Assembly: GCA_001772615.1 (NCBI GenBank)
Contig: MEUZ01000001.1
Span: forward strand, 189,483 to 253,482
Length of the DNA: 64,000 nt
Source of the DNA: a candidate division WWE3 bacterium RIFCSPHIGHO2_01_FULL_40_23
Lineage (GTDB): Bacteria; Patescibacteriota; WWE3; UBA101185; 2-01-FULL-41-18
Direction of reading: 5' to 3'
The notes beneath the pieces were generated by a model. It worked only from the letters and a program-made list of their open reading frames with translations. It had not been told where the DNA came from and did no database searches. Of the stretch, positions 1 to 64,000 are shown piece after piece; position 1 is the first letter of the stretch, and every line of letters begins with the position of its first letter. The position numbers and the translations under genes were made by a program.

Positions 1-1
1 A

Positions 2-1093
2 AGGAAAGGGCACATCATAATTGATAAGGTAACGGACCCTGCAAACGACACACAAATCTTTAACTTTGATGCCACGGGCGGTGACTACGCGGACTTTAGC
101 TTAACTGATCAAGATACACCAAATGACCAGGAGTTAGCCCCTGGTAGCTATTCCGTAGATGAAACAGTTCCGGCAGGATGGGTAAAAACGGATGTAACCT
201 GCAATGACTTACAGGATCCCGCAAGCCTCACTCTAACTGCGGGGGAAACCATAACATGCACATTTACAAACACTAAAGAAGGAAGCATTAATATAATAAA
301 AGACGCAAGCCCTAATGACCTTTCCGATTTTAACTTTAACGGGACATTAGGCATATTTACTCTTGATGATGATACGGGAGTTTTTGGCGCAGATGATGTA
401 AACGCTAATAATAAATTGTTTGAACACCTTCTTCCCGGCTCATACCTGTTTGAAGAAACTCTTCCAAACTCATTCTGGACACTGGAAGAAATTACCTGCA
501 AAGACTTGGGTACCGGTGACCCTCTTTCTTTCACAACCACGGGAGCGGGAGTAACGGTTGACCTTCTAGCAGGGAAAAATGTAGAGTGTACTTTCTTAAA
601 CACCAAGCCAAGCCCAACCAGAACACAGGGCTTCTGGCAGACGCATACCAACTTCACAAGCGAGGTGTTCCAAACCGTACTGGCAAGTCCAATGCCAATA
701 GGTATATCCCCTCACAAAGGCCTTATCACCACCCCCAAACAACTTTTTGGGGCTTACTATTCAAGCATTCCTAAAAAATCCGACGGCACCAAGAGATCTC
801 CTTTGGATCAGGCGCGAATGCAGCTTCTGCAGCAGCTTGTAACGGCTAAATTAAATTGCGCCGCGTTCGGATGCGCTGCCTCCGCTCTTTCACTTATAAC
901 CACAGCCGACACTAACTATGCCGGAACCGACAAAGCCGCAATCCTCGCCTCCGCTTCCGCACTTGACACTTTTAATAACAGCGGCGATACCATAATAATA
1001 TCCCCGCCGCTTCCATCCCCCGGCAAAGCGACACCAACAGATTCTAAAAATCTTGCGGCAGGCGCCGGCATACAATTCTGGGACACCCCTTAG
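2..1093 (+). CDS. C-terminal part of a large surface protein with tandem SdrD-B-like / prealbumin-fold repeats (5' end outside window)
   Basis: Open reading frame continues from position 2 with no stop (…DPANDTQIFNFDATGG…). It has three about 80-aa repeats, each with the PGSYxxxExxPxxWxxxxxxC motif. A distinct C-terminal domain begins TQGFWQTH. Confidence 0.6.
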   Translation, partial: RKGHIIIDKVTDPANDTQIFNFDATGGDYADFSLTDQDTPNDQELAPGSYSVDETVPAGWVKTDVTCNDLQDPASLTLTAGETITCTFTNTKEGSINIIKDASPNDLSDFNFNGTLGIFTLDDDTGVFGADDVNANNKLFEHLLPGSYLFEETLPNSFWTLEEITCKDLGTGDPLSFTTTGAGVTVDLLAGKNVECTFLNTKPSPTRTQGFWQTHTNFTSEVFQTVLASPMPIGISPHKGLITTPKQLFGAYYSSIPKKSDGTKRSPLDQARMQLLQQLVTAKLNCAAFGCAASALSLITTADTNYAGTDKAAILASASALDTFNNSGDTIIISPPLPSPGKATPTDSKNLAAGAGIQFWDTP

Positions 1094-1199
1094 CTTTCCC
1101 TTATCCAACCTAACATTTGACTCATTAGCACCCCATAGTTATAATTTTTAAACTTTCCGTGATTTGGCGGAAAATCACACACCTAAAAGGAGAAAGACG

Positions 1200-2801
1200 A
1201 TGAAGTCAAAAAAGCTTGTCCTACTGCTTTTGGCGGTAGTTGCTGGGATTTTGCTTTCGGCATGCTTTGGCCAGGCTACCATTACCAGCAAGTATTTCAA
1301 ACGGGACGAAAACTACACCACCGCTCTTGAGAACCCGGAGCTCGTGGAAATGCTCCGCGAAGGTGATTTATCTGCTGATGAGGCAGTACAGTTCGCTGAC
1401 AAGTGGGCTTCTTCGAAGTACAAGATCTCCAGCACCGCACAAAGCGGCTATGAGATCAAAGAACGCTTATCAATTCCTTACCGGAGTGTCGGCGTTCTTC
1501 ATGTTGGGCCTTATGTTGTAGTCCTGCCACCAAGGACGTACATCAACATCCCAACCGGCGACGATGAGTTGCAACCTGTACCAGCCTTATGCATTGATCC
1601 GGGAAAAATCGCCTGGCACTTCAACTTGGAAGGCCAACGCGAGGTCCTGGCGGCTCAGGCGGAATGCTATCTCAAACCGATGGAGGGCTGGACCATTGAG
1701 GACGCCCTCGCAGTCAACACCGGCCAGGTGGCATGGCGGCTCAAAGAGGACGGATCCACTGAAACCAAGACAGAGGTAGGAGTCTACCCCACAGAATTCT
1801 TGAAAGACTGGAAGGTAGAAAACTATCTCGTGGTCGAGCCGGGCAGTGTTGCTTATCGGCTTACGGAGGACGGGAACTTTGAATTCCGCACCCCAAATCC
1901 GGGGGTCTATCCAACCGAGATTGAATCCAGGTGGAACAAGGTAACTGCAGTGCAGATCGGCCCGAATGAGTTTGGTATTTACGTCAAGACCGACCGTTCG
2001 CTGGTCTATCTTGCACCAGGTGTTCACTATGAGGTAGTAGCGGATTTTGTGAATGTCTACCCTGTGGATGAACTCCGATACTGCACTCTTGCCACGGACG
2101 TTTACCTTGCAGACACCAGCCCGGAGTCGCAGGCGTGCTCCTCGACACTTTGCGGTACGATAATCGACAAGATTGTGATAAGCGGGACACAGCGCCTTGC
2201 GGCATTCAATGTTGACACCGGGTTCATCTTCGAAAACCCAGGATCCAACCCGCTGGCTCTTGACAAGTATCTAAATCTCGGCAAAGTAATGTCGGCTATC
2301 AGGGACTACGTGGAAGGGCCAAATCGCGAGGCCGTGCGGTCCGTTGGCACGGACATGACCCAACAGGTCCTGGAAACTGAAGCCGGCAAGACCGAGTTTG
2401 AACAGCGTGTCATCGCTAAGGTTCAAGGTGAAATTGACCGAAAGGACGTTCCGATCAAAATTACCTACGTCAACCTGCGTTCACGCAATTTTAATGACGA
2501 GGATCTTCGGCAAGCGGCGGCCAAAGCGGAGGTTGAACTTCAGGAGGAGAATGCCCGCATCCGGGTGGCACAAGCCCAGGTAGCGGCGCTTGAGGCTGAA
2601 ACCCTGGCGCTCAAAGCTCTTCAGGAGCAGATCCGGGCTAAGATGGCAAGCGTCACTCAAGTGGTTGATGTTGCCAACGGGGTAAGCTGTACCGAACTTG
2701 CCCTCCTCAACGCCGTTGGGGTTATTGAAGTTGAGTGGGACAAAGTTCCCAAAGAAATGTGCCAGAGCGGGAACACGAACATCACGGTAACTGCTCCTTA
2801 A
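1200..2801 (+). CDS. Lipoprotein with tandem about 35-aa repeats and a C-terminal coiled coil (hypothetical)
   Basis: ATG at 1200 preceded by AAAGGAGAAAG; the track start at 1164 is TTG. Signal peptide with lipobox LLSAC. Two repeats: GQVAWRLKEDGSTETKTEVGVYPTEF and GSVAYRLTEDGNFEFRTPNPGVYPTEI. Heptad-like AKAEVELQEENARIRVAQAQVAALEAETLALKALQEQIRAK. GC-rich relative to the window. Confidence 0.6.
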   Translation: MKSKKLVLLLLAVVAGILLSACFGQATITSKYFKRDENYTTALENPELVEMLREGDLSADEAVQFADKWASSKYKISSTAQSGYEIKERLSIPYRSVGVLHVGPYVVVLPPRTYINIPTGDDELQPVPALCIDPGKIAWHFNLEGQREVLAAQAECYLKPMEGWTIEDALAVNTGQVAWRLKEDGSTETKTEVGVYPTEFLKDWKVENYLVVEPGSVAYRLTEDGNFEFRTPNPGVYPTEIESRWNKVTAVQIGPNEFGIYVKTDRSLVYLAPGVHYEVVADFVNVYPVDELRYCTLATDVYLADTSPESQACSSTLCGTIIDKIVISGTQRLAAFNVDTGFIFENPGSNPLALDKYLNLGKVMSAIRDYVEGPNREAVRSVGTDMTQQVLETEAGKTEFEQRVIAKVQGEIDRKDVPIKITYVNLRSRNFNDEDLRQAAAKAEVELQEENARIRVAQAQVAALEAETLALKALQEQIRAKMASVTQVVDVANGVSCTELALLNAVGVIEVEWDKVPKEMCQSGNTNITVTAP

Positions 2802-2824
2802 GTTACTCCTCTCCAATGATACAG

Positions 2825-2858
2825 ACCCGGGGTTTTATCAAACGACCCCGGGCTTTTT
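2825..2858 (+). terminator. Rho-independent terminator after the lipoprotein gene
   Basis: Stem CCCGGGG (2827-2833) pairs with CCCCGGG (2846-2852); followed by CTTTTT. Confidence 0.6.
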
Positions 2859-2917
2859 ACACTTCCTTAGTTCAAACCCACTTGGCTGTCAAAAAAACAA
2901 ACCTTATAATCCAGTCA

Positions 2918-3271
2918 ATGATTATCACCAAGAAAAATCCTTTTACAAAAGAAGAAATACAAAAATTACGGGATCTATTTGATACTTACATAAAGATAGT
3001 AATAGATATTGAAAATGAGATATGTTCAGCAGGTTGCGACAGACATTTCAAATCTGAAAAGATTCTTCTTGATGCGGACTCGCTTCAGGAAAATATCTGG
3101 GGCGGGGGCATTGATCTTGAAACAAAGATTATTGATTTTAACTCCTTTATAAATATCCGGCCAAATGATAATAATACAAGTAATGAAATTCAAAACGGGA
3201 AAATAAGAGGAAAATATGAAAAGTTAACAAAATATTTTTTCAGAGAAATGTATGAACGACACACAACTTAA
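2918..3271 (+). CDS. Hypothetical protein (117 aa)
   Basis: In-frame ATG at 2918 downstream of the terminator; the track ORF start at 2735 would read through the terminator hairpin. No recognisable motif, weak RBS. Confidence 0.35.
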   Translation: MIITKKNPFTKEEIQKLRDLFDTYIKIVIDIENEICSAGCDRHFKSEKILLDADSLQENIWGGGIDLETKIIDFNSFINIRPNDNNTSNEIQNGKIRGKYEKLTKYFFREMYERHTT

Positions 3272-3542
3272 GCTTGCATCAATTTCAATGGACCTTAAGC
3301 GGGTTGCGCTTTCCTATTATAGAAACTCAAACGCAACGGCTCAAACGTTTTCCAAAGAGGCTTTAAAAAGATCAAACGAAATAAACATAAAAAGTCTGAA
3401 GCCTTATCTTGCGAAAATATTAGCAAATCTGAAAACAATACTTAACCAAAAAGACAAATTGAAGGTTGCGGAAGACGCACTCATGTATAGTACTATCTTG
3501 CAAAACAGTGTTACCTCTTCGGAAGAAAAAACCGACCTGTAA
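3252..3542 (+). CDS. Hypothetical protein (96 aa)
   Basis: ORF overlapping the previous one by 20 nt; lysine-rich helical composition; no motif. Confidence 0.35.
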   Translation: MNDTQLKLASISMDLKRVALSYYRNSNATAQTFSKEALKRSNEINIKSLKPYLAKILANLKTILNQKDKLKVAEDALMYSTILQNSVTSSEEKTDL

Positions 3543-3557
3543 CTTTACTGCTGGGGC

Positions 3558-4613
3558 TTATTTCTCATCCTCAAAAAAATCCATTATCACCTTGCTTGTG
3601 TCAAAGGTATTCTCCTCTTTCGGGAATCTGTGCCAGTCGTGGCCCCATCCGCTAAGAATGAATTGATAAACCGCAGTGCCATCCTTACATTTTTCATAAA
3701 ACTGTAAAGTCACTTCTTTGCCTTCCTTCCCCATCTCGCCTCCACATTCGTTTAACTCATTCCATTTTTTAATGGTCTCATTTGCGGAATAAATCCATAC
3801 ACCAGTTGGGGTTGTCCATCCGTAATAAGAAGGATCCTGTGTTCCCAAAATAAACATAATTGACCTTGCCTTTTCGGGCTTGCAGGAATTAGACAAATTT
3901 CCGGGGAAACCCGCGCCGACTGCAGCAAAAGCCTTAAAACTTTGGGACTCCTCGCAGGCTATTTTATGAACCAGATAACCACCTGCGGAAAAACCGGTTG
4001 CATAAAATCTATTCTCATCAACTGCAAACCTTTCTTTAATTTCTTTAATAAGATTACGGATAAAAAGCATTTCATCCAAACCTTCATAATCACCTTGCGC
4101 AATTCCCCTTCCATCGGCCCACCTCGCCCCATAACCATCAGGATAAACTACCAAAAAATCGTTTTCTTCGGAAATATCAGAAAACCCCGTGTACTTTTCA
4201 ATGTTTTTCGCGTTATCGCCCCCTCCATGAAATACAAAAAGCACCGGAGCTTTTGTTTTTCTATTGTAAGATTTTGGAACATGTACAAAATAAGATCTGT
4301 TAAAATTTCCCGATTTTAAAGTTTTTACCACACCGCTTTCCTCAATATTTAATTTCGTAAGCCTTGCATTTTCCTTATTAGCTTCCTCCTCCATTCTTTC
4401 CTTAATAGCTTTTTCAGCCTCTCTAGTTGCTTTATAAACTTTTTGTCTCCAGTACAACAACAAAGTCCCTTCAACGAGACCTGTAAACAAAACCAGTATT
4501 AAAATAGTAAGGACGATTCTTTTTCCACTTTCCATATTTCTGTCTGCAAAAATAGCCGAGGTCTCTCCTGATTGTGTTTTGGAAATGATAACAAAGTGCT
4601 TACTTTTAAGCAA
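3558..4613 (-). CDS. Membrane-anchored alpha/beta-hydrolase, PHB-depolymerase/esterase (LpqC-like) family
   Basis: N-terminal TM helix; VLFVFHGGGDNAKN…; nucleophile elbow GFSAGG (GxSxG). Start may be the internal M (MESGKRIV, ends 4535). Confidence 0.7.
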   Translation of the reverse strand: MLKSKHFVIISKTQSGETSAIFADRNMESGKRIVLTILILVLFTGLVEGTLLLYWRQKVYKATREAEKAIKERMEEEANKENARLTKLNIEESGVVKTLKSGNFNRSYFVHVPKSYNRKTKAPVLFVFHGGGDNAKNIEKYTGFSDISEENDFLVVYPDGYGARWADGRGIAQGDYEGLDEMLFIRNLIKEIKERFAVDENRFYATGFSAGGYLVHKIACEESQSFKAFAAVGAGFPGNLSNSCKPEKARSIMFILGTQDPSYYGWTTPTGVWIYSANETIKKWNELNECGGEMGKEGKEVTLQFYEKCKDGTAVYQFILSGWGHDWHRFPKEENTFDTSKVIMDFFEDEK

Positions 4614-4721
4614 AGCTATAGGATTAGCTCATTCGGGCCAATACCCAAACCGATTTTTCAAACACCCTTTTCTATACTAAAATGCTCACTAACATAAGGA
4701 AATGCGAAAAGGAGGATTGAG

Positions 4722-5006
4722 ATGTTTAAGAAGCTTACGGCAGTACTGGCTGGCGTCACTGTTTTTGCCGTCACCATGGCGGCAGGGACGGGGTTCCTAG
4801 CCAAAGTCCTGGGTTTGCCCCTAAAGATGTTTGTGGCTAAAGCTGTCATTGCCACTACTCTTTTGGGAATGGGGGCATACTCCGCTGAAATAAGATTCTT
4901 CGCCACAGTATGGGCGGTTCTTTTTGTGGCGGCGACCCTGCTAAGCGCGGGTGTTGTTTACCTTGCCTGGGGAGCGCAAAACGAACCTGATTACCACATT
5001 CTGTAA
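4722..5006 (+). CDS. Small membrane protein (94 aa, 3 TM)
   Basis: Strong RBS AAAAGGAGGATTGAGATG; hydrophobic; followed by a terminator. Confidence 0.55.
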   Translation: MFKKLTAVLAGVTVFAVTMAAGTGFLAKVLGLPLKMFVAKAVIATTLLGMGAYSAEIRFFATVWAVLFVAATLLSAGVVYLAWGAQNEPDYHIL

Positions 5007-5036
5007 AAAAGGGGGAGGATGTGATGTGCCATTCAA

Positions 5037-5072
5037 CCGGATCCGAAAACTCCCAGAGGATCCGGTTTTTTT
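5037..5072. terminator. Rho-independent terminator between convergent genes
   Basis: CCGGATCC…GGATCCGG hairpin (5037-5065) followed by TTTTTTT. Confidence 0.65.
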
Positions 5073-5084
5073 ATTCAGAACTCA

Positions 5085-7043
5085 TCACTTCTTATTTTCG
5101 CACTTAAGGGGGGGCTTTTCTTCAGGCTTAAGGCCACATCCTTCCGGAATAGTTATTGCTGTGGAACCTCTCTCCATAACCTCGTCACACTTCAAGTAAT
5201 TCCAGGCAAAAGTCCTTAAATTCTTCTTCATAAGAACCTCGCACTCATAAATATTTGTGGAGAGTAGAAGTTTTTGCATATATAACTGGTTTAAACAATT
5301 ATTGTCATCGGCTCCCAGTATCTGGGCTTCCGCCATTTCATTGGCCACCGTACTTTTGGATTGTTCTTTATATCTTACGTCGTCAATCAATACCTGGGCT
5401 CCAAGCTCCATCAACTCTTGCACTAAATCCCATCTTCCAATGCGGCCGGCAACTTCTATCGCGGCCTCAATCTGCCATATATTCGCCGTGCATTTAAATC
5501 GTAGAGGAAATGTCGCCCTGTCGGTCAATGCCTTCAGGGCTTTCTTGTCCGCTTCTGATGGATTAGGACCAAGAGGTGTGTAATCAGGTTCATATTTTGG
5601 ATTACTCTCCGCGTATGCTATCCTCTCCGTGAATAAAGAAGAGGTATCTTTATTTAAATTTTCCAGCTTAACAGAAGAAAAAAGTTCAGGACTCCCATAA
5701 ACCCATGCCAAAAGCATCATGTAATCGTTCATTTCCGGATCATAATCGTCACTGATAAACTGATTGATATCATCCCTAATGTTTTTAACCATTTCTTTTC
5801 TTATCTTGGTCGCGTCCTTGTAGCCTTCCTCCTCCATTCTTCTTATCTGAAAAACCGCGGTTAGAGATTCATATCCTCTTGAATGTGAGCTTGTTCCTGC
5901 TTTTTCAAATTTTTCTTTCAAGTCTTCGTCCACATCTGTCTTCATTTCCTCAATATCTTGAGTCAAAGAAGAAACGCTTAGAGCTACATCCTTAGCTTCA
6001 TTCTCGCCCATCAGCCCACCGGCATTGTCTTTCGCCTTATTCAAATATGCCTCAAAATTTTTAAGTGTCGCCGCAGCTTTAAAACTGTCATAAAGGTCTT
6101 CCTCCACCTGAAACGCCTTCTGAATATGCCCATAAGACACGGGCTCATTAAAAAAGATGTCATTGCTCACTGCATGAGTCACCGCTTCTATCCTTGGGAT
6201 TGAATAGTTCTGCCTGTTGGCTCTAACTACATCCGTTAAAACATCTTTGGTCAATTTAATGGGAATATAAGTGGCTTGTGTTGTGACTTGAGATACCAAG
6301 AGGCCGTCATAACCTATCGGGATGGTCGTGTTCATAAACATCAGATCATTAAACTCAACACTTCTTACTGGGGAAACAACAGCGTATTTTCTATTGGTAT
6401 GCTCGCTTAATGGAATTCTTTTAATAAAAGCGCATCCCGCGGGATTAAAATAAGGCGATAAAGGCATGCAGAAAAAATTAAGTTTATCATCCTCAATTAT
6501 TTCCTTAACGGTCTTTCCTTGATCAAGATCAAAAACGAGATATACCGGATCAATGCCTTCAAAATGGGCGGTTTCTGATTCAAAGTCAACTCCATAGCCA
6601 AAATCGGTTGGAAGAGCCGGTGCCCTTTCGCTTGTAGGCATGGAAAAATACGGCGTCATTCTATATACCTCCCCGCCCGCTGCATAGCCTGGAGGAATTA
6701 CTAAATAAGCCTTAACATTATTTGCAAGCTCTGCGACAAACACTCCTCCTTTTTGTTCTAAAGGTCCGTTTACAATAAAGTCATCTTTGATTTCGCCAAA
6801 AGGAAAGTCTTCTTCCGCATTCCCCCTCACTCTTTCGGTTGCCGATTTCTCCTCAAGAGTTATCTCTCCACCTGTGGTCTTTAAACTTTTAAGCTTTTTA
6901 AGGGAAGGGAGTTTGTCTTTGACTGCAGGAAACAAAAAATAGCCACCGGCAACCAGGGTTATAAGGATCAGAATTACAACTAAAACAGGCACAAGGGCAA
7001 ATCCGTTTCTCTTTTCCTTATTAAATTCTTGGGCAGGCTTCAT
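5085..7043 (-). CDS. Large membrane-anchored hypothetical protein (652 aa)
   Basis: Long ORF with N-terminal TM (LVPVLVVILILITLVAGGYFLF) and a large extracytoplasmic region. No catalytic motif recognised. Confidence 0.6.
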   Translation of the reverse strand: MKPAQEFNKEKRNGFALVPVLVVILILITLVAGGYFLFPAVKDKLPSLKKLKSLKTTGGEITLEEKSATERVRGNAEEDFPFGEIKDDFIVNGPLEQKGGVFVAELANNVKAYLVIPPGYAAGGEVYRMTPYFSMPTSERAPALPTDFGYGVDFESETAHFEGIDPVYLVFDLDQGKTVKEIIEDDKLNFFCMPLSPYFNPAGCAFIKRIPLSEHTNRKYAVVSPVRSVEFNDLMFMNTTIPIGYDGLLVSQVTTQATYIPIKLTKDVLTDVVRANRQNYSIPRIEAVTHAVSNDIFFNEPVSYGHIQKAFQVEEDLYDSFKAAATLKNFEAYLNKAKDNAGGLMGENEAKDVALSVSSLTQDIEEMKTDVDEDLKEKFEKAGTSSHSRGYESLTAVFQIRRMEEEGYKDATKIRKEMVKNIRDDINQFISDDYDPEMNDYMMLLAWVYGSPELFSSVKLENLNKDTSSLFTERIAYAESNPKYEPDYTPLGPNPSEADKKALKALTDRATFPLRFKCTANIWQIEAAIEVAGRIGRWDLVQELMELGAQVLIDDVRYKEQSKSTVANEMAEAQILGADDNNCLNQLYMQKLLLSTNIYECEVLMKKNLRTFAWNYLKCDEVMERGSTAITIPEGCGLKPEEKPPLKCENKK

Positions 7044-7200
7044 TTAAATTAAGACTAGCACCACCTTAAGTACAGTTCAATAATCTGCCCACTGTGAAAA
7101 TCTTTTATAAAATTTGTAAACCACAGAACACTCACAAGCCCATAGTGTTGCATTTTGATAAGAGTCTTTTATAATAGCTTAACTACAAAAGGAGAGTGAC

Positions 7201-7587
7201 ATGCAAAAAATGATCTGGAGGCCGCAACCGAAGACATGGGGCGTATTTGCGGTTGAGATAGTTGATGATGATAAGTCAGTCAAAGGTGAGGAGCCGGCCA
7301 AACTCGTGCGAATCATCAGCGTGATTGAACCCACAACTGCAGGCATTACCGTTTATCGCAAATGGGATGTCAGAACAGCCCCGGTAAGTGAGCTTTCGGA
7401 CTGCCGGCATCCAATTGAGCGCTACGATCGCTCGGGGGCGGTCATCCTGTGCTCTCACTGTGGTGATCAGCGTGCAACTGCCGCGGAGCGCGATGTCCAC
7501 GGGCGCAAAGGCGTGACGTTCTACTGGGACGGCACAACCTACGTGGAGGTTGATATCCAAACAGGGGAACCGGTAGAAAGCGAGTAG
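7201..7587 (+). CDS. Hypothetical protein (128 aa), GC-rich
   Basis: RBS AAAAGGAGAGTGACATG; Cys/His cluster C…HP…CSHCGD; followed by a terminator. Confidence 0.5.
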   Translation: MQKMIWRPQPKTWGVFAVEIVDDDKSVKGEEPAKLVRIISVIEPTTAGITVYRKWDVRTAPVSELSDCRHPIERYDRSGAVILCSHCGDQRATAAERDVHGRKGVTFYWDGTTYVEVDIQTGEPVESE

Positions 7588-7595
7588 ACCAACCA

Positions 7596-7636
7596 AACGC
7601 CTGAATAAGATACAACTCTTACCAGGCGTTATTTTT
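7596..7636 (+). terminator. Rho-independent terminator
   Basis: AACGCCTG (7596-7603) pairs with CAGGCGTT (7623-7630); followed by ATTTTT. Confidence 0.6.
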
Positions 7637-7713
7637 ATATAAATAATCTGGTATCCTTAACACCAGAAAAAAGGAGCCCGGTTTGCTCAAAAAATCATTG
7701 ACTATTATCTTTT

Positions 7714-7980
7714 ATGAAGCACGTTAATATAAAAATCTTTGGTGATGTTCAGGGGGTGTTTTTCAGATACTCCTCACTCCTTAAAGCAAAAGAGTTTAAT
7801 ATAAAAGGCTTTGTAAGAAACGAACCGGATGGAACGGTTTACATTGAAGTTGAAGGGGAGGAGGAAAATCTTGATAAGTTTACGCAGTGGTGCAGGAGCG
7901 GACCGCAGAGCGCAACGGTTAAGAAAGTGGAAGAAGCCGAGGGAGAGCTTAAAAACTTTGAATCTTTTATCACATTGTAA
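7714..7980 (+). CDS. acyP: Acylphosphatase
   Basis: VxGxVQGVFFR and GFVRNxxDGxV signatures; 88 aa. Confidence 0.9.
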   Translation: MKHVNIKIFGDVQGVFFRYSSLLKAKEFNIKGFVRNEPDGTVYIEVEGEEENLDKFTQWCRSGPQSATVKKVEEAEGELKNFESFITL

Positions 7981-8089
7981 CTAAGCACTCTGTTACCCAT
8001 AGGAGTAGGATCCTATAGTTTGCGTTTGTATTCCTGTCCGTTATAATTCATATAATCCAAACCAACAAAAGTGAAGAAAGGATAAAGAG

Positions 8090-8497
8090 ATGAAAGGCAA
8101 AAGTATTACAGAAAGAATCTTTGGGATGGGCACACTCTTGCTGGCCTTGATTGCCGTCGTGGGAGTACTGGCGCTTGCGACTTGCGCCCCCACACCCCAA
8201 GCAGCGGGAGTGCCGCCCACACAAGCGCCGGAACCGACGCCTGTTAACATGTCCATATCCGAGTACCAATGGTACACCTACTACTACGTCACCGGCCAGT
8301 TTGAAGAAGGGGTCTACAGTCAGTATCAACCAGACTGTGTGGGTTACGTAAGTGGCTGGAAATGTCAGTTCAGTGATCCCATAGGACATGAAATAGTGCT
8401 TAAGAGGAAAACTGGCCGCTTAAGCGAACTTACCAAAATGCCGTGGAACTATATCTGGTACATTCCAAGTGTACCAAAGTCTTACCTGAACAAGTAA
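8090..8497 (+). CDS. Small secreted protein or lipoprotein (hypothetical)
   Basis: RBS AAGGATAAAGAGATG; signal peptide; Trp/Tyr-rich; GC-rich. Confidence 0.5.
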   Translation: MKGKSITERIFGMGTLLLALIAVVGVLALATCAPTPQAAGVPPTQAPEPTPVNMSISEYQWYTYYYVTGQFEEGVYSQYQPDCVGYVSGWKCQFSDPIGHEIVLKRKTGRLSELTKMPWNYIWYIPSVPKSYLNK

Positions 8498-8518
8498 GAA
8501 CGAATGAATGGCACTCAA

Positions 8519-8546
8519 CCTGCGGCTAAGCCCCCCGCAGGTTTTT
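8519..8546 (+). terminator. Terminator hairpin
   Basis: CCTGCGG…CCGCAGG followed by TTTTT. Confidence 0.5.
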
Positions 8547-8943
8547 ACTTCTTTTCAAAATTTAAAGAGGTTGAATTAATGCAGTAGCGTTTGCCGCCTT
8601 TATCGCCGGGCCCGTCATCAAATAAATGTCCGAGATGCCCGCCGCATTTACTACACAAAACCTCAATCCTGTGCATCCCAAAACTGTTATCATCTTTAAG
8701 CTCAAGCTTTCCATCCCCTATTGCGTTCCAGAAACTTGGCCACCCGCACCCCGCGTCATACTTTGTGTCGGAGGAAAAAAGTGTCTCACCACACCCCGCG
8801 CATTTATAAACACCGTTATCAAAAGTCGCGTAATACTCTCCCGTAAAGGGAGGCTCGGTCGCGGAAAGTCTCATTACCTTATACTGCTTTGGTGTGAGCT
8901 TTTCTTTCCAGTATTCTTCGGATTTATTTTGCATATCATCCAT
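8545..8943 (-). CDS. msrB: Peptide-methionine (R)-S-oxide reductase
   Basis: CAGCG…CGWPSF…RIEVLCSKCGGHLGHLFDDGP; two CxxC pairs plus the catalytic Cys. Confidence 0.92.
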   Translation of the reverse strand: MDDMQNKSEEYWKEKLTPKQYKVMRLSATEPPFTGEYYATFDNGVYKCAGCGETLFSSDTKYDAGCGWPSFWNAIGDGKLELKDDNSFGMHRIEVLCSKCGGHLGHLFDDGPGDKGGKRYCINSTSLNFEKK

Positions 8944-9001
8944 AAAACTATTGTAGCAGAATGAACTTTCCGGAGCCTATTTCAAAAACACCTGGATCTT
9001 A

Positions 9002-9064
9002 TTGTCATTCCTGCGAAAGCAGGAATCTGGAATTATAGGTCCCGCATCAAGAGCGGGATGACAA
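9002..9064. repeat. Structured palindromic element, copy A (GTCATTCCTGCGAAAGCAGGAATC type)
   Basis: TGTCA closing stem with TGACA around two hairpins: ATTCCTGCGAAAGCAGGAAT and TCCCGCATCAAGAGCGGGA. Intergenic, msrB/rmuC. Confidence 0.7.
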
Positions 9065-9074
9065 TAAGCAAGTG

Positions 9075-10061
9075 TCATTCTAAAAGCTTGTCTTCTTTTT
9101 CTTCAAACTTGAGAGAATCTATTTTTCCAAGGAAAGAAGAATAGCGGCTTAACACCCCATCCATAGAACCTCTCGCTCTGTTTAAATGCCCGTCAAGAAC
9201 CGTGAGCTCTCCTCCAAATTTTTCTGTTTCCTTCTTTAAAGTTCCCAGAGCCCCCCATATCTTCCTCGCGTTTTCGGCAAGCTCTTTCTGCTGAAGGCCC
9301 ATTAAAATAACCTGGAGATAATAATAAAAAGTGTTGGGCGATACAAAAAATATCTTTCTATCCCTCGCATAGTTTTCAAGTTCGGGGTTGTTAACAGCCG
9401 TTTCATAATAAACTGATTCCGAGGGGATATACATTAACGCATAGTCTATCGTCCCCTCCGAAGGAAGGATATATTTTTTGGAAATATCATCAACGTGCTT
9501 TTTAACATCCCTTACAAAGACTTTTTTAACGGAACTTCTCTCCTCCTCCGTTTCCGAAGAAATCATCTGCCTGAAATTTTCCATAGGAAATTTTGAATCA
9601 ATGGGAATTAGACCTTTATCGGTTTTTACAACTGCATCAACTTTATCCCCACCTCTAAACATGTACTGCATTTCATAGGAGCTTTTAGGAAGTATTTGTG
9701 AAAGAAGGTCCTCTAAAATCTGCTCCCCAACGTTGCCTCTTGATTTAGGCGATAATAAGGCGTCCTGCAAATCCCTCATACCTTTTGAAAACTCGCTTAC
9801 TTTCCCAAGCTCTTTTTGAACATCCCCCACAACCCTTGCGGCATTGTCAAGCCTATCACCAAGCATTTTATTCTGCTCCATTAAAGTTCTTCTTTGCTCC
9901 GACAGCTCAAGCTCCAAAGTCCCCTTCATACTTTTAAGCCACTCCATAAGCACCTTCTCCGATTCACTTTCCCCTTTAAGCTTTTTAATTTCCCTTGCTA
10001 AAAAGATGAAAAGAAGAACAAAACCTAAAGCTAAAATTAAAATTGTTAAAGTATTATCCAT
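9075..10061 (-). CDS. rmuC: DNA recombination protein RmuC
   Basis: N-terminal TM, coiled coils, C-terminal nuclease-like region with the IPIDSKFP signature. Confidence 0.8.
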   Translation of the reverse strand: MDNTLTILILALGFVLLFIFLAREIKKLKGESESEKVLMEWLKSMKGTLELELSEQRRTLMEQNKMLGDRLDNAARVVGDVQKELGKVSEFSKGMRDLQDALLSPKSRGNVGEQILEDLLSQILPKSSYEMQYMFRGGDKVDAVVKTDKGLIPIDSKFPMENFRQMISSETEEERSSVKKVFVRDVKKHVDDISKKYILPSEGTIDYALMYIPSESVYYETAVNNPELENYARDRKIFFVSPNTFYYYLQVILMGLQQKELAENARKIWGALGTLKKETEKFGGELTVLDGHLNRARGSMDGVLSRYSSFLGKIDSLKFEEKEDKLLE

Positions 10062-10128
10062 AAAGATAGCTAATAAAAGCAGTTCTAAAGGTTATGAAAT
10101 AAAAAGATTCCGTGTATCATTTTAGCAT

Positions 10129-10488
10129 ATGCCAAAATTCCTCTTTACGATTATAGCGGCCGTACTGGCCTCTCTTACCGCCCTTATTTATATGCTCATA
10201 TACAAATCTCCCGAGGAGACTGTAAACGTGGCTGTCTTTCTTTCGGTTTTATGGATTTTTATTACCCTTGCTCTTTCTCTTCTAATCTACGCCGTTAAGT
10301 ATAAAAGGGCTTCAAAGCACACAAACCTAAGAACCCTTTATAGAAGCGCGGCCAGGCCTTCGGTTTTTACGGCGACATTAGCCACGGGCTTTCTTGTAAT
10401 AAAGGTCCTGGGCGCTCTAACAATTATAAATGCAATTTTATTTGTAGTCTTTATTTTTTCAATCTATAAGCTTACATCAAAACCTTGA
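10129..10488 (+). CDS. Hypothetical membrane protein (119 aa)
   Basis: Three predicted TM helices; no motif. Confidence 0.45.
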   Translation: MPKFLFTIIAAVLASLTALIYMLIYKSPEETVNVAVFLSVLWIFITLALSLLIYAVKYKRASKHTNLRTLYRSAARPSVFTATLATGFLVIKVLGALTIINAILFVVFIFSIYKLTSKP

Positions 10489-10554
10489 CACTAAAAGGCT
10501 GTAGTGGTGTACTTAAAGCGTAGTTTCTATTTGTAATTATTTCATGGAGAACTT

Positions 10555-11046
10555 ATGGATGAAATGACAAACCAGCAACAGGTAACAACTTCGGCACCGG
10601 TTACACAAACGCAACCGCCGTCAGTAGAGACCCCTATGGCGCAACCAGCCGCGCAGCTGCCATTTGCCTCATTTTTAGATAGATTCCTTGCTGTTCTTAT
10701 TGACGTTTTAATTCTTTTCTCCGTCGGCTTTGTCCTTGGACTTCTCCTTGGAATGCTGAAACTCCAAGACATGGCAGGCGTGATCGGAACCCTCTTAAAC
10801 TGGGGCTATCTTGTTTATTTTATCGGTTCAACAGGCCAGACACCCGGAAAGAAAGTGATGAAAATAAGAGTGGTTAAAGTAAACGGGGCTAAGATTACTT
10901 ATGTTGATGCCTTTATCAGAGAGATAGTAGGTAAGTTTGTTTCATTTATAATACTTTTTATAGGGTATCTCTGGATGCTTTGGGATCCGAACAAGCAGTG
11001 TCTCCATGATAAAATTGCCGGAACTTACGTAGTAAAAGAAGGGTAG
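10555..11046 (+). CDS. RDD-family membrane protein
   Basis: Q/T/P-rich N-terminus, then FLDRFLAVLIDVLIL…GQTPGKKVMKIRVV (RDD domain pattern). Confidence 0.7.
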   Translation: MDEMTNQQQVTTSAPVTQTQPPSVETPMAQPAAQLPFASFLDRFLAVLIDVLILFSVGFVLGLLLGMLKLQDMAGVIGTLLNWGYLVYFIGSTGQTPGKKVMKIRVVKVNGAKITYVDAFIREIVGKFVSFIILFIGYLWMLWDPNKQCLHDKIAGTYVVKEG

Positions 11047-11052
11047 TACAAC

Positions 11053-11098
11053 GTCATGTCATCCCGGGCTTGACCCGGGGTGACCCCTCGGGGTCACC
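11053..11098. repeat. Structured palindromic element, copy B (GTCATCCCGGGCTTGACCCGGG type)
   Basis: Hairpins CCCGGGCTTGACCCGGG and GTGACCCCTCGGGGTCAC between convergent genes; overlaps the uppS stop. Confidence 0.7.
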
Positions 11099-11825
11099 TC
11101 CCAAAGTTCCTTACGCATGAGGTAAAGTATAAAACCGCTTTTTCAAACTCTTTTACATTAAAGTCGGGGCATAACGTTTCGGTAAAATAAAGCTCCGCAT
11201 ACGTTGCCTGCCAGGGAAGAAGTCCTGAAGTTCTTGTCCTCCCACCTGTTCTTATTAAAAGGTCTATATTCTCTTTTAAATCAAGGTACTGCGAAAACTT
11301 TTGCTCCGTAACCTCCGTCTTTGAAATATCATCTTGGATCATCTTTCTCACTGCTCTTAAAATCTCATCTCTTCCTCCATATCCGAAAGCAAAATTTACA
11401 TCAATCTTATGCTCTTTTGGGTTGCTTTTTCTCACATACTCCATAACCTTTTCGGCTATATCTTTTGGAAAAAGGGAAACGTCGCCAATAATCCCTATCT
11501 TCCCGCCGCGGCTTTCTATTTCTGAAAAGTACTTCCCGCTTTCAAGATACTCTCTGGCAAGAGTGAAGATGGCATCAAGAAATTCTTTGTCCCTTCTGAA
11601 GTTTTCCGTTGAAAAAACCCAGAAGGTTATTGATTTAACCCCAAGCTCTCCGGCTCTTGAAATAGCTGCCTTCATGTTTTCAATTGATACCCTGTGACCC
11701 TCAATCTCTTTTAATCCGTGTTTTTTAGTCCACCTTCTGTTGCCATCCATTGCAATAGCTATAGTTTTTGGGAAAAGTTCCGGCGATTTGCCATAAAGAG
11801 AGTCAATATCATCATTCATAAACAT
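11094..11825 (-). CDS. uppS: Undecaprenyl-diphosphate synthase (cis-prenyltransferase)
   Basis: IAMDGNRRW…, FSTENFRR, RTGGRTRTSGLLPWQ, and ELYFTETLCPDF. Confidence 0.93.
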   Translation of the reverse strand: MFMNDDIDSLYGKSPELFPKTIAIAMDGNRRWTKKHGLKEIEGHRVSIENMKAAISRAGELGVKSITFWVFSTENFRRDKEFLDAIFTLAREYLESGKYFSEIESRGGKIGIIGDVSLFPKDIAEKVMEYVRKSNPKEHKIDVNFAFGYGGRDEILRAVRKMIQDDISKTEVTEQKFSQYLDLKENIDLLIRTGGRTRTSGLLPWQATYAELYFTETLCPDFNVKEFEKAVLYFTSCVRNFGR

Positions 11826-11846
11826 GGATTATATCAGTATATAAGT

Positions 11847-12053
11847 TTAAAGGTTAAAATCATCATAAATCACAGCGTTCCAGGGAAATAAAGCATTTTT
11901 CAGGTATAGGGCTATGAATAGGGCGATAAGCGAAACTAATATAATAACTGAAACCCTAGCGTATCTTTGTAACTCTGGGTTATCTCGACTAAGCAGAGTT
12001 AGCAAAAGAAGAGCTGTGGAATCTATAACAAGTAAAATGAGTAAATAAAACAT
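11847..12053 (-). CDS. Small hydrophobic ORF (68 aa)
   Basis: ORF only; two TM-like segments. Confidence 0.25.
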   Translation of the reverse strand: MFYLLILLVIDSTALLLLTLLSRDNPELQRYARVSVIILVSLIALFIALYLKNALFPWNAVIYDDFNL

Positions 12054-12065
12054 TTACAAATCACA

Positions 12066-13574
12066 TTATGGAACATAGGGCGGGTTGTATCCGCCTTGTA
12101 TAAACTCATAGTCATCCGGTGTCAGACTTTGCAGGGAGGTTAATGTAAACCCTGGATCAAGAGCCCTCCACTCCGCAGCACCCCGCTCAACGTGAGTTGT
12201 GGTTCTGTCATTTCCCGCATTGTCGCCCACTATGCATCCATAATCCTGTAAAGTCTTGGCAACAATCAGGGATGCCCACGATAACCCCTTATTCGCGAGA
12301 TTAACGCTGGGCTTTATACGCAGGACTATCCCCTCCGGAAGTATTCCGCCCTTATCGCTCTCGAAATTCTGCATTGGCCAATAGTTTTTCTCGGCCGTTC
12401 CCCACCAGTAGCATTCAAGTCTGTGGTTTATACTGCCAGCTCTAATTTCATCACGCCTGATTACTCTAACCGGCGCGGGAATTCCTCGATGACCAAAGTT
12501 TTTATCATTATTTGATCCCGCCACACCCCAAGCCAATCCGTTTGAACTTAGTATGTATCTCTTTGTGGAATCGGCAGTCCATTTATCCGCCAAGCTATCA
12601 TAAGCCGCATGCCATAATTCAACTACCTGGTCCCCGGAAAGATCATAAGATATTAAAACCTTATCGGTACCTGTGTTGGCCGTAGCACCACTTGGTATCC
12701 TTGCAAGAATCGTCTTACCATATAGGTTTGGAGTAATAGAGTAAACAGGATCGGATGAAGTAGCCCAATACACAGGGTAGCCCCACTTATTAGCTTCAGT
12801 GTCACCACCACTGTAACCCGGTGCACCGCTCAAAGCTATATATTTTATGGTTGCGTGGTCTTTCCAGTCTTGGATGTAGGTTGAGCTAAGGGGATCTCTT
12901 GGCGCGTCAACCGGTATCTTTTTGTTCCAGTAGCTGTCACTGGGAAACGCTCTATAAACAGTTCCCGTGGGGGTGGGCGTTGGAGTAGGCGTAGGTGTCG
13001 GTGTTGGAGTTGGCGTAGGGGTAACCGTTGGGGTTGGAGTCGGAGTTGGGGTGGGTGAAGCGGTTGGGCTTGGTGTCGGTGTTGGAGTTGGTGTTACTGT
13101 CGTAGACGTGGCAACTGAAAAAACAATGGAATAATCAGTACCATTTATATTACCTGACTGGTCAGAGCATTTTACATAAATGTTATATGTAGTGCCGTTT
13201 GATAGATTTGTGACTGTAGCCTTATGCGTTCTTTTATTAGGTGATGGGGTAAAAGACCATCTCATGTTTACATAAGAAGTATTAGAAACAGTATCATATT
13301 TACAGCTTGCTTTTTCATTAGTGGATACACCCGTGTTGGCAGATGTTGTATTTGCAGCAAGAGTTCCGGTAGGATAGCCTTTTGATATTACGGGAGGGGT
13401 GTTGTCAACCTGCTTTCCTTCAACTAAAAGCCCTTCCACTCTTTCTTTGCTCTTTAATACCTGTACAGACGCTACATAGATTAAAGCTACAATAAGAGGC
13501 AGAACTACAATTAAAATGAGGGGCACTGCAAAGCCTCCATCTGATTTATATTTCCTTTCTCTCTTAATTTGCAT
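12066..13574 (-). CDS. Membrane-anchored secreted protein with Thr-Pro linker (hypothetical)
   Basis: Start taken at MQIKRERK (13574); the track start at 13667 would overlap tatD. TM anchor, beta-rich domain, 46-aa (TP)n linker, C-terminal about 300-aa domain rich in W/Y/G. Confidence 0.55.
   Translation of the reverse strand: MQIKRERKYKSDGGFAVPLILIVVLPLIVALIYVASVQVLKSKERVEGLLVEGKQVDNTPPVISKGYPTGTLAANTTSANTGVSTNEKASCKYDTVSNTSYVNMRWSFTPSPNKRTHKATVTNLSNGTTYNIYVKCSDQSGNINGTDYSIVFSVATSTTVTPTPTPTPSPTASPTPTPTPTPTVTPTPTPTPTPTPTPTPTPTGTVYRAFPSDSYWNKKIPVDAPRDPLSSTYIQDWKDHATIKYIALSGAPGYSGGDTEANKWGYPVYWATSSDPVYSITPNLYGKTILARIPSGATANTGTDKVLISYDLSGDQVVELWHAAYDSLADKWTADSTKRYILSSNGLAWGVAGSNNDKNFGHRGIPAPVRVIRRDEIRAGSINHRLECYWWGTAEKNYWPMQNFESDKGGILPEGIVLRIKPSVNLANKGLSWASLIVAKTLQDYGCIVGDNAGNDRTTTHVERGAAEWRALDPGFTLTSLQSLTPDDYEFIQGGYNPPYVP
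12966..13100. repeat. Tandem ACC/GGT-rich nucleotide repeat encoding the (Thr-Pro)n linker
   Basis: Reiterated GGTGTTGGAGTTGGCGTAGGGGTAACCGTTGGGGTTGGAGTCGGAGTTGGGG units. Confidence 0.7.
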
Positions 13575-13665
13575 ACACCAATTATACAGATAGCGAGGTT
13601 TGTAGCAAATCAGGAAAAACCATCCAAGACACAGGCAAAAGTCCCAAGTATGATATGATTTCCCC

Positions 13666-14430
13666 ATGCTTATTGACTCCCACTGCCACCTTCAGGAGGA
13701 TGCCTTTAAATCCGATCTTATAAAAGTGGTCCAAAGCGCAGTGAGTGAGAATGTAAACACCATGATCTGTATCGGCACTAATCTTAAAACAAGCGCCGAT
13801 GCCGTCAAACTCTCTCAAGAATACAAAGAGGTGTATGCATCCATAGGAATATACCCGCATGAAGAAATGCCAAACACCGACATAAGGGAGGAGATTTCCA
13901 AACTTTCAAAAAATAAAAAGGTTGTTGCAATAGGGGAATGTGGTCTGGATTATTCCGAAAATGGGAGAAACCAAGAAGATCAAAAAGAGCTTTTCAGAAA
14001 ACAAATAGGAACAGCTGTTCAGCTTGACCTTCCGTTAATAATTCACAACAGAAATGCAGATGAGGATGTTATTACAGAACTTAACCATTACAGGGAAACA
14101 GGCCGCTTAAGAGGTGTTTTCCACTGCTTTACGGGCGACACGGCGTTTGCGAAGAGGGTCCTAGAGCTTGGTTTTTACATTTCCTTTACGGCAATTGTTA
14201 CTTACCCTTCGGCAAAACACCTTGAAGAAGTTATAAAATCAGTACCAAAAGACCGTATACTGATTGAAACCGACGCTCCCTATCTTTCGCCGGAAGGTAT
14301 GAGAGGTAAGCGGAATGAACCAAAAAATGTTAAAATCGTTGCTGTCAGAATAGCCGAAATCCTAAATACCAGCCTTACGGAGGTAGCTAAAATAACCTCG
14401 GAAAACGCGAGAAGGCTTTTTACACTTTAG
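13666..14430 (+). CDS. tatD: TatD-family metal-dependent DNase
   Basis: MLIDSHCHL, GECGLDY, IHNR, and IETDAPYL. Confidence 0.9.
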   Translation: MLIDSHCHLQEDAFKSDLIKVVQSAVSENVNTMICIGTNLKTSADAVKLSQEYKEVYASIGIYPHEEMPNTDIREEISKLSKNKKVVAIGECGLDYSENGRNQEDQKELFRKQIGTAVQLDLPLIIHNRNADEDVITELNHYRETGRLRGVFHCFTGDTAFAKRVLELGFYISFTAIVTYPSAKHLEEVIKSVPKDRILIETDAPYLSPEGMRGKRNEPKNVKIVAVRIAEILNTSLTEVAKITSENARRLFTL

Positions 14431-14451
14431 GCGAGTTGGAGGACTCTCCAA

Positions 14452-14518
14452 AGTCATTGCGAGGGTGCAGCCCGAAACAATCTACAACGGGATTGCCTCG
14501 CTACGCTCGCAATGACAC
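14452..14518. repeat. Structured palindromic element, copy C (GTCATTGCGAGG…CTCGCAATGAC)
   Basis: 11-bp outer inverted repeat enclosing CCCGAAACAATCTACAACGGG; overlaps the start codon of the next gene. Confidence 0.6.
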
Positions 14519-16068
14519 TAAATCATAAACAAAACATGTGGGAAGGTGAAAGTAAAACAAAACTTGACAGACTACTTGAAATTTTACCCGGTCTAACGAC
14601 ATGGGTAGTTTTAACTTCGCCCGTCTGGCTAGGTATCTTAGCTCCAAACCTTGTCGCAATATTTTTAACTTTTCTTTCAATATATTGGGTCTATCTTGCT
14701 CTCGTTCACACAGTTGGCCTTTTAATCGGGTACAAAAGATATAAGTATGAGATCGGGATTGACTGGTTTAAGAAATGTAAAGAGCTTTCCTTTTCCAGCC
14801 TCCCCGAACTGGACACACTCCCCAAAGATCTTTCAGGCATAAAGCATCTTATCCTTATTCCAACGGTTAATGAACCTCTTGAGGTTCTTATACCAACCTT
14901 CAAAAGTCTCGCCGAGCAAAACTATCCTCTTAAAGAAAACATATTTATCGCGATTACCTGCGAGGAAAGAGGGGCGCAGGAAGTTTCAGCCTCAATTGAA
15001 AAAATTAAAGAAATGTATGGAAAAGAAATTGGCAACATACTTTTTTACATTCATCCAAGCGGAACTCCCGGAGAGCTAGTCGGAGGGGGAGCGGCAAACA
15101 GAACATGGGGCGCAAAGCACGCAGTGGAGGATCTTAAAACAATGGGAATAAAAACAAAGGACGTAATCTTCACCACTTTTGACGCAGACACCAACCTTCA
15201 TAAAGAGTTTATACCAAGGCTCACCTACGCTTACTTAACATGCAGTAAAAGGCTTAACCATTTTTACTCAACCGCAGTCTTTTTATTTAATAATAATATC
15301 TGGAATGTACATACCCTAATGAGAATTGAAGCAAACAGCATCACTCTTGGAACTTTATCCACATGGACATTAAGCAACGACACCAAAGAAACATTTTCAT
15401 GCTACTCAATTGCGCTTGACACACTTATAGACGCAAACTTCTGGGACGTGACTTTAATTGACGATACCGTTTTTTACTGGAGAGCTTTTTTTGCAAGGAA
15501 AGGCAATTTTAAACCGAGAATCTTTTACACTCCAAACTCATCGGATGCGGTACATGGGGAATCATTCGCCAAAGCGCATCAAAGCCTATACAAACAGCTT
15601 TTAAGATGGGGCTGGGGAAGTGTGACTACACCCCTTGCCATGAGAGGTTTTATTAAATCAAAAGATGTTCCCCTTAGCACAAAAATATTGTGGATGGTAA
15701 ATAAGGCCGAGAGACACGCAATATTTAGAACTATGGTTTTTCTTATCACTTTCGGCTTTGCTATCCTTACTCTTGTTAATGAAAACGTCAAGCAAACCGC
15801 AATTGCCTACCGCCTTCCTGATATCACAAGTTTAATTTTAACAATTGGCTTAATATTTCTGATTCCAAGTACTTTCTTAAGGCAGAAATTTGTGACTCCC
15901 ATTCCAAAAGAATGGTCTTTTTTCAGAAAGTTTTTAACTTACCTGGAAGGGCCTCTTGTTATACTGAACCTTCTTACTTTCTCGTTTATCCCGTTTCTTG
16001 AAGCCGAAACTAAAATGATGCTTGGAAAAAGGTATAAAAGCCTTCATTTCACCCCAAAGTACAGATAA
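14512..16068 (+). CDS. Processive family-2 glycosyltransferase (cellulose/chitin/hyaluronan-synthase-like), polytopic
   Basis: IPTVNEP, FDAD (DxD), G(A)ANRTWGAKH (KAGN-like), and QLLRWGWGS (QxxRW); N- and C-terminal TM bundles. Confidence 0.75.
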   Translation: MTLNHKQNMWEGESKTKLDRLLEILPGLTTWVVLTSPVWLGILAPNLVAIFLTFLSIYWVYLALVHTVGLLIGYKRYKYEIGIDWFKKCKELSFSSLPELDTLPKDLSGIKHLILIPTVNEPLEVLIPTFKSLAEQNYPLKENIFIAITCEERGAQEVSASIEKIKEMYGKEIGNILFYIHPSGTPGELVGGGAANRTWGAKHAVEDLKTMGIKTKDVIFTTFDADTNLHKEFIPRLTYAYLTCSKRLNHFYSTAVFLFNNNIWNVHTLMRIEANSITLGTLSTWTLSNDTKETFSCYSIALDTLIDANFWDVTLIDDTVFYWRAFFARKGNFKPRIFYTPNSSDAVHGESFAKAHQSLYKQLLRWGWGSVTTPLAMRGFIKSKDVPLSTKILWMVNKAERHAIFRTMVFLITFGFAILTLVNENVKQTAIAYRLPDITSLILTIGLIFLIPSTFLRQKFVTPIPKEWSFFRKFLTYLEGPLVILNLLTFSFIPFLEAETKMMLGKRYKSLHFTPKYR

Positions 16069-16072
16069 AAAA

Positions 16073-17569
16073 ATGGAAAAAAACGGTTTACTTTTTAAAC
16101 TTCCTAAATTACCCGAAATTAAAGACCTAAGATCAAAATTTGTAATACTTATAAATGCGGTCTTCTTTTTATTTCAGATATTTTATGCGGCGGCAAGACA
16201 GCAATACTTAAACCCCTATATACCAGTCTGGTACACAAAACCCTGGGGGGATCTTCAGCTTGCACCTACCGCATATATTTATATAATACCGGTCGTCACT
16301 CTTATATTTATAACTGTAACGCTTGTAATCTTAAGCAAATTTTCGGTCTTAAGGAGCAAAGAAGCCTCTTTTATAACTCTTACTTTCCTCACTCTTGCTA
16401 CGGTTTTTCTTACTATATCTGAAGTCAGAATTGTAAATATTGCCTCCTCACCTTTTAAACCCCTTTTTGATCCAAGGCTTTCCTCCCTTCTACCATATCT
16501 TTTTATTAGCCTTGCCGTATGCGTACTCCTTGTACCGCTTTGCATAAAGCTTGCTTACAAATACGATATTGTTACGGATCCCGAGAGGGATAAGCACCCG
16601 GGGATGATTTTAAAAAAACCTTCGGCAAGAGGCGGAGCTGTTGCGTTTTTTCTTTCATTCCTTGTGATCGCTTTAATATTTGTTCCCCTGACGAGAGTAA
16701 CGGTTGGTTTATATATAGGAGCTTTTATCACGACATTAATCGGTCTCGCGGACGATATTAAAAGCATCAATCCTTATGTAAGGCTTTTAGTCCTTCTTCC
16801 GATCGCGGTAATTATTACACTTGCAGTATCCGATCTTCATATTTTTTATTTTGCAAGCCCGTTTGATGGCATAATGCGTCTGGATTTTATAAAGATAACT
16901 TATGAAATTTTTGACATGAAGTTTAACTTTTTCCCGGTTGCCGACATCTTTACGGTCATATGGATTCTTTGGGTTATGAATATGCTTTCATGGTCAAATG
17001 CAGTTGACGGGCAGTTCTCGGGGATGACCGCCATCACCTGCATAATAACAGCGGTTATAGCCGTAGGTCTTTTAAAAATTGACCATGAGCAGATTTATGT
17101 CGCAAGACTTGCCGTTATTGCGGCCGGAGCAAGCCTCGGACTTCTTCCTTACAATTGGCACCCCTCAAAAATTATGTGGGGTTTTGGAGCCACCGCTATG
17201 GGCCTCACCATTTCCGTTTTGTCCATTATGGCAGGAACCAAAGTAGCGGTCGCCACGCTTGTGTTAATAGTACCTACTCTTGATGCTCTCGTTACGATAG
17301 TAAGAAGAATTCTTCAAAAAAAGTCTCCCGTTTGGGGGGATCGCGGGCATCTTCACCACAGACTTTTAGACATGGGATTTTCACAACAAGGTGTTGCTAT
17401 TCTTTACTGGGTTATTACGGCTTTAATAGGGGTTATAGCGCTTCTTGCTTCCGGCAGAGCCAAGTTCCTGGCTTTATTAACAATAGGAGGAATTGTTTCT
17501 TTTATACTCGTAGCAATGAACCTGAAAGGAGAGCCAGACAAGCTAAAATTACAAGAACCTGCGAAATAA
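16073..17569 (+). CDS. Polyprenyl-phosphate sugar-1-phosphate transferase (MraY/WecA family, Glycos_transf_4) with N-terminal TM extension
   Basis: The C-terminal about 330 aa have the MraY/WecA-like layout (DPERDKHPG…GLADD…NAVDGQ…). Start taken at MEKNGLL (16073) after the upstream stop. Confidence 0.65.
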   Translation: MEKNGLLFKLPKLPEIKDLRSKFVILINAVFFLFQIFYAAARQQYLNPYIPVWYTKPWGDLQLAPTAYIYIIPVVTLIFITVTLVILSKFSVLRSKEASFITLTFLTLATVFLTISEVRIVNIASSPFKPLFDPRLSSLLPYLFISLAVCVLLVPLCIKLAYKYDIVTDPERDKHPGMILKKPSARGGAVAFFLSFLVIALIFVPLTRVTVGLYIGAFITTLIGLADDIKSINPYVRLLVLLPIAVIITLAVSDLHIFYFASPFDGIMRLDFIKITYEIFDMKFNFFPVADIFTVIWILWVMNMLSWSNAVDGQFSGMTAITCIITAVIAVGLLKIDHEQIYVARLAVIAAGASLGLLPYNWHPSKIMWGFGATAMGLTISVLSIMAGTKVAVATLVLIVPTLDALVTIVRRILQKKSPVWGDRGHLHHRLLDMGFSQQGVAILYWVITALIGVIALLASGRAKFLALLTIGGIVSFILVAMNLKGEPDKLKLQEPAK

Positions 17570-18020
17570 TACCCCAGGGAAGAGGAGCCTGGAACTGCAT
17601 TTTATGCTGAACGTAAAGCAAAGTTCTTGAAAAAACATCCTCCGAACCAAAAAACACATGCGGCGCTTCCAACGCATCCGGTAGGCAGGAGGCTATCACG
17701 CACAGAAGAATATTTAACGCCAGAAGGCTCTCCCCTTTAAACCAGAGTGCGTAAAGTGTGAAAAAAAGTCCTACGGCAACAGAGAGGCCAAAATCTGACA
17801 TTACAGCAAAAATCCTCCACCCTTTAAGTCTGTCTTCTTTATTAGTGTTTGAAAAAAAGTCCCAGTGGGGGACCTTATCGCCAAGAAAATGCATAGCAAA
17901 AGATAACGGAACCGAAATTACCGGATTTGAGATTGATGACGCAATAGCAACGCCAACAAAGGTATGGGGAGTAAGGAGCATAGCGTGTTGTACTATACAA
18001 TAAATTGCCTTATGATGCAA
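17502..18020 (-). CDS. Hypothetical membrane protein, His-rich (possible membrane metal-dependent hydrolase)
   Basis: 172-aa ORF with four TM segments and conserved H residues. Convergent 68-nt overlap with the previous gene. Confidence 0.4.
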   Translation of the reverse strand: MHHKAIYCIVQHAMLLTPHTFVGVAIASSISNPVISVPLSFAMHFLGDKVPHWDFFSNTNKEDRLKGWRIFAVMSDFGLSVAVGLFFTLYALWFKGESLLALNILLCVIASCLPDALEAPHVFFGSEDVFSRTLLYVQHKMQFQAPLPWGIISQVLVILACLALLSGSLLRV

Positions 18021-18040
18021 AGAAGATAGGCATTATAGAG

Positions 18041-18976
18041 ATGAAAAATACACTCCTTTTTTACATCATCAGAACCCTTCGCCCAAGGCAGTGGCTTAAG
18101 AATTTAAGCGTTTATGCGGCACCTCTTTTCTGGGGAAATCTTTTTGAAGGAGAGGTATTTATAGCTACAACAAAAGCTCTTGTAATCTTTACAATAACCT
18201 CAAGCTCCGTTTATCTACTTAATGACGTAATTGACGCGCCAAAAGACAGGTTGCACCCTATTAAAAGCAATAGGCCCATTGCAAGGGGCCTTGTCTCTGA
18301 AAGGCTTGCACTCCTTCTTGCCTTTTTATTTATAATCACCGCTCTTCTCCTTTCTCTTCTTAATTTTGGGAGATTTTTTGTGCTTACCATCCTTTCTTAC
18401 TTTTTAATTCAGGTTGCCTACACGTTATACATCAGAAACATGATAATTCTTGACGCACTCACTGTTGCGACTGGCTTTGTCTTAAGAGTGTTCGCGGGGA
18501 CCTTCGCTGCGACAGTGCCTATATCCTCATGGCTTGTACTATCAACAATAGGTGTTTCCCTGCTTCTTGCTTTTGGAAAAAGAAGGTCGGAAAGAACGAT
18601 ACTTCAGTCGGAGCACATACCCCTTGAAACAAGGGAAACCCTGAAACATTACCCTGATAACCTTCTTGACAGCATGATTTCAATGTCGGCTTCATTTTCG
18701 GTTGTCACCTACGCCCTGTTTGCTTTTCAATCATCACCCACGTACACAAGCAGACTTGTCGCCCAAAACTTGCCCGCTACACTAGCAAGCCCAAAGTGGA
18801 TGATGCTTACAATACCAATCGTTATCTATGGAGTGGCAAGGTATTTGTATGTCATTTATGAAAAGAAGGAAGGTGAATCTCCCGAAAGGGTCCTCTTATC
18901 GGATGCTCCTCTTCTTAACGCCGTTGCGCTATGGGTTGCGAGCATTATTTTTATAGTTTACGGGCTTCAGGGGTAA
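18041..18976 (+). CDS. UbiA-family prenyltransferase, decaprenyl-phosphate phosphoribosyltransferase (DPPR synthase)-like
   Basis: LRPRQWLKN…LLNDVIDAPKDRLHPIKSNRPIARG; eight TM helices. ATG at 18041 preferred over the TTG at 18005. Confidence 0.8.
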   Translation: MKNTLLFYIIRTLRPRQWLKNLSVYAAPLFWGNLFEGEVFIATTKALVIFTITSSSVYLLNDVIDAPKDRLHPIKSNRPIARGLVSERLALLLAFLFIITALLLSLLNFGRFFVLTILSYFLIQVAYTLYIRNMIILDALTVATGFVLRVFAGTFAATVPISSWLVLSTIGVSLLLAFGKRRSERTILQSEHIPLETRETLKHYPDNLLDSMISMSASFSVVTYALFAFQSSPTYTSRLVAQNLPATLASPKWMMLTIPIVIYGVARYLYVIYEKKEGESPERVLLSDAPLLNAVALWVASIIFIVYGLQG

Positions 18977-19239
18977 TACAGCCTCGCAGGCTTTGCGCTT
19001 CCGGTTGAGACGCTGGGACTTGATTCAAGCACTTTGTCCGCGCTTGGTTTAAACGGCTTAACCGTAGAGGTTGAGAGAACATCATCTTTAGCACCCCTTC
19101 CTCCGCTAAATTTTGCATAAGGAACAAAAGGAAGCATTAAAAGAATAAAAAGAAACATCAGAAGATTAAAATTCATCCAGTATTTAGCAACTTTATTCAT
19201 TGGTGTTAATCTCCAACTCTCTTTCAACATCCGAGACAA
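18967..19239 (-). CDS. Small secreted protein (90 aa)
   Basis: ORF with N-terminal hydrophobic segment. Confidence 0.35.
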   Translation of the reverse strand: MSRMLKESWRLTPMNKVAKYWMNFNLLMFLFILLMLPFVPYAKFSGGRGAKDDVLSTSTVKPFKPSADKVLESSPSVSTGSAKPARLYYP

Positions 19240-19795
19240 GGATTAAAGTCAGCAAAACCGAAAGTGCAAGGGACAAGACAAAAACCCACCCGTAAACAAG
19301 CTTAAAATAATACTGAACGGAAAGAATAATAGTCATAAGATAAGAATAAGAAAGCCAAATTGTGCCTTCCGAGTAAACATCAAAGGAGCTTTGTATAAAA
19401 TTCCCAAGCTTTAAAGAAAACATTTTAGCGGCAACGACAGGTGTTACATGTGAATCATGAAAAATCCTTGATTTAAGAAGGAAGAATAATCCCCCGGCAA
19501 AAACAACCCCGTACATTATAAGGCTTGAATACGAGTTCACAGTTAAAAAATCCGTATGGTTTGAAAAATAAAGTGTAAGAAAAGTGCTTTTTTCCTCAAA
19601 TTGAATACCTGTGTATTTGATAACAAAAATGGAACCTAAAACACGCGCTGATACGAGAAGCACGGCAGGCACAATGGCCTCGTCAATAAGTTTTATAAGA
19701 ATCTTTGAAAACATAGGCAGGCCTGAAATGATCATACTAGGAAAAACTATTAGCATCAAGAAAGAGTGGTTTTTATATGATAAGATCGTTGTCAC
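19193..19795 (-). CDS. Hypothetical membrane protein (200 aa)
   Basis: Five or six TM segments. Confidence 0.45.
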   Translation of the reverse strand: MTTILSYKNHSFLMLIVFPSMIISGLPMFSKILIKLIDEAIVPAVLLVSARVLGSIFVIKYTGIQFEEKSTFLTLYFSNHTDFLTVNSYSSLIMYGVVFAGGLFFLLKSRIFHDSHVTPVVAAKMFSLKLGNFIQSSFDVYSEGTIWLSYSYLMTIILSVQYYFKLVYGWVFVLSLALSVLLTLILVSDVERELEINTNE

Positions 19796-19802
19796 TACGC
19801 CA

Positions 19803-21095
19803 ATGAGAAAAGTTGCAACACTTCACAACCTAATGGTTTATCTTTTCCACTTCCTTGTTTGCGTCACCCCCCTGATATTTTTTAAGGGGGTTAACGAAAT
19901 ATTTGAATTCCCAAAAATGACTTTTGTTTATCTTTGCGTTTCATTAATATTTCTTCTTTTTAGTTGTAAAAGAATTCTTGCAAACGATTTTAAATTTAAA
20001 TTTAGTAGGTTCTTTATTCCAGTTTCTCTTTTTCTTCTAGCTAATACACTTTCAACGCTATTTTCAATAGGAACCTATACTTCAATCTGGGGCTATTACA
20101 CAAGATTTAACGGAGGCCTTGTTTCAATCATTATTTTTACAATTATGTATTTTATTTTTATAAACGAGTTAAGTGCTGAAGAAAGAGAAAGCGTTTTAAG
20201 AACTATAATTCTTGGGTCAATACCCGTTTCTCTTTACGGGATAGCGCAAAACCTTGGGTATGAAAAGGGGTACTGGGAAGAGGACTCACAGGCAAGGGTG
20301 TTTGCGACTCTCGGTCAGCCTAATTGGCTCGCGGCTTATTTAATTCTCATAATCCCTCCGACGCTTTATAAAATGCTTTCAGTCAGAGACGAAAGAGCCA
20401 AACTCCTTTTTTTTCTGGTTGCGGCTATGGCGTATGCCTCTCTCTGGTTTACATATTCTTTGTCGGGACTTTTAGGATTCGGGGTATCCATGATTCTCTT
20501 TTCAACTTTTGTGGACAAAGCCGTAGTTAAACACAACTTGAGATTTGTAATGTCTCTTGTATTTGTTTTCCTTTTAATAAGCTTTTTAAGACCTGGTGTC
20601 ATTAAGCCTAAGGTCATTGATTCAATAAATGACATCAGGAAAAAGTTTTCGGTAAGTTTTGCAGCTTATGCCGATGAAGACACTTCTGAAAAAAGATTCG
20701 GTGACACTACGGCAATAAGACTTGGAATTTGGGAGGGAACAAAAAGTTTAATATTTGCTTCTCCTAAAAACTTTCTTATTGGAACAGGGCCTGAAACATT
20801 TCCTTATGCTTTTTTAAAGTACAGACCCAAAGAGCTCAACCAGACAACAGAGTGGAATTTTGTGTTTAACAAACCACATAACTTTTATCTTGAGATTTTT
20901 TCAAACCTTGGACTGTTTGGTTTTTTCTCTTATCTTCTTATCATAAAAACAGTTTTGTTCAAGCTTAAAGAAAAGACTAACTTTCATCTTGCTTCGGGTC
21001 TTTCGGCTTTATTTGTAAGTGATTTCTTCGGCTGGCATACCGTTACCGCAAGCATGCTTTTGTATTTATTCCTTGGGTTGATGGAAGATTCTTAA
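19803..21095 (+). CDS. O-antigen ligase / Wzy-like polytopic membrane protein
   Basis: About 10 TM helices; Wzy_C-like motif NKPHNFYLEIFSNLGLFGF. Start taken at M 19803, right after the upstream stop. Confidence 0.65.
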   Translation: MRKVATLHNLMVYLFHFLVCVTPLIFFKGVNEIFEFPKMTFVYLCVSLIFLLFSCKRILANDFKFKFSRFFIPVSLFLLANTLSTLFSIGTYTSIWGYYTRFNGGLVSIIIFTIMYFIFINELSAEERESVLRTIILGSIPVSLYGIAQNLGYEKGYWEEDSQARVFATLGQPNWLAAYLILIIPPTLYKMLSVRDERAKLLFFLVAAMAYASLWFTYSLSGLLGFGVSMILFSTFVDKAVVKHNLRFVMSLVFVFLLISFLRPGVIKPKVIDSINDIRKKFSVSFAAYADEDTSEKRFGDTTAIRLGIWEGTKSLIFASPKNFLIGTGPETFPYAFLKYRPKELNQTTEWNFVFNKPHNFYLEIFSNLGLFGFFSYLLIIKTVLFKLKEKTNFHLASGLSALFVSDFFGWHTVTASMLLYLFLGLMEDS

Positions 21096-21098
21096 AAG

Positions 21099-21716
21099 GT
21101 GGATAAAAAAATAAAAGCTGTTTTGCTTACGATAACACTTTTAATTTATGTTTCATTTACCGTTAAGGTAATTAATATATTTCTTGCCGACTACTATCAC
21201 ATTAAAGGTAAAAAGCTTTTGTATAGGGGATACCTCTCGGAGGCAAATGACAATATTAATAAAGCCATAAAACTAAATTATGAAGAGCCGTCCTATCATA
21301 GGACTAATGCTGCTTTGTTTCTTGCTGCGCTCTCTTTAAAGGAAGGAGACATGCAAAAAATAAAACAATATGCCCTGTCGGAAATGGAAACCGCTTATAA
21401 TCTTCAGAAAATAAACCTTGTCAATCTTAAACACCTGCTCTCTCTTTATTATTACTTAAGTGTTGATGACGCTGTAGATCCGAGGGAAATTGATGATCGA
21501 TTAAAGACAAAAACAATGACCTTTTTTGAAGAGGTAAAGGACATTTCGCCAAATGACTCAAGCGTTTACCTTACGATCGGAAAATATTACGGACTGCTTA
21601 AGGAATATGAGTTGGCGGAAGAAGCTCTTGAGAAAGCCTTGAAGCTTAAGCCTGATCTAAAGGAGGCAAAAGATGAGCTTGATGCAGTCAGAGTTAAAAC
21701 AGGTTTTAAGGCCTGA
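21099..21716 (+). CDS. TPR-repeat protein with N-terminal TM anchor
   Basis: TM helix, then TPR-like repeats (…YYGLLKEYELAEEALEKALKLKPD…). Confidence 0.6.
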   Translation: MDKKIKAVLLTITLLIYVSFTVKVINIFLADYYHIKGKKLLYRGYLSEANDNINKAIKLNYEEPSYHRTNAALFLAALSLKEGDMQKIKQYALSEMETAYNLQKINLVNLKHLLSLYYYLSVDDAVDPREIDDRLKTKTMTFFEEVKDISPNDSSVYLTIGKYYGLLKEYELAEEALEKALKLKPDLKEAKDELDAVRVKTGFKA

Positions 21717-22839
21717 CCTCAACCACATAAGAAGAGGATACCCAACCTTCTTTACCGTCTCCAAAAAGCACTTTAAGCCATTCCGTTCTTTCCTCAAGGA
21801 CAGACACCTCATCACCGCTGTTTATTCTCCCTATTTCGCTCGCGGTCAAACTCGGCTCTGATCTCACCCTTAACCAGCCTGTACCTGTGGATAGGACCTT
21901 CACTTTCTTACCTATAAGGTCAATACCAGTAAACCTTTCAAGTGCAGTTTTAGCCTCATTGGTCAATCCACTATCGGATTTCCTTCCAAGGTAAGCTATT
22001 GTATCACCGGCTTTCAAGGCAAATTTATCATTTCCCGTAACGGGACTGCCGTCCGCTCCATAAATATTCCCAAGGTAGTCAATAAAATATGAGAATTTAA
22101 GAGCTGTGTTTCTTGTTTTATTCCAGTAAACAATCCCGTTTACCCAAAGAGGAACATCCAGGGTTAACTCATTAAGATCGGAAGAAAGATCATAAACAAC
22201 TTTAGACCCCGGGATGACAGCCGACTTATCAGGGACCGGAATTAGAAAGAGCTGAACCGAAACATTAAGTTTGTAGTTCTTCTTTATTTTAACTCTTGCC
22301 GTTTGAGGCTCAAAACCCGCTTTTTCCACGCGAAGGTCATACTCCCCATCGGAAAGAACTGATGACGAATATGGTGTCTTTCCAACCTCGGCGTCGTCAA
22401 TAAAAACGGTTGCCTGCGATGGTTCCGAAACAAGGCTTATTTTTGAACTTAAATCTTTATAATCAATCCAAAAATTCTGCCCTGAAGAAAAGCTTCTTGA
22501 AATGCCAAGATCCCTATTAATAACGACTTGGGGAACTTCTCTTGAGTTTGTCGTAAAGGGAATCGTCGCTTCATATGAATTTAAAGGCCCTTTAACCTTT
22601 ACCAAGTGTGAGCCGGGTTTTACTTCCCACGACTGGTAAGGAGTATTGCCAAGCTTACTATCATCAAAATAAACTTCTGCATCCCCGTAAGAAACACTAA
22701 CCGAAAGGCCCGATTGCCCCCAAAAAGCGCTTCTATGTCTATAAACTTTATAAAGCAGGAATGCCGAAGTTAAAATGCCCGCAGTAATAAGTAAAATAAA
22801 AAGGGCTTTTTTACCTTTTTCGTTCGTATCCGTCAACAT
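21706..22839 (-). CDS. Membrane-anchored protein with two PEGA domains and a C-terminal SH3b domain
   Basis: PEGA-like EVYFDDSKLGNTPY and VFIDDAEVGKTPY…EKAGFEP; SH3b GWLRVRSEPS…GWVSSSYV. Start at MLTDTNEKGKK (22839) so that it does not overlap the tRNA. Confidence 0.65.
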   Translation of the reverse strand: MLTDTNEKGKKALFILLITAGILTSAFLLYKVYRHRSAFWGQSGLSVSVSYGDAEVYFDDSKLGNTPYQSWEVKPGSHLVKVKGPLNSYEATIPFTTNSREVPQVVINRDLGISRSFSSGQNFWIDYKDLSSKISLVSEPSQATVFIDDAEVGKTPYSSSVLSDGEYDLRVEKAGFEPQTARVKIKKNYKLNVSVQLFLIPVPDKSAVIPGSKVVYDLSSDLNELTLDVPLWVNGIVYWNKTRNTALKFSYFIDYLGNIYGADGSPVTGNDKFALKAGDTIAYLGRKSDSGLTNEAKTALERFTGIDLIGKKVKVLSTGTGWLRVRSEPSLTASEIGRINSGDEVSVLEERTEWLKVLFGDGKEGWVSSSYVVEVRP

Positions 22840-22862
22840 TGGTTGTATAATATACCAGTCAG

Positions 22863-22936
22863 GGCCTGATCGCCAAGTGGTAAGGCAGGAGTCTGCAAAA
22901 CTCTTATCGGCGGTTCGATTCCGCCTCAGGCCTCCA
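22863..22936 (+). tRNA. tRNA-Cys (GCA)
   Basis: Acceptor stem GGCCTGA/TCAGGCC, discriminator T and encoded CCA; anticodon loop CTGCAAA; T-arm GCGGTTCGATTCCGC. Confidence 0.85.
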
Positions 22937-22956
22937 GGATCTGTACAAAGTTTATT
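22915..22956 (+). repeat. Direct repeat copy 1: 22-nt 3' end of tRNA-Cys plus 20 nt downstream (att-like)
   Basis: TCGATTCCGCCTCAGGCCTCCAGGATCTGTACAAAGTTTATT, identical to 23097-23138. Confidence 0.9.
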
Positions 22957-23096
22957 GGATAGAACACAAAAGCAAAAAGTCACGATAAACGGAATCGAAC
23001 TGCCGGACTGAGGAACGAAGTGACGAGGGAGGCGGGCTCGCGGGATTTAGAAGCTGTTATGAGCAAAGCGAATTACAGATTCTTAATACACGTGAG

Positions 23097-23138
23097 TCGA
23101 TTCCGCCTCAGGCCTCCAGGATCTGTACAAAGTTTATT
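23097..23138 (+). repeat. Direct repeat copy 2 (att-like duplicate of the tRNA-Cys 3' end)
   Basis: Exact 42-nt copy 141 bp downstream of copy 1. Confidence 0.9.
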
Positions 23139-23146
23139 ATCTAGCG

Positions 23147-24135
23147 TGCACAAATTTATTGAAAACCACTTAAGACATAGAACTTTTAAGGATTTCTACC
23201 AATCGGATATTACATCCGTTGAAGAGGATATAGCCACAAGCGGGATAGCGGAAGTCTTTGCGCCGGTAATACTTAGAGCGTTGTTTTGGGCGGCCCTTAC
23301 CTTACCTGCCGTCGTAAGCTTAAACACCTCAAACGTTGCTTTATTCCTTACACCAATAGCCTTTGTTGCGGGTTCCGCATGGTTCATACTGTCCCTATCA
23401 ACAATAAAACTGAAATTTAAACATTTTGCAGGGGACATCACAAAAAACATTTTTGAGAGCTTTCTTACCTCTCTTCTTATAATGCTGTTTATAGCTCTGT
23501 TTGCCTTAAACACATCGGCAGTAACCATTGAATATACGCTGCAAAGTAACACTTATTTTAAAATCTTTTCAGCCGTACTTGCTTCCATTGTCACAATAAG
23601 AATCGTTTATTTAATCGTTGTAGGATCCATCCAATATGCAACAAACGACGCCATGCTAACCGGCCAGCGGGAGCTTATGCAGGAGTACTTCAGGCGATCA
23701 CTCTCGTTTACATACATGGTTGCAGATTTAATCCGCAAGGAGCCCGATATAAAAGTAACAAACTATTACATCAGCGACGCCTTTTCACGAATTTTTAATG
23801 TTGCAAAACACCACCTTGTTAACAGAGCCAAACCGGGTTTTGAAGAAAAAGTAAAGGAAATTGAAGAGTTAAATAAAGACGCTCTTGCTGTTTTATCAAA
23901 CCCCGAAAGAGACCAGGACGAAGTCAATAAAACGTTCTTAACTTTGCTTCTGGGGTTTAAAAAATTATTAAATACCAAAAACAAGTCGGCCCGAAAGATA
24001 AGCTATGTGGAGATTGAAATTGACTGCCTGGAGAAAAATAAAGACTCGCATAGAGTGATTGCGTTAAGATACGCAACTATTTTCGCTCTGATTTACGAGA
24101 TTTTGCAGGATGAGGGCGAGGACATCTTCCTGTAA
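23147..24135 (+). CDS. Polytopic membrane protein (hypothetical)
   Basis: The track ORF (23020) reads through the direct repeat. A GTG at 23147 just after the repeat is the first plausible start. Five or six TM helices, C-terminal soluble region. Confidence 0.45.
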
Positions 24136-24139
24136 CCAT

Positions 24140-25603
24140 ATGAGATTAAGATTGATCATATTCACCCTTTTAGTACTCGGAGCTGTTGCGATCTTTTCAA
24201 GTCTTCAGAGGAAACATGATAAAGTAGATAAGAACGGAGCTTCTCCAACCAAGGATGCCAAAGAGGAACTAGTCCCCACTCCCGATTCCGACCAGAGTGC
24301 CCTCTTACAAAAAGGGCCGCTCATAGCACCTCCGCAACAAGACATCTACGCCAACACTTTTGAGCGTTTTAGCTATCGCTTACCTTTCATTAAACCCGAG
24401 TACATAGATTCAAATAGAGGCTTTGGTTATTGTTATCCGGGAGAGAAGGAGTGTCAGGAAAAGTTTGATGCGTCAAAGTATTTTATAAAACAGTACACAA
24501 TCGACGGGAATTTGGAAATCCAATTTATTCCTGTTGAGAATAAGCTGTACGAAATTCCCATCTGGGCTATACACAGCACATCATATGATAAATTAATCCT
24601 CAAGATCAAAGCCGGTGAAGATCTAGGAAGCCCCTGGTCTTCCAGAGTTTACAGTGATAGCACATCTTTGCCGTTTTATCCAAAAACCGCTTGTAATGTG
24701 GCTAAATTCGTAAGGGCATACAACCCATATTCCTGCAAGCCATACTCCTATAGAGCTAGAGGTAATATAAAACTTGGAATTATCGAGTTTATGCTCCCTA
24801 ATACTAAACTTCCAGCAGCCTTCGGTAAAAACTATGCAGACTACCTGAACGACTCAAGACAAACTTACAGCTTATGCGTACTGAATTATGACAACAACTG
24901 CGCTCCAGGCAACGCCACAAACACACACTATTCATTTAGATACCTGAACAAGTTCTACAAAGAAGAAGCAATAAAACACAAATTTTCAGATATTAATTTT
25001 GAGATCTCTACCTTTGGGCCATTTAAAATCCCTTCTATACCTAGATATGGCTATGATAGAGATATGAGGTACCTGAACAAACTCTTCAGAGAAGCATCCA
25101 AAACAAATGGGGTAAACCTGGACAAATTTGACCTGCTTGCTTTTGTCTTCTTTGACGATTTGAGGGAAACCCCTAAAAAGTACGCTTTTGTCTCAACAGT
25201 GTATGAAAATGCCGCTTTTATTAATATAGTTGGGATAGAGCCTACAGTAGTTGACGGCAAGGAGGTTTGGTTTCTGCCTAATGGTGATACGGATGTAGAA
25301 ACCCTAATCCATGAATTAGGACATGTATTAGGTGCAGACGATAAATACAGTTTGGTAAGCCCAGGTAGTATAGCGACAACTTGCAGAAGAGAAGGTCTTG
25401 GGGATCCGGATAAAAAACCGCTTTTTCCCCAAGAAACAGCGGACGTCTACTGTGGAAAGATATTTGAAACCAAAGAAGCATTTGAAAACCCTAAAGGCGG
25501 AAGTGATGGGACATATCAAGCTGTTCTAAACAGTGATATAAATGCTAAAGGAAGACTTGTAATAAATAGATATACCGCCAAAGAATTAGGTTGGATAGAT
25601 TGA
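24140..25603 (+). CDS. Secreted zinc-metalloprotease-like protein (HExxH zincin)
   Basis: Signal or anchor MRLRLIIFTLLVLGAVAIF; many Cys and Tyr; TLIHELGHVLGADDKYS motif near the C-terminus. Confidence 0.55.
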   Translation: MRLRLIIFTLLVLGAVAIFSSLQRKHDKVDKNGASPTKDAKEELVPTPDSDQSALLQKGPLIAPPQQDIYANTFERFSYRLPFIKPEYIDSNRGFGYCYPGEKECQEKFDASKYFIKQYTIDGNLEIQFIPVENKLYEIPIWAIHSTSYDKLILKIKAGEDLGSPWSSRVYSDSTSLPFYPKTACNVAKFVRAYNPYSCKPYSYRARGNIKLGIIEFMLPNTKLPAAFGKNYADYLNDSRQTYSLCVLNYDNNCAPGNATNTHYSFRYLNKFYKEEAIKHKFSDINFEISTFGPFKIPSIPRYGYDRDMRYLNKLFREASKTNGVNLDKFDLLAFVFFDDLRETPKKYAFVSTVYENAAFINIVGIEPTVVDGKEVWFLPNGDTDVETLIHELGHVLGADDKYSLVSPGSIATTCRREGLGDPDKKPLFPQETADVYCGKIFETKEAFENPKGGSDGTYQAVLNSDINAKGRLVINRYTAKELGWID

Positions 25604-25617
25604 GCAAAAGTCCTGAC

Positions 25618-26244
25618 CTACATAAAAGACTGGAGGATCATTTTGTAAAACTTCTTCTGGTTTAGGTAGTGATCAACAATAATAAATTCAATTCCCGCGT
25701 TTGTGGCAAACTGGTAATCGGTCTGGGAATCCCCGAAATAAATGCAGTCCTCTTTTTTGGACCCGCTTTTGTTAATTATCATGTCAAGGCAGAAAGGGTC
25801 GGGCTTTTCATGGCCTTCATCAGTGCAGGAAACAACATAGTTCAGGTATTGCGACAGGCCATTGTTTTCCATTATCTTGTTTAAAGATCCGTACTGCCTG
25901 TTGGTGCAGACGGATACTATCCTCCCCTCTTTATTGAGCGTTTTAATAATATCCGAAACTGCGTCAAATATTTCAATTTTATCTATGTTTTTTATGTGCA
26001 AGTCTTCGTTTTCCTTAACGAGAACGTGGGGGTTAAGCTTTAAACCGAAATGCAAAATCGCTTCATCAAACTGAAGATGCATTGCTGTTCCTCTTGATTT
26101 GAAATGAAGGTCTCTTAAGTATAGGTCCACTTCATAATGCTTGATGTCAATATATTTATCAAAGGTGTCAACAAACATCTGCTGGTTGAATTCGTATGAA
26201 TTTGTGATGGTGTCGTCAACATCAAAAATAAAATGTTTTTTCAC
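25618..26244 (-). CDS. HAD-superfamily hydrolase
   Basis: Motif I FDVDDTIT, motif II VCTN, and motif III K…YFGDSQTD. Confidence 0.8.
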   Translation of the reverse strand: MKKHFIFDVDDTITNSYEFNQQMFVDTFDKYIDIKHYEVDLYLRDLHFKSRGTAMHLQFDEAILHFGLKLNPHVLVKENEDLHIKNIDKIEIFDAVSDIIKTLNKEGRIVSVCTNRQYGSLNKIMENNGLSQYLNYVVSCTDEGHEKPDPFCLDMIINKSGSKKEDCIYFGDSQTDYQFATNAGIEFIIVDHYLNQKKFYKMILQSFM

Positions 26245-26292
26245 GGGTGTAATTATACGTCTTTTTAATAGGGTTGTCGTTTGTTATTAGTT

Positions 26293-26362
26293 TGTCATCC
26301 CGGCGAAAGCAGGGATCCTGAATCAAGTTCAGGATGACAAGGGCCCAAGCCCGGGATGACAA
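26293..26362. repeat. Structured palindromic element, copy D
   Basis: TGTCATCCCGGCGAAAGCAGGGATCCTGAATCAAGTTCAGGATGACAAGGGCCCAAGCCCGGGATGACAA. Confidence 0.7.
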
Positions 26363-26455
26363 AAGGTCCGCGACACAACGGACTAAGTCTAAACAAAAAG
26401 GAGGTGGACTGCAGTCAATACACCTCCTTAAAAATCCTTTGTCAACTTATGGGGT

Positions 26456-27742
26456 TTACCAGCTTCCAGAATCAGATCCGCCGGTATCCCAACTACCGCT
26501 ATCGCTACCGCCTCCCGTATCCCATGATCCAGAGTCACTGCCTGAGTCCCAACCGCCATCGGAATCGGAACCCCAGCTACCCGAATCCGTACCTCCGCTG
26601 TCCCAGCTCCCACCAGAGTCGGAGTCATCATCAGACGAATCAAACAATGATGTGCTTGAGGACGACGAGGGCTCCGGAGTGCTCGTCGGCTCGGGTGTAT
26701 TAGTCGGAAGTGGCGTGGGTGTAGGCGTTGCGGCAAGATCAGTAGCGTCTTCAGCTTTCTTAATCGCCGAGTCCGCATAAGCCATCGACGCAATGAAATC
26801 CTCGCCGTAGCAGGCTTGCCGTGCCTTCGCAACCTCCCCCTTGGCCTCCGCCAATTTGTTCTTGGCATTAACTTTATTATAGGAACTTGCGGCCACGTAA
26901 GTTATCGTGTCTGTAATTTCCTTGTCCGCCGAGATAATCTGGGTGTACGCAGTAACCACATTGGCACTGTCCACATCAGCGCGAATCCTAGCAGTAGCAA
27001 TGAGCTCCTCTGCCTTTTTGCCCTCATCGTACACCGCTGGCTTATCAATGATTCCCTCTACGGGAGTTTGAAAAGCGCGGAAGGCTACTGCGAGCTGAAC
27101 CTGTCCATTCTGTAGGGTAAAATAGGAGGCGCTGAATGTTTGAACCTTTCGATTCGGTTCATCGCATAGCACCTTCCTTGGAAGCTCATCAATGTATTGC
27201 CGCGTGGAGGTGATGGAATCACCAACCTTCACAAGATAACCGCTGTCAATATCCATTGCCTTGCGGTCAAGCTCAAGAAGGTAAGCTCTCGCATTACCCT
27301 CGGCGAGCTCGTTTACCACGACAGTCGGCTGCAAGGCCTCGTTCAGACTTTTTAGGTCCGCGTAAGCTCCATCCCAGTTTTTTGATTCCTGATCTTCGTC
27401 AAGGGCAAGTAGAAGATCGGAAATCCTTCCCTTCGGAGCCAATAACTCATCGGCGTTTGACAACTGCCGCGAGTAATCAGCCGTGTAGTAGGAAGGGAAC
27501 TTGGGAGGCTTGTGTGCGTCAAGAACCTGATGCGCCTCCGGAAGATTCTCCGTCAGCTCCTGAACCTGAAAGCGGATGCCATCCTCCCGCCTTTGAACAT
27601 CCATCGCCTTGGCGGGGGATAAAATTGAGGGGCCAAACATGATGGCCGCGCCGGCAAACATCATCAGGATTCCCGAAACCACCCACCGCCACCAATTCTC
27701 AAAATCAAAGTACCTATCGAGTATTTTCGACAGTTCGTCCAC
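26456..27742 (-). CDS. Membrane-anchored protein with C-terminal (D/S/G)-S-G-S-W repeat tail (hypothetical)
   Basis: TM near the N-terminus, about 300-aa helical domain, TPTPTP linker, then seven WD/WG-spaced DSGSW repeats at the C-terminus. GC-rich. Confidence 0.55.
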   Translation of the reverse strand: MDELSKILDRYFDFENWWRWVVSGILMMFAGAAIMFGPSILSPAKAMDVQRREDGIRFQVQELTENLPEAHQVLDAHKPPKFPSYYTADYSRQLSNADELLAPKGRISDLLLALDEDQESKNWDGAYADLKSLNEALQPTVVVNELAEGNARAYLLELDRKAMDIDSGYLVKVGDSITSTRQYIDELPRKVLCDEPNRKVQTFSASYFTLQNGQVQLAVAFRAFQTPVEGIIDKPAVYDEGKKAEELIATARIRADVDSANVVTAYTQIISADKEITDTITYVAASSYNKVNAKNKLAEAKGEVAKARQACYGEDFIASMAYADSAIKKAEDATDLAATPTPTPLPTNTPEPTSTPEPSSSSSTSLFDSSDDDSDSGGSWDSGGTDSGSWGSDSDGGWDSGSDSGSWDTGGGSDSGSWDTGGSDSGSW

Positions 27743-27816
27743 TTTGTCCTCTCCTTTTTACGACAGATTAATTTTTGCTTTCGCAAACCGCCGGATTTAA
27801 CAACTCACAACCACCT

Positions 27817-27887
27817 TTGTCATCCCGGGTTTGACCCGGGATCCCGTTGGAGTTGCTGTAGAGATCCCTGCATCCGCAGGGATGACA
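27817..27887. repeat. Structured palindromic element, copy E
   Basis: TGTCA + ATCCCGGGTTTGACCCGGGAT + TCCCTGCATCCGCAGGGA + TGACA. Confidence 0.75.
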
Positions 27888-27964
27888 GGGGGTCGTGTTA
27901 AACTCGCCGGTTTACACACGAGAAAGTAAAACAAAACTTCCTCGTGTGAATGGTGGGCAGACCT

Positions 27965-28846
27965 TTAGAACGGAATCCCGCACTGCGTACAGGTTGTTGC
28001 GTTCGGAGCTTTCTGAACGCCGCAAGCAGGACAACGCGTTTTTGCTTCTTCAATCTGCTCTTGAAGCTTTGCCTGCCTCTGCTGACGTGCTTCCTCACCC
28101 TGCTTTTCCCAGTAAGCATCTTCATCAGGTTTCGCGGCTTTGTCCAAAGCACCCCACACCTGAAGCTTCAGGGTGAATACACTGAATTTACTTCCGATTC
28201 CTTGGGCAAGGTTGGAGGCAGTTGAGCCCATAAGGTCTGTGAGTGTGGACAGAATGTTCGAAGCGCCGCCAAACCGCCTGGCAATACTTGCTGCAGTACC
28301 GGCAATGTCCAACGCCGCAGTTGCGGCACCCTCAAGTTTGAGATTCCCAACGGAAACCGTGGTTGTCCCGTCACGATTTTCTGTAACGGAAACCTCAAGA
28401 ACTGGGACCCATCGCCCGCCAAGAAGCTGCTGAACGGTATAAGCCCCACCCGCAAATGAGCGGGCCACACGCGTATCATCATCTTCCAAAGCCACCAAGG
28501 CACGCTCAATTACATCAGCCCGGCAGTAGTAATTGTGTGGGTCAGGGTGGTACACAATTGCCGCGCCAACTCCCGCCCCGATTCCAACCACCCCGAGGAG
28601 GGTTCCCAACTCCCCGCTGACGCCGGCTCCGGAAGAAGTGGCTGAGGGCATAGAAGCAAATCTCTGTGAAAGAACCTTAAGCTCCGTTGCTTCCGCCTGT
28701 CTCTTTGGCTGCTTTGCCAATAGACCTTTGAGGATCTTCACCAAGCCATCCTGCGAAAGTTCCGCCCAAGCGTCCTTCATAGGACCCTCTTCAATCCCAT
28801 CCCAAATTGCCTTAAGATCGGAAGGTAGGGCATTAATATCCGCCAT
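27965..28846 (-). CDS. Hypothetical protein with C-terminal zinc ribbon
   Basis: 293 aa; Gly/Ala-rich centre, coiled coil, and CPACG…CTQCG at the C-terminus. GC-rich. Confidence 0.5.
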   Translation of the reverse strand: MADINALPSDLKAIWDGIEEGPMKDAWAELSQDGLVKILKGLLAKQPKRQAEATELKVLSQRFASMPSATSSGAGVSGELGTLLGVVGIGAGVGAAIVYHPDPHNYYCRADVIERALVALEDDDTRVARSFAGGAYTVQQLLGGRWVPVLEVSVTENRDGTTTVSVGNLKLEGAATAALDIAGTAASIARRFGGASNILSTLTDLMGSTASNLAQGIGSKFSVFTLKLQVWGALDKAAKPDEDAYWEKQGEEARQQRQAKLQEQIEEAKTRCPACGVQKAPNATTCTQCGIPF

Positions 28847-28967
28847 TCTCTCATCTCCTTATCTTTTCCTTATTGGTTTTGTAAAGTGTGAGTATTATAG
28901 GTTTTATGAATGCGGGTGTCAAAAACGAACCATGTTTTAAGATTCACTAACACTTTTGCGGGTACTG

Positions 28968-29064
28968 TCTGTCATCCCGGGCTTGACCCGGGATCTTATC
29001 GCGGGATTGTCATAGAGATCCCGGATCATGTGCCCGCCTTCGGCAGGCAGGTCCGGGATGACAA
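28968..29064. repeat. Structured palindromic element, copy F (double unit)
   Basis: CTGTCATCCCGGGCTTGACCCGGGATC… plus GATCCCGGATC… plus GTCCGGGATGACAA, between divergent genes. Confidence 0.75.
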
Positions 29065-29136
29065 TTGGAATAAACCTGAATAAAGATATAAAATATCCGA
29101 TAGCAAAACTATTACAAAGAAAAGAGGAAAGAGACC

Positions 29137-29922
29137 ATGAAAAAGCTTATTGTAGCTATGGTAGCGTTTCCGTTGGTGGTACTGCTCTACGCGTGTGTAT
29201 CCCGCAACCCCCAGCTCACGGAAACACCAGCCGCAGTCGGAACCGCTACACGGGTGGCACTATCAACCGCGTCAGCGGAGGTTTCTCTGACTCCGAGTCC
29301 CGAAGTAAGTGAAGCCGTCTTTATCAAAGGCGGGGTGGCTACACTTGGCCGTACGGAAAAAGAGGTTGAGGAAGACTATCAAGACTGCCTTGCTATGGCG
29401 GGCAGGACAAATCAAGCAGCTTCAATCTGTGAACCAAAGGATAGTGTCTTTGGCGACCGGCCGCTTCGTACCATGTGGAAAGTGGAAGCTTTTCGCCTTG
29501 ATATTTATGAAGCCCACGATTCCAATGGCTACCCGCTCATCGTGCACTACGACGAAGCGGTTAAGGCCTGCCAGGAAAAAGGCGGAAGACTCCCCACCGA
29601 GGAACAGTGGGAATTTGCCGCGCGCGGCGAGGAGGGAAGAATGTGGCCATGGGGAAACAGCCCGCCCACAGCCGACAAGGCAAACATTGACACGGTTGGC
29701 GGCTACTCCGACAATCGCGTTCAAAAAGTGGGACAATACGAAGCGGGCAAAACGCCCGAAGGGGTCCACGACATGGTCGGAAACGTATGGGAATGGGTCG
29801 AAGGCGGCATGCGAAAAGGCGGGAGCGCGGGAAGCTATGTGGTTTTCACAAAGCCTTCCCATATGACCAGCGATAGCCAGGCTGGTTTCCGTTGCGCCTA
29901 TGATGCGCCCCCTAACTCATGA
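29137..29922 (+). CDS. Lipoprotein with formylglycine-generating-enzyme (FGE/SUMF1)-type domain
   Basis: Lipobox LLYAC; HDMVGNVWEWV…GGS…GFRCA signature. Confidence 0.75.
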   Translation: MKKLIVAMVAFPLVVLLYACVSRNPQLTETPAAVGTATRVALSTASAEVSLTPSPEVSEAVFIKGGVATLGRTEKEVEEDYQDCLAMAGRTNQAASICEPKDSVFGDRPLRTMWKVEAFRLDIYEAHDSNGYPLIVHYDEAVKACQEKGGRLPTEEQWEFAARGEEGRMWPWGNSPPTADKANIDTVGGYSDNRVQKVGQYEAGKTPEGVHDMVGNVWEWVEGGMRKGGSAGSYVVFTKPSHMTSDSQAGFRCAYDAPPNS

Positions 29923-29927
29923 GATTA

Positions 29928-29954
29928 GATTCCTGCTTCCGCGGGAATGACAAG
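29928..29954. repeat. Partial palindromic element, copy G (ATTCCTGCTTCCGCGGGAATGACAAG)
   Basis: Half-element immediately 3' of the FGE gene. Confidence 0.5.
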
Positions 29955-29955
29955 T

Positions 29956-29996
29956 TTTTTTTCAGAGCGGAAAGAACACAAACTTTCCGCTTTTTT
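29956..29996 (+). terminator. Rho-independent terminator
   Basis: AGCGGAAAG…CTTTCCGCT followed by TTTTTT. Confidence 0.65.
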
Positions 29997-30091
29997 ATTC
30001 AAAAACAAAACCGAATTTCAAATAAAAAACCCTCCGAACACGAGGTCACAACTTCTGTGACATCTGATTCAGAGGGTGTCAAACTTAAAGT

Positions 30092-31669
30092 CTAGGGGTC
30101 ACACTCCCCGATTGCCTTACCCCATTCACGGGTTGTCACGTCAAAGGTAGTCCTGTAATCCCCTTCAGTAGTAACGACCTCTAGCACTGTGCCGCTAAAA
30201 CCGGTAAGTTTCAACGTGCACTCCATTGTGCTTATGGGGTAACCCTTCGGAACCTCCGCTCCCTTTTCCAAAATCAAGGTAGCCTGGCCGTTAGCTGTCG
30301 CCCCTGCGAACACAACAACGGATTGGCCGTCGGTAGTATCCACACCAGTCCACCGTGTCGTTAGCCGGTAGCCTGGGTACGGTCCTCCAGTCACTTCCAT
30401 AATCCTGCCGGCCACCGAAGGAGTCAGTCCGGGGATAGTCGGCTGAACCGGTTGAGTGAGGTACTCAATTGCCTTCTCCGGCGGTAACGGCTGTGGGGCG
30501 TCGCACCCACTCAAAAGTGCAAACGTCACCAAAGAGGTCAAAACCAAATTCCTCATCATCTCACACTCCTCTACTTGCGAGCTCACACTTGGATAAGTGT
30601 AGGTTCGCGTGATATCGGTTGACCAACGAATTGTCAACTGTTCTAAGGGAGGTTTAACAATCTCATCCCTTAGCTGACGCCACCCTTCTTCCGGGCTATT
30701 GTCGGCCCCTTCGCAACCCGGCGGTTGGGGTCCTCCCGGAGGGCACCTCTGCTTTTGGGTCATAACCCCAACGAAGCGGATGGTTTCCCCATACTGCTCA
30801 CGCACAAAGTTGGCAACATCGGCCCACTGCCTAGCGTTGTATCCATTTATGTTGTAAATCTCCGGAACCGGACGGGCGTATGGGATATGCGGATTCCCTT
30901 TACCGATACGGCAGCACTTATATGCCACCTCGTCATAGTTCCATCCGTTCTCGCATACGTCACTGTCTACATTGCACACGGCGTTGCCAAAATCAAGCAA
31001 ACAACCTTTGTCGGGGTCCCCGGGAACACAGGTTGTTGCTTTAATGTACTCCTCTTCCCAACGCTCGGTGGTGTAAGGGTCGTTCCACGTGAGCTCCATA
31101 TCACTCGCACCGACGATGGTAACCTGACTGCTGTAGTTGGCCGCTCCCTGGACTATGGAATTAACCATTAAAGCCCAGGCCTTGCCATGTCCCACAGCAA
31201 GAGCCAAGTCCATTGAGGAGTTATTCACCCCAACGCCGATCGTCAATTGGGACAGCTTATCCCTTGACGAATAGATCCAGAAATTTCTGGCCATTTGTCT
31301 TACAGCTTCTCTAATGTCAGATTCCTTAAAGAAACCGTCAACAAAAATAGGCCAGGCTCCCCAGATACTGCCCGATTTTCCCGGATAACCAAGATCCAAA
31401 ACCACAAGCCAGTCCTGGGCCCTGGGCGTGTTGTACGCCGCAATGCCCAAAGCCCGGCCGACATCCGGAAGAAACCTTAAGTCATCAACATAATAGGACT
31501 TGGTCCATCCCGGATACGGGGGCAGCGGGTAATTTTTCAGGATCAGCGGCAGGTAAACCTTCCGGTGGTTTAGGGCGTCACTCTTCTCCTCCTCTGCGCT
31601 TATACCACTTACTCCGCTTGACGTTAGAAAGACCGCTAACGCAAGCAAGGCACAGAGGACGCGCTTCAT
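30092..31669 (-). CDS. Secreted protein ORF (525 aa) containing an internal second lipoprotein signal peptide (possible fusion of two genes)
   Basis: N-terminal signal peptide MKRVLCALLALAVFLTSSGVSG. At residue 371, MMRNLVLTSLVTFALLSGC (lipobox) is preceded by GAGGAG; an internal start would be at 30559. There is no stop codon between the two halves. Confidence 0.55.
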   Translation of the reverse strand: MKRVLCALLALAVFLTSSGVSGISAEEEKSDALNHRKVYLPLILKNYPLPPYPGWTKSYYVDDLRFLPDVGRALGIAAYNTPRAQDWLVVLDLGYPGKSGSIWGAWPIFVDGFFKESDIREAVRQMARNFWIYSSRDKLSQLTIGVGVNNSSMDLALAVGHGKAWALMVNSIVQGAANYSSQVTIVGASDMELTWNDPYTTERWEEEYIKATTCVPGDPDKGCLLDFGNAVCNVDSDVCENGWNYDEVAYKCCRIGKGNPHIPYARPVPEIYNINGYNARQWADVANFVREQYGETIRFVGVMTQKQRCPPGGPQPPGCEGADNSPEEGWRQLRDEIVKPPLEQLTIRWSTDITRTYTYPSVSSQVEECEMMRNLVLTSLVTFALLSGCDAPQPLPPEKAIEYLTQPVQPTIPGLTPSVAGRIMEVTGGPYPGYRLTTRWTGVDTTDGQSVVVFAGATANGQATLILEKGAEVPKGYPISTMECTLKLTGFSGTVLEVVTTEGDYRTTFDVTTREWGKAIGECDP

Positions 31670-31886
31670 TGTAGTCTCCTTAAAGGCTAAAAGTACCCGT
31701 TAAATCTCTTGCTAAAAAACCGATTGTGTATTAGGCGTCAGCCTTCCTTTCTAATTGTGAATAATTTGAAAGTTGTCTTAATTATACTTCTACACAAACC
31801 GGCCCATAAAATCAACAGTTTTTAACCTAGACCGTTATTAGCCCCCATGGTATGATTTAAAACAGTAATTGATTTAAGGAGAATTT

Positions 31887-32099
31887 ATGATGACAGAAGG
31901 TGGCCAAAACAACGAAGGTGGGGAAGGCTCGGCTTTGGCTTCTATAAACGAAGTTTTGGAGGCACTAGATCCTGAAAATAGAGAAAGTTTAAGAGGTGCA
32001 ATAGCAGAAGCATTAGCAGATGGGAAAACACCCGATGAGATAGTTAAGATACTGGAGGGGGGAGTGGAAGAAAATCCTCCCACAGCACAATCCACTTGA
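31887..32099 (+). CDS. Small acidic protein (70 aa)
   Basis: Strong RBS TAAGGAGAATTTATGATG; Glu/Gly/Ala-rich. Confidence 0.45.
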   Translation: MMTEGGQNNEGGEGSALASINEVLEALDPENRESLRGAIAEALADGKTPDEIVKILEGGVEENPPTAQST

Positions 32100-32245
32100 C
32101 ACTCGTGGGGGTTGTCTGCTATATATTTATCGGATCAAATTTTGCCCTAATTTCAATTAGCGATAACCAATCGGTTGGAGTTGCTTAATAAAGCGAATTT
32201 AGGGCTCTTAAAATAATGTCTAAAAATTTAACGAAGGAAAAAAAT

Positions 32246-32536
32246 ATGAAAGTTAAGCCTCTTTCAGATTATATTTTAATAGAACCAAAAACCCAAAAAG
32301 ACTCAACCACGCCGTCAGGAATAGTCCTTCCCGACACGGCAAAAGAAAAACCCCAGGAAGGAAAAGTAATTGCGGTAGGGCCGGGAAGATATGACGACAA
32401 AGGAAACCTCATTAAAATGAGCGTTAAAACCGGCGATATTGTTTATTACAAAAAATGGGGCGGAAACGAAATTAAACTTGACAACAAAGAATACCTTCTC
32501 GTTAAGGAAGAAGACATTTTGGCAATTATTGAGTAA
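32246..32536 (+). CDS. groES: Co-chaperonin GroES
   Basis: MKVKPLSDYILIEPK…GKVIAVGPGR; ATG at 32246 with RBS AAGGAAAAAAAT. Confidence 0.93.
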   Translation: MKVKPLSDYILIEPKTQKDSTTPSGIVLPDTAKEKPQEGKVIAVGPGRYDDKGNLIKMSVKTGDIVYYKKWGGNEIKLDNKEYLLVKEEDILAIIE

Positions 32537-32599
32537 TTAGAATAAAATTTACCTGCTTAAAAAATAAAGTATTAAGGTTTTACATAGGAGGAAATTAAT

Positions 32600-34267
32600 A
32601 TGCCAGCCAAACAGCTACTTTACGGAGACGAAGCTAGAAAAAAATTAAAAGCGGGAGTTGATAAGCTTGCCAAAGCCGTTGTCACTACGCTTGGACCAAA
32701 AGGCAGAAACGTTTCATTAGATAAGAAATGGGGGGCGCCCCAGGTAGTCCATGACGGGGTAACGGTTGCAAAAGAAATAGAGCTTGAGGATCCTTTTGAA
32801 AACATGGGAGCCCAGCTTGTTAAAGAAGCGGCTTCAAAAACAAACGATGTAGCAGGTGACGGAACTACTACAGCAACTCTTCTTGCACAGGCAATCGTTG
32901 ATGAAGGTTTAAAAAATGTATCCGCGGGGGCAAATCCGATGATAGTAAGACACGGCCTTGAAAAGGCAGCCGAGCTTGTTGTAAACGAAATTAAAGCAAT
33001 GTCCAAAAAAATAACTACCAAGGAAGAAAAAGCCCAGGTAGCGACAATTTCAGGAGCAAGCGAAGAAATTGGCAATCTTATCGCGGAAGCAATGGATCAC
33101 GTTGGAAATAATGGGGTCATAACGGTTGAAGAATCAAAAGGTCTAAAGATGGAGGTTGAATATAAGGAAGGGATGCAGTTTGATAAAGGTTATGCCTCTC
33201 CATATTTTGTCACAAACCCCGATAAAATGGAGGCTACAATAGAAAGCCCTTATATTTTAATCACGGATCAGAAGATCTCGGCGATATCAGACCTTCTTCC
33301 CATGCTTGAAAACCTAATTAAAGTTTCCAAAAACCTTGTGATAATCGCGGATGAAGTTGATGGGGAAGCGCTTGCTACACTCGTCGTAAATAAAATAAGA
33401 GGCACATTTAATGCTCTTGCCGTTAAAGTCCCCGGTTTTGGGGACAGAAGAAAAGAAATGCTTGCCGACATTGCGGTTTTAACTGGTGGAACAGTTATAA
33501 GCGAGGAAGTTGGAAGAAAGCTTGACAGCGTAAAGGTTGATGATCTAGGAAAAGCAGATAGAATTACAGCCGACAAAGACGAAACCATTATCGTTGGCGG
33601 AAAAGGCAAAAAAGCCGATCTTAACGCAAGAATTGCCCAAATCCAAAAGCAGATTGAAACAACCGACTCATCTTATGACAAAGAAAAACTTCAGGAAAGG
33701 CTTGCTAAACTCTCTGGGGGTGTGGCGGTGATAAGTGTAGGAGCCGCATCGGAAACAGAGCTTAAAGAGAAAAAGTTAAGAGTGGAGGACGCCGTAAACG
33801 CAACCAAAGCCGCAGTTGAAGAAGGCATTGTTCCCGGAGGCGGAGTAGCACTTTTAAGAGCAAGAAAAGTTTTAAAGAAAATGAAGCTTGAAGGGGATGA
33901 GCAAATCGGAGCCACCATACTTTTTAACGCTTTAGATAAACCCTTAAGAATGATAACCGAAAACGCGGGAGTTGACGCAGGATGGGTTGTAAGAGAACTT
34001 GAGCATCGCGAGGAAGACAGTAGTAAAGCGGGCAAGGGCGGTAATAACATAGGATATAACGTCTTAACCATGGAATTTGAGGATATGGTAAAAAGCGGGA
34101 TTATGGATCCTGCAAAGGTTGCAAGAACCGCTCTTCAAAATGCGGTTTCAGTTGCGATAATGGTTTTAACTACTGAAACTCTGGTAACCGAAGTTCCCGA
34201 AAAAGAAAAAGCCCCGATGGGAGGAATGCCCGGTGGCATGGGTGGCATGGGCGACATGGATATGTAA
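32600..34267 (+). CDS. groEL: Chaperonin GroEL
   Basis: [24 protein letters not shown], and a C-terminal GGM repeat. Confidence 0.97.
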
Positions 34268-34323
34268 AAAACCCGCCTGCGTGGAAACCAAACAAGCGGG
34301 TAACACTGGAGAAAGAGCCGGGC

Positions 34324-34764
34324 CTAAAGACTAAAGCTCTCCAACAGATCGCTAGGATCGTCCATGGAAAAAGGATTAGCTTCTTTATCAGTAGCGGGAA
34401 GGTGGCTGAAATAAACCTTAGCCTTTACCTTCATCCCTTCTTCAACAAAGACCTCAAGAACATTGAAGAGAGGCCGCATCCTATTACCATGCGAAAGAAA
34501 TACACCGTTTCTCCTCGTCAGCCACACAACTTGGCCCACCGGGGTGTAATCCACATCCTGCTCATCAACCCAGGCGAAACGCACACCCAAAGGAAGCGGG
34601 GCATCTTCAACCGCTTGCAGCGTAACACCCGCACGGCCGTCAGGGAGAAGAACAGGAACAACATCAACAACAACCGTCTCTACTCTGCCCGGTTCAAGTG
34701 TTACATTCCAAGCAAGGCGTGATCCCGGTAACAGGACCCTTTCATTCCCTGGAAAGTAAGTCAT
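34324..34764 (-). CDS. Hypothetical protein, GC-rich (146 aa)
   Basis: Start at MTYFPGNERV (34764) with AAGGAG 7 nt upstream. No motif. Confidence 0.45.
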   Translation of the reverse strand: MTYFPGNERVLLPGSRLAWNVTLEPGRVETVVVDVVPVLLPDGRAGVTLQAVEDAPLPLGVRFAWVDEQDVDYTPVGQVVWLTRRNGVFLSHGNRMRPLFNVLEVFVEEGMKVKAKVYFSHLPATDKEANPFSMDDPSDLLESFSL

Positions 34765-34865
34765 CTTTTTCTCCTTTTCTTTCTGTTTGTTCACCAAGGT
34801 TATCAAATATTCAGGGTTATATCAACTATAGGTTAGAGGGATCTGTCCAGGAACGACAGGTTAAT

Positions 34866-35735
34866 CTAATCAACTCCCAGCCTTTTAAGCCCTTCCTCAT
34901 AAGAGGTGAGAATCCAACTTGAATGGTCGTCTCTTCTAAAATGGATAAGGCGATCCGTTGTAATTTCGTTTGTAATTCTTTTTTGCATGTACCAAAGCTG
35001 AAGCTTCATTAACAAATACTCAAAGGTAATTAAAAAGTTAAAAAATCTTTCGGGAGATTTAAATTCTTCATCTTTCGCTTTAACTTTCACATGAGGGAGA
35101 AATTCAAAAGACCATCTGTTCGCGTTTAGAAACCTGAAATAGTAACCACCCCTATCAAAAACGGGCTGCATGAGAAGAATTTCATGCGCAATATAAACAT
35201 TTTTAGCGTATCCCCACTCAAGGTTTTCCTCATCAATAAAAATATTCGGGCAGATTTTTCCTCCCGCATCTTTGTCGGTTCTGTAAAGGTTTAAAGCCTT
35301 TAACATTAAAACCGTAAAAAATCTCCCAAGCCAAAGGCGGTCTTTCGTTGTAATTACCATTACATCAATGTCATCATTCTCCACAGCGTTACCCGCCGCG
35401 ACGGCTCCCGTAACGGCAATCAGCTTTACAAAAGGGTTAGCACCAAGAATTCTTGAAATCTTTTGCGCCTTTAAAAGAAGTTTTCTAGAATCCTCCTCTC
35501 TTCTCTTTCTATCTTCAATAACTGCACTTCCAAGATGGAAAAAACCATCTTCATAAAAAATTATCTTTTCAGTGAGCAAGTTTCTCAAGGCTTCTTTAAA
35601 CTCTTCAAAGGAAAACCCGCTTTCTGAAATTACATAAGTGTAAAGCTGATGAAAAGTTAAAGGATAAGAAAAGACGTTTCTATAAGCGAGCGTTTTAAGA
35701 ATTGAATTTCTGATGGGATTTAAGGCTTCTTCCAC
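34866..35735 (-). CDS. Nucleotidyltransferase-fold protein (pol-beta-like minimal NTase core in a 289-aa protein)
   Basis: G-x-V-A-A-G-N-A-V-E-N-D-D-I-D-V (GS…DxD) at about residue 110, flanked by an N-terminal about 100-aa and a C-terminal about 150-aa helical region. Confidence 0.5.
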   Translation of the reverse strand: MEEALNPIRNSILKTLAYRNVFSYPLTFHQLYTYVISESGFSFEEFKEALRNLLTEKIIFYEDGFFHLGSAVIEDRKRREEDSRKLLLKAQKISRILGANPFVKLIAVTGAVAAGNAVENDDIDVMVITTKDRLWLGRFFTVLMLKALNLYRTDKDAGGKICPNIFIDEENLEWGYAKNVYIAHEILLMQPVFDRGGYYFRFLNANRWSFEFLPHVKVKAKDEEFKSPERFFNFLITFEYLLMKLQLWYMQKRITNEITTDRLIHFRRDDHSSWILTSYEEGLKRLGVD

Positions 35736-36132
35736 AAGATGATTATACTAGGAATAAAGATGAGGGGGGCGGACGGGACAAGGACATTCGCACGCCCCCT
35801 AAGATATTATTTCCTCTGCTGCTTTTGAGGTTGGAGGTATCTCCTAAGCACCTCGCCGGAGGCGTAGAAGAACGTTTGAAGGACAGACCAGTTGGCAAGA
35901 AATATTTCGTACCAGCCGGTCTTCGCGTTGTACTCTGCTTTCAGAATCCCCGACTGCTGAAGCAACCGGATCTCACCCGCAACTACTTTCACAGGAACGC
36001 ATGCAGCGCTCTCCACAGAGGGAGATGCGCATACAAGCCCGGATACAACATTGTAATTCTCTCCTTTTCTGTTTCCCGATTTAGACTATGAATATCCTAT
36101 AACAAACAAATGCGGGGGCAAATAGGTTTAAT

Positions 36133-36669
36133 TTATGTATGCCTGTCGGCTATTTTTGAGGCGCCGAAAGAGTCGGGCTTGGTTTTAACTTCAAATCCGC
36201 TTCCCCTTATCATCCCGACAACTTCATTTATGATTTCCCGCGTTTCACCAACTCTTCCCACGTCAAGATGAATCTCAAAGTTGCAGGAAAGAACCTCTTC
36301 GTTACGGGCTACTTCCAAAAGATCCTGTGCAAACTCCATGGAAATAAGTGCCTCCTGATAAATGCGGTCTCTTAGCGTGTAAAAAGTTGAGGACAATGAC
36401 CTTCTCCAGAAATAAACTCCTCCCGAGCCGATCTTGTGAACGATAATAGCCGTAATAAAGTCAACTTCCCTTCCGTTCTTGCCTTCGGAGTCAGTCCCGA
36501 TGATAATTTTGTATTTAAACGAAGGGTCCGCCTTTACATATTCGGAAATGTTAAGTAAAACATACTCCAAAGTTAAGACCCCAAGGGTGGGGCTTCTAAA
36601 CTCTTCAGTTAAAATTTTGACTTTTGCTTCTTCAGTCATACGCCAAAAAGTATAACACTTCCTTGCCAC
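36133..36669 (-). CDS. Hypothetical protein, possibly RNase-H-like YkuK/DUF458-type
   Basis: 178 aa; IIIGTDSEGKNGREVDFITAIIVHKIGSGG. Family assignment from memory; low certainty. Confidence 0.35.
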   Translation of the reverse strand: MARKCYTFWRMTEEAKVKILTEEFRSPTLGVLTLEYVLLNISEYVKADPSFKYKIIIGTDSEGKNGREVDFITAIIVHKIGSGGVYFWRRSLSSTFYTLRDRIYQEALISMEFAQDLLEVARNEEVLSCNFEIHLDVGRVGETREIINEVVGMIRGSGFEVKTKPDSFGASKIADRHT

Positions 36670-36694
36670 CCCTACGGGAGCGCAGAACTGTATT

Positions 36695-37093
36695 TCAGGC
36701 TTTGCTGTCTAAAACCTCATTAACTATCCTATCAGCTTCTTTATTTTCATTCCTTTGAACGTGCATAAACTCAATAAAATCAAACTTTTCGCAGAGAAGC
36801 TTTACATGGGAGAACAAATCCTTAAGATGCGTATCTTTAACTCTGTACTCCCCATTTAACTGCTTAACAACAAGCTCGCTGTCAAGCCTACATTTTACAG
36901 CCTTAATACCCAAATCCAAAACTTCAGACAAACCTCTCACAAGTGCTTTATATTCGGAAACGTTATTTGTCGCGTTCCCTATAAATTCTCCACCCTTTTT
37001 TAAAACCTTGTTCTTATCATCTGAAATAACAAAAGCCAAAGCGGCAGGCCCTGGATTTCCTCTTGCCCCGCCGTCAGTGTTTAAAAAAATCAT
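36695..37093 (-). CDS. rnhA: Ribonuclease HI
   Basis: NTDGGARGNPGPAA…NNVSEYKAL…; 132 aa. Confidence 0.88.
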   Translation of the reverse strand: MIFLNTDGGARGNPGPAALAFVISDDKNKVLKKGGEFIGNATNNVSEYKALVRGLSEVLDLGIKAVKCRLDSELVVKQLNGEYRVKDTHLKDLFSHVKLLCEKFDFIEFMHVQRNENKEADRIVNEVLDSKA

Positions 37094-37758
37094 GCCCCGC
37101 CCTTTAAATAATTTTTAAATGATAAATAAAAAACAGAAATAAAAAGGCTTAAAAAGAAACCGGCAAGTGCAAATAGGGGAGGGTTTGGCTCAAGCTTTAC
37201 CACAACGGGCTTTTTTTCTACCAGATCAATCCCAAGCCTTTCGTCAGCGCTCTTGTTTAGCTCCTCCGACTTTTTGACCGTAGTCTCTACAAGAGAATCC
37301 CACAGCTTTTCGGTAAAATCCCGATCTCTTCCCACAACGGAAACCAGAACAAGCTGTGGCCCGCTTCTTTTCACGGTTACATAGTCATCAAGCTTAACAA
37401 GATCTTTATACGCAAAAGACGGATTAACAGATTTAAGAGCGGCGCTTCTCACATCAATACTTTTTAAAAACCCGATTACGGTTTCTGTATATTTCTCCGC
37501 AGTCTGGATTGCATAAAAGCCCTCATACGTAAAGTAGCCAGGACTCCCTAGCTCGGCTTCCCTCTTTACGTACAAAGTCGCGGAAGCCTTGTATTTTACA
37601 GGTATATAAAAAGATATTATAAAAACGGCTATAGCAACAAGGAAGCTTAAAAGGAGGGAGGCCTTTAAGTGCTTTTGCAAAACGGCCAGAAAATCCTTTA
37701 ATTCCACGAATGGATTATCCGAAAATATGTTTTCCTTGTCAACAAAAGGTCTAATCAA
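37090..37758 (-). CDS. Wzz/CpsC-like polysaccharide chain-length-determinant (co-polymerase) protein
   Basis: Bitopic: N-terminal TM after LKDFLAVLQKH…, periplasmic domain, C-terminal TM with a P…G motif (PNPPLFALAGFFLSLFI). Overlaps rnhA by 4 nt. Confidence 0.6.
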   Translation of the reverse strand: MIRPFVDKENIFSDNPFVELKDFLAVLQKHLKASLLLSFLVAIAVFIISFYIPVKYKASATLYVKREAELGSPGYFTYEGFYAIQTAEKYTETVIGFLKSIDVRSAALKSVNPSFAYKDLVKLDDYVTVKRSGPQLVLVSVVGRDRDFTEKLWDSLVETTVKKSEELNKSADERLGIDLVEKKPVVVKLEPNPPLFALAGFFLSLFISVFYLSFKNYLKGGA

Positions 37759-37783
37759 ATATAATTAGTTTAGAAAACTGCCC

Positions 37784-40700
37784 ATGAAAGAAAAACAACA
37801 AACGATTATTAAAAAATCTGCTCTTGCCCCTACGGTGATTGTTTCAGGAGGCGGGGGTTTTATAGGCTCTCACCTTGTTGAAGCCCTCCTCATAAAAGAT
37901 GCGAGAGTTGTCGTTCTTGATAACTTTTCAACAGGCAAAAGATCGTATCTTTCAGGGGTAATGGAAAACCCCAAATTCACTTTAATTGAATGTGACATTA
38001 ATGACGGGATCCCAAAAGGCGTGGAGTCAGCCGATTATGTAATTCATCTTGCTGCGTCCGAAAGTTATATTTATGGAGACGAAAACATTACCCTTGATTC
38101 CCTTTTAACAAACGCGATCGGAACTAAAAACCTTCTTGATCTTTCCAAGAAGTCTTCTTCAAAGTTTCTGCTGGCGTCAACCATAGATATATATCAGGGT
38201 TTAATCTCTTCTCTTGATATAGCCCACTACTTCGGTCAGACGGAGACCGAGGAAAAAAGGTTTTCATACTCCGAAGCCAAAAGATTTGCCGAAGCTTTGG
38301 TATGGGAGTATTACAAAAAGTTTAACCTTAACTCAAGGATAGTGAGGCTTCCCGAGGTTTATGGTCCAAGGATGGACTTCTCTTCTGGAAGTGAGCTTGG
38401 AAGACTTGTTAACCTTTTATTAAACAGAGAAAACCTAGTTGTTTATGGCGATGGGCTTGAAAAAAATTATTACCTGTATATTACGGATACCGTTTCAGGC
38501 ATAATCAAAGCCTTATTTAATGAAGACTCCGAAGGGAAAATCTACACTCTTTCAGGAAGTGACTCGGTTACAACAATTGAGCTCACTTACCTTCTAAAAA
38601 ATCTTTCCCAAGGCCATACGGAAGTAGTATTTAAAAACGCTTCCGATAAAAACAAGCCAAAAGAAGTTAAAATCTCCCCGACTGACAACCTAAACTGGGT
38701 CTCAAAAGTAAGTCTGAAGGAGGGGGTGACAAAAACTTTAAGATGGTACGGGTACGATTTTGAAGGCGGCAGTTTTAAACCTCCTAAATTTGTGGCTAAA
38801 GAGGAAAGGGAAGGAATAACAACTATAAAACCGGAAACTTTTTTGGGAGCCGCGCCCGAAGCTCCAAAGGCGCCGGCGCCTCCTCCTCAAACCCCTGTAA
38901 AACCAAGCGTTACCTTTGCCCCCAAAGCAGAAGTTGAATCAGAAAAGCCTAAAAGAACCTTTGACAAAATAAAGTCAAAACCTCTCACCATTCCCCTTAT
39001 CGGTGCAGCTTTCTCAATTTTTCTTGCTCTTCTTTTGTTTGCAGTTATACCCATCCTTAAAACTTTGTATTTTGCAAACAAGGGTTACTCCCACCTTAAT
39101 GCGGCTACGGAAAATCTGGAAAAATTGTCGCTTTCCGAGGCGCAGCAAAACGGCTCCAAGGCCTTGGCAAGTTTTACAAGCGCTCATAACAGCCTAAATA
39201 ATCTCGGCTGGCTGTTTATTCTTTTAAAAGAGGATGCAAGATTTAGAAACTATTCAAAACTGTTAAAAATAGCAGAATACTCATCTTCAGCCGCAACAAA
39301 TACCTCAATCGGCGCAAAACCTCTAACCGAAATTTGGGATAATCTAAAACCGAATTCAAAATCGGGGGTGAGCGAGGCGGCCATCAGAAAATCTGTAGTA
39401 AGCTTTAAAAGTGCGAGGGAAGATCTTGAAAGGGCGGAGGGAGAGATTAAAGAATTAAATGTAAAAACTTTACCCAAAAAATATGTTTCAAAAATAAACG
39501 AGGTTTCCGAAAAAATCCCGCATGCAAAAGAGGCTCTATCAACTGTTGAAGCTGTAGCCTACACACTTCCTAAACTCCTCGGAGTAAACGGGAGTAAAAA
39601 GTATTTAATTCTTTTTGAAAACCCCAATGAATTAAGGGCTACCGGAGGCTTCATAGGCTCATACGCCGTGGTAGAAATTGAAAACGGCAAAATTAAAGAA
39701 ATCACCATTGATGACATCTACAACATAGACGGGCTTTTAGACCTTAATAATTTTAAAACCCCTTCTTATGATCCGATTAAAAAATATGCAAAGCAGGATT
39801 ATTTAAGAATTAGAGACGCAAACTGGAACCCGTCATTTCCCGAATCGGCAAATACTATTTTAAAGCTGTTTGAAGCGGCAAACGGGGTTAAGTTTAACGG
39901 AGTTGTAGCAATTGACACATACCTTACGGAAGGTCTTCTTAAAGCCACGGGACCTATCTTTCTTACGGCATATAATGAAGAGATAAAAGCGGAAAATCTA
40001 TATGAAAAAGCACAATATTACTCCGAAGCATCTTACATAGAAGGGTCCCAGCAGAAAAAAGCCTTTTTAACCGTTCTTGGAAGTAAGCTTTTAGAAACTA
40101 TCTTTTCACTCCCTGATGAGAAGATCTCCGAAGTTGCAAAAGAGATATTTTCAAACCTTGACCAAAAGCATATCCTGGTTTTTCTTCCAAACAGCGAGCT
40201 TTCCCCAATCATAGCCGAGAAAGGATGGGATGGGACAGTAAGTGCAACAAAAACCGATTATATTTTTATAGTGGACTCAAACGTTGGGGCAAATAAAGCC
40301 AATTATCTTATTGAAGAATCGGCAAAATATGAAATCAAAAATACCTATAGGGACGGCTCCCTTGAAGTAAATCTTACAATTTCATACAAACACCTTGGGA
40401 AAGATTTGACCTGGCCAGGAGGCCCCTACACGGATTATCTAAGAGTTCTTGTTCCAAAAGAGAGCTTTTTACATAAAGCTTCGCGAACGGATACGGGCAG
40501 ATCAGAAACGGATATAACAAAAGCCGTAGTTACCTCCGAGGAATCAGGGAAAAGAACATTTGAGGTCCCTTTCATATTAAACCCGCGTGAAGGAACCGAA
40601 ATTAACTTTAATTACACACTCCCTTCCTCAATCTCGGTAGGGAAAGGCGAGAAGGTCTATTCACTTTACTGGCAGAAGCAGCCAGGTACCAAAGGAATGC

Positions 40701-40837
40701 CGATTTCAATTATTTTTAACACTCCTTTTGGAAAAGAAGTCGTTGAAACCAACCCGCCATTTACAAAAGAAAGGGACACCTACAAATTTTCAACCAGCCT
40801 TGCAAAAGACCTCAAGGCCACTATAAGAACAAAATAG
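37784..40837 (+). CDS. Fusion protein: NAD-dependent sugar epimerase/dehydratase (about 330 aa) + linker + TM + about 600-aa extracytoplasmic domain
   Basis: N-terminal VSGGGGFIGSHLVEALL Rossmann motif with a YxxxK region. Pro-rich linker (APEAPKAPAPPPQTP), one TM helix, then a long domain without a recognised catalytic motif (DUF4012-like from memory, unverified). Confidence 0.7.
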   Translation: MKEKQQTIIKKSALAPTVIVSGGGGFIGSHLVEALLIKDARVVVLDNFSTGKRSYLSGVMENPKFTLIECDINDGIPKGVESADYVIHLAASESYIYGDENITLDSLLTNAIGTKNLLDLSKKSSSKFLLASTIDIYQGLISSLDIAHYFGQTETEEKRFSYSEAKRFAEALVWEYYKKFNLNSRIVRLPEVYGPRMDFSSGSELGRLVNLLLNRENLVVYGDGLEKNYYLYITDTVSGIIKALFNEDSEGKIYTLSGSDSVTTIELTYLLKNLSQGHTEVVFKNASDKNKPKEVKISPTDNLNWVSKVSLKEGVTKTLRWYGYDFEGGSFKPPKFVAKEEREGITTIKPETFLGAAPEAPKAPAPPPQTPVKPSVTFAPKAEVESEKPKRTFDKIKSKPLTIPLIGAAFSIFLALLLFAVIPILKTLYFANKGYSHLNAATENLEKLSLSEAQQNGSKALASFTSAHNSLNNLGWLFILLKEDARFRNYSKLLKIAEYSSSAATNTSIGAKPLTEIWDNLKPNSKSGVSEAAIRKSVVSFKSAREDLERAEGEIKELNVKTLPKKYVSKINEVSEKIPHAKEALSTVEAVAYTLPKLLGVNGSKKYLILFENPNELRATGGFIGSYAVVEIENGKIKEITIDDIYNIDGLLDLNNFKTPSYDPIKKYAKQDYLRIRDANWNPSFPESANTILKLFEAANGVKFNGVVAIDTYLTEGLLKATGPIFLTAYNEEIKAENLYEKAQYYSEASYIEGSQQKKAFLTVLGSKLLETIFSLPDEKISEVAKEIFSNLDQKHILVFLPNSELSPIIAEKGWDGTVSATKTDYIFIVDSNVGANKANYLIEESAKYEIKNTYRDGSLEVNLTISYKHLGKDLTWPGGPYTDYLRVLVPKESFLHKASRTDTGRSETDITKAVVTSEESGKRTFEVPFILNPREGTEINFNYTLPSSISVGKGEKVYSLYWQKQPGTKGMPISIIFNTPFGKEVVETNPPFTKERDTYKFSTSLAKDLKATIRTK

Positions 40838-40839
40838 CA

Positions 40840-40914
40840 TTGTCATCCCGGGGCTTGACCCGGGATCTCTACAGAAGATCCGATGGGATCCCCGCTTTCG
40901 CGGGGATGACATCC
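40840..40914. repeat. Structured palindromic element, copy H
   Basis: TTGTCATCCCGGGGCTTGACCCGGGATC…GGATCCCCGCTTTCGCGGGGATGACATCC. Confidence 0.75.
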
Positions 40915-40993
40915 ACTCAGAAGATTCTAAGGTAGTTTCTTCAGCCCACGTCAATTGACACTACGGGTTTTCTTAAATAGAATACCCTAGCAA

Positions 40994-41371
40994 GTGGATA
41001 AGAAAACCATTAAAGAACACTTAATCAAAACTTTCTGTTACAAATGCGGTTCAAGTCTTGACGGGGCAAACATCGTGCCCATATCGGAGGCTTCAGTAGC
41101 CGTTACGGCGCATGTAACTTGCCCAAACTGCAAAGCCGAAAGCATGATTACGATCACACTCGGGGGAAGCGGGGCGCAACCGATCACAACGGACCTTACC
41201 CCAGAAGAATTAAAGTCATTTTTCGGACAGAAAGAGATTACAGCAGATGATCTTATTGAACTCCACCTGCTTATTAAAAAAGGACAAGTATGGAGCTTAC
41301 TGCAAAAAAACGAACAGAACTTGGTAAAAAAAGCAAAAAAATCAGAAAAGAAGGAAAACTCCCCGCAGTAG
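40994..41371 (+). CDS. Small zinc-ribbon protein (hypothetical)
   Basis: GTG start; CYKCG…CPNC. The 3' end overlaps the rplY start by 82 nt. Confidence 0.35.
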   Translation: MDKKTIKEHLIKTFCYKCGSSLDGANIVPISEASVAVTAHVTCPNCKAESMITITLGGSGAQPITTDLTPEELKSFFGQKEITADDLIELHLLIKKGQVWSLLQKNEQNLVKKAKKSEKKENSPQ

Positions 41372-41985
41372 TCTTTGCAAAAGACACCCCGTCCATTCCT
41401 CTTACAGTTGATTATCTAAAATTTGAAAGGATTTATACAGCTTCAGGGGAGTCCACCTTAATTGACCTCTCAATAGATAATGAGAAGCCTTTTAAAGTCC
41501 TTGTATCTGAAGTTTCATATCATCCAGTTACCGACAAAATAAACCATGTAAATTTCCACAAAGTAAACCTTAAAGAAAAGATCAGCGCTACGGTCCCTAT
41601 AGAGATAGTAGGGGAGTCTCCGATAGTAAAGGCCGGGGAGGGTATTCTTTTAACATTAATACATGAGATTACGGTTGAATCCCTACCAACCGACCTTCCT
41701 CATGATATTAAAGTTGATGTCTCTGGCTTATTGGAGATAGGGCAGGGGATTCATATTAAAGACCTTCCTGTTGATCTTTCCAAAGTTGAGATTTTAGACC
41801 AGGACCCTCTTGACCTTGTCGTAAAGATTGATTATGCGGAAATGAAAGAAGAGGTAGTTGAAGCGCCCGTAACGGAAGAAGAGCTTGTTGCAAAGGTTGA
41901 AGCTACTGAACAGCTTACAGAAGAAGAGAAAGCCACAAGAGAGAAAGAAAAGAAGGAAGTTAAGGAAAAAGAAGAAAAAGAATAA
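41290..41985 (+). CDS. rplY: 50S ribosomal protein L25 / general stress protein Ctc
   Basis: MELTAKKRTELGKKSKKIRKEGKLPAVVF…; long Ctc-type C-terminal extension with an acidic/lysine-rich tail. Confidence 0.88.
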   Translation: MELTAKKRTELGKKSKKIRKEGKLPAVVFAKDTPSIPLTVDYLKFERIYTASGESTLIDLSIDNEKPFKVLVSEVSYHPVTDKINHVNFHKVNLKEKISATVPIEIVGESPIVKAGEGILLTLIHEITVESLPTDLPHDIKVDVSGLLEIGQGIHIKDLPVDLSKVEILDQDPLDLVVKIDYAEMKEEVVEAPVTEEELVAKVEATEQLTEEEKATREKEKKEVKEKEEKE

Positions 41986-41998
41986 ACCTAAAGAAAAA

Positions 41999-42031
41999 CC
42001 GGCCGAATCTTTATATTTCAGACCCGGCCGG
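41999..42031 (-). terminator. Terminator hairpin (T-run on the minus strand)
   Basis: CCGGCCG…CGGCCGG stem; on the minus strand it is followed by GTTTTTCTTT. Confidence 0.5.
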
Positions 42032-42039
42032 GGAAACTG

Positions 42040-42663
42040 CTAGATAAGAAGTGGCAGGAAGTACGTTATTGAAACCCCAATCACCCCGTTGACAACCGCA
42101 TAAAGTATCAGCACAGCAAATGAGGCCGCGCGCAGGTTCTCATCGGAACTTGACAGTCTGAAGTACCTGAAGATAAACGCCCAGCTGCAAGCAAAAACGG
42201 AAGCAAAGAGGGCGGACATCAGGTATGTTCCCAGGCCAAAGTCAAAAAGCGGCGGTCCCGCAGGTTTAGACACGACCCTGTAAGATGAGCTGTCCGGGAC
42301 AAAGTACGGCAGCAGGGCCACACCTCTTATAAGTGCAGCCAGTGCAAAGAGCCTCATACCCCAAATGAGCCATTCCCACCTTGGAATAAGCCTCTTTAGA
42401 GCCTTGCCCCAGTCAACCCCTTCCACCAGCTTCTTCTCCAAGGGCTTATGAAAAAGCCCGACGAAAATGAGAAGCAACCCTGAAGCAAGCGAAAGGTACG
42501 AAAGGTACCCTCCCGTGCCAAACACGAGAAGCATCAGGTGGGAAAGAAGCAGGCCGAAACCCGCGGTTGCCGCCACAGCGGGAACGCCGTGCTTCTCGTA
42601 AAAACCTCCCACTTTCAGAAGAAGCCCCCAAAGTTCGGCCAATAAGCTCTTAAGAGTTGTCAT
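42040..42663 (-). CDS. Hypothetical polytopic membrane protein
   Basis: Start at MTTLKSLLAE (42663) with AAGGAG upstream; six TM helices. Confidence 0.5.
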   Translation of the reverse strand: MTTLKSLLAELWGLLLKVGGFYEKHGVPAVAATAGFGLLLSHLMLLVFGTGGYLSYLSLASGLLLIFVGLFHKPLEKKLVEGVDWGKALKRLIPRWEWLIWGMRLFALAALIRGVALLPYFVPDSSSYRVVSKPAGPPLFDFGLGTYLMSALFASVFACSWAFIFRYFRLSSSDENLRAASFAVLILYAVVNGVIGVSITYFLPLLI

Positions 42664-42738
42664 CTCTAATCTCCTTTTTTCTCTTTTTGATGAAGGTAAA
42701 CCTAACAACGTAAATTGTCAAATGGAATAGCCAAATTG

Positions 42739-42777
42739 TGTTGTCATTCCCGCGCCTGCCCGCCTCTGGCGGGAATC
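42739..42777. repeat. Partial palindromic element, copy I (TGTCATTCCCGCGCCTGCCCGCCTCTGGCGGGAATC)
   Basis: Between the valS stop and the downstream gene. Confidence 0.55.
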
Positions 42778-42783
42778 TCGTTA

Positions 42784-44937
42784 CTAATCTTGTCTATCCG
42801 GCCAGAGGGAAACAATTAGTGGAGTCTTTTCATTCACAAACACCTTTTCCCAAATCTCTTCTGTGACAAAAGGGATAAAGGGATGAAGAAGTTTAATACA
42901 ATCCTTATAAACTTCTAGAAGAACGGGAATAAAAACTTCATAATCTTTTCTGTCTTTAACACTCTCAATGTATTTATCCGCAAATTCATGCCACACAAAT
43001 TGATAAACAGCCTCCAAAGAATCGGATAACCTGAATTTTTTCAAAGATTTAGAAGCGTCGTTTACAAGACGAATCTTCTTCTTAAGAATCTCCTGATCTT
43101 CTTTCTTTAGTGCCTTCGGATCAGCGCGCTCGTTCAGAATTGCCTCGTCACCAAATTCCTCAACTTTGCCAAGAATAAATCTGCCTATATTCCAAAGCTT
43201 GTTCGCGAAATTCCTTGCCGCAATGAATTTAGGCTCCTGCAAGGACTGGTCGCTTCCCGCGGGATTTCCCATAACAAGACCCATTCTCACACCATCTGCC
43301 CCGTACTTATCCAAAAGATCCATCGGGTCTACAACGTTATTCTTGGATTTACTCATCTTCTGGCCCTTGGGGTCACGAACCAGACCATGAAGGTAAACGA
43401 TTTCAAAAGGAATTTTTCCTGTTACGTAAACGCCAAGCATTATCATTCTCGCAACCCAGAAGAAGATTATTTCGTAGGCGGTTTCCATTACAGACGTAGG
43501 GTAAAAATATTTGTAATCCGGATGGTTGGGGTAACCCAAGGTTGAAAAAGGCCACTGGCCGGAGGAGAACCACGTGTCAAATGTATCAGAATCCTGCACT
43601 AAATTACTTGACCCACACTTGCACTTAACAGGAGCTTCGCCATCTGTTACCACCCACGAACCGCAATCCTTGCATTCCCAAGCGGGTATCCTCATACCCC
43701 AAACAATTTGTCTTGATATATTCCAATCTTTAATGTTAGTAAGCCATCTAAGAATTACCTTTTCAAACCTTTTAGGCACTATCTTTATTTCACCGTTTTT
43801 TACTTTCTCCACCGCAACTTTAGATAAAGATTTTTTGGTGTCGTTCATCCTGATGTACCATTGTGGCAAAGGCAAAGGCTCCAAAATTGTCCCGCATTTA
43901 TAACACAAAGAAACAGCATGTTTATATGGCTCTTCTTTCTTAAAAAGTCCCTTCTCTTTAAGGTAAGAAAGTACTTTTTCCCGCGCCGGAAGTACTTTTA
44001 ATCCCTCAAACTGCCCCGCTTCCTTGGTAAGCTTTCCGTCAAAACCGATTACCTGAATTAATGGCAGTTTATGTTTTTTACAAACATCAAAGTCATTCTC
44101 ATCATGAGCTGAAGTAAGTTTTACAACCCCTGTGCCAAAATCCATTTTTACAAACCCATCCGCCACAATTGGGAGAGAGCTTCCATTTACGGGGTTAGTA
44201 GCAATCTTCCCTATATACTTTTTATACCTCTTATCTTTAGGATGAACGGCTACACCTATATCTCCGGGTATTGTCTCGGGCCTTGCAGTTGCAATAATAA
44301 GACTCTCTTCTCCCTTTACGGGAAACTCTATGTAATACAAGAACCCATCTCTTTCCTCATGCTCCACCTCAAGATCCGAAAACCCCGTTCCGTGCTTGGT
44401 GCAGTAATTTACTAATCTCGCATCCCTGTACAAAAGCCCATCATCATAAAGTCTTTTAAAAGTTTTGTAGGTGGTTTTTACAATGTCAGGATCAAGAGTG
44501 AATTTTTCACGGCTGAAGTCAAGGGAGTAGCCAAGCCTCTTTAACTGATTCTCCATAGTGGATTTATTTTTCTGCACAAAGTCCCAGATGTTTTGATACA
44601 AAGTCTCGCGGTCATAATCAAACCTGCTTTTGCCTTCCTTTGATAACTCTTTTTCATAAACCACTTGCGTTTCAAAACCTGCATGATCAGCGCCAGGGAG
44701 CCAAAGGGTAGGGTCCCCGAGCATCCTATGCCATCTTATTAAGGTGTCCTCAACGGTGTACATGGCATGCCCTAAATGCAGCGGCGCGTTGGCGTTTGGA
44801 GGGGGGAGAATAATAGTGAAGGGCTTTTTCTTAGTATTGATTTTAGGAGCAAAGTAGCCCCCCTTCTCCCACATTTTATAGATCCTATCTTCAACATCCT
44901 TGGGGTTATAAGTTTTCTCCATTTTGGCTTCTTTCAT
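42784..44937 (-). CDS. valS: Valine--tRNA ligase (short form lacking the C-terminal coiled coil)
   Basis: PPPNANAPLHLGHA (HIGH motif), DWNISRQIVWGMRIP, and KMSKS. 717 aa. Confidence 0.9.
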   Translation of the reverse strand: MKEAKMEKTYNPKDVEDRIYKMWEKGGYFAPKINTKKKPFTIILPPPNANAPLHLGHAMYTVEDTLIRWHRMLGDPTLWLPGADHAGFETQVVYEKELSKEGKSRFDYDRETLYQNIWDFVQKNKSTMENQLKRLGYSLDFSREKFTLDPDIVKTTYKTFKRLYDDGLLYRDARLVNYCTKHGTGFSDLEVEHEERDGFLYYIEFPVKGEESLIIATARPETIPGDIGVAVHPKDKRYKKYIGKIATNPVNGSSLPIVADGFVKMDFGTGVVKLTSAHDENDFDVCKKHKLPLIQVIGFDGKLTKEAGQFEGLKVLPAREKVLSYLKEKGLFKKEEPYKHAVSLCYKCGTILEPLPLPQWYIRMNDTKKSLSKVAVEKVKNGEIKIVPKRFEKVILRWLTNIKDWNISRQIVWGMRIPAWECKDCGSWVVTDGEAPVKCKCGSSNLVQDSDTFDTWFSSGQWPFSTLGYPNHPDYKYFYPTSVMETAYEIIFFWVARMIMLGVYVTGKIPFEIVYLHGLVRDPKGQKMSKSKNNVVDPMDLLDKYGADGVRMGLVMGNPAGSDQSLQEPKFIAARNFANKLWNIGRFILGKVEEFGDEAILNERADPKALKKEDQEILKKKIRLVNDASKSLKKFRLSDSLEAVYQFVWHEFADKYIESVKDRKDYEVFIPVLLEVYKDCIKLLHPFIPFVTEEIWEKVFVNEKTPLIVSLWPDRQD

Positions 44938-44940
44938 AAA

Positions 44941-45192
44941 CTACTCCACAATTTCTCCATCAATTATATTATCGCCCTTGTCATCCCGTGCTTGACCCAG
45001 GATCTCTGTTTTTATCCTTTCTTCTTTGGCATGCGACAAAAATCTAATTAAAAGCGCTAGAAGCAGGGCGGCTATGTCATCCCCATAACCCAAAATAGGG
45101 ACAAAATCCGGTATAAAATCAAGAGGAAACAAAACATAAAGTATCGCAAGAATTAGCATCCAATTGTCTTTTATAAATCTTTTCAGGTTCAT
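44941..45192 (-). CDS. DUF1232 (YkvA-like) small membrane protein; C-terminal tail encoded by a palindromic element
   Basis: DFIPDFVPILGYGDD signature. The C-terminal …EILGQARDDK is the translation of element copy J. Confidence 0.55.
   Translation of the reverse strand: MNLKRFIKDNWMLILAILYVLFPLDFIPDFVPILGYGDDIAALLLALLIRFLSHAKEERIKTEILGQARDDKGDNIIDGEIVE
44977..45008. repeat. Degenerate palindromic element, copy J, inside a CDS
   Basis: CTTGTCATCCCGTGCTTGACCCAGGATCTCTG. Confidence 0.5.
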
Positions 45193-45199
45193 AACTTTG

Positions 45200-45476
45200 C
45201 CTTAAAAAAACCGTTCTTTAAACACAAAACTCTCTTGCGATTAAAGAACGGCCTTTTAAGTCCGCGCTCATGAAGCAGAGCAAAGCTCACTCCATGGCCA
45301 TGAAGTCAAGTGAAGCTTGTACTTCACGGTACCATCTTTATTCCCCCGAAGTAGAGTAAACTCACTTCAGGACTTAATTTACAGCTATTACGGGCATTCC
45401 CGAAGGGTTCTAATTTCATTAAGATTTCTTCTCTTAGCTTCATCCGGCGACATTACTTCGGACTCAACCGCTTTTT
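45200..45476 (+). ncRNA. rnpB: Candidate RNase P RNA (rnpB), reduced bacterial type; boundaries approximate
   Basis: About 330-bp gap with no ORF. P3-like hairpin CCGTTCTTTAA…TTAAAGAACGG directly followed by AAGTCCGCGCTCATGAAGCAGAGCAAAG (compare E. coli AAGUCCGGGCUCCAUAGGGCAG…AGAGCAAA). Internal GTAAACTCAC (compare GGUAAACUCCACC). 3' element ACATTACTTCGGACTC can pair with AAGTCCG (P4). Confidence 0.55.
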
Positions 45477-45519
45477 AAACTATAAACCATAATACCAAAT
45501 ATACTGATAAAATAAAAAC

Positions 45520-45975
45520 ATGAATCCAGCTGTGGCACTTATTTTTCTTGGCCTATACGCTTTTACCGTCGGGGTTATAGGAGGGATTATAATAACAACC
45601 CTGGTTAAAACCTTCGGGTACTATATATCTTTAAAAAAAGCCATATTAATAATGTCCCTTTATTATTTTTTATGCCTGATTTTTCGTGTAATCTTTGTTA
45701 CCTACGTCAATTTTACAGGACCGGGCTACCCGATACCCCCCGAAGACGCGGCGGTATACCCGCTCTTATTTTTTATCCTCCCGATAACATCGATACTTGA
45801 AGTTGTACTAATAACAACAATACTTAACCTGAGTAAAGAAAGAATTCCTGTAATCAAGGGTCTGGTTATAGGACTGGTCACAGCCTTGACTCTGGCCGTC
45901 ATAAATTACGGCGGTTTTATCTTACTCTTCTTTAAAATATTTTTTGGGGAAACGGACGGGGGAAGAGGGGGATAA
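45520..45975 (+). CDS. Hypothetical membrane protein (151 aa)
   Basis: Four TM segments. Confidence 0.45.
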   Translation: MNPAVALIFLGLYAFTVGVIGGIIITTLVKTFGYYISLKKAILIMSLYYFLCLIFRVIFVTYVNFTGPGYPIPPEDAAVYPLLFFILPITSILEVVLITTILNLSKERIPVIKGLVIGLVTALTLAVINYGGFILLFFKIFFGETDGGRGG

Positions 45976-46121
45976 AACAAGAAACGGTCTGTGAACTAAC
46001 CTAGCTATTCAGAGATTTTAAATGAGGAGAGGACTTCTTTTACAAAAGCGACCTTATTATTGAGATCCTGTTCCGTAGTTAAGCTCCTAAAAGACCATAC
46101 ATTTTTACCAGCGTTATATCC

Positions 46122-46598
46122 TCACGTTATTTCAATATCCAAAGAAGAGTTATATAAGGGGCTGTCTTTATCTTCCACATTAACTCGATATACCTCTAAA
46201 GCTACCTGTTCTTTATTACCTAAAGCTGCCGTTTCCTTTTTCAGAAGCGTCCTTTCTCCCCCAAACCCAACGCCTTGCTCGGGCAATTTTTGGATTGACA
46301 ACTCCGGTGTTGGAAAGTCTATATTTTTATTCTCATATTTTTTTGCGATAAGCTGTACTCCATTTTCTAATTCTTTGGGAAAGACTGTGTCTGGATAGGT
46401 AACTTCAAAATTAAGCTTAGAGTGTTTGAACGTATTTCCGGAAGAACTCTCCGCATCTTCTGCTGTATTAGTAGATAAAGGCGGTTCGGCTGTCCTTGTT
46501 TTTAATACCAAAGAAGTGCCCAAAACGGATACAAGGGCTACAACAATTATTAAAAGGAGAACATTGCTGCTTCCGTTTGTCCTGAATTGGTTGTGCAT
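46122..46598 (-). CDS. Secreted hypothetical protein (158 aa)
   Basis: N-terminal TM or signal; no motif. Confidence 0.45.
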   Translation of the reverse strand: MHNQFRTNGSSNVLLLIIVVALVSVLGTSLVLKTRTAEPPLSTNTAEDAESSSGNTFKHSKLNFEVTYPDTVFPKELENGVQLIAKKYENKNIDFPTPELSIQKLPEQGVGFGGERTLLKKETAALGNKEQVALEVYRVNVEDKDSPLYNSSLDIEIT

Positions 46599-46624
46599 TA
46601 ATATAGCATATTACAAAATAATCA

Positions 46625-47761
46625 TTATTGTAAAGCTGCTGAACTCATAATCGTCAAAGACGGGTCGGCGATAACTTTTTCATAAGACACAGGTTTGAAA
46701 TTAAAGTGGGCGCAGGAGGCGATGTAAATTGCATTGTCGGTGCAAAGCTCAATTGGGGGAACAAACAATTTATGTGAAGTTTTTAAAAGCGCGTTTTTAA
46801 ATTTCTCCCTAAGATTAGTGTTAGCAGAAACACCGCCCGCAAGCATCACGGAGTTTACGTTATATTCTTTTGCGGCTTTAACGGTTTTTGCAACAAGGAC
46901 GTCCGTAATGGCTTCCTGGAATTCATAGGCGATTTCATAGGCATCACTATTAAATCCTGCACCCTGTTTGTCATTCCAGCGAAAGCCGGAATCTACGTTT
47001 TTAGATTCTGGCTGTCGCCAGAATGACGCTGCTGGACCAATCGCGGGATGGCGGTTTTTAACCTTGGCCATTACTGCTGTTTTAATGCCGGAAAACGAGA
47101 AATTAAAATCTTTGGATCCAATCATCGGCCTTTTAAAAGTAAAGCTTGTTTTAACTTCTCCTTTTTTAAGTGTCTCCTCCCAAACAAGGGCGGCTTTTGC
47201 TATGGCCGGGCCACCCATGTAAGGGGCAAGTCCCAAAAGCCTTGCAGACTTATCAAACGCTTCACCGCAGGCATCGTCCAGAGTGCCGCCAATGTATTTA
47301 AAATTCCCGTGACCTTTCATAAGTACAAGGTCGGTGTGCCCTCCACTCACTATCAGAACAACTGCAGGAAATTTTATTTCCGAAGGATCCTTATTAATAA
47401 AGTTACCGTATATGTGACCAACCAGATGGTTAACGGGTATAAGAGGCTTGCCCCAAGCAAGTGAAAGGGCTTTGGCAGTCTCCACCCCAACTATCAGGGA
47501 GCCAATTAAACCTGGTCCAACCGTAACAGCAATCGCAGATAGCCCTGCTGACTCAACGCCAGCTTTTAACAGACAGCCCTCAACCACGGGAATTATATAT
47601 TCAACTTGTTTTCTTGCTGCAACTTCGGGTATAACCCCTCCCGTTTTTAAATGAATGTCGGAGGAAGTCGCAAGAACGGAGGCTACAACTTCGCTGCCAT
47701 CCCTAACAACAGCTGCAGCGGTTTCATCGCATGAGGTCTCAATACCCAAAATCAAAGACAT
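46625..47761 (-). CDS. tsaD: tRNA N6-adenosine threonylcarbamoyltransferase TsaD, with about 28-aa in-frame insertion encoded by a palindromic element
   Basis: MSLILGIETSCDETAAAVV…VNHLVGHI…FSFSGIKTAV…GGVSAN…CTDNA. The insertion PAIGPAASFWRQPESKNVDSGFRWNDKQ lies between the SGxKTA and SFQEA regions and equals the element at 46968-47034. Confidence 0.85.
   Translation of the reverse strand: MSLILGIETSCDETAAAVVRDGSEVVASVLATSSDIHLKTGGVIPEVAARKQVEYIIPVVEGCLLKAGVESAGLSAIAVTVGPGLIGSLIVGVETAKALSLAWGKPLIPVNHLVGHIYGNFINKDPSEIKFPAVVLIVSGGHTDLVLMKGHGNFKYIGGTLDDACGEAFDKSARLLGLAPYMGGPAIAKAALVWEETLKKGEVKTSFTFKRPMIGSKDFNFSFSGIKTAVMAKVKNRHPAIGPAASFWRQPESKNVDSGFRWNDKQGAGFNSDAYEIAYEFQEAITDVLVAKTVKAAKEYNVNSVMLAGGVSANTNLREKFKNALLKTSHKLFVPPIELCTDNAIYIASCAHFNFKPVSYEKVIADPSLTIMSSAALQ
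46968..47034. repeat. Structured palindromic element, copy K (GTCATTCCAGCGAAAGCCGGAATC type), in-frame inside tsaD
   Basis: TTGTCATTCCAGCGAAAGCCGGAATCTACGTTTTTAGATTCTGGCTGTCGCCAGAATGACGCTG; the open frame is maintained. Confidence 0.75.
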
Positions 47762-47791
47762 AACAGAGAGTATACTACTGATTTTAGGGGC

Positions 47792-49111
47792 TTATTTTCC
47801 AAAGGATTTTTGGGCTGTGGAGAGAGCCTCCGAAGCAGGCTCGCCGGATAAAACGGTATTAACGGCGGTTTTAAGAAGGTCAACCTCTTTATCATTTCCC
47901 GATTTGGAGGAAAGGACACCGCTTTTTGCGGTCTCTGCCGTTTTAACGTAAACATCAAGATACGCGTTTCCCGACAAATCCCCCTGCAAAGATTTCAAAC
48001 TGTAAGGCTCCCCAAAAGGCCTTGCCTTTGACTGCTCGCTGTAAAGCTTTCTTTGAACCTCCTCGGTTGATAAATACTTTAAAAACTCCCACGCGGCATC
48101 AGGACTTGAACTGTTTTTAGAAACAGCCTCCATCCAGAAACTTCCCCAATCAATAACAATGGGGTTTCCTTCAAGATCCAAAGCTCTTGGAACAGGAGCA
48201 ATTCCCATATTAATATTAGGGTTTCTGTTTAGAATATTTAAAACTTCCCATGATGGCGCAAAAACCATTGCCACTTTGTTGTCTGCAAAAGCCTCTACCG
48301 ACGGTGGCAAAACATCACTCCACACTTTCTCAACAGTCACAAAATTAGTGTAAAAGGTAAGAGCGTCCGCCGCGGCCTGGCTGTTTAAGTCGTCAGGAAC
48401 CTTTATACCTCCCTGTGAAAAAAGGAGCCCAAGAATTGAAGAAAAATGGTCTATGTTATTGGCCGAACCTATTGCTGCGCCCGCTACCTCCAGGTTTCCG
48501 GCCTTATCTTTCTTTGCAAGCCTGGAAGCCACGATCCTAAATTCCTCCCAGGTCGCAGGAGGTGAGGAAATGCCACCTTCGTTAAACATCTGTTTGTTAT
48601 ACAAAAGAGCGAGACCATCATAATGAAGGGGGACCGCGTAAACCTTGCCCTCGGAAACGGCGCTCTCTTTAGCCACGGGATAAAACATATTTTCATAATC
48701 GGTGGCTGAAAAAATACTTGAAGGGGCAGGAGAAAGGTTTCCCTGTAAGGAAGGAACCCAGGAATTATGAACGCGTATGATATCAGGCGCGGAACCTTCC
48801 GAAAGCCTTGTAAAAATAGACTCTTTATAGCTTTTCAGGCTTACAAAAGACCTCTCCTCATACATAATGTCAACATTCGGGTGCATTTTTTTGTAGTCGG
48901 CGATAACCGAGTCCATCACCTCTTTGGGCTCCCACAAACCCCACATTGTAAGACTTGCAGGCTTTCCCGTAACTCCAGGCTTTGAACCAAGGTATTTCCC
49001 AACCACAGGAATGTCCTGCAAAGAGCATGCTGTAAGAAGTACTGAAGTTAACAAAAGAAGGAACAAAACCCTTAATTTAGGTAGGGGCAAGGCTTTTTTC
49101 ATGTAAAACAA
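47792..49111 (-). CDS. ABC-transporter extracellular solute-binding lipoprotein (family 1, sugar-type)
   Basis: Lipobox LLTAC; about 420-aa periplasmic-binding-protein composition. Confidence 0.65.
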   Translation of the reverse strand: MFYMKKALPLPKLRVLFLLLLTSVLLTACSLQDIPVVGKYLGSKPGVTGKPASLTMWGLWEPKEVMDSVIADYKKMHPNVDIMYEERSFVSLKSYKESIFTRLSEGSAPDIIRVHNSWVPSLQGNLSPAPSSIFSATDYENMFYPVAKESAVSEGKVYAVPLHYDGLALLYNKQMFNEGGISSPPATWEEFRIVASRLAKKDKAGNLEVAGAAIGSANNIDHFSSILGLLFSQGGIKVPDDLNSQAAADALTFYTNFVTVEKVWSDVLPPSVEAFADNKVAMVFAPSWEVLNILNRNPNINMGIAPVPRALDLEGNPIVIDWGSFWMEAVSKNSSSPDAAWEFLKYLSTEEVQRKLYSEQSKARPFGEPYSLKSLQGDLSGNAYLDVYVKTAETAKSGVLSSKSGNDKEVDLLKTAVNTVLSGEPASEALSTAQKSFGK

Positions 49112-50351
49112 TTGTAGATAACCCCATACCCAGTGTCAACCAAGTAAGAATAAACCCTTGCTGAATAGTAAAGGGGTAATGATCAAAAGTGCCGATAAAA
49201 AACACCTCTAAAATTAAAATAAGAGGAAAAACTTCATGCCCTTTAGATAAAACCTTCATAAAAATGAGGTATAAAAACCCCGAAAAAAACACAAGAGTTA
49301 CTATTCCTGACTCCGAAGCGACTAAATAAAACACGTTATGAACAGGCTGAATAAACTTGATAATACCCCTAACCCCACCGTATTTTTCAAGATTTATGGT
49401 AAACATATTCAAGCCGACTCCTGTCAAAGGATTACCTTTAATCATCTTCACACTGGCTTTTAAAAGATCGTCTCTTCTATAAATTGAGGCTCTTTCGGAT
49501 TTAATCTCATTCATAACAACGGGGAGGAAGAGATTTAAAAAAATGATCAGGAAAAAAGCTCCTTTAAAAAGGAACTCTTTCTTAAATCTCCTTAAAAGAA
49601 CGAGCAGAGAAACTCCCAGAAAGAAAGCCAAAATAGAAGAGGTGCTTAAAGTCAAAAATAAGACCAGCAGCCCGTAAAGAAAAGCGAGAACTTGAAAAAG
49701 AGACAGCCTTTTTGATTTAAAAAAAGAATAAAGGAGTATGGATAAAGAAATCGCAAGAAACCCGCCAAGGACGTTTGGGTGGGGGAGTGTACCGTAAGGC
49801 GGTATAACAGCTCTTCCAAAAAATCCCTCATAAGAAACACCTAAGGTCCTGTAAGTGTAGGGTATTTCTCCAAAAAACAAGTAGTTACTAAACAAAGAAG
49901 CTTTTTTAACCCATTGGGCAAAACCTAAGAAGCTTTCAAAAAACAATGGAAATGAAATTACTCCAGCAAGTTTTTTAAGATCTCTTTCAATAGAAAAATT
50001 AAGTGAAACATAAAGAAAAAGGAAAATAAATTCATAAATTTTAACCAGTTTATACAAGGAAGGATAAGAAAAAACGCTGAAAGAAACGGAAACTATATAA
50101 AGAAAAAGAAAAGCAAAAAGAGGAAGAACCCCTGAAGTAAATCTGTATCTGGGCCTGTTTTTAATGATGTCAAGATCAAAAAGAATGAAAATGCCAATAA
50201 TTATCAAATCCGTTACATAAAAAGTGGGGATCAGGTAGTCAACAAGAATATTGGAAGTGTAAGACCAGTTAAAAATGAAGTGTTTCCCAAGATTAACCGG
50301 AAGGAAAAATATTAAAGAAAAAAAGAGGAATGTATGAAGCCTCTTTAGCAT
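49077..50351 (-). CDS. O-antigen ligase / Wzy-like polytopic membrane protein
   Basis: About 11 TM helices; loop region …IKGNPLTGVGLNMF… typical of the Wzy_C family. Confidence 0.55.
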   Translation of the reverse strand: MLKRLHTFLFFSLIFFLPVNLGKHFIFNWSYTSNILVDYLIPTFYVTDLIIIGIFILFDLDIIKNRPRYRFTSGVLPLFAFLFLYIVSVSFSVFSYPSLYKLVKIYEFIFLFLYVSLNFSIERDLKKLAGVISFPLFFESFLGFAQWVKKASLFSNYLFFGEIPYTYRTLGVSYEGFFGRAVIPPYGTLPHPNVLGGFLAISLSILLYSFFKSKRLSLFQVLAFLYGLLVLFLTLSTSSILAFFLGVSLLVLLRRFKKEFLFKGAFFLIIFLNLFLPVVMNEIKSERASIYRRDDLLKASVKMIKGNPLTGVGLNMFTINLEKYGGVRGIIKFIQPVHNVFYLVASESGIVTLVFFSGFLYLIFMKVLSKGHEVFPLILILEVFFIGTFDHYPFTIQQGFILTWLTLGMGLSTIVLHEKSLAPT

Positions 50352-50690
50352 AGCCTATTTGTAACATGATATAGGGCATCGTATCAAGAGAGTTTGCAAA
50401 CCCCCTTTCATTTCTACTCTTGTATTACATATTTAGAAGTTACAGATATAGGGGATGTGGTTAAGTGAATTTCGGGTAATTTAACCTTTTGTTAATACCA
50501 TACCAATAACGGTTTGTGTTTATATGCAGTACTTTATTGCCAAATTAATCTAAAAAACCCGAAGCTTGTTACTGTGATAACTTAAAAAGATGTTGAAAAA
50601 GATAAAAACCTTGTGGAAACCTTTGTGGATAAACAAGCCAACTTGTCCACAATGCATGCTTTGCCGTTTTTATGCTCTGACTAATCCACA
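50352..50690. promoter_or_regulatory. Candidate oriC: AT-rich non-coding region with a DnaA-box cluster 3' of dnaA
   Basis: TGTGGATAA perfect box at 50624-50632. One-mismatch boxes TGTGGTTAA 50456-50464, TTGTCCACA 50643-50651 and TAATCCACA 50682-50690. TGTGGAAAC at 50613-50621. Confidence 0.6.
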
Positions 50691-52054
50691 TTTATATTAA
50701 GAGTCCTTTTTATATTTACAATGTCCTGCCTTAGCCTTGTGTCGGCGTTTATTTCTTTCTCTATTTTTTCAGATCCGTGCATTATCGTTGTATGATCTCT
50801 TCCTCCGAGGAGATCACCTATTGCCATAAACGGCGTTCCCGAATATTTCTTTAAAAGAAACATGGAGACCTGCCTTGGAAGGACATACTCTTTAAGCCTT
50901 TTTGGTCCTTTTAAGTCAGTCATTTTTATGCTGTAGTAATTGCAGACTGCTTTTAGCACCTCGTTAATATTCACATTTATTTTCCCAGGTATTACCTGGC
51001 CTAAAACTTTGGCGCTGTACTCCTTTGTGACTGCTAGCCCTTCCGCTTTTGCTTGCGTTATTATCTGAAGAAAAGCCCCCTCAAGCTCTCTGATATTCGT
51101 CTCTACAATCTGGGCAATATAATCAACTACATCGTTCTCTACCTCTGCCCGCATCTGATTTCTTTTCTCTCTTAAAATTGCGCTTCTTGTTTCCACATCC
51201 GGTTTTTGCATGTCAGCCACTACCCCACTTGAAAATCTTGATGTTATCCTTACATCAAGCCTTGAAAGCTCTTTCGGCGGCCTATCCGACGTGAGAACTA
51301 TCTGTTTTTGCGCCATGTATAAAGCGTTAAAGGTGTGAAAGAACTCCTCCTGCGTTGCCTCCCCTCTTCCCGCTATAAACTGTATGTCATCAATTAGAAG
51401 CACATCGGCTTTTCTGAATTTGTTTCTAAATTTATTTGCAATGTAGTTTTTATTCCGCCCCTCCTGAATAGCCTCAATAAGTTCGTTCATAAAAGATTCG
51501 GCGGTTGCATAAACTACTTTTGTTTTAGGAGCGCTTTTTAAAATATGATTTCCGATGGCTTGGATCAGATGCGTTTTCCCAAGGCCGACGCCTGCATGGA
51601 GGAAGAACGGGTTATAGACCTTTCCCGGATTTTCGGTTATAGCTGTTGCTATTGCGTGGGCGAGCCTGTTGCTTGGGCCTACTATGAATGTTTCAAATGT
51701 ATATTTTTGAGAAAGATTATTGTATTCATCCAGATTTTCTCTGGAAGCGCTTTCTTTGATTTTTGCAGGTACAAACAAAGGGAGGTCGTCCGTTTTAGTC
51801 TCCACTTTCTGTTCGTCAACTTTAAAGATGATTTGGTAGTTTCCGTTTCCTATTCTATCCAGGGTGTTTTTTAGAAGACCATAAAACTTTTTGTTTAAAT
51901 AATCTTTTACATGGTTGCTCGGACAAACTATTTCAAAGGTGCTTTCACTGCAGTCACCAACCTTTGTAGGATAAAAGTATGCCTTATAAATTAATTCGGT
52001 CAGCACTGTTTGGAGCTCACCCAGTGCCGCTTTGTAAAGATCGGAAGGATTCAT
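50681..52054 (-). CDS. dnaA: Chromosomal replication initiator DnaA
   Basis: Walker A GVGLGKTHL, LLIDDIQF, and the C-terminal DNA-binding domain …DLLGGRDHTTIMHG…. Confidence 0.95.
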   Translation of the reverse strand: MNPSDLYKAALGELQTVLTELIYKAYFYPTKVGDCSESTFEIVCPSNHVKDYLNKKFYGLLKNTLDRIGNGNYQIIFKVDEQKVETKTDDLPLFVPAKIKESASRENLDEYNNLSQKYTFETFIVGPSNRLAHAIATAITENPGKVYNPFFLHAGVGLGKTHLIQAIGNHILKSAPKTKVVYATAESFMNELIEAIQEGRNKNYIANKFRNKFRKADVLLIDDIQFIAGRGEATQEEFFHTFNALYMAQKQIVLTSDRPPKELSRLDVRITSRFSSGVVADMQKPDVETRSAILREKRNQMRAEVENDVVDYIAQIVETNIRELEGAFLQIITQAKAEGLAVTKEYSAKVLGQVIPGKINVNINEVLKAVCNYYSIKMTDLKGPKRLKEYVLPRQVSMFLLKKYSGTPFMAIGDLLGGRDHTTIMHGSEKIEKEINADTRLRQDIVNIKRTLNINVD

Positions 52055-52096
52055 AAAGGTTGTATTTTTGGCAGGAACACCTCTACTTTATAAAGT

Positions 52097-52105
52097 TATC
52101 CACAA
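52097..52105. promoter_or_regulatory. Perfect DnaA box (TTATCCACA) in the dnaA / rpmH divergent promoter region
   Basis: Exact consensus 9-mer 50 nt upstream of the dnaA start. Confidence 0.55.
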
Positions 52106-52163
52106 TTTTGTCAATGACTTTTAAATTGACTAACCCTCCCTTCTTGTATAGTATTCTTAGGTT

Positions 52164-52316
52164 ATGCCAAAGAGAACATACCAGCCGAAAAAGAGAAAAA
52201 GGGCAAAAAAGCACGGCTTTATGAAAAGGATGTCAGGGCCCGGCGGAAGAAACGTTTTGAAAAGGAGAAGAGCTAAAGGCAGAGCCGCCCTTACCGTTTC
52301 AAAACACTCAAAATAA
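52164..52316 (+). CDS. rpmH: 50S ribosomal protein L34
   Basis: [50 protein letters not shown]; not in the ORF track (under 60 aa). Confidence 0.93.
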
Positions 52317-52708
52317 TGCTACCAAAAAACTTAAGGATTACCGATAAGTTTGACTTTAATAAAGTAAAGCGCTTTGGAAAAGTAATCCATAGCCCGCTTT
52401 TTATTCTCTCTTATCTTATTGACGGTAAAAACGAAAAGTACCCTTCAAGATTTGGGGTTATTATTACTAATAAGATAGAAAAAAGATCAGTAAAGAGGCA
52501 CAGGGCGAAACGGATACTGATCGATCTTATTTATAAAAATCTTGACAGGTTTCCTGGAAAAGGTATGTATGTTTTTATTGGCAAGCCTTTTATAACGGAA
52601 AAAAACTATGAAGAAATATCTTTTGAATTTAATCAGGTTTTATCAAAAATACCTGTCTTTGGATCAGGGGATGCTTCGCGACCTTCTTTTTCCAAATTCA
52701 AGCATTAG
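52316..52708 (+). CDS. rnpA: RNase P protein component
   Basis: Starts in the TAATG overlap with rpmH; basic 130-aa protein with …[10 protein letters not shown]…. Confidence 0.85.
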
Positions 52709-52853
52709 GATTTGTAGGTTTTACCCCTCCTGTTCGGAGTATACGTACCAGGCAGTTGAAAAATATGGTATTTTAACGGGTGGTCTTAAGGGCCTTTTAA
52801 GGGTGTTAAGATGCAACCCCCTTTCAAAGGGTGGGGAGGATCCTCTTCTATGA
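52608..52853 (+). CDS. yidD: Membrane protein insertion efficiency factor YidD
   Basis: [19 protein letters not shown]…RCNP signature. Overlaps the rnpA 3' end in another frame. Confidence 0.8.
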
Positions 52854-53647
52854 TTAAAGCTTTAGGCTATGTTTGGAATTTACTTCTGGTTTCACCGTTA
52901 TTAAACCTTGTTGTTTTCTTTTATAAAATTTTTGACTTTAATATGGGGCTTGCCATTATCGCGGTGTCCATTCTTGTAAAGCTTGTTACCCTTCCGTTTA
53001 CCCACTCTTCACTTAAAGTTATGCAAAAGCATAAAGATCTTATGCCCGAGCTTGAGAAACTTAAGAAAAAATATGGGCATGATAAGACAAGGCTTGCCGA
53101 AGAACAGCTTAAGCTGTACAAGGATATGGGGATAAATCCCGCTTCAGGATGTCTTACCCAGATTGTTCCCATCCTTATGATAATTGCTCTCTTTTCCGTT
53201 ATAAACATTTTCTTTGGCAACCATTCTTCTTCGTTGGAAGCTATAAACACGCTTATTTATCTTGACTTTTTAAAAATTCCGCAGGGAAGCTCTATTAACC
53301 CGGGGTTTTTATACCTTAATCTTTCAAAACCGGATCCGTTTTTTATTCTTCCGGTACTCTCCGCGCTCTTGCAATTTCTGACATCCAAAATGATGATGCC
53401 TACTTTGTCGGAGGCTGAAAAGCTTGCTAAAAAAGCCGATGACGTTAAAGATGATGTTATGTATAATATGCAGGAGCAGATGTTATACACTGCTCCTATA
53501 ATCTTTTTGATTGTAGGTTTGAAACTGCCTTCAGGAGTTGTTCTTAATATATTTGTGACAACCCTGTTTTCATTAATACAGCAATATTTTGTTTCCGGTT
53601 TGGGGGGCTTAAAACCTCTTCTCGGAAAGTTTGGGATAAAAACATGA
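52850..53647 (+). CDS. yidC: Membrane protein insertase YidC (short form)
   Basis: ATGA overlap with the yidD stop; LVKLVTLPF…; five TM helices. Confidence 0.85.
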
Positions 53648-54114
53648 ACCCTTCTGAAGATATAATATCTGAAATCAAAGAAATTATTGAAAAGATGCTT
53701 TATTTCATAGGCGTTTCGGCAAGGAGCGATGTGTATTTGGAAACAAATGAGAATGGAGAAGTTTACAGGGTGGATCTTTCGGGAGACGACCTTGGCGCCC
53801 TTATCGGTTACCATGGAGAAGGTCTTTTAGCTCTTCAGACAGTCCTCGCTTTAATGGTTGCGAAAAAGTTTGATAAGTTCTTTTATATAAATGTGGACGT
53901 GAACGGTTACAGGCAAGAAAGAGAGGAAAGGCTTAAAGATATGACAAAAAGGGCTGTTGATAAGGTTTTGTTTTCACTTTCTCCCGTTGAACTTCCACCG
54001 ATGGGTGCGTCGGAAAGAAGACTTATCCATATGGAGGTTTCAAAGCACCGGGGTGTCGCGTCTGAAAGCACGGGAGAGGGATTTGGGAGAAGGGTTGTAA
54101 TTAAACCGTCGTAA
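53644..54114 (+). CDS. jag: Jag/KhpB RNA-binding protein (KH + R3H)
   Basis: ATGA overlap with yidC; C-terminal R3H ERRLIHMEV…; conserved position after yidC. Confidence 0.8.
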   Translation: MNPSEDIISEIKEIIEKMLYFIGVSARSDVYLETNENGEVYRVDLSGDDLGALIGYHGEGLLALQTVLALMVAKKFDKFFYINVDVNGYRQEREERLKDMTKRAVDKVLFSLSPVELPPMGASERRLIHMEVSKHRGVASESTGEGFGRRVVIKPS

Positions 54115-54122
54115 TTATTAAT

Positions 54123-55250
54123 ATGAAATTTACCTGTCTTCAGGAAAATCTTGTAAAAGGTCTTTCAACCGTGGGTAAGGCCGTTTCTTTAAAAGGATCT
54201 CTTCCCGTACTCTCAAATGTTCTTATTTCTTCGGATAACGGCAGGCTTAAATTATCAGCGACTAATCTTGAGACTGCGATAACGACTTGGATAGGTGCTT
54301 CCATTGACAGAGAGGGTGCTGTTACCATTCCGGCCAGGATTTTATCAGAGTTTGTTTCAAACCTCCCACCTTCCAGCATTGTGGGTGAGGTTGAGGGAAA
54401 TATCCTTAAACTTTCGTGCGAAAAAGCTTTATCCAAGTTTAACGGGCTTGACGCTTCAGAGTTTCCCGACCTTCCTGTGTTTACGGAGGATTCCCATTTG
54501 AATATTGACTCAAAGCTATTTGGAGAAGCCGTTTTGGAGGCCGCTTTTGCCGCTGCGGTGGATGAAAGCAGGCCAGTTTTAACGGGCGTTTTGGTAAATG
54601 CTTCAAAGGACGGTCTGTATATGGTTTCAGTGGATGGGTTCAGGCTTGCTGAAAAGATTGTTTCCCTTAACGGGAAAAACCTTAAAAAACCTTTCCTCGC
54701 CGTTATCCCTGCAAAAACTCTTCTTGAGGTCGCAAGGCTTGTCGGATCGCTGAAAGATCCTCTTGAAATTTCTCTAAGTGAAGAGGGCAATCTTGTAATT
54801 TTTAAAGTCGGAGATGTCCTTATAACATCCCGTACGATAGATGGAGACTTTCCGGAGTATAAAAAACTTATACCTGAAAAGGACAAGGGGACTACTGTTG
54901 TAAAACTTCCTGCAAAAGATTTTGTTAATGCTTTAAGGCTTTCTAATGTTTTTGCCAAAGAAGCTTCAAGCGTTGTCAGGATTAAAGTTGATTCTTCCGA
55001 GAACGCTGTTTTTGTTTTATCTTCAAACTCGGAAGTCGGAGAAAATAACAGCAAAGTTTCCGCCGAGGTTTCAGGCAAAGATATGGAAGTTGCCTTTAAC
55101 TCAAAGTTTATTATGGATGTTTTTAATAATGTGAAGTCTGACGAGTTTGTTTTCTCCCTCCCTGAAAAGATAGGCCCCGGTGTCCCGGGCGTTTTTAAGC
55201 CCTCCGAAAGGGATGATCATACTTACCTCGTAATGCCCATGCAATTCTAA
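54123..55250 (+). CDS. dnaN: DNA polymerase III beta sliding clamp
   Basis: MKFTCLQENLVKGL… with a three-domain clamp layout; 375 aa. Confidence 0.9.
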   Translation: MKFTCLQENLVKGLSTVGKAVSLKGSLPVLSNVLISSDNGRLKLSATNLETAITTWIGASIDREGAVTIPARILSEFVSNLPPSSIVGEVEGNILKLSCEKALSKFNGLDASEFPDLPVFTEDSHLNIDSKLFGEAVLEAAFAAAVDESRPVLTGVLVNASKDGLYMVSVDGFRLAEKIVSLNGKNLKKPFLAVIPAKTLLEVARLVGSLKDPLEISLSEEGNLVIFKVGDVLITSRTIDGDFPEYKKLIPEKDKGTTVVKLPAKDFVNALRLSNVFAKEASSVVRIKVDSSENAVFVLSSNSEVGENNSKVSAEVSGKDMEVAFNSKFIMDVFNNVKSDEFVFSLPEKIGPGVPGVFKPSERDDHTYLVMPMQF

Positions 55251-55476
55251 CCCCTTTACTAACCATAATTACGAGCACGATAGAAATCAAAAACATATCT
55301 TCTCGAAGGCACGGGATCTCGCGGTACGTTACAGAACTGTGTATTCATTACTCGCGCGGCCCCTTCCTCTCGCCATTGCTATAAAAGTATTAATTCATAA
55401 ATACAAAGCAATGGCTGCGAGAATCCTTCTTTGAAGATATATTTTTGATTTCTGTTTGTTATGTTCGTAGTTCAGG

Positions 55477-57540
55477 TTAGTAAAGGGAGGAGACCTCATC
55501 CTCATCGGGGTTTTTAGGGGCTGGGGATTGTGCGGCGGGGCTTTGTGGGTAGCCTGCTTCTACCTGCGGCGCTTTTTGAGGTTGAGCTGTCGGTTGCGGC
55601 TGCCCTTCTTTTATTATGGGAATATTATTTCCGCCCAGCGGAGCTGGCTCTTGAGGTGCTTCCTGTGGTGAAGCAGGTGGGGGAGCGGGTTTATTGTAAT
55701 TTGGAACGGGCCTGTAAATCACTTTTGTCTGCGGCTGTTCTTTTAACGTTCCTTTTTCTCTTAACTTAATTAGTTCAGCAGGATTTGTTGTAACAAGCTT
55801 ATATTCCTCTTCCGACGCCTCAATTTTAATCGCAACGTGGTTGCTTCCAGCAAAAAACAGCCCTTCTCCGATGCCCGCCGATAATAAAAACCTCTTTTCT
55901 CCTTCGGACAAATAAAATGTTTCGGCAACTTTATCAATTGCCGCGGGGTGCTGTTTTAAAAGCACTTGAATTGAGGAGCTCGTGATTATTGCATGCCCGT
56001 ACTCGCTTGATAAGAAATCCTCAACATCTTGCGTAATTGTAGTTAAGCCTAGGAAATATTTCCTTGCTCTTTTTGCTATGCCATATATAAATGTCGCAGA
56101 ATCCTTGTTTTGCATCAGATACCACGCCTCATCAATAACAAGAATTCTTTTTCTTAAGTCTTTTTTAATTCTTGTCCATATGAAATCAAGTATTATGTAT
56201 ATTGCGATAGGCCTTAAAACATCCTCAAGAGACCTCGTGGAAAAAACGGTGAACTTGCTTCTTATGTCTATATTTGACCTCTGGTCAAAAATCCCTGCTA
56301 GAGAACCCTTAATATATCTTTCAAGCCTTGAGGCAAGAGCTTTTGCTTCGGGCTCTTCAAATCCAAGAAGAACTTTATATAAATCCTCCATTATCGGAGG
56401 CTCTTTTGTCCTTTGCGTTTCGGGATCCGTTGTAATTCCCTTGATTCTGTAAGCTTCTATCAGAGATTTGTCTAAAACGGCTTCTTCAACGTTAGTCATG
56501 TTCCCAAAGATTATTTTAAAAAGTGTATGCAGGGAAAGTATTTTTTGCCCCAGCTCATTTTCGCCTTCTATGGCAACCCCCGAAAGATCAAATGGGTTTA
56601 TTCTTGAAGGGGAGGATGGGGAAAATTCAATATAGTTTCCCCCTACCGCTTCGCAAAGTCTTTTGTATTCCATTTCGGGGTCAATGACTAAAATCTCGGA
56701 TCCAAAAACCATAGACCTTAAAGCTTCAAGTTTAACGAAAAATGATTTTCCTGCCCCTGATTTTGCAAAGACCACCGTGTTGGCGTTTTCCAGGGAAAAC
56801 CTATCAAATATTACAAGAGAGCCGTTATGCTTGTTTATGCCATACATTATTCCTTCGTTTGCCGTAAGATCAGATGATGTAAACGGAAAGGTTGTAGCAA
56901 GGCTAGTTGTGTCCATGTTTCTCGTAATGAGAAGCTTATCAAGGCATAACGGAATAGTTGTTTGAAAGGCCTGTTCCATCTGAAGAGACGCCTGTTTTGA
57001 AATAAGAAGAAGGGAGCCAAGAGTTGATTCAACTTTTTTGGTAACCACCTCAAGCTCTTCAAGAGTGTCTGCGGGAACAGTCACATAAAATGAAAACTGG
57101 AAAAATTTTTCCACTCCTTTTACAAGCTGTTCCTGAAGGGATTGCGCGTCTTCAAGCGCGGCGCTTACTGTGGGATCAACTATTTTGCCTCTCTCTCGAT
57201 CCGTTCTGACTGTCGCCTCCATTTCAGCAATTTTTCTTCTTAAGTCGTCAAGAATTCCCCTTGACTGCACGGGATAATAAAACATTGATATATCAAGAGT
57301 GTGTTCAAAATTAATAAGAGGTGAAAGCCAGTTGGCCCCGACAAACCTAGGGTATCCCGCGACAAACAGCGTTCTGTAATAAGTGTTTCCAACCCTTATA
57401 TGCGTGAAATCAACTTCAATTGCAGATGGAGCTATAACGTCTTTAACGTCAACCATCCCTTCCGCAAGTTTCTTTGCGGAGCCCTCGGCGCTCTTTTCTT
57501 TTTCCAGGTCCTCCTTCTTTTTGTTTATAGGCAGTTTCAT
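55477..57540 (-). CDS. virB4: Type IV secretion VirB4-family ATPase (Gram-positive / TcpF-PrgJ-like)
   Basis: N-terminal …IAPSAIEVDF…VGNTYYRTLFVAGYP; Walker A FAKSGAGKSFF; Walker B ILVIDEAWYL (DEAW). P/Q-rich C-terminal tail. Confidence 0.8.
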   Translation of the reverse strand: MKLPINKKKEDLEKEKSAEGSAKKLAEGMVDVKDVIAPSAIEVDFTHIRVGNTYYRTLFVAGYPRFVGANWLSPLINFEHTLDISMFYYPVQSRGILDDLRRKIAEMEATVRTDRERGKIVDPTVSAALEDAQSLQEQLVKGVEKFFQFSFYVTVPADTLEELEVVTKKVESTLGSLLLISKQASLQMEQAFQTTIPLCLDKLLITRNMDTTSLATTFPFTSSDLTANEGIMYGINKHNGSLVIFDRFSLENANTVVFAKSGAGKSFFVKLEALRSMVFGSEILVIDPEMEYKRLCEAVGGNYIEFSPSSPSRINPFDLSGVAIEGENELGQKILSLHTLFKIIFGNMTNVEEAVLDKSLIEAYRIKGITTDPETQRTKEPPIMEDLYKVLLGFEEPEAKALASRLERYIKGSLAGIFDQRSNIDIRSKFTVFSTRSLEDVLRPIAIYIILDFIWTRIKKDLRKRILVIDEAWYLMQNKDSATFIYGIAKRARKYFLGLTTITQDVEDFLSSEYGHAIITSSSIQVLLKQHPAAIDKVAETFYLSEGEKRFLLSAGIGEGLFFAGSNHVAIKIEASEEEYKLVTTNPAELIKLREKGTLKEQPQTKVIYRPVPNYNKPAPPPASPQEAPQEPAPLGGNNIPIIKEGQPQPTAQPQKAPQVEAGYPQSPAAQSPAPKNPDEDEVSSLY

Positions 57541-57542
57541 CT

Positions 57543-58250
57543 TTACTCCTCTAATATGGCAGGTTCAACTATCGCCACTTTAAAATCATCCACTCTTGCT
57601 TTTATCCTTTGCTCATGGACTGATGAGGGATTATAAATGTCAAAAAACAACTCAACAAGCTCCTGGGTGTTTAACTGTCTTGTTTTTATGCCGATTCTTG
57701 CGAATTCTTTAACAATGTTGTCTCTTTTAGGATACAACTCGGCCGTCGCATTTTTGATTACATGCGGGACATTTACCGTCATTCTTTTGTTTCTTGAGCC
57801 TGTCAAAAGTGATATGAAATCAAAAGGCCCGCCTCCCTGCTGCCTTGGGACATCAACTGTTCCCCCTGAAGGAATGGCCACGTAAAAACTTTTATCCAAA
57901 ACTTCATTTCTTTGTATTAAATCCTGCACAAACTTTCTGTAAGACTGCGCCTGGATACGAAGAAGAGGGTCTTTAATTTTACTTTCAACAGCCTTTACTT
58001 TTTCTATGTAGTTTGTAATATCAAGTCTTTTGCTTCTTAAAATGACCTGAATGGGGAACGAAAGAGAGTTTAAAAGGGCGGAAAACGCGGCTATTATGGC
58101 GTCCTGCTCTATTTCGGAGAGGAGGTCAAAGTTAACGGCAGTCGTTTTAAGAACCAGTGTCACTCCTCCATTTTTTAAGACCACAAGATCATCAGTTATT
58201 GTTTCTATATCAAGGTGATCTTGTGTTGAGTAATTTACTTTCTGACTCAT
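57543..58250 (-). CDS. T4SS-associated hypothetical protein, translationally coupled to virB4
   Basis: Stop TAA, two nt, then the virB4 ATG, with GAGGAG as RBS inside its 3' end. A different frame from virB4, so not a split gene. Confidence 0.55.
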   Translation of the reverse strand: MSQKVNYSTQDHLDIETITDDLVVLKNGGVTLVLKTTAVNFDLLSEIEQDAIIAAFSALLNSLSFPIQVILRSKRLDITNYIEKVKAVESKIKDPLLRIQAQSYRKFVQDLIQRNEVLDKSFYVAIPSGGTVDVPRQQGGGPFDFISLLTGSRNKRMTVNVPHVIKNATAELYPKRDNIVKEFARIGIKTRQLNTQELVELFFDIYNPSSVHEQRIKARVDDFKVAIVEPAILEE

Positions 58251-59914
58251 GTTTTTAGTTTACCAGTAAATTCAACGGGTGGTAATACCAGACCCTTTAC
58301 TTCTATACTCACTCTGTCAAAGGACATAGGGTTTTTTTCGCCCTCTTTTGAAACTTCTAAAACATAAGTTCCGTTTGAAACAGGTGTCGTTATGGAAAAT
58401 TGACCAAGTTTATTTGTCTTTAGAGCCCGCACCGTGTCGCCTTTTGAATCTTTAACTATTACCACGGCTCCTTCCAAAAGCGTTTGGGTCTGGTCCTTTA
58501 CTACCCCGTTTATGATGTTTGGGACTCCGGTGATGGGTGAGATGTTTGAGAAGGTTGCCTTCTGCAATGGGGCTTGCGCCTGTGCTCCTTGTGTAAATTC
58601 AGAAGGTATTACAGGTACATGTACCTTCTCCACCACTTTTTGCACGATAACCCTTGGCTGTTCGCTTCCCATTTCTTTAATCTTTTGCTCCATCTCAAAA
58701 ATTCTTTGCTGAAGAAGTGCAACCTCTCTGTCGGCCTGCTCCTTTTCCGTTTGGAGGTTTTTTATCTGATTTGTGATCTGATCTTTTTCTTCTTTACTGC
58801 TTCCAGCCTGACCGGCTTTTTTCTTAAGCTCCTCTATCTCTTTTTCCAGCCTTTGATTGTCAGTTTTAAGTTGGGCTACCGCTTGCGAAGCGCCTTTTTG
58901 GATTGTGCCTTTTGTAGCCTCCTCCACTTTTGCGGCCGGTGCCTCCTCCTTTTTTTCCTTCGGCTGCTGCCCTTTCTTTATTTTTTCAACAAGTTCGGTG
59001 AGCTGCCTTGTTTTTAATGAAAGGTCACTTTCCGCTTTTTCTTCAGTCGGTTTTACTACCCGTTCTCCCCTTACGGGAAGCACTATTTCACCTTCCGTTC
59101 TTGAAAGATGTGTAAATCTCCTTCCCGCAAGTCTGTCCGGTGTTATGGGGGACCCCGTGTAAAATTTAGGCGTGTATTGGTGAGGTATTATTACCTGTGC
59201 AGGGCTTATTTTTGGTTCCTCCGCTTGTGGGAGTGTTATTTCGGCTTCAAGAAAAGGGGTGGCTTCGGGTTTCTGCGGGATTTCCTCTACTGGTTTAGGG
59301 GGTTTAGGAGCCCCCACTTCTTTGATTTCTGGTTCCAATCCTTTTACTTCCGGTGTGTAGGGCCTAAGAGGCTTGAAGACCTGCTTCGGCTCTTCCGTTG
59401 TGGTTACTACACCGCCGTAAGCTTCTTTTACTTTGTTTATAAAATAATCCTCGGCAATATCAAGAGGGTCTTTAGGGGCTCCGGCACCTTCACGTTCAAG
59501 ATACTGCTCAAGCTTTCTCCTGCTTGCAGTCGGGGCTACAGCCATAAGCTCCGATTTAAGCATGGCAAGATTTTGATATAAAAAGTAGCTTGGAGGGACT
59601 ATTTCTTTTCTCCATATCCTTTGGGTTGGTGTGTAAATTGCGTTTATAAAGTTAGCAACCCATTGATCAAGTCCTCTTTCCTCAACCGGTACAAAAGCGA
59701 TCGCAACGCCTGCCCCCGCTATTAAAAGCGCAACGGGAAGCCTTAAAAAGCTTGGAAGTCCTGATCTTAGCGCCCCGAATGCAAAAATCGCGGCTATTAC
59801 TAAGTAAAAGAACTGCCTCATGGTAAGGCTTCCAATCACTTTAAATTCAACCTGCATTATGTTCTGGGGAACCGCGTGCTGCTTGTTTGTTTGAACGACT
59901 TCGTTTATGGGCAT
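58247..59914 (-). CDS. T4SS-associated bitopic membrane protein (VirB3/VirB8-like N-terminus, coiled coil, C-terminal carboxypeptidase-regulatory-like beta-sandwich)
   Basis: Two N-terminal TM helices; Pro-rich spacer; Lys/Glu coiled coil; C-terminal …VVIVKDSKGDTVRALKTNKLGQFSITT…GTYVLEV…. Confidence 0.55.
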   Translation of the reverse strand: MPINEVVQTNKQHAVPQNIMQVEFKVIGSLTMRQFFYLVIAAIFAFGALRSGLPSFLRLPVALLIAGAGVAIAFVPVEERGLDQWVANFINAIYTPTQRIWRKEIVPPSYFLYQNLAMLKSELMAVAPTASRRKLEQYLEREGAGAPKDPLDIAEDYFINKVKEAYGGVVTTTEEPKQVFKPLRPYTPEVKGLEPEIKEVGAPKPPKPVEEIPQKPEATPFLEAEITLPQAEEPKISPAQVIIPHQYTPKFYTGSPITPDRLAGRRFTHLSRTEGEIVLPVRGERVVKPTEEKAESDLSLKTRQLTELVEKIKKGQQPKEKKEEAPAAKVEEATKGTIQKGASQAVAQLKTDNQRLEKEIEELKKKAGQAGSSKEEKDQITNQIKNLQTEKEQADREVALLQQRIFEMEQKIKEMGSEQPRVIVQKVVEKVHVPVIPSEFTQGAQAQAPLQKATFSNISPITGVPNIINGVVKDQTQTLLEGAVVIVKDSKGDTVRALKTNKLGQFSITTPVSNGTYVLEVSKEGEKNPMSFDRVSIEVKGLVLPPVEFTGKLKT

Positions 59915-59976
59915 GTTTATGATGAATTATAACTTTTTAAAACCCTAAAAGACAGAGTAACGTTTAATTATATCAT

Positions 59977-61251
59977 TTATTTTTTGGGTTTGAGGTAGGC
60001 ATTTATCATGCCGGGGGCGCGAAGGGCTACAATCCATGTTCCAAACATAAGCATGCCGCCGACAAGAGGCGATAGCGCTGTGCTCCAAAAGCCGGGTGTT
60101 GGGGTGCTGCTGTCCCAAAGAACCGATAAGAATAGGTAAAAGCCAAGCATTATTAAAAGAACTATTGCAGGAAGAGCTAGCACTGCCGAAAGCATGTCCA
60201 CAAACCAGTCTTTAATTCTATGCTCTTGTCCGGGAATAGCCGCGATAGCAAAAATCAAAGGAGAAAATATCGTCAAAAATATTATTTTAAGATAGTTAAA
60301 GATATACACAGCGCCAAGCGCGAATAGAAATATCACAAGGAAAACAAGAGCTACCAAAACGACAAGAGTAAGGCCGATTGTAAGTATAAAACCAAGCCCA
60401 ATCGGACCAAGAAGCACTTTTGCCGCGCAATCTGACGCCGCAGAGATACTTGATATCTCGCTACAGCTGTATGGAGGGGTTGTTAAAGAAGGATTGACTC
60501 CCTTAAGCACCGATGCCCCGCCTCCCGTTGTCTCAAGTATAAAAGATCCGGCTATCTTTACGAGAGGGCTGTTCCATCCAAGCCCTATGGACTGATCAAA
60601 GATAGCTCCTATCCCATAGCTTAAGGTGATAAGAATGGCACTTATTATTATTCTCGGAATTGCGGCCTGCGCCGTTACTGCCGTTTGCGGATCTATTTTT
60701 GATCTCATTGAAATCATGACTGAAATAACGAGCACAAAAGCGGCAAGGAGTCCGTACGAAGCATTTCTAAAGCCTTTCCATATTTCATAAACGCTTTTAA
60801 AAGGGTTGGAAATGGTTGCGGCTTGCGCTTCCTGGAAAACAGGCGAATCCTCTTTTATTCCGTTAAAGTAAAGAGCAAGGGTTGCGGGAGGTGGTGTGTC
60901 CACTGCCCCCTGCAGAGTTGAGGTGGATAGGGCTAAGAGGCTTCCGTTTCTAAGGCCCGTACCCTGTCCGGTAAGGTTTAAGTCAGGCCAATCCGAAGTA
61001 TCTGAAAAACAATCAGTCGGGTAGCCCGTCATGCCTATATAAAAAGAGTCTATTAAAGCCTGAAACGCGCCGACCCCAAGAGACCTTTGGGTGCTTTCAT
61101 CCCCAAGGATCACACCGATAACAGTCTGCCAGAAAGTTGAGCCCGGAGGTCTTGTCCCGTCTCCGCAAGAGGCAAGCCCGGGACGCGCAAAAATAATCGC
61201 AATAAGAAATAAGGTTACAAACAGCGGTACTGCCTTTTTTAAAGTACTCAT
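59977..61251 (-). CDS. VirB6/TrbL-like polytopic membrane protein
   Basis: Signal peptide, about 120-aa extracellular domain, then about 6 TM helices; position inside the T4SS cluster. Confidence 0.5.
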   Translation of the reverse strand: MSTLKKAVPLFVTLFLIAIIFARPGLASCGDGTRPPGSTFWQTVIGVILGDESTQRSLGVGAFQALIDSFYIGMTGYPTDCFSDTSDWPDLNLTGQGTGLRNGSLLALSTSTLQGAVDTPPPATLALYFNGIKEDSPVFQEAQAATISNPFKSVYEIWKGFRNASYGLLAAFVLVISVMISMRSKIDPQTAVTAQAAIPRIIISAILITLSYGIGAIFDQSIGLGWNSPLVKIAGSFILETTGGGASVLKGVNPSLTTPPYSCSEISSISAASDCAAKVLLGPIGLGFILTIGLTLVVLVALVFLVIFLFALGAVYIFNYLKIIFLTIFSPLIFAIAAIPGQEHRIKDWFVDMLSAVLALPAIVLLIMLGFYLFLSVLWDSSTPTPGFWSTALSPLVGGMLMFGTWIVALRAPGMINAYLKPKK

Positions 61252-61313
61252 ATTCTTGAGTAGATATTAAGCCCATATATTAAAAAGTTCAAGTATTTGC
61301 TACTATTTAAACC

Positions 61314-63917
61314 ATGGCGCCGCCTATTCTTTACCCGGGTTATTACCCCGGAACCCGTCCGCTTAAAGGAAAAAGAGGAAGACCAAGGAAAATCTTTCCC
61401 GACCCATTTTTAACGGATTTAACATCCGCAATTAATGTGCAGGGCTCCGTTTTGGGTTTGCCCAATCAGATCGGCGAGCTTTTTGAAAAAGATTTTACAA
61501 ACGGTCTTAAGATAAGATACGGGATTTCAGAAGTGGAGTCGGGAGTTGCGGCCGAAGAACTTCAGGCTATAGAAGAAGAATATCAGGAGCTTCCCGGGGC
61601 GATGGGGATCGGGATAAGTTTTGATCCCGAAGTGTGGAAGAAAAAAGGTTTTGAGCAAAATCTTAGGGAAACGGGCGAAGAGTGGATAAACGCGGTTTTA
61701 GGTTTTAAGGATTTAAGCGTTAGAACCGAGCTTGCCGGAGTATGGGATCCTCTTTTAAACCCTACGAGAGAGGCAACCGAAGCGCAAAAGAAGATGAGCC
61801 TTCACGCGATTTCATATGCGCAAAAGTATGTAAACGAGCCGGGGGGACCACAGGCAAAAGAATTCTCAAGCGTTAACGACCTTTCAAATTCAATCAGAAA
61901 TTTCGTTGTTTTTGGAAATACAGCCTCTGAAAGAGGCAGGAAGTTTGACACGGTTCAGCTTAATTTTGCTTTTGCTTTATCTCAAGTCGTAAATAAAGAT
62001 ACAAAAGTTGCAAATTTCGGAGCTAACATTCTTGCCAAGGAGACGGCCTTATCAAGCATTGGGTCAAACATTGCGTCACTTGAAAGAAGGCTTGCCGCAA
62101 CAACTGATCCTGATACACAAAGGGCTTTGCAGGATCAGCTAGACCTTCTTCATGCTGATGAAAGTAGAATTAATGCCGAGGTTTCGGAGCTTAGGGAAAA
62201 AGACTCCACTATCAAAACTCTTAACGCAAGGCTTGATAAAGCTTTGACCACTCCTAGAAAAGAAAGAGCGCTAAAGCTTACACAAAAAGCAAGAGCGAGG
62301 CTTGAGGCGCAGCTTAAGACTGAAAGTGACCCTGCAACAAGAGCCAGCATTGAAGCAAGGATCACGGATTTAAAAAAAGATGAGAATGACTTAAAAGGGT
62401 TTCTTGACTCGCTTACGGATAAGGATAGGGCGGAGCAGCGGAAAGAGCTTAAAGGGTTATGGGGCGATGCTGTTAATTCAAAAGACGGTGAGTTAAAAGA
62501 TGCTCTTAATGAGGTTGATGACAAGAAGCTTGCGGGATGGGCAAAGCTTGTTGATTTTAGAAATAATGTTTTTACCTATAACGAATATATTGACTCGGCC
62601 GCAGAAGGAAGGCTGTTTCAAACTTTCGTCTGGAACAGGATTAGAAGGGCACTTCCTTTTTTAGGGCAGGCTTACTCGGCCAAAATGTTTATTGACAACC
62701 CGTTAAGATTTGCCATAAGCGTTTTTGCCAAGGCGACGAGCGCGAAGGGCTATGATCTTCCCGTTGTGGGAAAATTCAGAATCCCCTTTGTCAACAGGTT
62801 AATGACCTCCATCGGAAAGTTTCTTGACGGAACTCTTGGGAAAATCGCCAAACTTATTGCAAGAAGTCCGATTCTTAGGGGGATTGTAACCACGCTTACC
62901 GGGGGGCTTGTCAGAAGTATCGTCAATAAAGCGGTTATGAGCATCATCGCTGGGGCGGGTGTTACGGGTGTAGGTACGATTCCGGCCGCCGCGGCTGCGG
63001 CCTTAACTTACGTCGGGGAAAAGGTTTGGAGTATTTTTGTTTCCTTTATAAAGCTTGATATTTCAGGGGCGATAGATAAGATCGCAAAGGAGTTTTCTAA
63101 TTTATTAAAACTTGGAATGCTTGCGATAGGCGTGCCTATTTTTTTGATAGGCGCAATTTTTTATATGGTTATTAATATTATGACGGCCCCGATGTCAGGG
63201 ACCTCAACGGTTGGCAGAGGAGGGGCGACTGGGATTACAAGCGGTGGTGGTACTGGAACCGTTGGGGGAGGCGGCAGCTCCTGCTCTGTCGTTCCGAAGG
63301 GGTTTGATAACGACCTTTTTTCAAAAATGGAGCCGTTTGGAAGCCCCAAACTTATTGATGTGCCTGACAGCATTTTCTTTGGGCAGGGAAGCTGTTATGG
63401 GGAGTGCAGGACATCTGTAAATTATCTGCACGGCGGTTTAGATCTTAATACTAACCACGATTATAGCGAACCCGCGCTGACATCACCTTATCAGGGAGAT
63501 GCCGTTGTGTTTTTTGCCAACTCAAGCTGTACGGGCGGGGGTAAAGGCTGTGGAAACGGTTTTGGGAACCACGTTATTCTAAAAGTTTCGGGGGAGGAGG
63601 ATTGCACCGATTACGGTGAATGCGGAACCAACATGTACATATATTTTGCCCATTTAAGTTCTTTGTCCGTAAGTGTTGGAGACACTGTTTCCTACGGTGA
63701 GGGGGTTGGTAAGCTTGGCAACACGGGAAATTCCACGGGCCCGCATTTGCATTTTGAAATAAGGTCAGGTTCTACAAATTCAGCCTACACCGTAAACCCA
63801 TGTTTTGTTTTCTCCTGTGACCCAATCAGCGACTTTAGCAGTGCAGCGAGATCAAGCTGCAGGCCTCCCGAGATTCACGGTCCTCTTTTCAACGATTATG
63901 ATGCCTCTTACCATTAA
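61314..63917 (+). CDS. Large T4SS-associated protein with C-terminal M23 (LytM-type) peptidase domain
   Basis: AT-hook-like GKRGRPRK at the N-terminus, long coiled-coil region, two TM helices, Gly-rich linker. M23 motifs HGGLDL…HDY…GNHVIL and …GNTGNSTGPHLHFEI. Confidence 0.75.
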   Translation: MAPPILYPGYYPGTRPLKGKRGRPRKIFPDPFLTDLTSAINVQGSVLGLPNQIGELFEKDFTNGLKIRYGISEVESGVAAEELQAIEEEYQELPGAMGIGISFDPEVWKKKGFEQNLRETGEEWINAVLGFKDLSVRTELAGVWDPLLNPTREATEAQKKMSLHAISYAQKYVNEPGGPQAKEFSSVNDLSNSIRNFVVFGNTASERGRKFDTVQLNFAFALSQVVNKDTKVANFGANILAKETALSSIGSNIASLERRLAATTDPDTQRALQDQLDLLHADESRINAEVSELREKDSTIKTLNARLDKALTTPRKERALKLTQKARARLEAQLKTESDPATRASIEARITDLKKDENDLKGFLDSLTDKDRAEQRKELKGLWGDAVNSKDGELKDALNEVDDKKLAGWAKLVDFRNNVFTYNEYIDSAAEGRLFQTFVWNRIRRALPFLGQAYSAKMFIDNPLRFAISVFAKATSAKGYDLPVVGKFRIPFVNRLMTSIGKFLDGTLGKIAKLIARSPILRGIVTTLTGGLVRSIVNKAVMSIIAGAGVTGVGTIPAAAAAALTYVGEKVWSIFVSFIKLDISGAIDKIAKEFSNLLKLGMLAIGVPIFLIGAIFYMVINIMTAPMSGTSTVGRGGATGITSGGGTGTVGGGGSSCSVVPKGFDNDLFSKMEPFGSPKLIDVPDSIFFGQGSCYGECRTSVNYLHGGLDLNTNHDYSEPALTSPYQGDAVVFFANSSCTGGGKGCGNGFGNHVILKVSGEEDCTDYGECGTNMYIYFAHLSSLSVSVGDTVSYGEGVGKLGNTGNSTGPHLHFEIRSGSTNSAYTVNPCFVFSCDPISDFSSAARSSCRPPEIHGPLFNDYDASYH

Positions 63918-64000
63918 TTGCCAAATTCTTTTGTTATAATATCTTTGTGTTTGAGAGAATTTATAATTTTTTTCAGAGCAGGAGAGCACTTGCTTTATTA

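Follow-up and report, generated by a model that had tools for sequence, protein, structure and literature searches.

The window analysed here, a stretch of 64,000 nucleotides from an uncultured bacterium of the candidate division WWE3 (CPR), is dotted with short palindromic sequences, mostly at gene ends and twice within genes. What kind of repeat are they, and how do some of them come to be translated? A sequence-only reading had proposed a dispersed family of structured palindromic elements with at least 11 copies (A to K), and the element is indeed found at every one of these loci.

Modules and dimers

All 11 loci contain at least one module made up of (T/C)GTCAT, a GC-rich stem of 8-10 bp, a loop of 4-5 nt and a C. 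The unit is about 25-30 nt long; its (T/C)GTC tag is unpaired, its 8-10 bp stem begins with A-T, its loop has 4 nt (GAAA) or 5 nt (CTTGA), and the C follows directly after the stem. About 18 such modules are present in the window, where chance would give about 0-1, and at six loci they are paired as inverted dimers whose tags point outward (Table 1). Both of the cores quoted in the sequence-only reading are present, GTCATCCCGGGCTTGACCCGGGATC at four sites in the window (with up to three mismatches) and GTCATTCCNGCGAAAGCNGGAATC at six, shuffled sequences yielding neither, and the frame GTCATYC-N12/13-GRATC has 7 + 4 exact matches against 0.03 / 0.02 expected.

Table 1. Repeat loci of the window, with adjoining hairpins and a candidate remnant (E, score with covariance model R1; z, folding relative to shuffled sequences)
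Feature	Position	Strand	Form	Placement	Score
A	9003..9063		inverted dimer, tags outward; left module A_L 9003-9030 (+), TGTCATTCCTGCGAAAGCAGGAATCTGG, 3 mismatches against the Neisseria NTS consensus; right module 9033-9063 (-); palindrome reaches 8998-9068; terminal inverted repeat perfect over 11 nt	12 nt past the end of rmuC (stop codon 9075), upstream of msrB	z -6.8
B	11057..11098	+	single module 11057-11085, degenerate 3' arm, then second hairpin 11079-11098	between convergent RDD-family gene and uppS; second hairpin holds the uppS stop codon	
C	14453..14517		divergent inverted dimer, GTCATTGCGAG...CTCGCAATGAC, off the main consensus; tag and overall plan as in the others, stem different	between tatD and GT2-like gene	z -5.6; E 0.38
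Candidate decayed in-frame remnant (uncertain)	22202..22219	-	TGTCATCCCGGGG followed by TCTAAAG; first 13 nt match the head of module H_L exactly, hairpin deleted	encodes AVIPGSKV in a protein with PEGA + SH3 domains (linker; ORF 21706..22983)	E 0.078
D	26293..26362		three modules: D1 26293-26320 (+), D2 26311-26339 (-), truncated D3 26341-26362 (-)	between HAD hydrolase gene and 428-aa gene	z -6.5
Terminator-like hairpin, separate from D	26383-26366	-			
E	27818..27887		inverted dimer, 27818-27846 (+) and 27860-27887 (-); spacer starts with conserved ATCTCTACAG	intergenic, GC-rich block	
F	28970..29063		inverted dimer; F_L 28970-28998 (+), exact match to the 25-mer consensus; F_R 29017-29063 (-), loop carrying a 27-nt insertion	between divergent genes	z -5.4
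G	29925..29952	-	single module	starts 3 nt past the stop codon of an FGE-sulfatase-like gene	
Canonical terminator hairpin, independent	29964-29993			after G	
H	40841..40911		inverted dimer; 16-nt spacer TCTCTACAGAAGATCC, which recurs unchanged in a copy outside the window (L125 17470-17543)	starts 4 nt past the stop codon of a 1017-aa epimerase/DUF4012 gene	
I	42742..42780	+	single module, long loop (ATTCCCGC-N15-GCGGGAAT)	3-4 nt between its end and the stop codon of a class I aminoacyl-tRNA ligase gene (42784..44937, -)	E 0.006
J	44979..45007	+	single decayed module, hairpin broken	in frame inside DUF1232 gene 44941..45192 (-); about 7 residues added (EILGQAR)	z -0.4
K	46969..47028		intact inverted dimer, 46969-46996 (+) and 47001-47028 (-)	in frame inside tsaD 46625..47761 (-); encoded peptide ASFWRQPESKNVDSGFRWNDK	z -7.2

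A covariance model (R1), built on 15 modules and run over the window with filters off, retrieves the 14 window modules used to train it, and copy I as well; it also picks up a truncated remnant and, weakly, copy C and the right arm of F, and has no match at positions 1-9000 or 47100-64000 of the window. The proposal of one family of 11 stands with the reservation that copy C is a different variant. Folded as single strands, the dimers do far better than their shuffled counterparts (z -4.1 to -7.2); the single modules G, I and J do not fold better than shuffles (z -0.4 to -1.7). Pairing of the outer five stem positions is 97% intact, and compensatory C-G/U-A changes are seen at two pairs. The same contig is found in several independent assemblies, so the repeats are not an assembly artefact. 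The GC-rich block in which copies had been said to cluster is also real (GC 0.50-0.52 at 26-32 kb versus about 0.41). Since whole dimers share spacers, they act as small non-autonomous units 60-95 bp in length, and the occurrence of the spacer ATCTCTACAG in H, E and L125x shows that they are copied as such.

Kinship with CGTC-tagged repeats and placement at gene ends

We think it probable (at roughly three chances in four) that the copies belong to the superfamily of CGTC-tagged REPs, which takes in the dRS3/NTS repeats of Neisseria, the Ssn-related motifs (SRM) and the Rickettsia elements RPE-4 and RPE-6, with the nuclease-based course of events proposed below. The kind of repeat is known, already described and very widespread; what is new is its WWE3 (CPR) host, and the literature searched contains no earlier report of in-frame copies of this family in WWE3/CPR-type bacteria.

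Di Nocera, De Gregorio and Rocco (2013) divided CGTC-tagged REPs into families CGTC-1 to -4, identified the CGTC-1 repeats of Neisseria with dRS3 and the CGTC-1/-4 repeats of R. conorii with RPE-6/RPE-4, and documented intragenic CGTC dimers encoding 20-30 residues, tRNA-related genes included (PMC3733652). The window modules have in common with these the unpaired CGTC/TGTC tag, the 8-9 bp stem starting with A-T, the 4- or 5-nt loop and the short tail; they too are mainly inverted dimers, some with conserved spacers, lie no more than about 20 bp from the 3' ends of ORFs, and occasionally form intragenic dimers of 20-30 residues, again with tRNA-related genes among the hosts. They differ in the tail, which is C-Y-N instead of CCA, and in the host, the five phyla covered by that survey including no CPR. 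Assignment to family 1 (stem 8, loop 4) or family 2 (stem 8, loop 5) goes by geometry alone and is provisional.

The neisserial likeness that the sequence-only reading had sensed is borne out by the identity of CGTC-1 with dRS3, and module A_L differs from the NTS/dRS3 consensus CGTCATTCCCGCGMAVGCGGGAATCYRG at only 3 of 28 positions. The likeness to Rickettsia palindromic elements also leads to the right superfamily. RPE-4 and RPE-6 being CGTC-4 and CGTC-1 repeats (PMC3733652), they belong to the same superfamily as the window repeats, and RPE likewise sit in frame in housekeeping genes, where they add surface peptides. Membership of the long RPE-1-type families (100-150 bp) is rejected: RPE were originally described as elements of about 150 bp restricted to Rickettsia (PMC10969869), whereas the units here are modules of 25-30 nt or dimers of 60-95 bp in a CPR host. 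For the element peptides, NCBIfam reports no family (the presence of RPE models in NCBIfam was not confirmed). Coxiella QMITE1 and QMITE2 and the Neisseria Correia elements are also small non-autonomous palindromic repeats able to overlap ORFs, but their lengths are different (300-400 bp for QMITE1, 150-190 bp for QMITE2, which has a GTAG REP, and about 200 bp for Correia elements) and their sequences are unrelated to the modules.

In single-stranded form, NTS and SRM are substrates that small GIY-YIG nucleases cut (Chenal et al. 2025; PMC11893778). For SsnA, the three nucleotides before the palindrome determine cutting and the C after it determines binding; the activities demonstrated are solely the cutting of single-stranded DNA and the lowering of transformation (PMC11893778). 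The corresponding positions (GTC before the palindrome, C after) are nearly invariant in the window modules. The published SRM search pattern has four matches in the window against 0.14 expected; strictly applied, it fits just 4 of the roughly 18 modules, and copy C does not fit. As with SRM, repeats bracket individual genes in a cluster, here the 26-30 kb block. Unlike the NTS/SRM system, the window has no ssn gene, its tag is mostly TGTC, and its modules mostly form tight tags-outward dimers, with two copies intragenic; neither of the last two features is discussed in PMC11893778, from which CPR are also absent.

The non-coding 11% of the region holds 9 of the 11 loci, mostly just past stop codons, at a distance of a few nucleotides from ORF 3' ends. 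The gene-end placement noticed earlier is thus confirmed; the terminator role attached to it is not, for no module has a T-tail and none was flagged by a terminator scan, so that intrinsic termination is not supported. Might the repeats nevertheless be primarily functional RNA, that is, elements selected at gene ends for terminating transcription or, as hairpins, for stabilising 3' ends, their spread being incidental? Their location downstream of ORFs and the stability of the hairpins would fit, and the 2013 paper makes a case for many REPs being transcribed and possibly acting as RNA (PMC3733652). We consider this unlikely, however: beyond the missing T-runs, terminator-like sites are no more numerous than chance predicts, D and G each have an independent canonical terminator next to them, modules of both orientations occur within a dimer, the genes on either side of copy F diverge, two copies are intragenic, and Rfam has no family at these sites. 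A secondary effect on mRNA stability may exist.

It is slightly less likely still that the TGTCAT...ATGACA ends are terminal inverted repeats of a genomic insertion sequence moved in trans by a DDE transposase. The inverted ends of the dimers, their conserved spacer, the many copies and the terminal inverted repeat of copy A have that look, but no dimer is flanked by a direct target-site duplication, nothing transposase-like was found among the small ORFs of the window, what stays conserved from genome to genome is the single hairpin module of 25 nt and not the dimer, and the 2013 survey tied no transposase to CGTC repeats (PMC3733652).

Copies within reading frames

As had been claimed, two copies lie in frame inside genuine genes, K in tsaD and J in a DUF1232 gene. 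Copy K adds about 28 residues to a TsaD loop, which is 28 residues shorter in the relative P0006, in agreement with the first estimate. The peptide is lineage-specific, its segment RHPAIGPAASFWRQPESKNVDSGFRWNDKQGAGF being missing from all 18 of the closest homologues. The AlphaFold model places one confident helix on each side of the inserted stretch and leaves the stretch itself disordered, pLDDT falling below 50 over residues 249-269. An identical TsaD protein with copy K is encoded on 20 contigs from several samples. Copy J had been taken for the C-terminal tail of the DUF1232 protein; the conserved tail GDNIIDGEIVE comes after its residues, and copy J is therefore an internal insertion. 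The peptide QARDDK in the ORF at 26334 is, as suspected, the translated element. Intragenic dimers code for about 20 residues, which matches the published description of the family, and in-frame intragenic copies are typical of it.

Could the two peptides instead be functional, selected modules of TsaD and the DUF1232 protein, and not tolerated insertions? An intact, in-frame copy K in an essential gene and the uniformity of TsaD among samples might be so interpreted, but the predicted disorder, the absence from the nearest homologues, the decay of copy J at the DNA level and the fact that the peptide is simply a translated palindrome make this highly improbable.

Spread and a possible nuclease link

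The least probable reading takes the repeats for GTAG-type REP/REPIN elements, mobilised by a REP-associated tyrosine transposase (RAYT, IS200/IS605 family), with which they share tagged hairpins, inverted dimers, sites downstream of ORFs and, more broadly, a small nuclease/transposase gene flanked by repeats: the tag is (T/C)GTC and not GTAG, the enzyme there is an HUH tyrosine transposase and not a GIY-YIG nuclease, the small ORFs of the window contain no Y1 transposase domain, and CGTC repeats have never been seen beside RAYT genes (PMC3733652).

For CGTC-tagged repeats, the analogy with N. meningitidis SsnA suggests a different course of events. Each module would fold into a hairpin in DNA made single-stranded by replication, repair or DNA uptake, and a GIY-YIG nuclease of the small, single-domain kind, with its gene in another part of the genome, might bind the hairpin and introduce a nick a few nucleotides to the 5' side of the tag. 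A tags-outward dimer would then present one cut site just beyond each end, one per strand, a geometry that could underlie its copying or recombination. The coding effect would be a by-product: the palindrome has several stop-free frames because it is GC-rich, and selection would retain in-frame insertions only. No transposition mechanism for these repeats has been demonstrated in the literature found, and the available relatives are too diverged to provide an empty site at nucleotide resolution. Within the window no GIY-YIG gene was detected, whether by tblastn with a Kaistia GIY-YIG protein (no match up to E = 10), by a Pfam search of 38 small ORFs or by a motif scan; seven CPR loci of 8 kb each likewise contained none (0/7). 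In Kaistia terrae, modules lie on both sides of a 95-aa single-domain GIY-YIG gene, and a tags-outward dimer is found 3 kb away. The modules beside the nuclease gene have their tags inward and the dimers have theirs outward, so loss of the gene from that unit would not by itself yield the dimer.

An exact 25-mer from the window occurs at at least 120 loci in many phyla (Pseudomonadota, Actinomycetota, Bacillota, Bacteroidota, Fibrobacterota, Binatia, Zixibacteria and seven CPR lineages), and two more loci lie within 5 kb past the end of the window; the copies are thus not the local duplication that the sequence-only reading had considered as an alternative. Three syntenic relatives (17 kb each) have no module, and the family has therefore expanded specifically in this WWE3 (CPR) lineage. 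Its persistence is almost confined to sites of low harm, namely thin intergenic spacers past stop codons and, rarely, in-frame surface loops or linkers such as those of TsaD and the DUF1232 protein. In-frame copies also occur elsewhere: a Gottesmanbacteria locus has three in-frame dimers in two genes, and Sphingopyxis indica pMC4 has one in its annotated ileS.

The module and its dimers

The window elements are built from a module of ~25-30 nt which comprises, in order (module alignment A4), a (T/C)GTC tag, a stem of AT(T/C)CC...GG(A/G)AT, a loop, and then a C. All 15 aligned modules agree in the last three tag bases, GTC, and the first tag base is T in 13 of them and C in the other two. The stem is 8-10 bp long, its five outer pairs are 97% paired, and two of its pairs show compensatory changes (C-G and U-A replacing one another on both sides). 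Loops are of 4 nt (GAAA, GGAA, GGAT, GACA) or 5 nt (CTTGA, TTTGA), the exceptions being copy I, with a 15-nt loop, and the right module of copy F, which carries a 27-nt insertion. The 3' tail starts with C in 13 of the 15 modules and has C or T as its second base, giving C-Y-N as against the published CCA; the module copies of Kaistia terrae do end in CCA. The two core sequences from which the sequence-only reading had drawn up its family hold good: they occur at 4 and 6 sites (with up to three mismatches) compared with 0 in 100 shuffles, and the frames GTCATYC-N12-GRATC and GTCATYC-N13-GRATC have 7 and 4 exact matches in the window, where 0.03 and 0.02 are expected. A covariance model trained on the 15 modules, with which the entire window was scanned unfiltered, recovered all 14 of the training modules that lie there, together with copy I (E 0.006), gave weak hits to copy C and to F's right arm, and turned up a truncated remnant (E 0.078); it found no module before 9 kb or past 47.1 kb of the window.

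Inverted dimers have their tags on the outside (TGTCAT...ATGACA). Dimers or trimers of this inverted kind make up seven of the 13 loci, 11 of which are in the window and two in the 5 kb past its end (covered by the stretch L125). Folded as single-stranded DNA, the dimers do far better than shuffles (z -4.1 to -7.2); the single modules G, I and J do not stand out from shuffles in this way, and the stem of J is broken. A spacer start, ATCTCTACAG, is common to copies H and E and one of the L125 copies; 16 spacer bases are identical between H and that L125 copy, and their stems differ by compensating changes; whole dimers are thus copied as units. When dimer H was used as the query against 72,556 plasmids, other genomes matched single modules only. 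By these matches it is the module that is conserved across genomes, and the dimers are local. L125 also holds a minimal double-headed form, CGTCATCCCCGCGAAAGCGGGAATGACA, with one hairpin and a tag on each strand.

Coordinates and arrangement of the elements and neighbouring features (window positions unless another stretch is named)
Feature	Position	Arrangement or content	Placement
Copy A		inverted dimer	12 nt 3' of rmuC
Copy B		single module	overlaps uppS stop codon
Copy C		dimer of another variant, GTCATTGCGAG...CTCGCAATGAC	
Copy D		three modules	terminator hairpin adjoining at 26383-26366
Copy E		inverted dimer	
Copy F		inverted dimer	
Copy G		single module	3 nt 3' of FGE-like gene; terminator hairpin adjoining at 29964-29993
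Copy H		inverted dimer	4 nt 3' of epimerase/DUF4012 gene
Copy I		single module	3-4 nt from class I aminoacyl-tRNA ligase stop
Copy J		single module	within DUF1232 gene, 44941..45192(-)
Copy K		inverted dimer	within tsaD, 46625..47761(-)
Remnant	22202-22219(-)	module with deletion	linker of PEGA + SH3 protein
tRNA-Cys (GCA)	22863-22936(+)		overlaps 5' end of mechanical ORF 21706..22983(-)
GC-rich block	26000-32000	four genes	
dnaA neighbourhood	50681-52400	dnaA(-)	adjoins rpmH, rnpA, yidC, KH/R3H gene, dnaN
Type IV secretion-like cluster	55400-63917 (L125 4164-12604)	conjugation / type IV secretion-like	directly after dnaN
Minimal double-headed form	L125 16321-16346	one hairpin	
Copy sharing spacer with H and E	L125 17470-17543		
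Contig-end region with hairpin dimer	L125 17452-17761		
Kaistia terrae nuclease gene	L041 2275-2653	GIY-YIG gene and its two modules	
Candidatus Gottesmanbacteria dimers	L107 (MFJJ01000017.1) 361-431, 2985-3076, 3618-3709	three dimers	two genes within 4 kb
Sphingopyxis indica pMC4 dimer	L131 (NZ_CP076395.1) 2446-2528	tags-outward dimer	within ileS

Relation to CGTC-tagged REPs and Ssn-related motifs

CGTC-tagged REPs have an unpaired CGTC or TGTC (also CCTC) tag, an 8-9 bp stem with A-T at positions 1-2, a loop of 4 nt in family 1 and 5 nt in families 2-4, and a short unpaired 3' tail with the consensus CCA; they are mainly dimers, found for the most part no further than 20 bp from an ORF 3' end, but some are intragenic, with dimers encoding 20-30 residues in genes that include those of tRNA synthetases (Di Nocera et al. 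2013, PMC3733652). The Neisseria CGTC repeats are equated with the dRS3 elements and the Rickettsia conorii members of the family with RPE-6 and RPE-4, and no dedicated transposase had been found in 2013 (PMC3733652). The Neisseria repeat has been redefined as a 28-nt NTS and generalised to Ssn-related motifs (SRM; Chenal et al. 2025, PMC11893778). SsnA, a 94-aa GIY-YIG protein, binds the NTS hairpin only as single-stranded DNA and cuts a few nt 5' of it; cutting needs the three bases 5' of the palindrome, and binding needs the C directly 3' (PMC11893778). The system also has, in the genome that carries the repeats, a single-domain GIY-YIG (ssn) gene of the cd10448 type, often with repeats at its sides (PMC11893778).

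The window modules have the tag, the A-T-first stem and the 4- or 5-nt loop of CGTC-tagged REPs, and they share the habits of these repeats: inverted dimers, a place at ORF 3' ends and two intragenic copies. As to the bases on which SsnA depends, GTC is invariant in the window modules and the C 3' of the stem nearly so. The SRM search pattern, HGTCWYN(0-2)YYVSBRHN(0-5)WNVSBRGN(0-2)RNCYNB, has 4 exact matches in the window against 0.14 expected, and the modules that fall outside it misfit in the 3' tail only; the left module of copy A comes within 3 mismatches of the NTS consensus, one such match where 0 are expected. Membership of the window elements in the CGTC-REP/SRM family is well supported by these sequence comparisons, and the sequence-only reading, which took the elements to be RPE-like, was reminded of dRS3 and counted two in-frame copies, was essentially right.

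Other identities are rejected. The elements are not of the long RPE-1 type, which measures ~100-150 bp, as against 25-95 bp in the window, where moreover the host is WWE3 and not Rickettsia; nine peptides translated from the elements matched no NCBIfam model at E up to 10, a weak test with peptides so short. A module sequence used as a query for the Rickettsia link matched Rhizobium only. A literature search with the translated element peptides returned nothing relevant, and one with the DNA strings led to PMC11893778. GTAG REPs are rejected because their tag differs, and so are the Coxiella burnetii QMITE1/2, suggested by GC content and palindromes, which are 300-400 and 150-190 bp long (QMITE2 with a GTAG REP) and share neither the length, the (T/C)GTC tag nor the WWE3 host of the window elements.

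One exact 25-mer, GTCATCCCGGGCTTGACCCGGGATC, was found in at least 120 stretches among the sequences scanned. Its hosts, among the matches listed, are Alpha-, Beta-, Gamma- and Deltaproteobacteria, Actinomycetota, Bacillota, Bacteroidota, Fibrobacterota, Cloacimonadota, Zixibacteria, Binatia and seven CPR lineages. Such identity across phyla suggests that a recognising protein strongly constrains the module, that it is often transferred horizontally, or both. Already known were the repeats themselves, their dimers, their bias toward the 3' ends of ORFs and the occasional insertion in frame (2013), as well as a cognate nuclease (2025). What is new is a clear case in the CPR/Patescibacteria, a group absent from both PMC3733652 and PMC11893778, a burst confined to one lineage, an in-frame dimer in TsaD, an essential t6A enzyme, and a 25-nt module that is letter-for-letter identical in at least 12 phyla. 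For annotation, the modules explain spurious small ORFs and such odd peptides of predicted proteins as VIPAKAGI, IPAFAGMT, VIPGLTRDP and GQARDDK.

Placement at gene ends and within genes

By a greedy ORF map, 89% of the stretch from 8960 to 47060 is coding, and nine of the 11 loci lie in the other 11%, most copies starting or ending only a few nt from a stop codon. Copies at gene ends had been proposed to act as terminators. None of the window copies, all of which were examined, has a T-run after its hairpin; lists of terminator-like sites, whose totals are at chance level, include no element copy; and independent canonical terminator hairpins adjoin D and G. The terminator idea is therefore unsupported, although some effect of the copies on mRNA 3' ends is conceivable. 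No Rfam family overlaps the element copies.

Two copies do lie in genes with the reading frame kept, as had been noticed from the sequence: K in tsaD and J in the gene of a DUF1232 protein. The loop of TsaD that contains copy K is 28 residues longer than in the homologue P0006, and 21 of these 28 codons are the dimer itself. The insert was expected to be lineage-specific, and RHPAIGPAASFWRQPESKNVDSGFRWNDKQGAGF indeed has no counterpart in an alignment of the 18 nearest homologues, which are 56-72% identical there; the TsaD HMM match is split in two pieces around it. An AlphaFold model computed on this 18-homologue alignment has pLDDT 89.6 and pTM 0.87, in keeping with in-frame insertion that leaves the fold intact, an RPE trait for which the DUF1232 insertion is likewise counted. 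Two stretches with confidence under 50, residues 249-260 and 263-269, are flanked by helices 224-237 and 272-299, so that the insert is predicted to form a disordered surface loop. TsaD proteins of other CPR bacteria (P0007, P0009, P0027, P0065 and P0096 in alignment A1) have insertions of their own, 20-50 residues long and in various loops, which look unrelated (in P0096, for example, ...RIRQLAETTPESDLSRAKSRDSGQVLRPRAQDRGAQDRGARM...).

Copy J was thought to supply the C-terminal tail of the DUF1232 protein. Comparison with the orthologue from a syntenic relative (L130) shows instead an internal insertion of ~7 residues (EILGQAR), after which comes the conserved tail GDNIIDGEIVE. The remnant reads AVIPGSKV and may, with some uncertainty, be a third, decayed in-frame case. 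Because the tRNA-Cys gene runs into the start of the mechanical ORF, the PEGA + SH3 gene must truly begin further downstream.

In-frame dimers are also found in other genomes. In one Gottesmanbacteria locus a 641-aa GT87-like + NPCBM protein contains two of them (VIPGLTRNPRLVGGQASSSNTGSRLGGRDDK) and an adjacent long ORF a third, all in frame; the two in the former, a membrane protein, are near-identical insertions of 31 residues. On the Sphingopyxis indica plasmid pMC4, a conjugative plasmid of 404 kb, the PGAP-annotated ileS has an in-frame dimer that reads RHPRESGDPERASANPTLDSRFRGNDK. The CGTC-REP/SRM family is thus given to inserting in frame, in agreement with the 2013 survey.

Expansion in one lineage and a candidate nuclease

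Exact matches to the window's TsaD, tRNA ligase and DUF1232 proteins come from two MAGs of the Rifle aquifer, WWE3 RIFCSPHIGHO2_01_FULL_40_23 and RIFCSPLOWO2_01_FULL_41_18, with protein records OGC50938.1 and OGC55913.1, and several independent assemblies carry the same contig. Three relatives have the gene order dnaA, wzy, SBP, tsaD, tRNA ligase, L25 and epimerase in common with the window, and no module was found in 17 kb of each; the family has therefore expanded in this WWE3 lineage. Contigs of ~68-70 kb from independent assemblies stop ~220 nt past a hairpin dimer, and such repeats may be one cause of breaks in assembly.

Kaistia terrae has a 95-aa single-domain GIY-YIG gene (PF01541, E 1.4e-14) with modules on both flanks, and a tags-outward dimer 3 kb from it. 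Both flanking modules face their tags toward the gene, opposite to the orientation in tags-outward dimers, so that mere loss of the gene from the Kaistia unit would not yield such a dimer. No GIY-YIG gene was found in the 64-kb window by motif scan, tblastn (E up to 10) or Pfam on 38 small ORFs, nor in the 5 kb past the window, and Pfam detected no GIY-YIG domain in 55 small ORFs of seven CPR loci and L125. Neither of the two lineage-specific ORFs that lie between the tsaD and DUF1232 genes is a nuclease; both encode membrane or secreted proteins. By analogy, we infer that an Ssn nuclease may act on these repeats in this WWE3 organism. If cutting is 5' of the tag, a tags-outward dimer would be cut immediately beyond either end, on opposite strands, a geometry that would suit a mobile unit.

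A more general proposal is that essential genes across bacteria, those of the streamlined CPR genomes included, commonly gain peptides by in-frame insertion of CGTC/SRM dimers, that these dimers account for part of the unusual protein insertions of CPR, and that bursts, among them the RPE-4/-6 type in Rickettsia, are driven by Ssn-family GIY-YIG ssDNA nucleases. It draws on WWE3 TsaD and DUF1232, the Gottesmanbacteria glycosyltransferase and Sphingopyxis IleS, and we give it about one chance in four. If Ssn nucleases do drive the bursts, they would be the enzyme for mobilisation that the 2013 survey lacked, and whether they propagate these repeats could be tested compactly in the WWE3 genome; in the extreme version, a WWE3 genome with many copies and no ssn would imply acquisition or spread by DNA uptake and recombination with no resident nuclease.

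The GC-rich block (0.50-0.52 vs ~0.41) consists of genes for proteins of 428 aa and 525 aa (no Pfam match), a 293-aa zinc ribbon protein and an FGE-sulfatase-like protein, the last with four homologues only, near 50% identity. Copies D, E, F and G bracket three of these four genes, which resembles the gene-by-gene bracketing by NTS in Neisseria. The type IV secretion-like cluster, which contains no element copies, comprises genes for a TraG/AAA_10 ATPase, a TraC-like protein, PrgI + CarboxypepD_reg and an 867-aa M23 peptidase, and the 5 kb past the window end contain small T4SS-pilin-like ORFs. The cumulative GC skew has its minimum at ~50-52 kb, and this, with the dnaA neighbourhood, indicates that a replication origin is probably located there; all window copies lie to one side of the putative origin.

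Follow-up and report, generated by a model that had tools for sequence, protein, structure and literature searches.

A degenerate, composite island or att-like scar at the 3′ end of tRNA-Cys in a candidate division WWE3 bacterium

A tRNA-Cys gene with a duplicated 3′ end

We analysed a 64,000-nucleotide stretch of the genome of a candidate division WWE3 bacterium (hereafter the window), and in it the locus that lies between a surface-protein gene and groES-groEL. The left anchor is a PEGA/SH3 surface-protein gene (21706..22839, minus strand; Pfam PEGA 5e-22, SH3_3 2e-16), the product of which is 100% identical to A2716_02670 of WWE3 bacterium RIFCSPHIGHO2_01_FULL_40_23. Its start is 23 nt from an intact tRNA-Cys (GCA) gene (22863..22936, plus strand; ARAGORN, and Rfam RF00005 with 63.4 bits). 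The conserved right anchor is groES-groEL (32216..34267, plus strand), and the groES promoter block in front of it (32065..32129, plus strand; TTGACA at 32096-32101, TATATA at 32120-32125) marks the right edge of the insertion described below.

An earlier note, made on this DNA from its letters alone, had reported that the tRNA gene's 3′ end is duplicated downstream as an exact 42-bp repeat, and ARAGORN, Rfam and a repeat search confirmed the coordinates. Copy 1 (22915..22956, plus strand) starts at T-loop position 55, takes in the last 22 nt of the tRNA gene up to the CCA end, and continues through 20 nt of flank; copy 2 (23097..23138, plus strand) is a displaced tRNA-Cys 3′ fragment. The copies are exact and in the same orientation, with a gap of 140 nt and a start-to-start distance of 182 nt, while shuffled sequence is expected to hold 0 such exact 42-nt repeats. 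The edges are sharp: the repeat sets in at position 53 of 74 of the gene, i.e. at T55 in the T-loop (as worked out from the sequence), and the 52 nt 5′ of copy 2 bear no likeness to tRNA-Cys. A third copy of the 42-nt repeat, exact or degenerate, is absent, and there is no distal copy beyond the cargo. The repeat is real in the reads, since three independent Logan assemblies break at 23109, exactly where a k=31 graph must branch, and both copies are spanned by three scaffolds.

The spacer between the copies (22957..23096, 140 nt) contains no notable ORF, has no other copy, and gave no match with Rfam or ARAGORN; over 22000-32500, Rfam at E<=1 returned the tRNA and one chance-level sRNA match, and nothing else. 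The T-arm-like fragment noticed previously on the opposite strand between the repeats is present, as an inverted 16-mer (22990-23005) complementary at 15 of 16 positions to 22908-22923, and its significance is local only. RNA folding gave z of -2.45 for the whole interval between the repeats and of -0.5 for the pseudo-tRNA stretch.

Genes and base composition of the slot

The gene content of the block downstream of the repeat (membrane, HExxH, HAD, DSGSW-tail, zinc-ribbon, FGE and 525-aa ORFs) is as first described. The accompanying claim that the block is GC-rich from 23.1 to 31.7 kb was right for 26.25-31.7 kb (0.519) and wrong for 23.1-26.2 kb, which is host-like (0.400). The GC shift of 26.25-31.7 kb was the strongest compositional anomaly in the window (GC3 of 0.51-0.585, the median being 0.40, and a tetranucleotide z that reaches 9.4); the part at 22.94-26.24 kb, with GC of 0.400, is similar to the remaining window (0.419).

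The host-like module begins with a polytopic membrane protein (23020..24135, plus strand; GC3 0.44), which has no relative in IMG/VR. Its ORF, as called from GTG 23020, crosses repeat copy 2; ATG 23059 and GTG 23146 are other possible true starts. It is followed by a predicted membrane-anchored zinc metalloprotease of 497 aa (24110..25603, plus strand), also of host-like composition, laid out as an N-terminal helix, a beta-sandwich and an HExxHxxGxxD domain, in which H401, E402, H405, D411 and Y413 are conserved without exception, and G408 almost without exception, among 28 homologues. This protein has no Pfam match; a profile search gave weak matches to snapalysin 1c7k (E 0.007) and OgpA (E 0.75), and the best Foldseek match of its AF2 model (pLDDT 76.6) was Akkermansia OgpA (E 4e-4, with TM of only 0.25-0.32). 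The module closes with a HAD-family phosphatase (25618..26244, minus strand; Pfam HAD_2, 4e-28).

The GC-rich module is compositionally foreign and variable between strains. Its first gene encodes a membrane-anchored protein of 428 aa whose tail is a Ser/Gly/Asp/Trp repeat (26456..27742, minus strand; GC3 0.561); within this gene, at 26954-27290, contigs from a second strain either part from the window or stop. Next come a 293-aa protein with a C-terminal zinc ribbon (27965..28846, minus strand; Pfam Zn_ribbon_3 3e-4 and NCBIfam zinc-ribbon DG 9e-7, both below cut-off) and a short FGE/SUMF1-domain lipoprotein (29137..29922, plus strand; Pfam FGE-sulfatase 5e-19) with four short-form homologues at 47-52% identity, both genes being GC-rich. 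The last GC-rich gene encodes a 525-aa secreted protein (30092..31669, minus strand). Its residues 1-353 make up a domain that has just two homologues, both distant, and a second, lipoprotein-like signal peptide starts at about residue 366, so that the ORF is probably two fused genes. A 70-aa acidic ORF unique to the lineage (31887..32099, plus strand) abuts the groES promoter.

Three palindromic elements lie among these genes. Element 1 (26293..26361; ends TGTCATCCCGG...CCGGGATGACA, DNA fold z -5.8) is placed exactly at the left edge of the module; elements 2 and 3 are at 27818..27887 and 28970..29063. They belong to a multi-copy, hairpin-forming family of the consensus form TGTCATCCCGGG(C)TTGACCCGGGATC...GGGATGACA, for which a search of the window gave 12 matches against 0.5 expected. 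The four full-length copies are each 70-95 nt long and all intergenic, with DNA fold z of -3.5 to -5.8; being short, multi-copy and intergenic, with terminal inverted repeats and a stable hairpin, the TGTCATCCCGG... repeats are MITE/REP-like. That the block is dense in such elements, as had been proposed, holds in that three of the four complete copies in the window lie there; the elements are also found elsewhere in the window. The 25-nt element end occurs exactly in five high-GC IMG/VR contigs and with 93-96% identity in Sphingomonadaceae plasmids, and in none of the WWE3 relatives' loci. A cognate transposase (RAYT or IS) was not seen among the window ORFs scanned.

In agreement with the earlier note, scans with Pfam, PHROGs and NCBIfam found no integrase, recombinase or phage family in the slot ORFs. 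Neither the matches listed for other window ORFs (for 40 ORFs, the first 25 of 47 families) nor 30 slot ORFs of relatives included an integrase. The search of the interval proteins against phage databases that the note had suggested gave generic HAD and FGE matches only (PHROGs); five slot proteins are without relatives in IMG/VR, INPHARED gave no match to the slot DNA, and PLSDB gave none to its GC-rich part. On these results we rejected a prophage or phage satellite. An integron cassette array was rejected as well: Rfam found only the tRNA and the chance sRNA (22000-32500), the genes are in mixed orientation, and there is no integrase.

The locus in other WWE3 bacteria

The order PEGA/SH3, tRNA-Cys, variable slot, groES-groEL is kept in about 30 WWE3 loci, PEGA/SH3 homologues adjoining tRNA-Cys in relatives too. 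The groES promoter block (32065..32129) aligns by blastn with relatives' slots (L016 and L015), and in the closest relative, L023, whose tRNA-Cys is identical to that of the window at 74 of 74 positions, the same block lies 47 nt 3′ of the tRNA gene. The slot measures 9279 bp in the window, as against 149 bp in L023 and 48-3806 bp in the 23 relatives' loci with both markers. None of the relatives' loci contains a homologue of any of the eight slot genes, and the relatives' slots are unrelated to one another. The comparison that had been called for thus found both the gene block and the 42-bp repeat absent from the tRNA-Cys locus of the relatives. Since the slot is far longer here and none of its genes occurs in relatives' loci, the 9.28-kb slot content is a lineage-specific insertion at the tRNA-Cys 3′ end. 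The empty site is present in related genomes (23 loci), the nearest of which has only 63% PEGA amino-acid identity; at such a distance the 9 kb could also represent slow accumulation by any mechanism.

Duplications of the tRNA-Cys 3′ end were found in three other WWE3 loci (L038, L040 and L051), all of them starting in the T-loop, at C56, C56 and A58. Together with the window, the boundaries in four loci fall within a 4-nt stretch (T-loop 55-58) of a 75-nt gene, which is unlikely for random breakpoints (about 1e-3 to 1e-2 by our own estimate). For L040, relatives with an empty site are available (L042-L044, 83% DNA identity). Compared with them, L040 carries a 210-bp insertion: copy 1 is followed by a diverged paralogue of the native tRNA flank, and the native flank itself resumes 3′ of copy 2. 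This arrangement is the layout expected for integration, B-O-P′ ... P-O-B′. In addition, the L040 tRNA-Cys has two substitutions that are not in L042-L044.

The identity between the copies ends at the CCA end or 2 nt beyond in L038 and L040, as expected if attP mimics the tRNA only. In the window and in L051, however, it runs on for another 20 and 17 nt beyond the tRNA. Such an overrun is unpredicted by a simple attP/attB model and counts against integration, as does the size of the inserts in the relatives (55-210 bp), none of which has an intact element. The inserts of L038 and L051 are made of perfect small hairpins and are homologous to each other, although the genomes are otherwise unalignable.

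Origin of the repeat and of the cargo

Crossover subsites in tDNA att sites are the T-loop, the anticodon loop and the T/acceptor junction, and a regenerated tDNA with a displaced fragment is a known island signature (PMC4383910). The proposal that the repeat is an att-like scar of site-specific integration is borne out as far as the displaced 3′ fragment starts in the T-loop and such fragments recur in other WWE3 bacteria; it falls short in that the repeats enclose 140 bp only, with no integrase and no distal copy. We conclude that the locus is a degenerate, composite tRNA-linked island or att scar. Because the cargo is not bracketed, no integrase is present and there are two compositional modules, the mechanism of integration is something that we infer.

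The explanation that we prefer, with a probability of roughly one half, is that WWE3 bacteria have a recombination hot spot between their single tRNA-Cys gene and the groES promoter, where a composite 9.15-kb island, now immobile, would have accreted in this lineage. The 42-bp repeat would be the scar of an insertion with crossover in the T-loop of tRNA-Cys: copy 1, attL-like in the integration model, would complete a working tRNA, copy 2, attR-like in the same model, would be the displaced 3′ fragment, and the 140-nt spacer would be a miniature element or a remnant of a larger one. The cargo 3′ of copy 2, with its host-like module (membrane protein, OgpA/snapalysin-like metalloprotease, HAD phosphatase) and its GC-rich module (four surface or secreted proteins and three MITE-like palindromic elements), would have been laid down by at least one separate event at the same landing site, the GC-rich module by a donor of higher GC, and the distal attachment site would have been lost. 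The joints would be the work of a tyrosine-type integrase that either acted in trans or has disappeared since, and we infer that the cargo came in via the same site as the repeat.

Possible, although we do not favour it, is that the repeat has no connection with the GC-rich cargo, the module at 26.25-31.7 kb having come by a process that scatters GC-rich genes and TGTCATCCCGGG-type elements, so that the tRNA scar lies 3 kb from it by chance. Between copy 2 and the module there are 3.1 kb of host-like composition, and a palindromic element sits exactly at the module's left edge. Other GC3-outlier, GC-rich genes (1164-2801, 7201-7587, 8090-8497 and 42040-42708) and palindromic elements (9053, 11057, 40841-40911 and 44979) occupy non-tRNA sites in the window, some at synteny breaks with relatives (e.g. 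40.8-42.7 kb and 34.3-34.8 kb), and thus the GC-rich module need not have used the tRNA site. The FGE homologue in L024 stands alone as a GC-rich gene (0.49) within a contig whose GC is 0.35, with no tRNA nearby. Against an unrelated cargo, however, all 9.15 kb, the host-like module included, are missing from every relative's slot, the whole slot is a hot spot, and no transposase is tied to the palindromic elements.

We consider it rather unlikely that the joints arose without any integrase, either by homology-facilitated illegitimate recombination with other WWE3 DNA, the conserved tRNA being the homology anchor, or by a switch of template at the T-arm hairpin while the DNA is replicated; the slot would then fill up because insertions in the stretch from the tRNA to the groES promoter do no harm. 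Such an origin agrees with the lack of an integrase anywhere examined, and the 17-20 nt of identity past the tRNA in the window and L051 would suggest that the donor, be it a sister chromosome or a close strain, shared this flank. The diverged flank paralogue after L040 copy 1 would be a piece of another WWE3 chromosome, and the two substitutions in the L040 tRNA and the perfect small hairpins of the L038 and L051 inserts are likewise consistent with it. Yet the boundaries cluster at T-loop 55-58 in four loci, and the identity in L038 and L040 breaks off where the tRNA ends, as is typical of attP mimicry. The spacer is novel DNA that duplicates nothing else, so that a simple tandem duplication can be excluded, and this too counts against an integrase-free origin.

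Very improbable, in our view, is that an old tandem tRNA-Cys duplicate, decayed at its 5′ end, survives as copy 2. DNA between the copies does resemble the middle of the tRNA, in L051 from position 27 (p 0.0005) and in L038 from the D-loop (p 0.027), and the window flank weakly resembles the anticodon arm (p 0.027 over 30 nt). In the window, however, 42/42 identity gives way to no similarity over 52 nt upstream (p 0.38 over the spacer), a sharp edge that neutral decay does not give; moreover, the identity takes in 20 nt of non-tRNA flank, and the closest relatives have no second copy. An assembly or binning artefact can be dismissed: although in scaffold L003, which may be chimeric, window position 27077 is joined to unrelated AT-rich DNA, independent assemblies from different samples (L001, L002, L004 and L005) and a 258-kb NCBI contig run identically across the two copies of the repeat and across either edge of the GC-rich block, and the Logan contig breaks sit exactly where k=31 predicts.

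CPR bacteria (Patescibacteria) have tiny genomes with few recognisable mobile elements, and their acquisition of accessory genes is poorly documented. The locus is a concrete, mappable case: a deeply conserved tRNA-Cys-groES junction, the content of which differs in nearly every WWE3 lineage; tRNA 3′-end duplications at the T-loop in at least four WWE3 lineages; and a 5.5-kb module of foreign composition that encodes envelope or secreted proteins only and carries palindromic elements otherwise seen in high-GC bacteria. It is conceivable, as a long shot, that WWE3 bacteria possess an unrecognised recombination system that hits the tRNA-Cys T-loop repeatedly and leaves integrase-less insertions of 55-210 bp, the site being a capture platform beside groESL that lets in high-GC surface-protein genes and palindromic elements of proteobacterial type. 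The homologous inserts of L038 and L051 could be att-only, non-autonomous 'mini-islands' mobilised in trans. If such a system exists, the high-GC donors are possibly the hosts of the symbiont, and the recipients are reduced genomes. Were the mechanism confirmed, gene flow into episymbiotic bacteria might be followed with this site as a marker, and the site might also lead to the recombinase.

Comparison with known systems

Homology-facilitated illegitimate recombination, reportedly described by de Vries and Wackernagel in 2002, would resemble the present case in that the tRNA could be a one-sided homology anchor for foreign DNA, and the L040 insert does resemble a piece of another WWE3 tRNA-Cys locus. 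Alone, however, it predicts neither the duplication of the 3′ end of the anchor nor the clustering of the joints in the T-loop. The palindromic elements are like proteobacterial REP/MITE-like elements in their length (70-95 nt), intergenic position, copy number and hairpins, and their end module is found in high-GC contigs and Sphingomonadaceae plasmids. They differ in residing in a 42%-GC CPR genome and in having no associated RAYT or IS transposase that we could see.

With Islander-type tRNA islands (tyrosine integrases; P4-like and pathogenicity islands) the locus shares a regenerated intact tRNA gene at one end (22863-22936), followed by a displaced 3′ copy on the same strand (23097-23138) whose identity block starts at T55 in the T-loop, a known crossover subsite (PMC4383910), and lineage-specific accessory genes of partly deviant composition directly 3′ of the tRNA. 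Unlike these islands, it has no tyrosine integrase gene; the tRNA gene and the fragment enclose 140 nt, whereas the 9-kb cargo lies distal to the fragment and has no distal fragment of its own; the identity extends 20 nt past the tRNA; and the host is a CPR bacterium (Patescibacteria, WWE3) with a genome of about 1 Mb. Degenerate tRNA-linked islands are well known in other bacteria, and what is unusual here is the host, a groundwater WWE3 bacterium. Islands at tRNA loci without integrase or repeats exist, e.g. Salmonella SPI-2/SPI-3, as do tandem arrays in Islander. Each member of a tandem array normally retains its own fragment and integrase, whereas the window has one surviving fragment, proximal to the cargo. 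What the locus has in common with decayed or anchored tRNA-linked islands is the accretion of unrelated modules at one tRNA, the loss of mobility genes and a mosaic composition.

A duplicated 3′ end of tRNA-Cys

The only tRNA gene that ARAGORN detected in the window is tRNA-Cys(GCA) at 22863-22936 (Rfam, 63.4 bits). The 42-nt direct repeat that the earlier note had described at its 3′ end, with copy 1 at 22915-22956 and copy 2 at 23097-23138, is exact and was absent from shuffled sequences; the copies are 140 nt apart. Numbered on the sequence, each copy runs from T-loop position 55 to the CCA end (22 nt) and continues for 20 nt into the flank. The 52 nt 5′ of copy 2 bear no likeness to tRNA, and the edge of identity is thus sharp. 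We also recovered the proposed T-arm-like fragment on the opposite strand, a 16-mer of the spacer complementary to the T-arm at 15 of 16 positions, which is notable only within the local search space. No second tRNA or tRNA-like RNA was detected in the spacer by ARAGORN or Rfam. A functional tRNA-like minihelix formed from the second copies was rejected, because they fold no better than shuffled sequences.

The window locus is present in 15 contigs from several samples and assemblers at 99.1-100% identity, the host genome being that of a member of the Patescibacteria/CPR from the Rifle aquifer. Three window proteins, namely the PEGA/SH3 protein (21706-22839), the FGE-domain protein and the 525-aa protein, show 100% identity to proteins of candidate division WWE3 bacterium RIFCSPHIGHO2_01_FULL_40_23. 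Three scaffolds span the duplication, and three Logan contigs end exactly at 23109, a forced k=31 branch point at the right end of the 42-nt repeat. The duplication is therefore real, and an assembly artefact as its source is ruled out. Exact search, a search tolerating 3 mismatches and local alignment all failed to reveal a third copy of the repeat. A degenerate copy at the far end of the downstream genes (the cargo) was likewise rejected, as the Smith-Waterman score was the same as for shuffled sequences and there were 0 extra matches at ≤3 mismatches. The repeat gave 0 exact matches in IMG/VR or JGI metagenome contigs, and so neither a polymorphic empty site nor a donor element was found there.

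The insertion between tRNA-Cys and groES and its cargo

We collected locus contexts from homologues of the protein encoded next to the tRNA (PEGA protein), one genome scan, contig look-ups and one metagenome scan; of at least 173 PEGA homologues, contexts were examined for about 35. The order Wzy, TPR, PEGA, tRNA-Cys, slot (the DNA between the tRNA 3′ end and groES), groES, groEL is kept in about 30 WWE3 loci (38-63% PEGA identity), where the tRNA always adjoins the PEGA gene at its start. The tRNA 3′ end and the groES start are 48-3806 bp apart in the 23 loci with both markers and 9279 bp apart in the window. In many lineages the slot is occupied by alaS (~600 aa; Pfam tRNA-synt_2c; loci L010, L028, L038, L040, L048, L049, L052, L053 and L056), and in others by unrelated small ORFs; as alaS is absent from this position in the window's clade, it was moved or lost there. 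All that the slots have in common, with one another or with that of the window, is a groES promoter block of 65 bp (window 32065-32129). In the closest relative, L023, an identical tRNA-Cys is followed by 47 nt and then by the same groES promoter (CCACTTGACACTC...TGCTATATAT).

The earlier note had proposed comparing this locus among relatives, and the comparison found the cargo missing from all of their loci (homologues for 0 of 8 slot ORFs). Together with the short slots of the relatives and the shared promoter block, this indicates, on sequence comparison in which even the closest relative is distant, that the ~9.15 kb from 22937 to ~32065-32090 is a lineage-specific insertion that exactly fills the gap separating the tRNA 3′ end from the groES promoter.

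Beyond groEL, a 160-aa ORF of raised GC (0.48) at 34324-34806 (minus strand) separates groEL from the next conserved gene; two relatives (L014 and L015) have just ~60-80 bp at this place, which makes the ORF another small lineage-specific insertion. The window also contains, in this order, dnaN (54123-55247) and a TraG/VirB4-like P-loop ATPase gene (55480-57540), which together with a DnaA-family match place it near the replication origin region.

The whole of 23.1-31.7 kb had been described as GC-richer than its flanks, and this is half right: GC is 0.519 at 26245-31700, 0.400 at 22937-26244 and 0.419 in the remaining window. The four genes at 26456-31669 have GC3 of 0.51-0.585 versus a window median of 0.40 (MAD 0.032), and no other part of the window deviates as much in tetranucleotide distance (z up to 9.4). 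Further GC3-outlier ORFs (0.56-0.59 versus the median of 0.40) lie at 1164-2801, 7201-7587, 8090-8497 and 42040-42708. In tetranucleotide composition, 1-3 kb ranks second among the anomalies (z 6). The ORF at 42040-42708 and a ribosomal L25 gene separate a 1017-aa gene from the next conserved gene, which it directly adjoins in relatives.

The part of host-like composition encodes a polytopic membrane protein (23020/23146-24135), whose ORF crosses copy 2 and whose start position is uncertain, a 497-aa protein (24110-25603) and a HAD phosphatase (25618-26244). The 497-aa protein consists of an N-terminal helix, a beta-sandwich and a putative metalloprotease domain, in which the HExxHxxGxxD...Y motif is invariant; the protein weakly resembles snapalysin and the Akkermansia O-glycoprotease OgpA. 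The GC-rich module encodes a 428-aa anchored protein with an S/G/D/W repeat tail (26456-27742), a 293-aa zinc-ribbon protein (27965-28846), a short FGE-domain lipoprotein (29137-29922) and a 525-aa secreted protein (30092-31669, minus strand). Residues 1-353 of the last align with just two known, distant homologues, whose gene neighbourhoods are not CPR-like. Each homologue stops at about residue 353 and has a distinct ~240-aa gene after it, and another signal peptide, of lipoprotein type (MMRNLVLTSLVTFALLSGC), lies around residue 366 of the window ORF; the ORF thus probably represents two genes joined by fusion or read-through. From their domain content, we infer that the cargo proteins function in the envelope or in host contact. 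A homologue of the FGE lipoprotein (47% identity; L024:10001-10774) stands alone, with a GC of 0.49, in a CPR-like contig with a GC of 0.35, and so this gene has a foreign look in another low-GC genome as well.

Strains differ in the GC-rich module, within the 428-aa gene (26954-27290; L003:1-950; L007 contig end). Several contigs stop in this interval, and a second strain, marked by the SNP 27041 C>A, begins to diverge near 27258-27290. In scaffold L003, unrelated AT-rich DNA with a 166-aa ORF absent from the window is joined at 27077, by either a rearrangement or a chimera. SNPs between the strains are few, insufficient to gauge purifying selection.

A palindromic motif, TGTCATCCCGG, occurs 12 times in the window (0.5 expected). 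Four full copies of the element (26293-26361, 27818-27887, 28970-29063 and 40841-40911), all intergenic, are 70-95 nt long with inverted ends and internal hairpins, the first marking the left boundary of the GC-rich module; partial copies lie near 9053 and at 11057-11100 and 44979-45005. These TGTCATCCCGGGCTTGACCCGGGATC elements, with ends TGTCATCCCGGG...CCCGGGATGACA, are GC-rich and MITE/REP-like. The motif was found in none of the WWE3 relatives' loci. A 25-nt element end is exact in five IMG/VR contigs (L057-L061; GC 0.58-0.67), where the overall architecture is similar, and occurs at 93-96% identity in four plasmids of Sphingomonadaceae (Sphingomonas, Novosphingobium, Sphingobium). This distribution fits a scenario in which GC-rich DNA was imported from high-GC bacteria, and shows that the tRNA site is not the only place in this genome with GC-rich insertions; the elements may be useful for tracing how DNA of such bacteria enters this CPR genome. 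The gene/palindrome/gene pattern does not represent integron-like cassettes, since attC and intI are absent and gene orientation is mixed.

tRNA-Cys 3′ duplications in other WWE3 genomes

Searching every locus for extra copies of its own tRNA 3′ end revealed three further WWE3 loci with duplications. The repeat is 21 nt in L038 (2613-2694; starting at C56, spacer 61 nt), 38 nt in L051 (635-689; C56, 17 nt) and 21 nt in L040 (9541-9746; A58, 185 nt), while that of the window starts at T55 (standard tRNA numbering). In all four loci the boundary falls inside the 7-nt T-loop. Crossover subsites named previously are the anticodon loop, the T-loop and the T/acceptor junction (PMC4383910). A doubled tRNA-Cys 5′ half in another locus (L016:3420-3560), bordering both sides of a run of Ns, appears to be an artefact of a scaffolding gap rather than a biological duplication.

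Alignment of L040 with its congeneric comparators L042-L044 (83% DNA identity), which have no duplication, shows a 210-bp insertion in L040. The native post-tRNA flank, with a terminator-like hairpin, continues 3′ of copy 2, and a diverged paralogue of this flank sits 3′ of copy 1. Such a layout would be expected if incoming DNA with its own tRNA 3′ end had recombined in the T-loop. L038 and L051, otherwise unalignable, have in common a homologous insert composed of perfect small hairpins (AATCCGC...GCGGA), and the DNA between their copies is still similar to the middle of the tRNA. In L051, a gene for a 78-aa GIY-YIG nuclease (372-608, minus strand; Pfam 1.5e-9) starts 9 nt past copy 2. It is the sole selfish-looking gene among the WWE3 tRNA-Cys slots examined; a search of the window for the GIY-YIG motif was negative.

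Fit to a tRNA-linked island

We conclude that a tRNA-Cys hot spot here holds a composite island without an integrase, and that the att-like duplication of the tRNA 3′ end that goes with it is genuine. The mechanism of recombination that produced the duplication is putative, as is the link between this scar and the GC-rich module. In the slot no integrase, recombinase, transposase or phage family was found, as the earlier note had stated of integrases; none was among the matches listed for the window ORFs scanned, nor among 30 ORFs of the relatives' slots. The search of mobile-element and phage databases suggested by the note returned nothing for the cargo: PHROGs was negative, protein scans of IMG/VR gave no relatives for five slot proteins, and blastn gave 0 matches in INPHARED (slot 22937-30900) and in PLSDB (GC-rich block alone). 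A phage or plasmid origin of the cargo was rejected on these grounds.

The att-like 3′-end duplication proposed as a signature of integration into a tRNA holds; the cargo is not enclosed by the copies. Identity between copies extends past the tRNA end by 20 nt in the window and by 17 nt in L051, which calls for a further assumption: the donor may have shared this flank, for example, or related elements may have integrated in tandem. With no integrase found, cargo outside the copies and this extra identity, routes independent of an integrase stay live rivals, among them homology-facilitated illegitimate recombination with the tRNA as anchor, and template switching at the T-arm hairpin. That copy 2 is a decayed tandem duplicate of the tRNA is unlikely in the window, given the sharp identity edge and the non-tRNA flank shared by both copies.

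The composite island thus departs from a textbook island, in that 140 nt lie between the repeat copies and the cargo is found beyond the tRNA fragment. Features of this kind are well known in other bacteria; the only mildly unusual points are that they occur, and recur, in WWE3/CPR genomes and that the duplicating inserts are miniature.

Follow-up and report, generated by a model that had tools for sequence, protein, structure and literature searches.

The locus holds two divergent genes (Table 1) within the window, which is the whole 64,000-nucleotide stretch of DNA that was analysed. The rightward gene is one unbroken ORF with an ATG start, as read from the ORF list and its translation, and its product is OGC50931.1 / UniRef A0A1F4VF82 of a candidate division WWE3 MAG. 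The range given in the initial annotation, 37090-40837, also includes the divergent ORF 37090-37758 on the minus strand. The fusion gene is conserved, single-copy and oriC-proximal in WWE3 (Katanobacteria), and encodes a single-pass membrane protein composed, from inside to outside, of a UXS-derived Rossmann/SDR domain, a flexible Pro-rich linker, a TM helix, a long helical stalk, and a two-part globular head comprising the DUF4012 alpha/beta module and a beta-sandwich. The survey of phyletic distribution that the initial annotation called for recovered the fusion across WWE3 loci and, with a more divergent SDR part, in Microgenomates.

Table 1. Coordinates of the fusion gene, its encoded domains and the divergent neighbour, counted from the first nucleotide of the window.
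Feature	Coordinates	Strand	Basis
205-aa CpsC/Wzz-like polysaccharide co-polymerase-like protein (OGC50930.1)	37090..37707	-	Pfam, TIGR01006, TM scan, orthologue alignment
Divergent intergenic region between neighbour and fusion, 76 bp (25 bp from the TTG start)	37708..37783	.	coordinates
Whole gene, 1017-aa SDR-linker-TM-stalk-DUF4012 protein	37784..40837	+	ORF list, translation
Cytoplasmic extended-SDR domain, UXS-like, residues 17-330	37832..38773	+	Pfam PF01370 and PF16363, UXS1 alignment
Pro/Ala/Lys/Glu-rich cytoplasmic linker, residues 331-400	38774..38983	+	composition, low conservation, variable length
Single transmembrane helix, residues 401-426, N-terminus inside	38984..39061	+	Kyte-Doolittle scan, charge bias
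Extracytoplasmic helical stalk, residues 428-598	39065..39577	+	AF2 model, DSSP
DUF4012 alpha/beta module, residues 599-817 (Pfam model spans only residues 602-741)	39578..40234	+	Pfam, AF2 core model, cross-phylum conservation
C-terminal beta-rich domain, residues 818-1017	40235..40834	+	DSSP of both AF2 models, Foldseek

Pfam matched the fusion protein to Epimerase (PF01370; residues 18-254, E 5.7e-34, 118 bits vs a cut-off of 20.9), GDP_Man_Dehyd (PF16363; residues 20-317), and DUF4012 (PF13196; E 5.9e-27, 95.4 bits vs a cut-off of 28), the last of which had been guessed correctly beforehand. Pro, Ala, Lys and Glu make up 60% of the linker, which ranges from 50 to 133 residues across orthologues with a mean pairwise identity of 0.34. 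The TM helix is the sole hydrophobic segment of the protein (Kyte-Doolittle 2.6), and exactly one segment of this type is found in 114 of 120 homologues. Seven Lys/Arg residues precede it and two follow, which places the N-terminus inside and the 591-residue C-terminal part outside; both this topology and the proposed order of SDR domain, Pro/Ala linker, one TM and outside domain are thus borne out. The stalk, in AF2 model m391fbec7579f (pLDDT 92.4, pTM 0.89), is formed of helices of up to 37 residues (DSSP elements H2-19 to H138-171), and its sequence is weakly kept (mean pairwise identity 0.29).

The fusion is real and old. Independent assemblies from ENA, JGI and Logan yielded the identical protein on 14 contigs, both domains are present in all 120 matches listed, and at species level approximately 75 of 80 genome loci encode the fusion as a single ORF, among them those of the complete genome CP006914.1 and of a curated complete MAG; the SDR part is also present in 117 of 143 further 50%-identity representatives. 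The gene is split into two ORFs at 2 of the 80 species loci (L066 and L072), as would be expected if assembly or gene calling had joined two genes, but the unbroken ORF here, its recurrence on 14 contigs and the single ORFs of other species leave such an artefact a negligible chance. The stop codon or frameshift between the halves that would have pointed to one is absent in good assemblies.

The closest solved relative of the SDR half is human UXS1 (4gll/2b69, E 5e-41). Landmarks of the SDR half are the NAD motif GGGGFIG at residues 22-28 (within GGGGFIGSHL, residues 22-31), D46, T133, Y162 and K166, the last three of which match the catalytic residues of UXS1 in the alignment. The SDR part is the best-conserved region of the fusion (mean pairwise identity 0.58); GGxGFxG, D46, S132 and K166-R167 are invariant, the NAD Gly motif being so across 120 homologues, and helix alphaF is almost invariant. 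The catalytic-Tyr column of 120 orthologues contains Leu (93), His (9), Met (6), Gln (4) and others, with mostly His in the closest clade. Among 237 fusion proteins, Tyr is present in eight, including the studied protein, and replaced by Leu, His, Met, Gln or Phe in the other 229, while GxGxxG, Tyr and Lys occur all together in three. UXS membership is judged by two further catalytic residues, a Glu within a TSE motif and an Arg within a QTRAF motif. Both are missing from the fusion protein: the Glu position is D135 (Asp in 104 of 120 homologues) and the Arg position is N228, in a column of Glu (87), Asn (9), Gln (7) and Asp (5) that is never Arg. No NCBIfam equivalog cut-off was approached, the best being TIGR01181 (114.8 bits vs 365) with all others lower, and in remoter fusion relatives the Gly-rich NAD motif is lost too.

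Some atypical SDRs function without the catalytic Tyr. Since this Tyr is rarely and the UXS Arg never kept, and remote relatives have lost the NAD motif, canonical SDR catalysis is unlikely to be the conserved role of the domain. The residue patterns indicate that its usual enzyme chemistry has probably been lost in most relatives, and rather than a tethered enzyme we see in the SDR half a putative pseudo-enzyme or scaffold that binds NAD. The studied protein has the full T/Y/K triad and could therefore be active. The initial annotation had described a complete, normally cytosolic enzyme tethered to an outside-facing domain; T133/Y162/K166 of this protein agree with that, but the family as a whole weakens it.

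The head was modelled with confidence (pLDDT about 92; core model mc229333bb235, 91.5), and a Pfam DUF4012 match was obtained for 12 of 12 diverse set members tested. Conserved residues are N613, E616, R618, GGF621-623, D644, Y646, D649, R677, N680 and N738 in the DUF4012 module, and D825, N833, K838, Y882, Y885, R887, Y959, K965 and Q966 in the C-terminal domain; for 18 polar/aromatic head residues, conservation reaches 85% or more in the WWE3, the mixed-representative and the Chloroflexi set alike (371 sequences in total). A PDB sequence-profile search gave no match for the DUF4012 alpha/beta part. Foldseek aligned the head best with DUF4424 (4g2a) and with the M1 aminopeptidases ERAP1/2 (E 1e-7 to 1e-6); all these matches are partial, spanning approximately 210-236 columns and no more than half of the head (TMq 0.26, rmsd 6-7 A, identity 10-11%). 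The matches come without aligned ranges, and we infer that they lie in the C-terminal beta half, which on these models probably resembles the beta-sandwich of DUF4424 and of the M1-aminopeptidase N-domain. The structure of 4g2a is a 19-stranded beta-sandwich (PMC3848476); its depositor label, 'putative nutrient binding protein', does not mean a solute-binding-protein (SBP) fold.

An ordinary periplasmic sugar-binding protein, named at the outset as a refuting result for the C-terminal domain, was rejected: Pfam up to E 10 gave no SBP family for the head, the PDB sequence search returned a lone, non-significant match to the SBP YclQ (E 0.42), the PDB profile search returned none, and Foldseek favoured the beta-sandwiches above. 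Neither Pfam, the PDB profile nor Foldseek matches allow a chemistry to be assigned to the head, and the literature holds no experiment on any DUF4012 protein. The earlier remark that this part has no recognisable catalytic motif holds for known motifs, but not for the strongly conserved polar constellation that the head contains.

The divergent neighbour, first described as a Wzz/CpsC-type chain-length regulator, is indeed Wzz/CpsC-like. It exceeds the cut-off of Pfam Wzz (PF02706; 30.3 bits vs 25.5, E 5e-7) and lies below that of the CpsC-family model TIGR01006 (39.7 bits vs 296, E 3.5e-10), to which it aligns weakly from end to end (residues 17-214 to positions 8-196 of 226). A TM scan placed TM1 at residues 16-36 and TM2 at residues 177-197, with an outside loop of approximately 140 residues. 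EPNPP immediately precedes TM2, with the Pro there kept in orthologues, and the canonical PX2PX4SPK motif is only incomplete. The mechanical ORF reaches a TTG at 37758; orthologues begin at the GTG at 37707 (67-orthologue alignment). No AAA_31, CbiA or ParA-type kinase that could be a cognate BY-kinase (CpsD/Wze) was detected among the 39 window ORFs scanned.

A Wzz-like gene lies directly upstream of the fusion in most WWE3 loci, mostly divergent and, in six, co-directional with a 0-47 bp gap. The window also encodes UppS, a GT4-family phosphosugar transferase, a GT2-like protein and two Wzy_C proteins. Synteny among WWE3 genomes is high, with RNase H, GroEL and L25 also conserved as neighbours of the fusion, so adjacency within WWE3 is weak evidence alone. 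Microgenomates loci have the order Wzy_C, Polysacc_synt (Wzx), RNase H, fusion, and stand-alone DUF4012 genes of Chloroflexi adjoin GT2, glycoside hydrolase, Wzy_C and Wzz-kinase genes. The priming transferase and wzz flank the DUF4012 gene of Bifidobacterium longum 105-A (PMC5412050). In four lineages, then, Wzz, Wzy, Wzx or a priming transferase is encoded beside DUF4012, and together with the retention of the Wzz-like gene beside the fusion in two orientations, this supports the initial suggestion of an uncharacterised component of surface-polysaccharide assembly.

Our best reading, to which we give a probability of about one half, is that the protein takes part in Wzx/Wzy-type surface-glycan assembly as an uncharacterised component acting on the outside, and that within it the head does the work and the SDR domain is kept without its canonical chemistry. 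The head would be the working part, with a putative binding or catalytic site formed by the approximately 18 polar/aromatic residues conserved across phyla, and would act outside the membrane on a surface glycopolymer that is lipid-linked or nascent. The stalk would keep it off the bilayer, and it may cooperate with the adjacent CpsC-like co-polymerase and Wzy_C/Wzx-type proteins. Across the family, the SDR domain would no longer perform canonical SDR redox chemistry and would be retained as an NAD-binding, perhaps UDP-sugar-binding, module that dimerises or scaffolds the protein at the cytoplasmic side; it may also signal the state of the cofactor or precursor.

A reading along the lines of the initial annotation makes the N-terminal half an active, membrane-tethered nucleotide-sugar epimerase, dehydratase or decarboxylase, with its product channelled into an assembly machinery that includes the outside domain. 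The NAD motif and UXS1-like triad, the strong Pfam scores and the strong purifying selection on the SDR domain agree with this, and the His of the closest clade could in principle serve as an acid/base. We nevertheless consider it unlikely, since a Tyr-dependent function shared by orthologues would retain the Tyr, which is Leu in most of the close homologues; the fate of the UXS Arg and Glu, the remoter relatives without the Gly motif, and scores far under every NCBIfam enzyme cut-off argue the same way. Alternatively, the outside part may be a non-enzymatic receptor, binding module or structural spacer, and the protein a transmembrane sensor with an SDR-like output. A dead-enzyme-like cytoplasmic domain would fit signalling, neither a known catalytic motif nor a known catalytic fold was detected in the head, and its beta-sandwich is similar to non-catalytic domains of M1 peptidases and to DUF4424, but 18 conserved polar residues (E, D, R and K among them) spread over both subdomains look more like an active site than a spacer, and stand-alone DUF4012 proteins lack any cytoplasmic domain that could serve as output (the Chloroflexi L082 protein begins at its TM), which makes a sensor quite improbable.

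The gene neighbourhood would also accommodate an envelope accessory of a type-IV-secretion-like apparatus (PrgI / TraC-like / VirB4), acting for example in wall remodelling or spanning instead of polysaccharide assembly. A PrgI-like gene follows the fusion on the same strand, with a median gap of 22 bp, in 37-38 of the 80 species loci, and TraC-like and VirB4-like genes lie downstream in 32. In the studied window, however, this trio is approximately 15 kb away on the opposite strand, ribosomal L25 is the downstream neighbour instead in 30 loci, WWE3 synteny is generally high, and the stand-alone DUF4012 genes of Chloroflexi and Bifidobacterium occupy polysaccharide loci without secretion-like genes; we accord a secretion role very little likelihood.

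Set beside known systems, the fusion protein shares with UXS (human UXS1) a full-length alignment over residues 18-327, the GxxGxxG NAD motif, the Asp after beta2, Ser/Thr, Lys and the GPRM loop. It differs in that its orthologues mostly lack the catalytic Tyr, with the UXS Arg changed to Glu, Asn or Gln and the Glu to Asp, and in that its SDR domain, which reaches no enzyme-level model cut-off, is joined to a membrane anchor and an outside domain. Atypical, non-catalytic SDRs such as NmrA and HSCARG/NMRAL1, soluble regulators of the NmrA-like subgroup, keep the Rossmann fold and dinucleotide binding with the catalytic Tyr replaced. The fusion family resembles them in its fold and its mostly replaced Tyr, with NAD(H) binding predicted, but has an extended, UXS-like SDR on a membrane protein. 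DUF4424 (lpg2210, 4g2a) and the N-terminal beta-domain of M1 aminopeptidases and LTA4 hydrolase are, as the head's best Foldseek matches, likewise large beta-sandwiches, but the match is low, takes in half of the head or less and carries no transfer of function.

Stand-alone DUF4012 proteins (approximately 660 residues in Chloroflexi; BL105A_0406 in Bifidobacterium longum) have the same order of TM, helical region, DUF4012 and beta domain and the same conserved residues, as in the Chloroflexi L082 protein with its N-terminal TM followed by the helical region and core, and their polysaccharide loci also contain Wzz, Wzy and glycosyltransferase genes. What they lack is the cytoplasmic domain; the SDR-like addition is seen in WWE3/Microgenomates-type sequences. 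In Gram-positive CpsC/CpsD systems (PCP-2b and BY-kinase), CpsC is like the neighbour here, which is CpsC-sized, with two TMs, a Wzz motif at the N-terminus and Pro-rich sequence ahead of TM2, and which is likewise paired with a protein predicted to bear a cytoplasmic nucleotide-binding domain; here, however, a separate bitopic protein supplies a Rossmann/SDR domain as the partner in place of a P-loop tyrosine kinase. By analogy, and as speculation, the SDR domain could stand where Gram-positive systems have the CpsD tyrosine kinase beside CpsC.

Window positions 37090-40837 hold two divergent genes, the 1017-aa fusion ORF and a mechanically called ORF at 37090-37758 (-) that encodes a CpsC/Wzz-like neighbour. 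Pfam matches, hydrophobicity and charge agree with the layout proposed in the initial annotation, an SDR half joined through a Pro/Ala-rich linker and one TM helix to an outside domain, and its guess that the latter is DUF4012-like proved right. The protein has no N-terminal signal-like segment and a lone hydrophobic segment, and these features, with the charge bias around that segment, predict that the SDR domain is cytoplasmic and that the last 591 residues lie outside the membrane. The exact protein is in the public record as OGC50931.1 / UniRef A0A1F4VF82, from a candidate division WWE3 metagenome-assembled genome (MAG), labelled 'hypothetical protein' or 'NAD-dependent epimerase/dehydratase domain-containing protein'. 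Replication-origin surroundings are located at 50681-55250 (dnaA, -; yidC, 52811-53647; dnaN, 54123-55250), and rnpA, rpmH, yidC and dnaN likewise lie near the fusion gene in two related loci (L006 and L008), so it is an origin-proximal core gene here and in relatives.

Features of the fusion protein, its neighbour and the glycan-type genes of the window (nucleotide positions are those of the window; res, residues)
Feature	Position	Strand	Details
Fusion gene	37784-40837	+	1017-aa ORF; ORF call
NAD-dependent epimerase/dehydratase, PF01370	res 18-254		Pfam, E 5.7e-34
GDP_Man_Dehyd model	reaches res 317		Pfam
Linker	res 331-400		60% Pro/Ala/Lys/Glu
Sole hydrophobic segment (TM)	res 401-426		Lys/Arg: 7 in the preceding 20 residues, 2 after
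Stalk	res 428-598		helices up to 37 residues; AlphaFold2 model
DUF4012, PF13196	res 602-741		Pfam, E 5.9e-27
Alpha/beta module	about res 599-817		Pfam DUF4012 model spans just the first 140 residues
Beta-rich domain	about res 818-1017		AlphaFold2 model
CpsC/Wzz-like gene	37090-37707	-	205 aa; GTG start at 37707, as in OGC50930.1
UppS	11094-11825	-	
GT2-like protein	14512-16068		518 aa
GT4-family phosphosugar transferase	16022-17569		515 aa
UbiA	18005-18976		
Wzy_C	19611-21095		
TPR protein	21099-21716		
PEGA+SH3_3 protein	21706-22983	-	

The ORF is uninterrupted, the identical protein is found on 14 contigs (ENA, JGI and Logan assemblies), and ORF and HMM analysis of the best 80 loci showed SDR and DUF4012 joined in a single ORF, 950-1130 aa long, in about 75; among these are CP006914.1 (L024), which is a complete genome, and L060, a curated complete MAG. 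An assembly artefact, for which a stop codon or frameshift between the halves would speak, is thus ruled out, the chance of one being practically nil. Both Pfam domains are present in 120/120 of the homologues listed (39-57% identity, about 1000-1220 aa). Two loci have the gene split into two ORFs, inside the SDR part (L066) or at about residue 800 (L072), and these are either MAG frameshift errors or pseudogenes. Relatives of the head, that is the DUF4012 alpha/beta module and the beta-rich domain, occur in at least 561 species (pattern scan in which each GTDB species was represented by one genome) and in 11,170 clusters at E <=1e-3 and 3,679 at E <=1e-30 of a 50%-identity representative library. 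Among the best 150 of that library, 117 of 143 new representatives have a detectable SDR part, and several of the others have N-termini resembling decayed Rossmann motifs. Two Chloroflexota loci encode stand-alone DUF4012 proteins of 661 aa (L082) and 676 aa (L087) that start directly at the TM helix. MAGs with WWE3-like fusion and synteny are often titled, for example, 'uncultured Candidatus Saccharibacteria bacterium', and three Microgenomates-like loci bear 'Gammaproteobacteria' titles; the taxonomic labels of these MAGs (L009-L088), which were submitted in bulk, look unreliable.

The nearest solved relative of the SDR half is human UDP-glucuronate decarboxylase UXS1 (4gll, 2b69; E 5e-41), aligned over residues 18-327 with T133, D135, Y162 and K166 opposite the UXS1 Thr, Glu, Tyr and Lys, respectively. 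Among 120 close homologues the catalytic-Tyr column holds Leu (93), His (9), Met (6) or Gln (4), the rest including Ile, Ala, Val and Asn; Tyr is found only in this protein and one homologue (P0003), and the closest clade has mostly His. The UXS Arg column (QTRAF motif) holds Glu (87), Asn (9), Gln (7) or Asp (5) and never Arg, and none of the NCBIfam enzyme models came near its own cut-off for the SDR half. A bona fide UXS is ruled out on these three grounds. The SDR half has the highest mean pairwise identity in the protein (0.58; DUF4012 module, 0.56; stalk, 0.29), with GGxGFxG, D46, S132, K166, R167, E170 and GPxM invariant and helix alphaF near-invariant. This conservation places the SDR half under strong selection, and the loss of its catalytic residues across the family means that canonical acid/base catalysis is not what is selected for. 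Helix alphaF is the usual dimer interface of SDRs, and its near-invariance makes a dimerising or scaffolding role plausible. From these alignments we infer that the SDR half is an NAD-binding pseudo-enzyme, which would serve as a cytoplasmic NAD-binding scaffold or sensor. The database names 'NAD-dependent epimerase/dehydratase family protein' and 'UDP-glucuronate decarboxylase' probably overstate enzymatic capacity, which bears on metabolic reconstructions of CPR genomes.

AlphaFold2, run on an alignment of 121 sequences, gave confident models of the outside part (residues 428-1017, pLDDT 92.4, pTM 0.89) and of the head (residues 598-1017, pLDDT 91.5, pTM 0.90). Foldseek searches of the PDB with both models returned partial matches only, to 4g2a and to ERAP1/ERAP2/IRAP (about 210-236 columns, TMq 0.19-0.27, 10-11% identity). 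4g2a (DUF4424) is a 19-stranded beta-sandwich similar to the domain at the N-terminus of LTA4 hydrolase and M1 peptidases (PMC3848476), so the matches, reported without aligned ranges, probably belong to the beta-rich half. The alpha/beta module had no Foldseek match in the PDB with either model, LCP-type ligases were absent from the best 50 matches listed, and a BFVD search returned only uncharacterised giant-virus proteins. Against PDB sequences, the outside domain as a single sequence had no significant hit (E >=0.42) and a profile of 12 heads had none at all; 12 diverse heads hit only DUF4012 and noise in Pfam at E <=10, and NCBIfam has no model for the head. A periplasmic sugar-binding protein, which would have made the outside domain an ordinary one, is ruled out, since Foldseek led to beta-sandwiches and Pfam to DUF4012. 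Among the papers found, those naming DUF4012 include no functional study, and none names PF13196. Across 371 heads aligned in three sets (WWE3, mixed representatives, Chloroflexi), 32 positions reach 85% conservation or more in each set, and at 18 of these the residue is polar or aromatic: N613, E616, R618, D644, Y646, D649, R677, N680, N738, D825, N833, K838, Y882, Y885, R887, Y959, K965 and Q966. This pattern would suit a catalytic or ligand-binding site common to both subdomains.

The neighbour passes the Wzz Pfam cut-off and has two TM helices (residues 16-36 and 177-197), bearing out the divergent Wzz/CpsC-type gene of the initial annotation; it aligns over its whole length to CpsC-family TIGR01006 with a score far under the cut-off. 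An outside loop of about 140 aa separates the helices, EPNPP precedes TM2, and the 'P.KY.A' motif typical of co-polymerases follows TM1 in an alignment of 67 orthologues, gathered with jackhmmer on the fetched loci because the protein is small and fast-evolving. The mechanical ORF starts at a TTG at 37758 (222 aa); in the orthologues and the GenBank entry the start lies 17 codons further in, making the divergent intergenic region 76 bp, not 25 bp. A neighbour homologue lies directly upstream of the fusion in most WWE3 loci, usually divergently (80 species loci); six more distant loci (L075, L076, L077, L079, L081, L086) have it in the same orientation as the fusion, with a spacing of 0-47 bp. 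Adjacency kept despite a change of orientation is stronger evidence than plain synteny. No tyrosine kinase turned up among the window ORFs scanned. An RNase H (RVT_3) gene at 36695-37093 (-) overlaps the neighbour's end by 4 nt; it adjoins the Wzz-like/fusion pair in WWE3, and in 65/80 related loci, including Microgenomates L085; in Microgenomates it lies between Wzx and the fusion gene. Functionally, this association is puzzling.

Genes for Wzy and Wzx are also recurrently linked to the fusion. Microgenomates/Daviesbacteria loci carry Wzy_C, Polysacc_synt (Wzx), RNase H and the fusion in this order on one strand, and some WWE3 loci have a Wzy_C and solute-binding-protein (SBP) pair directly upstream. 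In the window such a pair lies at 47792-50351 (-), where Wzy_C (424 aa) overlaps the start of a MalE-like SBP (439 aa), an odd coupling of an O-antigen-ligase-like protein to an SBP. The Wzy_C of this pair is upstream of the fusion on the same strand in 14 related species, and in L010, L011 and L035 just a GreA-sized ORF (GreA by Pfam in L010 and L011) intervenes. Chloroflexi stand-alone DUF4012 genes adjoin GT2, an LPG_synthase_TM protein and a glycoside hydrolase in one case, stand in a row of Wzy_C, Wzz-kinase, sortase, DUF4012 and GT2 in another, and in a further case have a TMEM260-like glycosyltransferase as neighbour and a priming enzyme (Bac_transf) at a distance of 6 kb. Glycan-type genes of the window itself are UppS, GT2-like, GT4-family phosphosugar transferase, UbiA, two Wzy_C and PEGA/SH3; the lipid-carrier glycan genes at 11094-22983 form a loose set, several of which recur near the fusion in relatives. 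The stretch at 26001-32000 has a G+C content of 0.50-0.52 vs about 0.41 elsewhere and may be foreign DNA: large ORFs at 26456-27742 and 30092-31669 have no Pfam match, ORF 27965-28846 has a weak zinc-ribbon match, and an FGE-sulfatase-domain protein is encoded at 29137-29922.

Other roles for the fusion are conceivable. The complete epimerase/dehydratase of the initial annotation would be an active tethered enzyme; this protein does have an SDR fold with T133, Y162 and K166 and could itself be active. The claim is weakened by the family, where Tyr is kept in 8/237 fusion proteins, the full set of GxGxxG, Tyr and Lys occurs in 3/237 and the UXS Arg is never found, and we consider this role unlikely. 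We consider a head acting as a non-enzymatic receptor or spacer distinctly improbable. An accessory of type-IV-secretion-like genes is suggested by a trio of these directly downstream of the fusion on the same strand in 37-38/80 loci (L006, L008 and 35 more; median gap 22 bp), and is nevertheless very unlikely. In the window this trio (PrgI-like with CarboxypepD_reg, TraC-like, VirB4/TraG P-loop ATPase; 55477-59914, -) is about 15 kb from the fusion on the opposite strand, past dnaA and dnaN. An adjoining 867-aa protein (61314-63917, +), in which only a C-terminal M23 peptidase domain (residues 771-820) can be recognised, may be the cell-wall hydrolase of these genes.

We infer that the fusion is an accessory of Wzx/Wzy-type surface-glycan assembly, which sustains the polysaccharide-machine proposal of the initial annotation as to gene linkage; with the CpsC-like protein as partner, the head would act on a surface glycopolymer on the outer side of the membrane. 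Speculatively, the SDR-like domain would fill the place of the CpsD kinase. The fullest version, to which we give a probability of roughly 15%, is a new kind of transmembrane coupling device in which a dead UXS-like SDR would bind NAD(H) and/or UDP-sugar in the cytoplasm and, via dimerisation, the single TM and the stalk, gate DUF4012 as an extracellular enzyme that processes glycans and has an alpha/beta fold not described before. In reduced CPR genomes the SDR would supplant the CpsD tyrosine kinase as cytoplasmic partner of the CpsC-like co-polymerase. Were the head an enzyme of Wzx/Wzy pathways of the monoderm type, it would supply a missing piece in the finishing or attaching of surface polysaccharides and give concrete insight into the almost unknown CPR cell envelope.

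The very large DUF4012 family is spread over CPR, Chloroflexi and Actinobacteria and has members in EPS loci of probiotic bifidobacteria; in Bifidobacterium longum 105-A a DUF4012 gene has cpsD, for the priming transferase, on one side and wzz on the other (PMC5412050), and Meheust et al. list DUF4012 among envelope-linked families common to CPR and Gram-positive-type bacteria (PMC6744442). The WWE3 version brings testable handles, namely a CpsC-like partner gene, a confident model together with a limited number of residues as active-site candidates, and a cytoplasmic domain resembling a sugar-nucleotide enzyme turned pseudo-enzyme. The family and its domain combination are already in databases, unnamed or misleadingly named and with members unstudied; they are unusual in their pseudo-UXS cytoplasmic domain, their alpha/beta module without a solved relative and their core-gene status in a CPR phylum.
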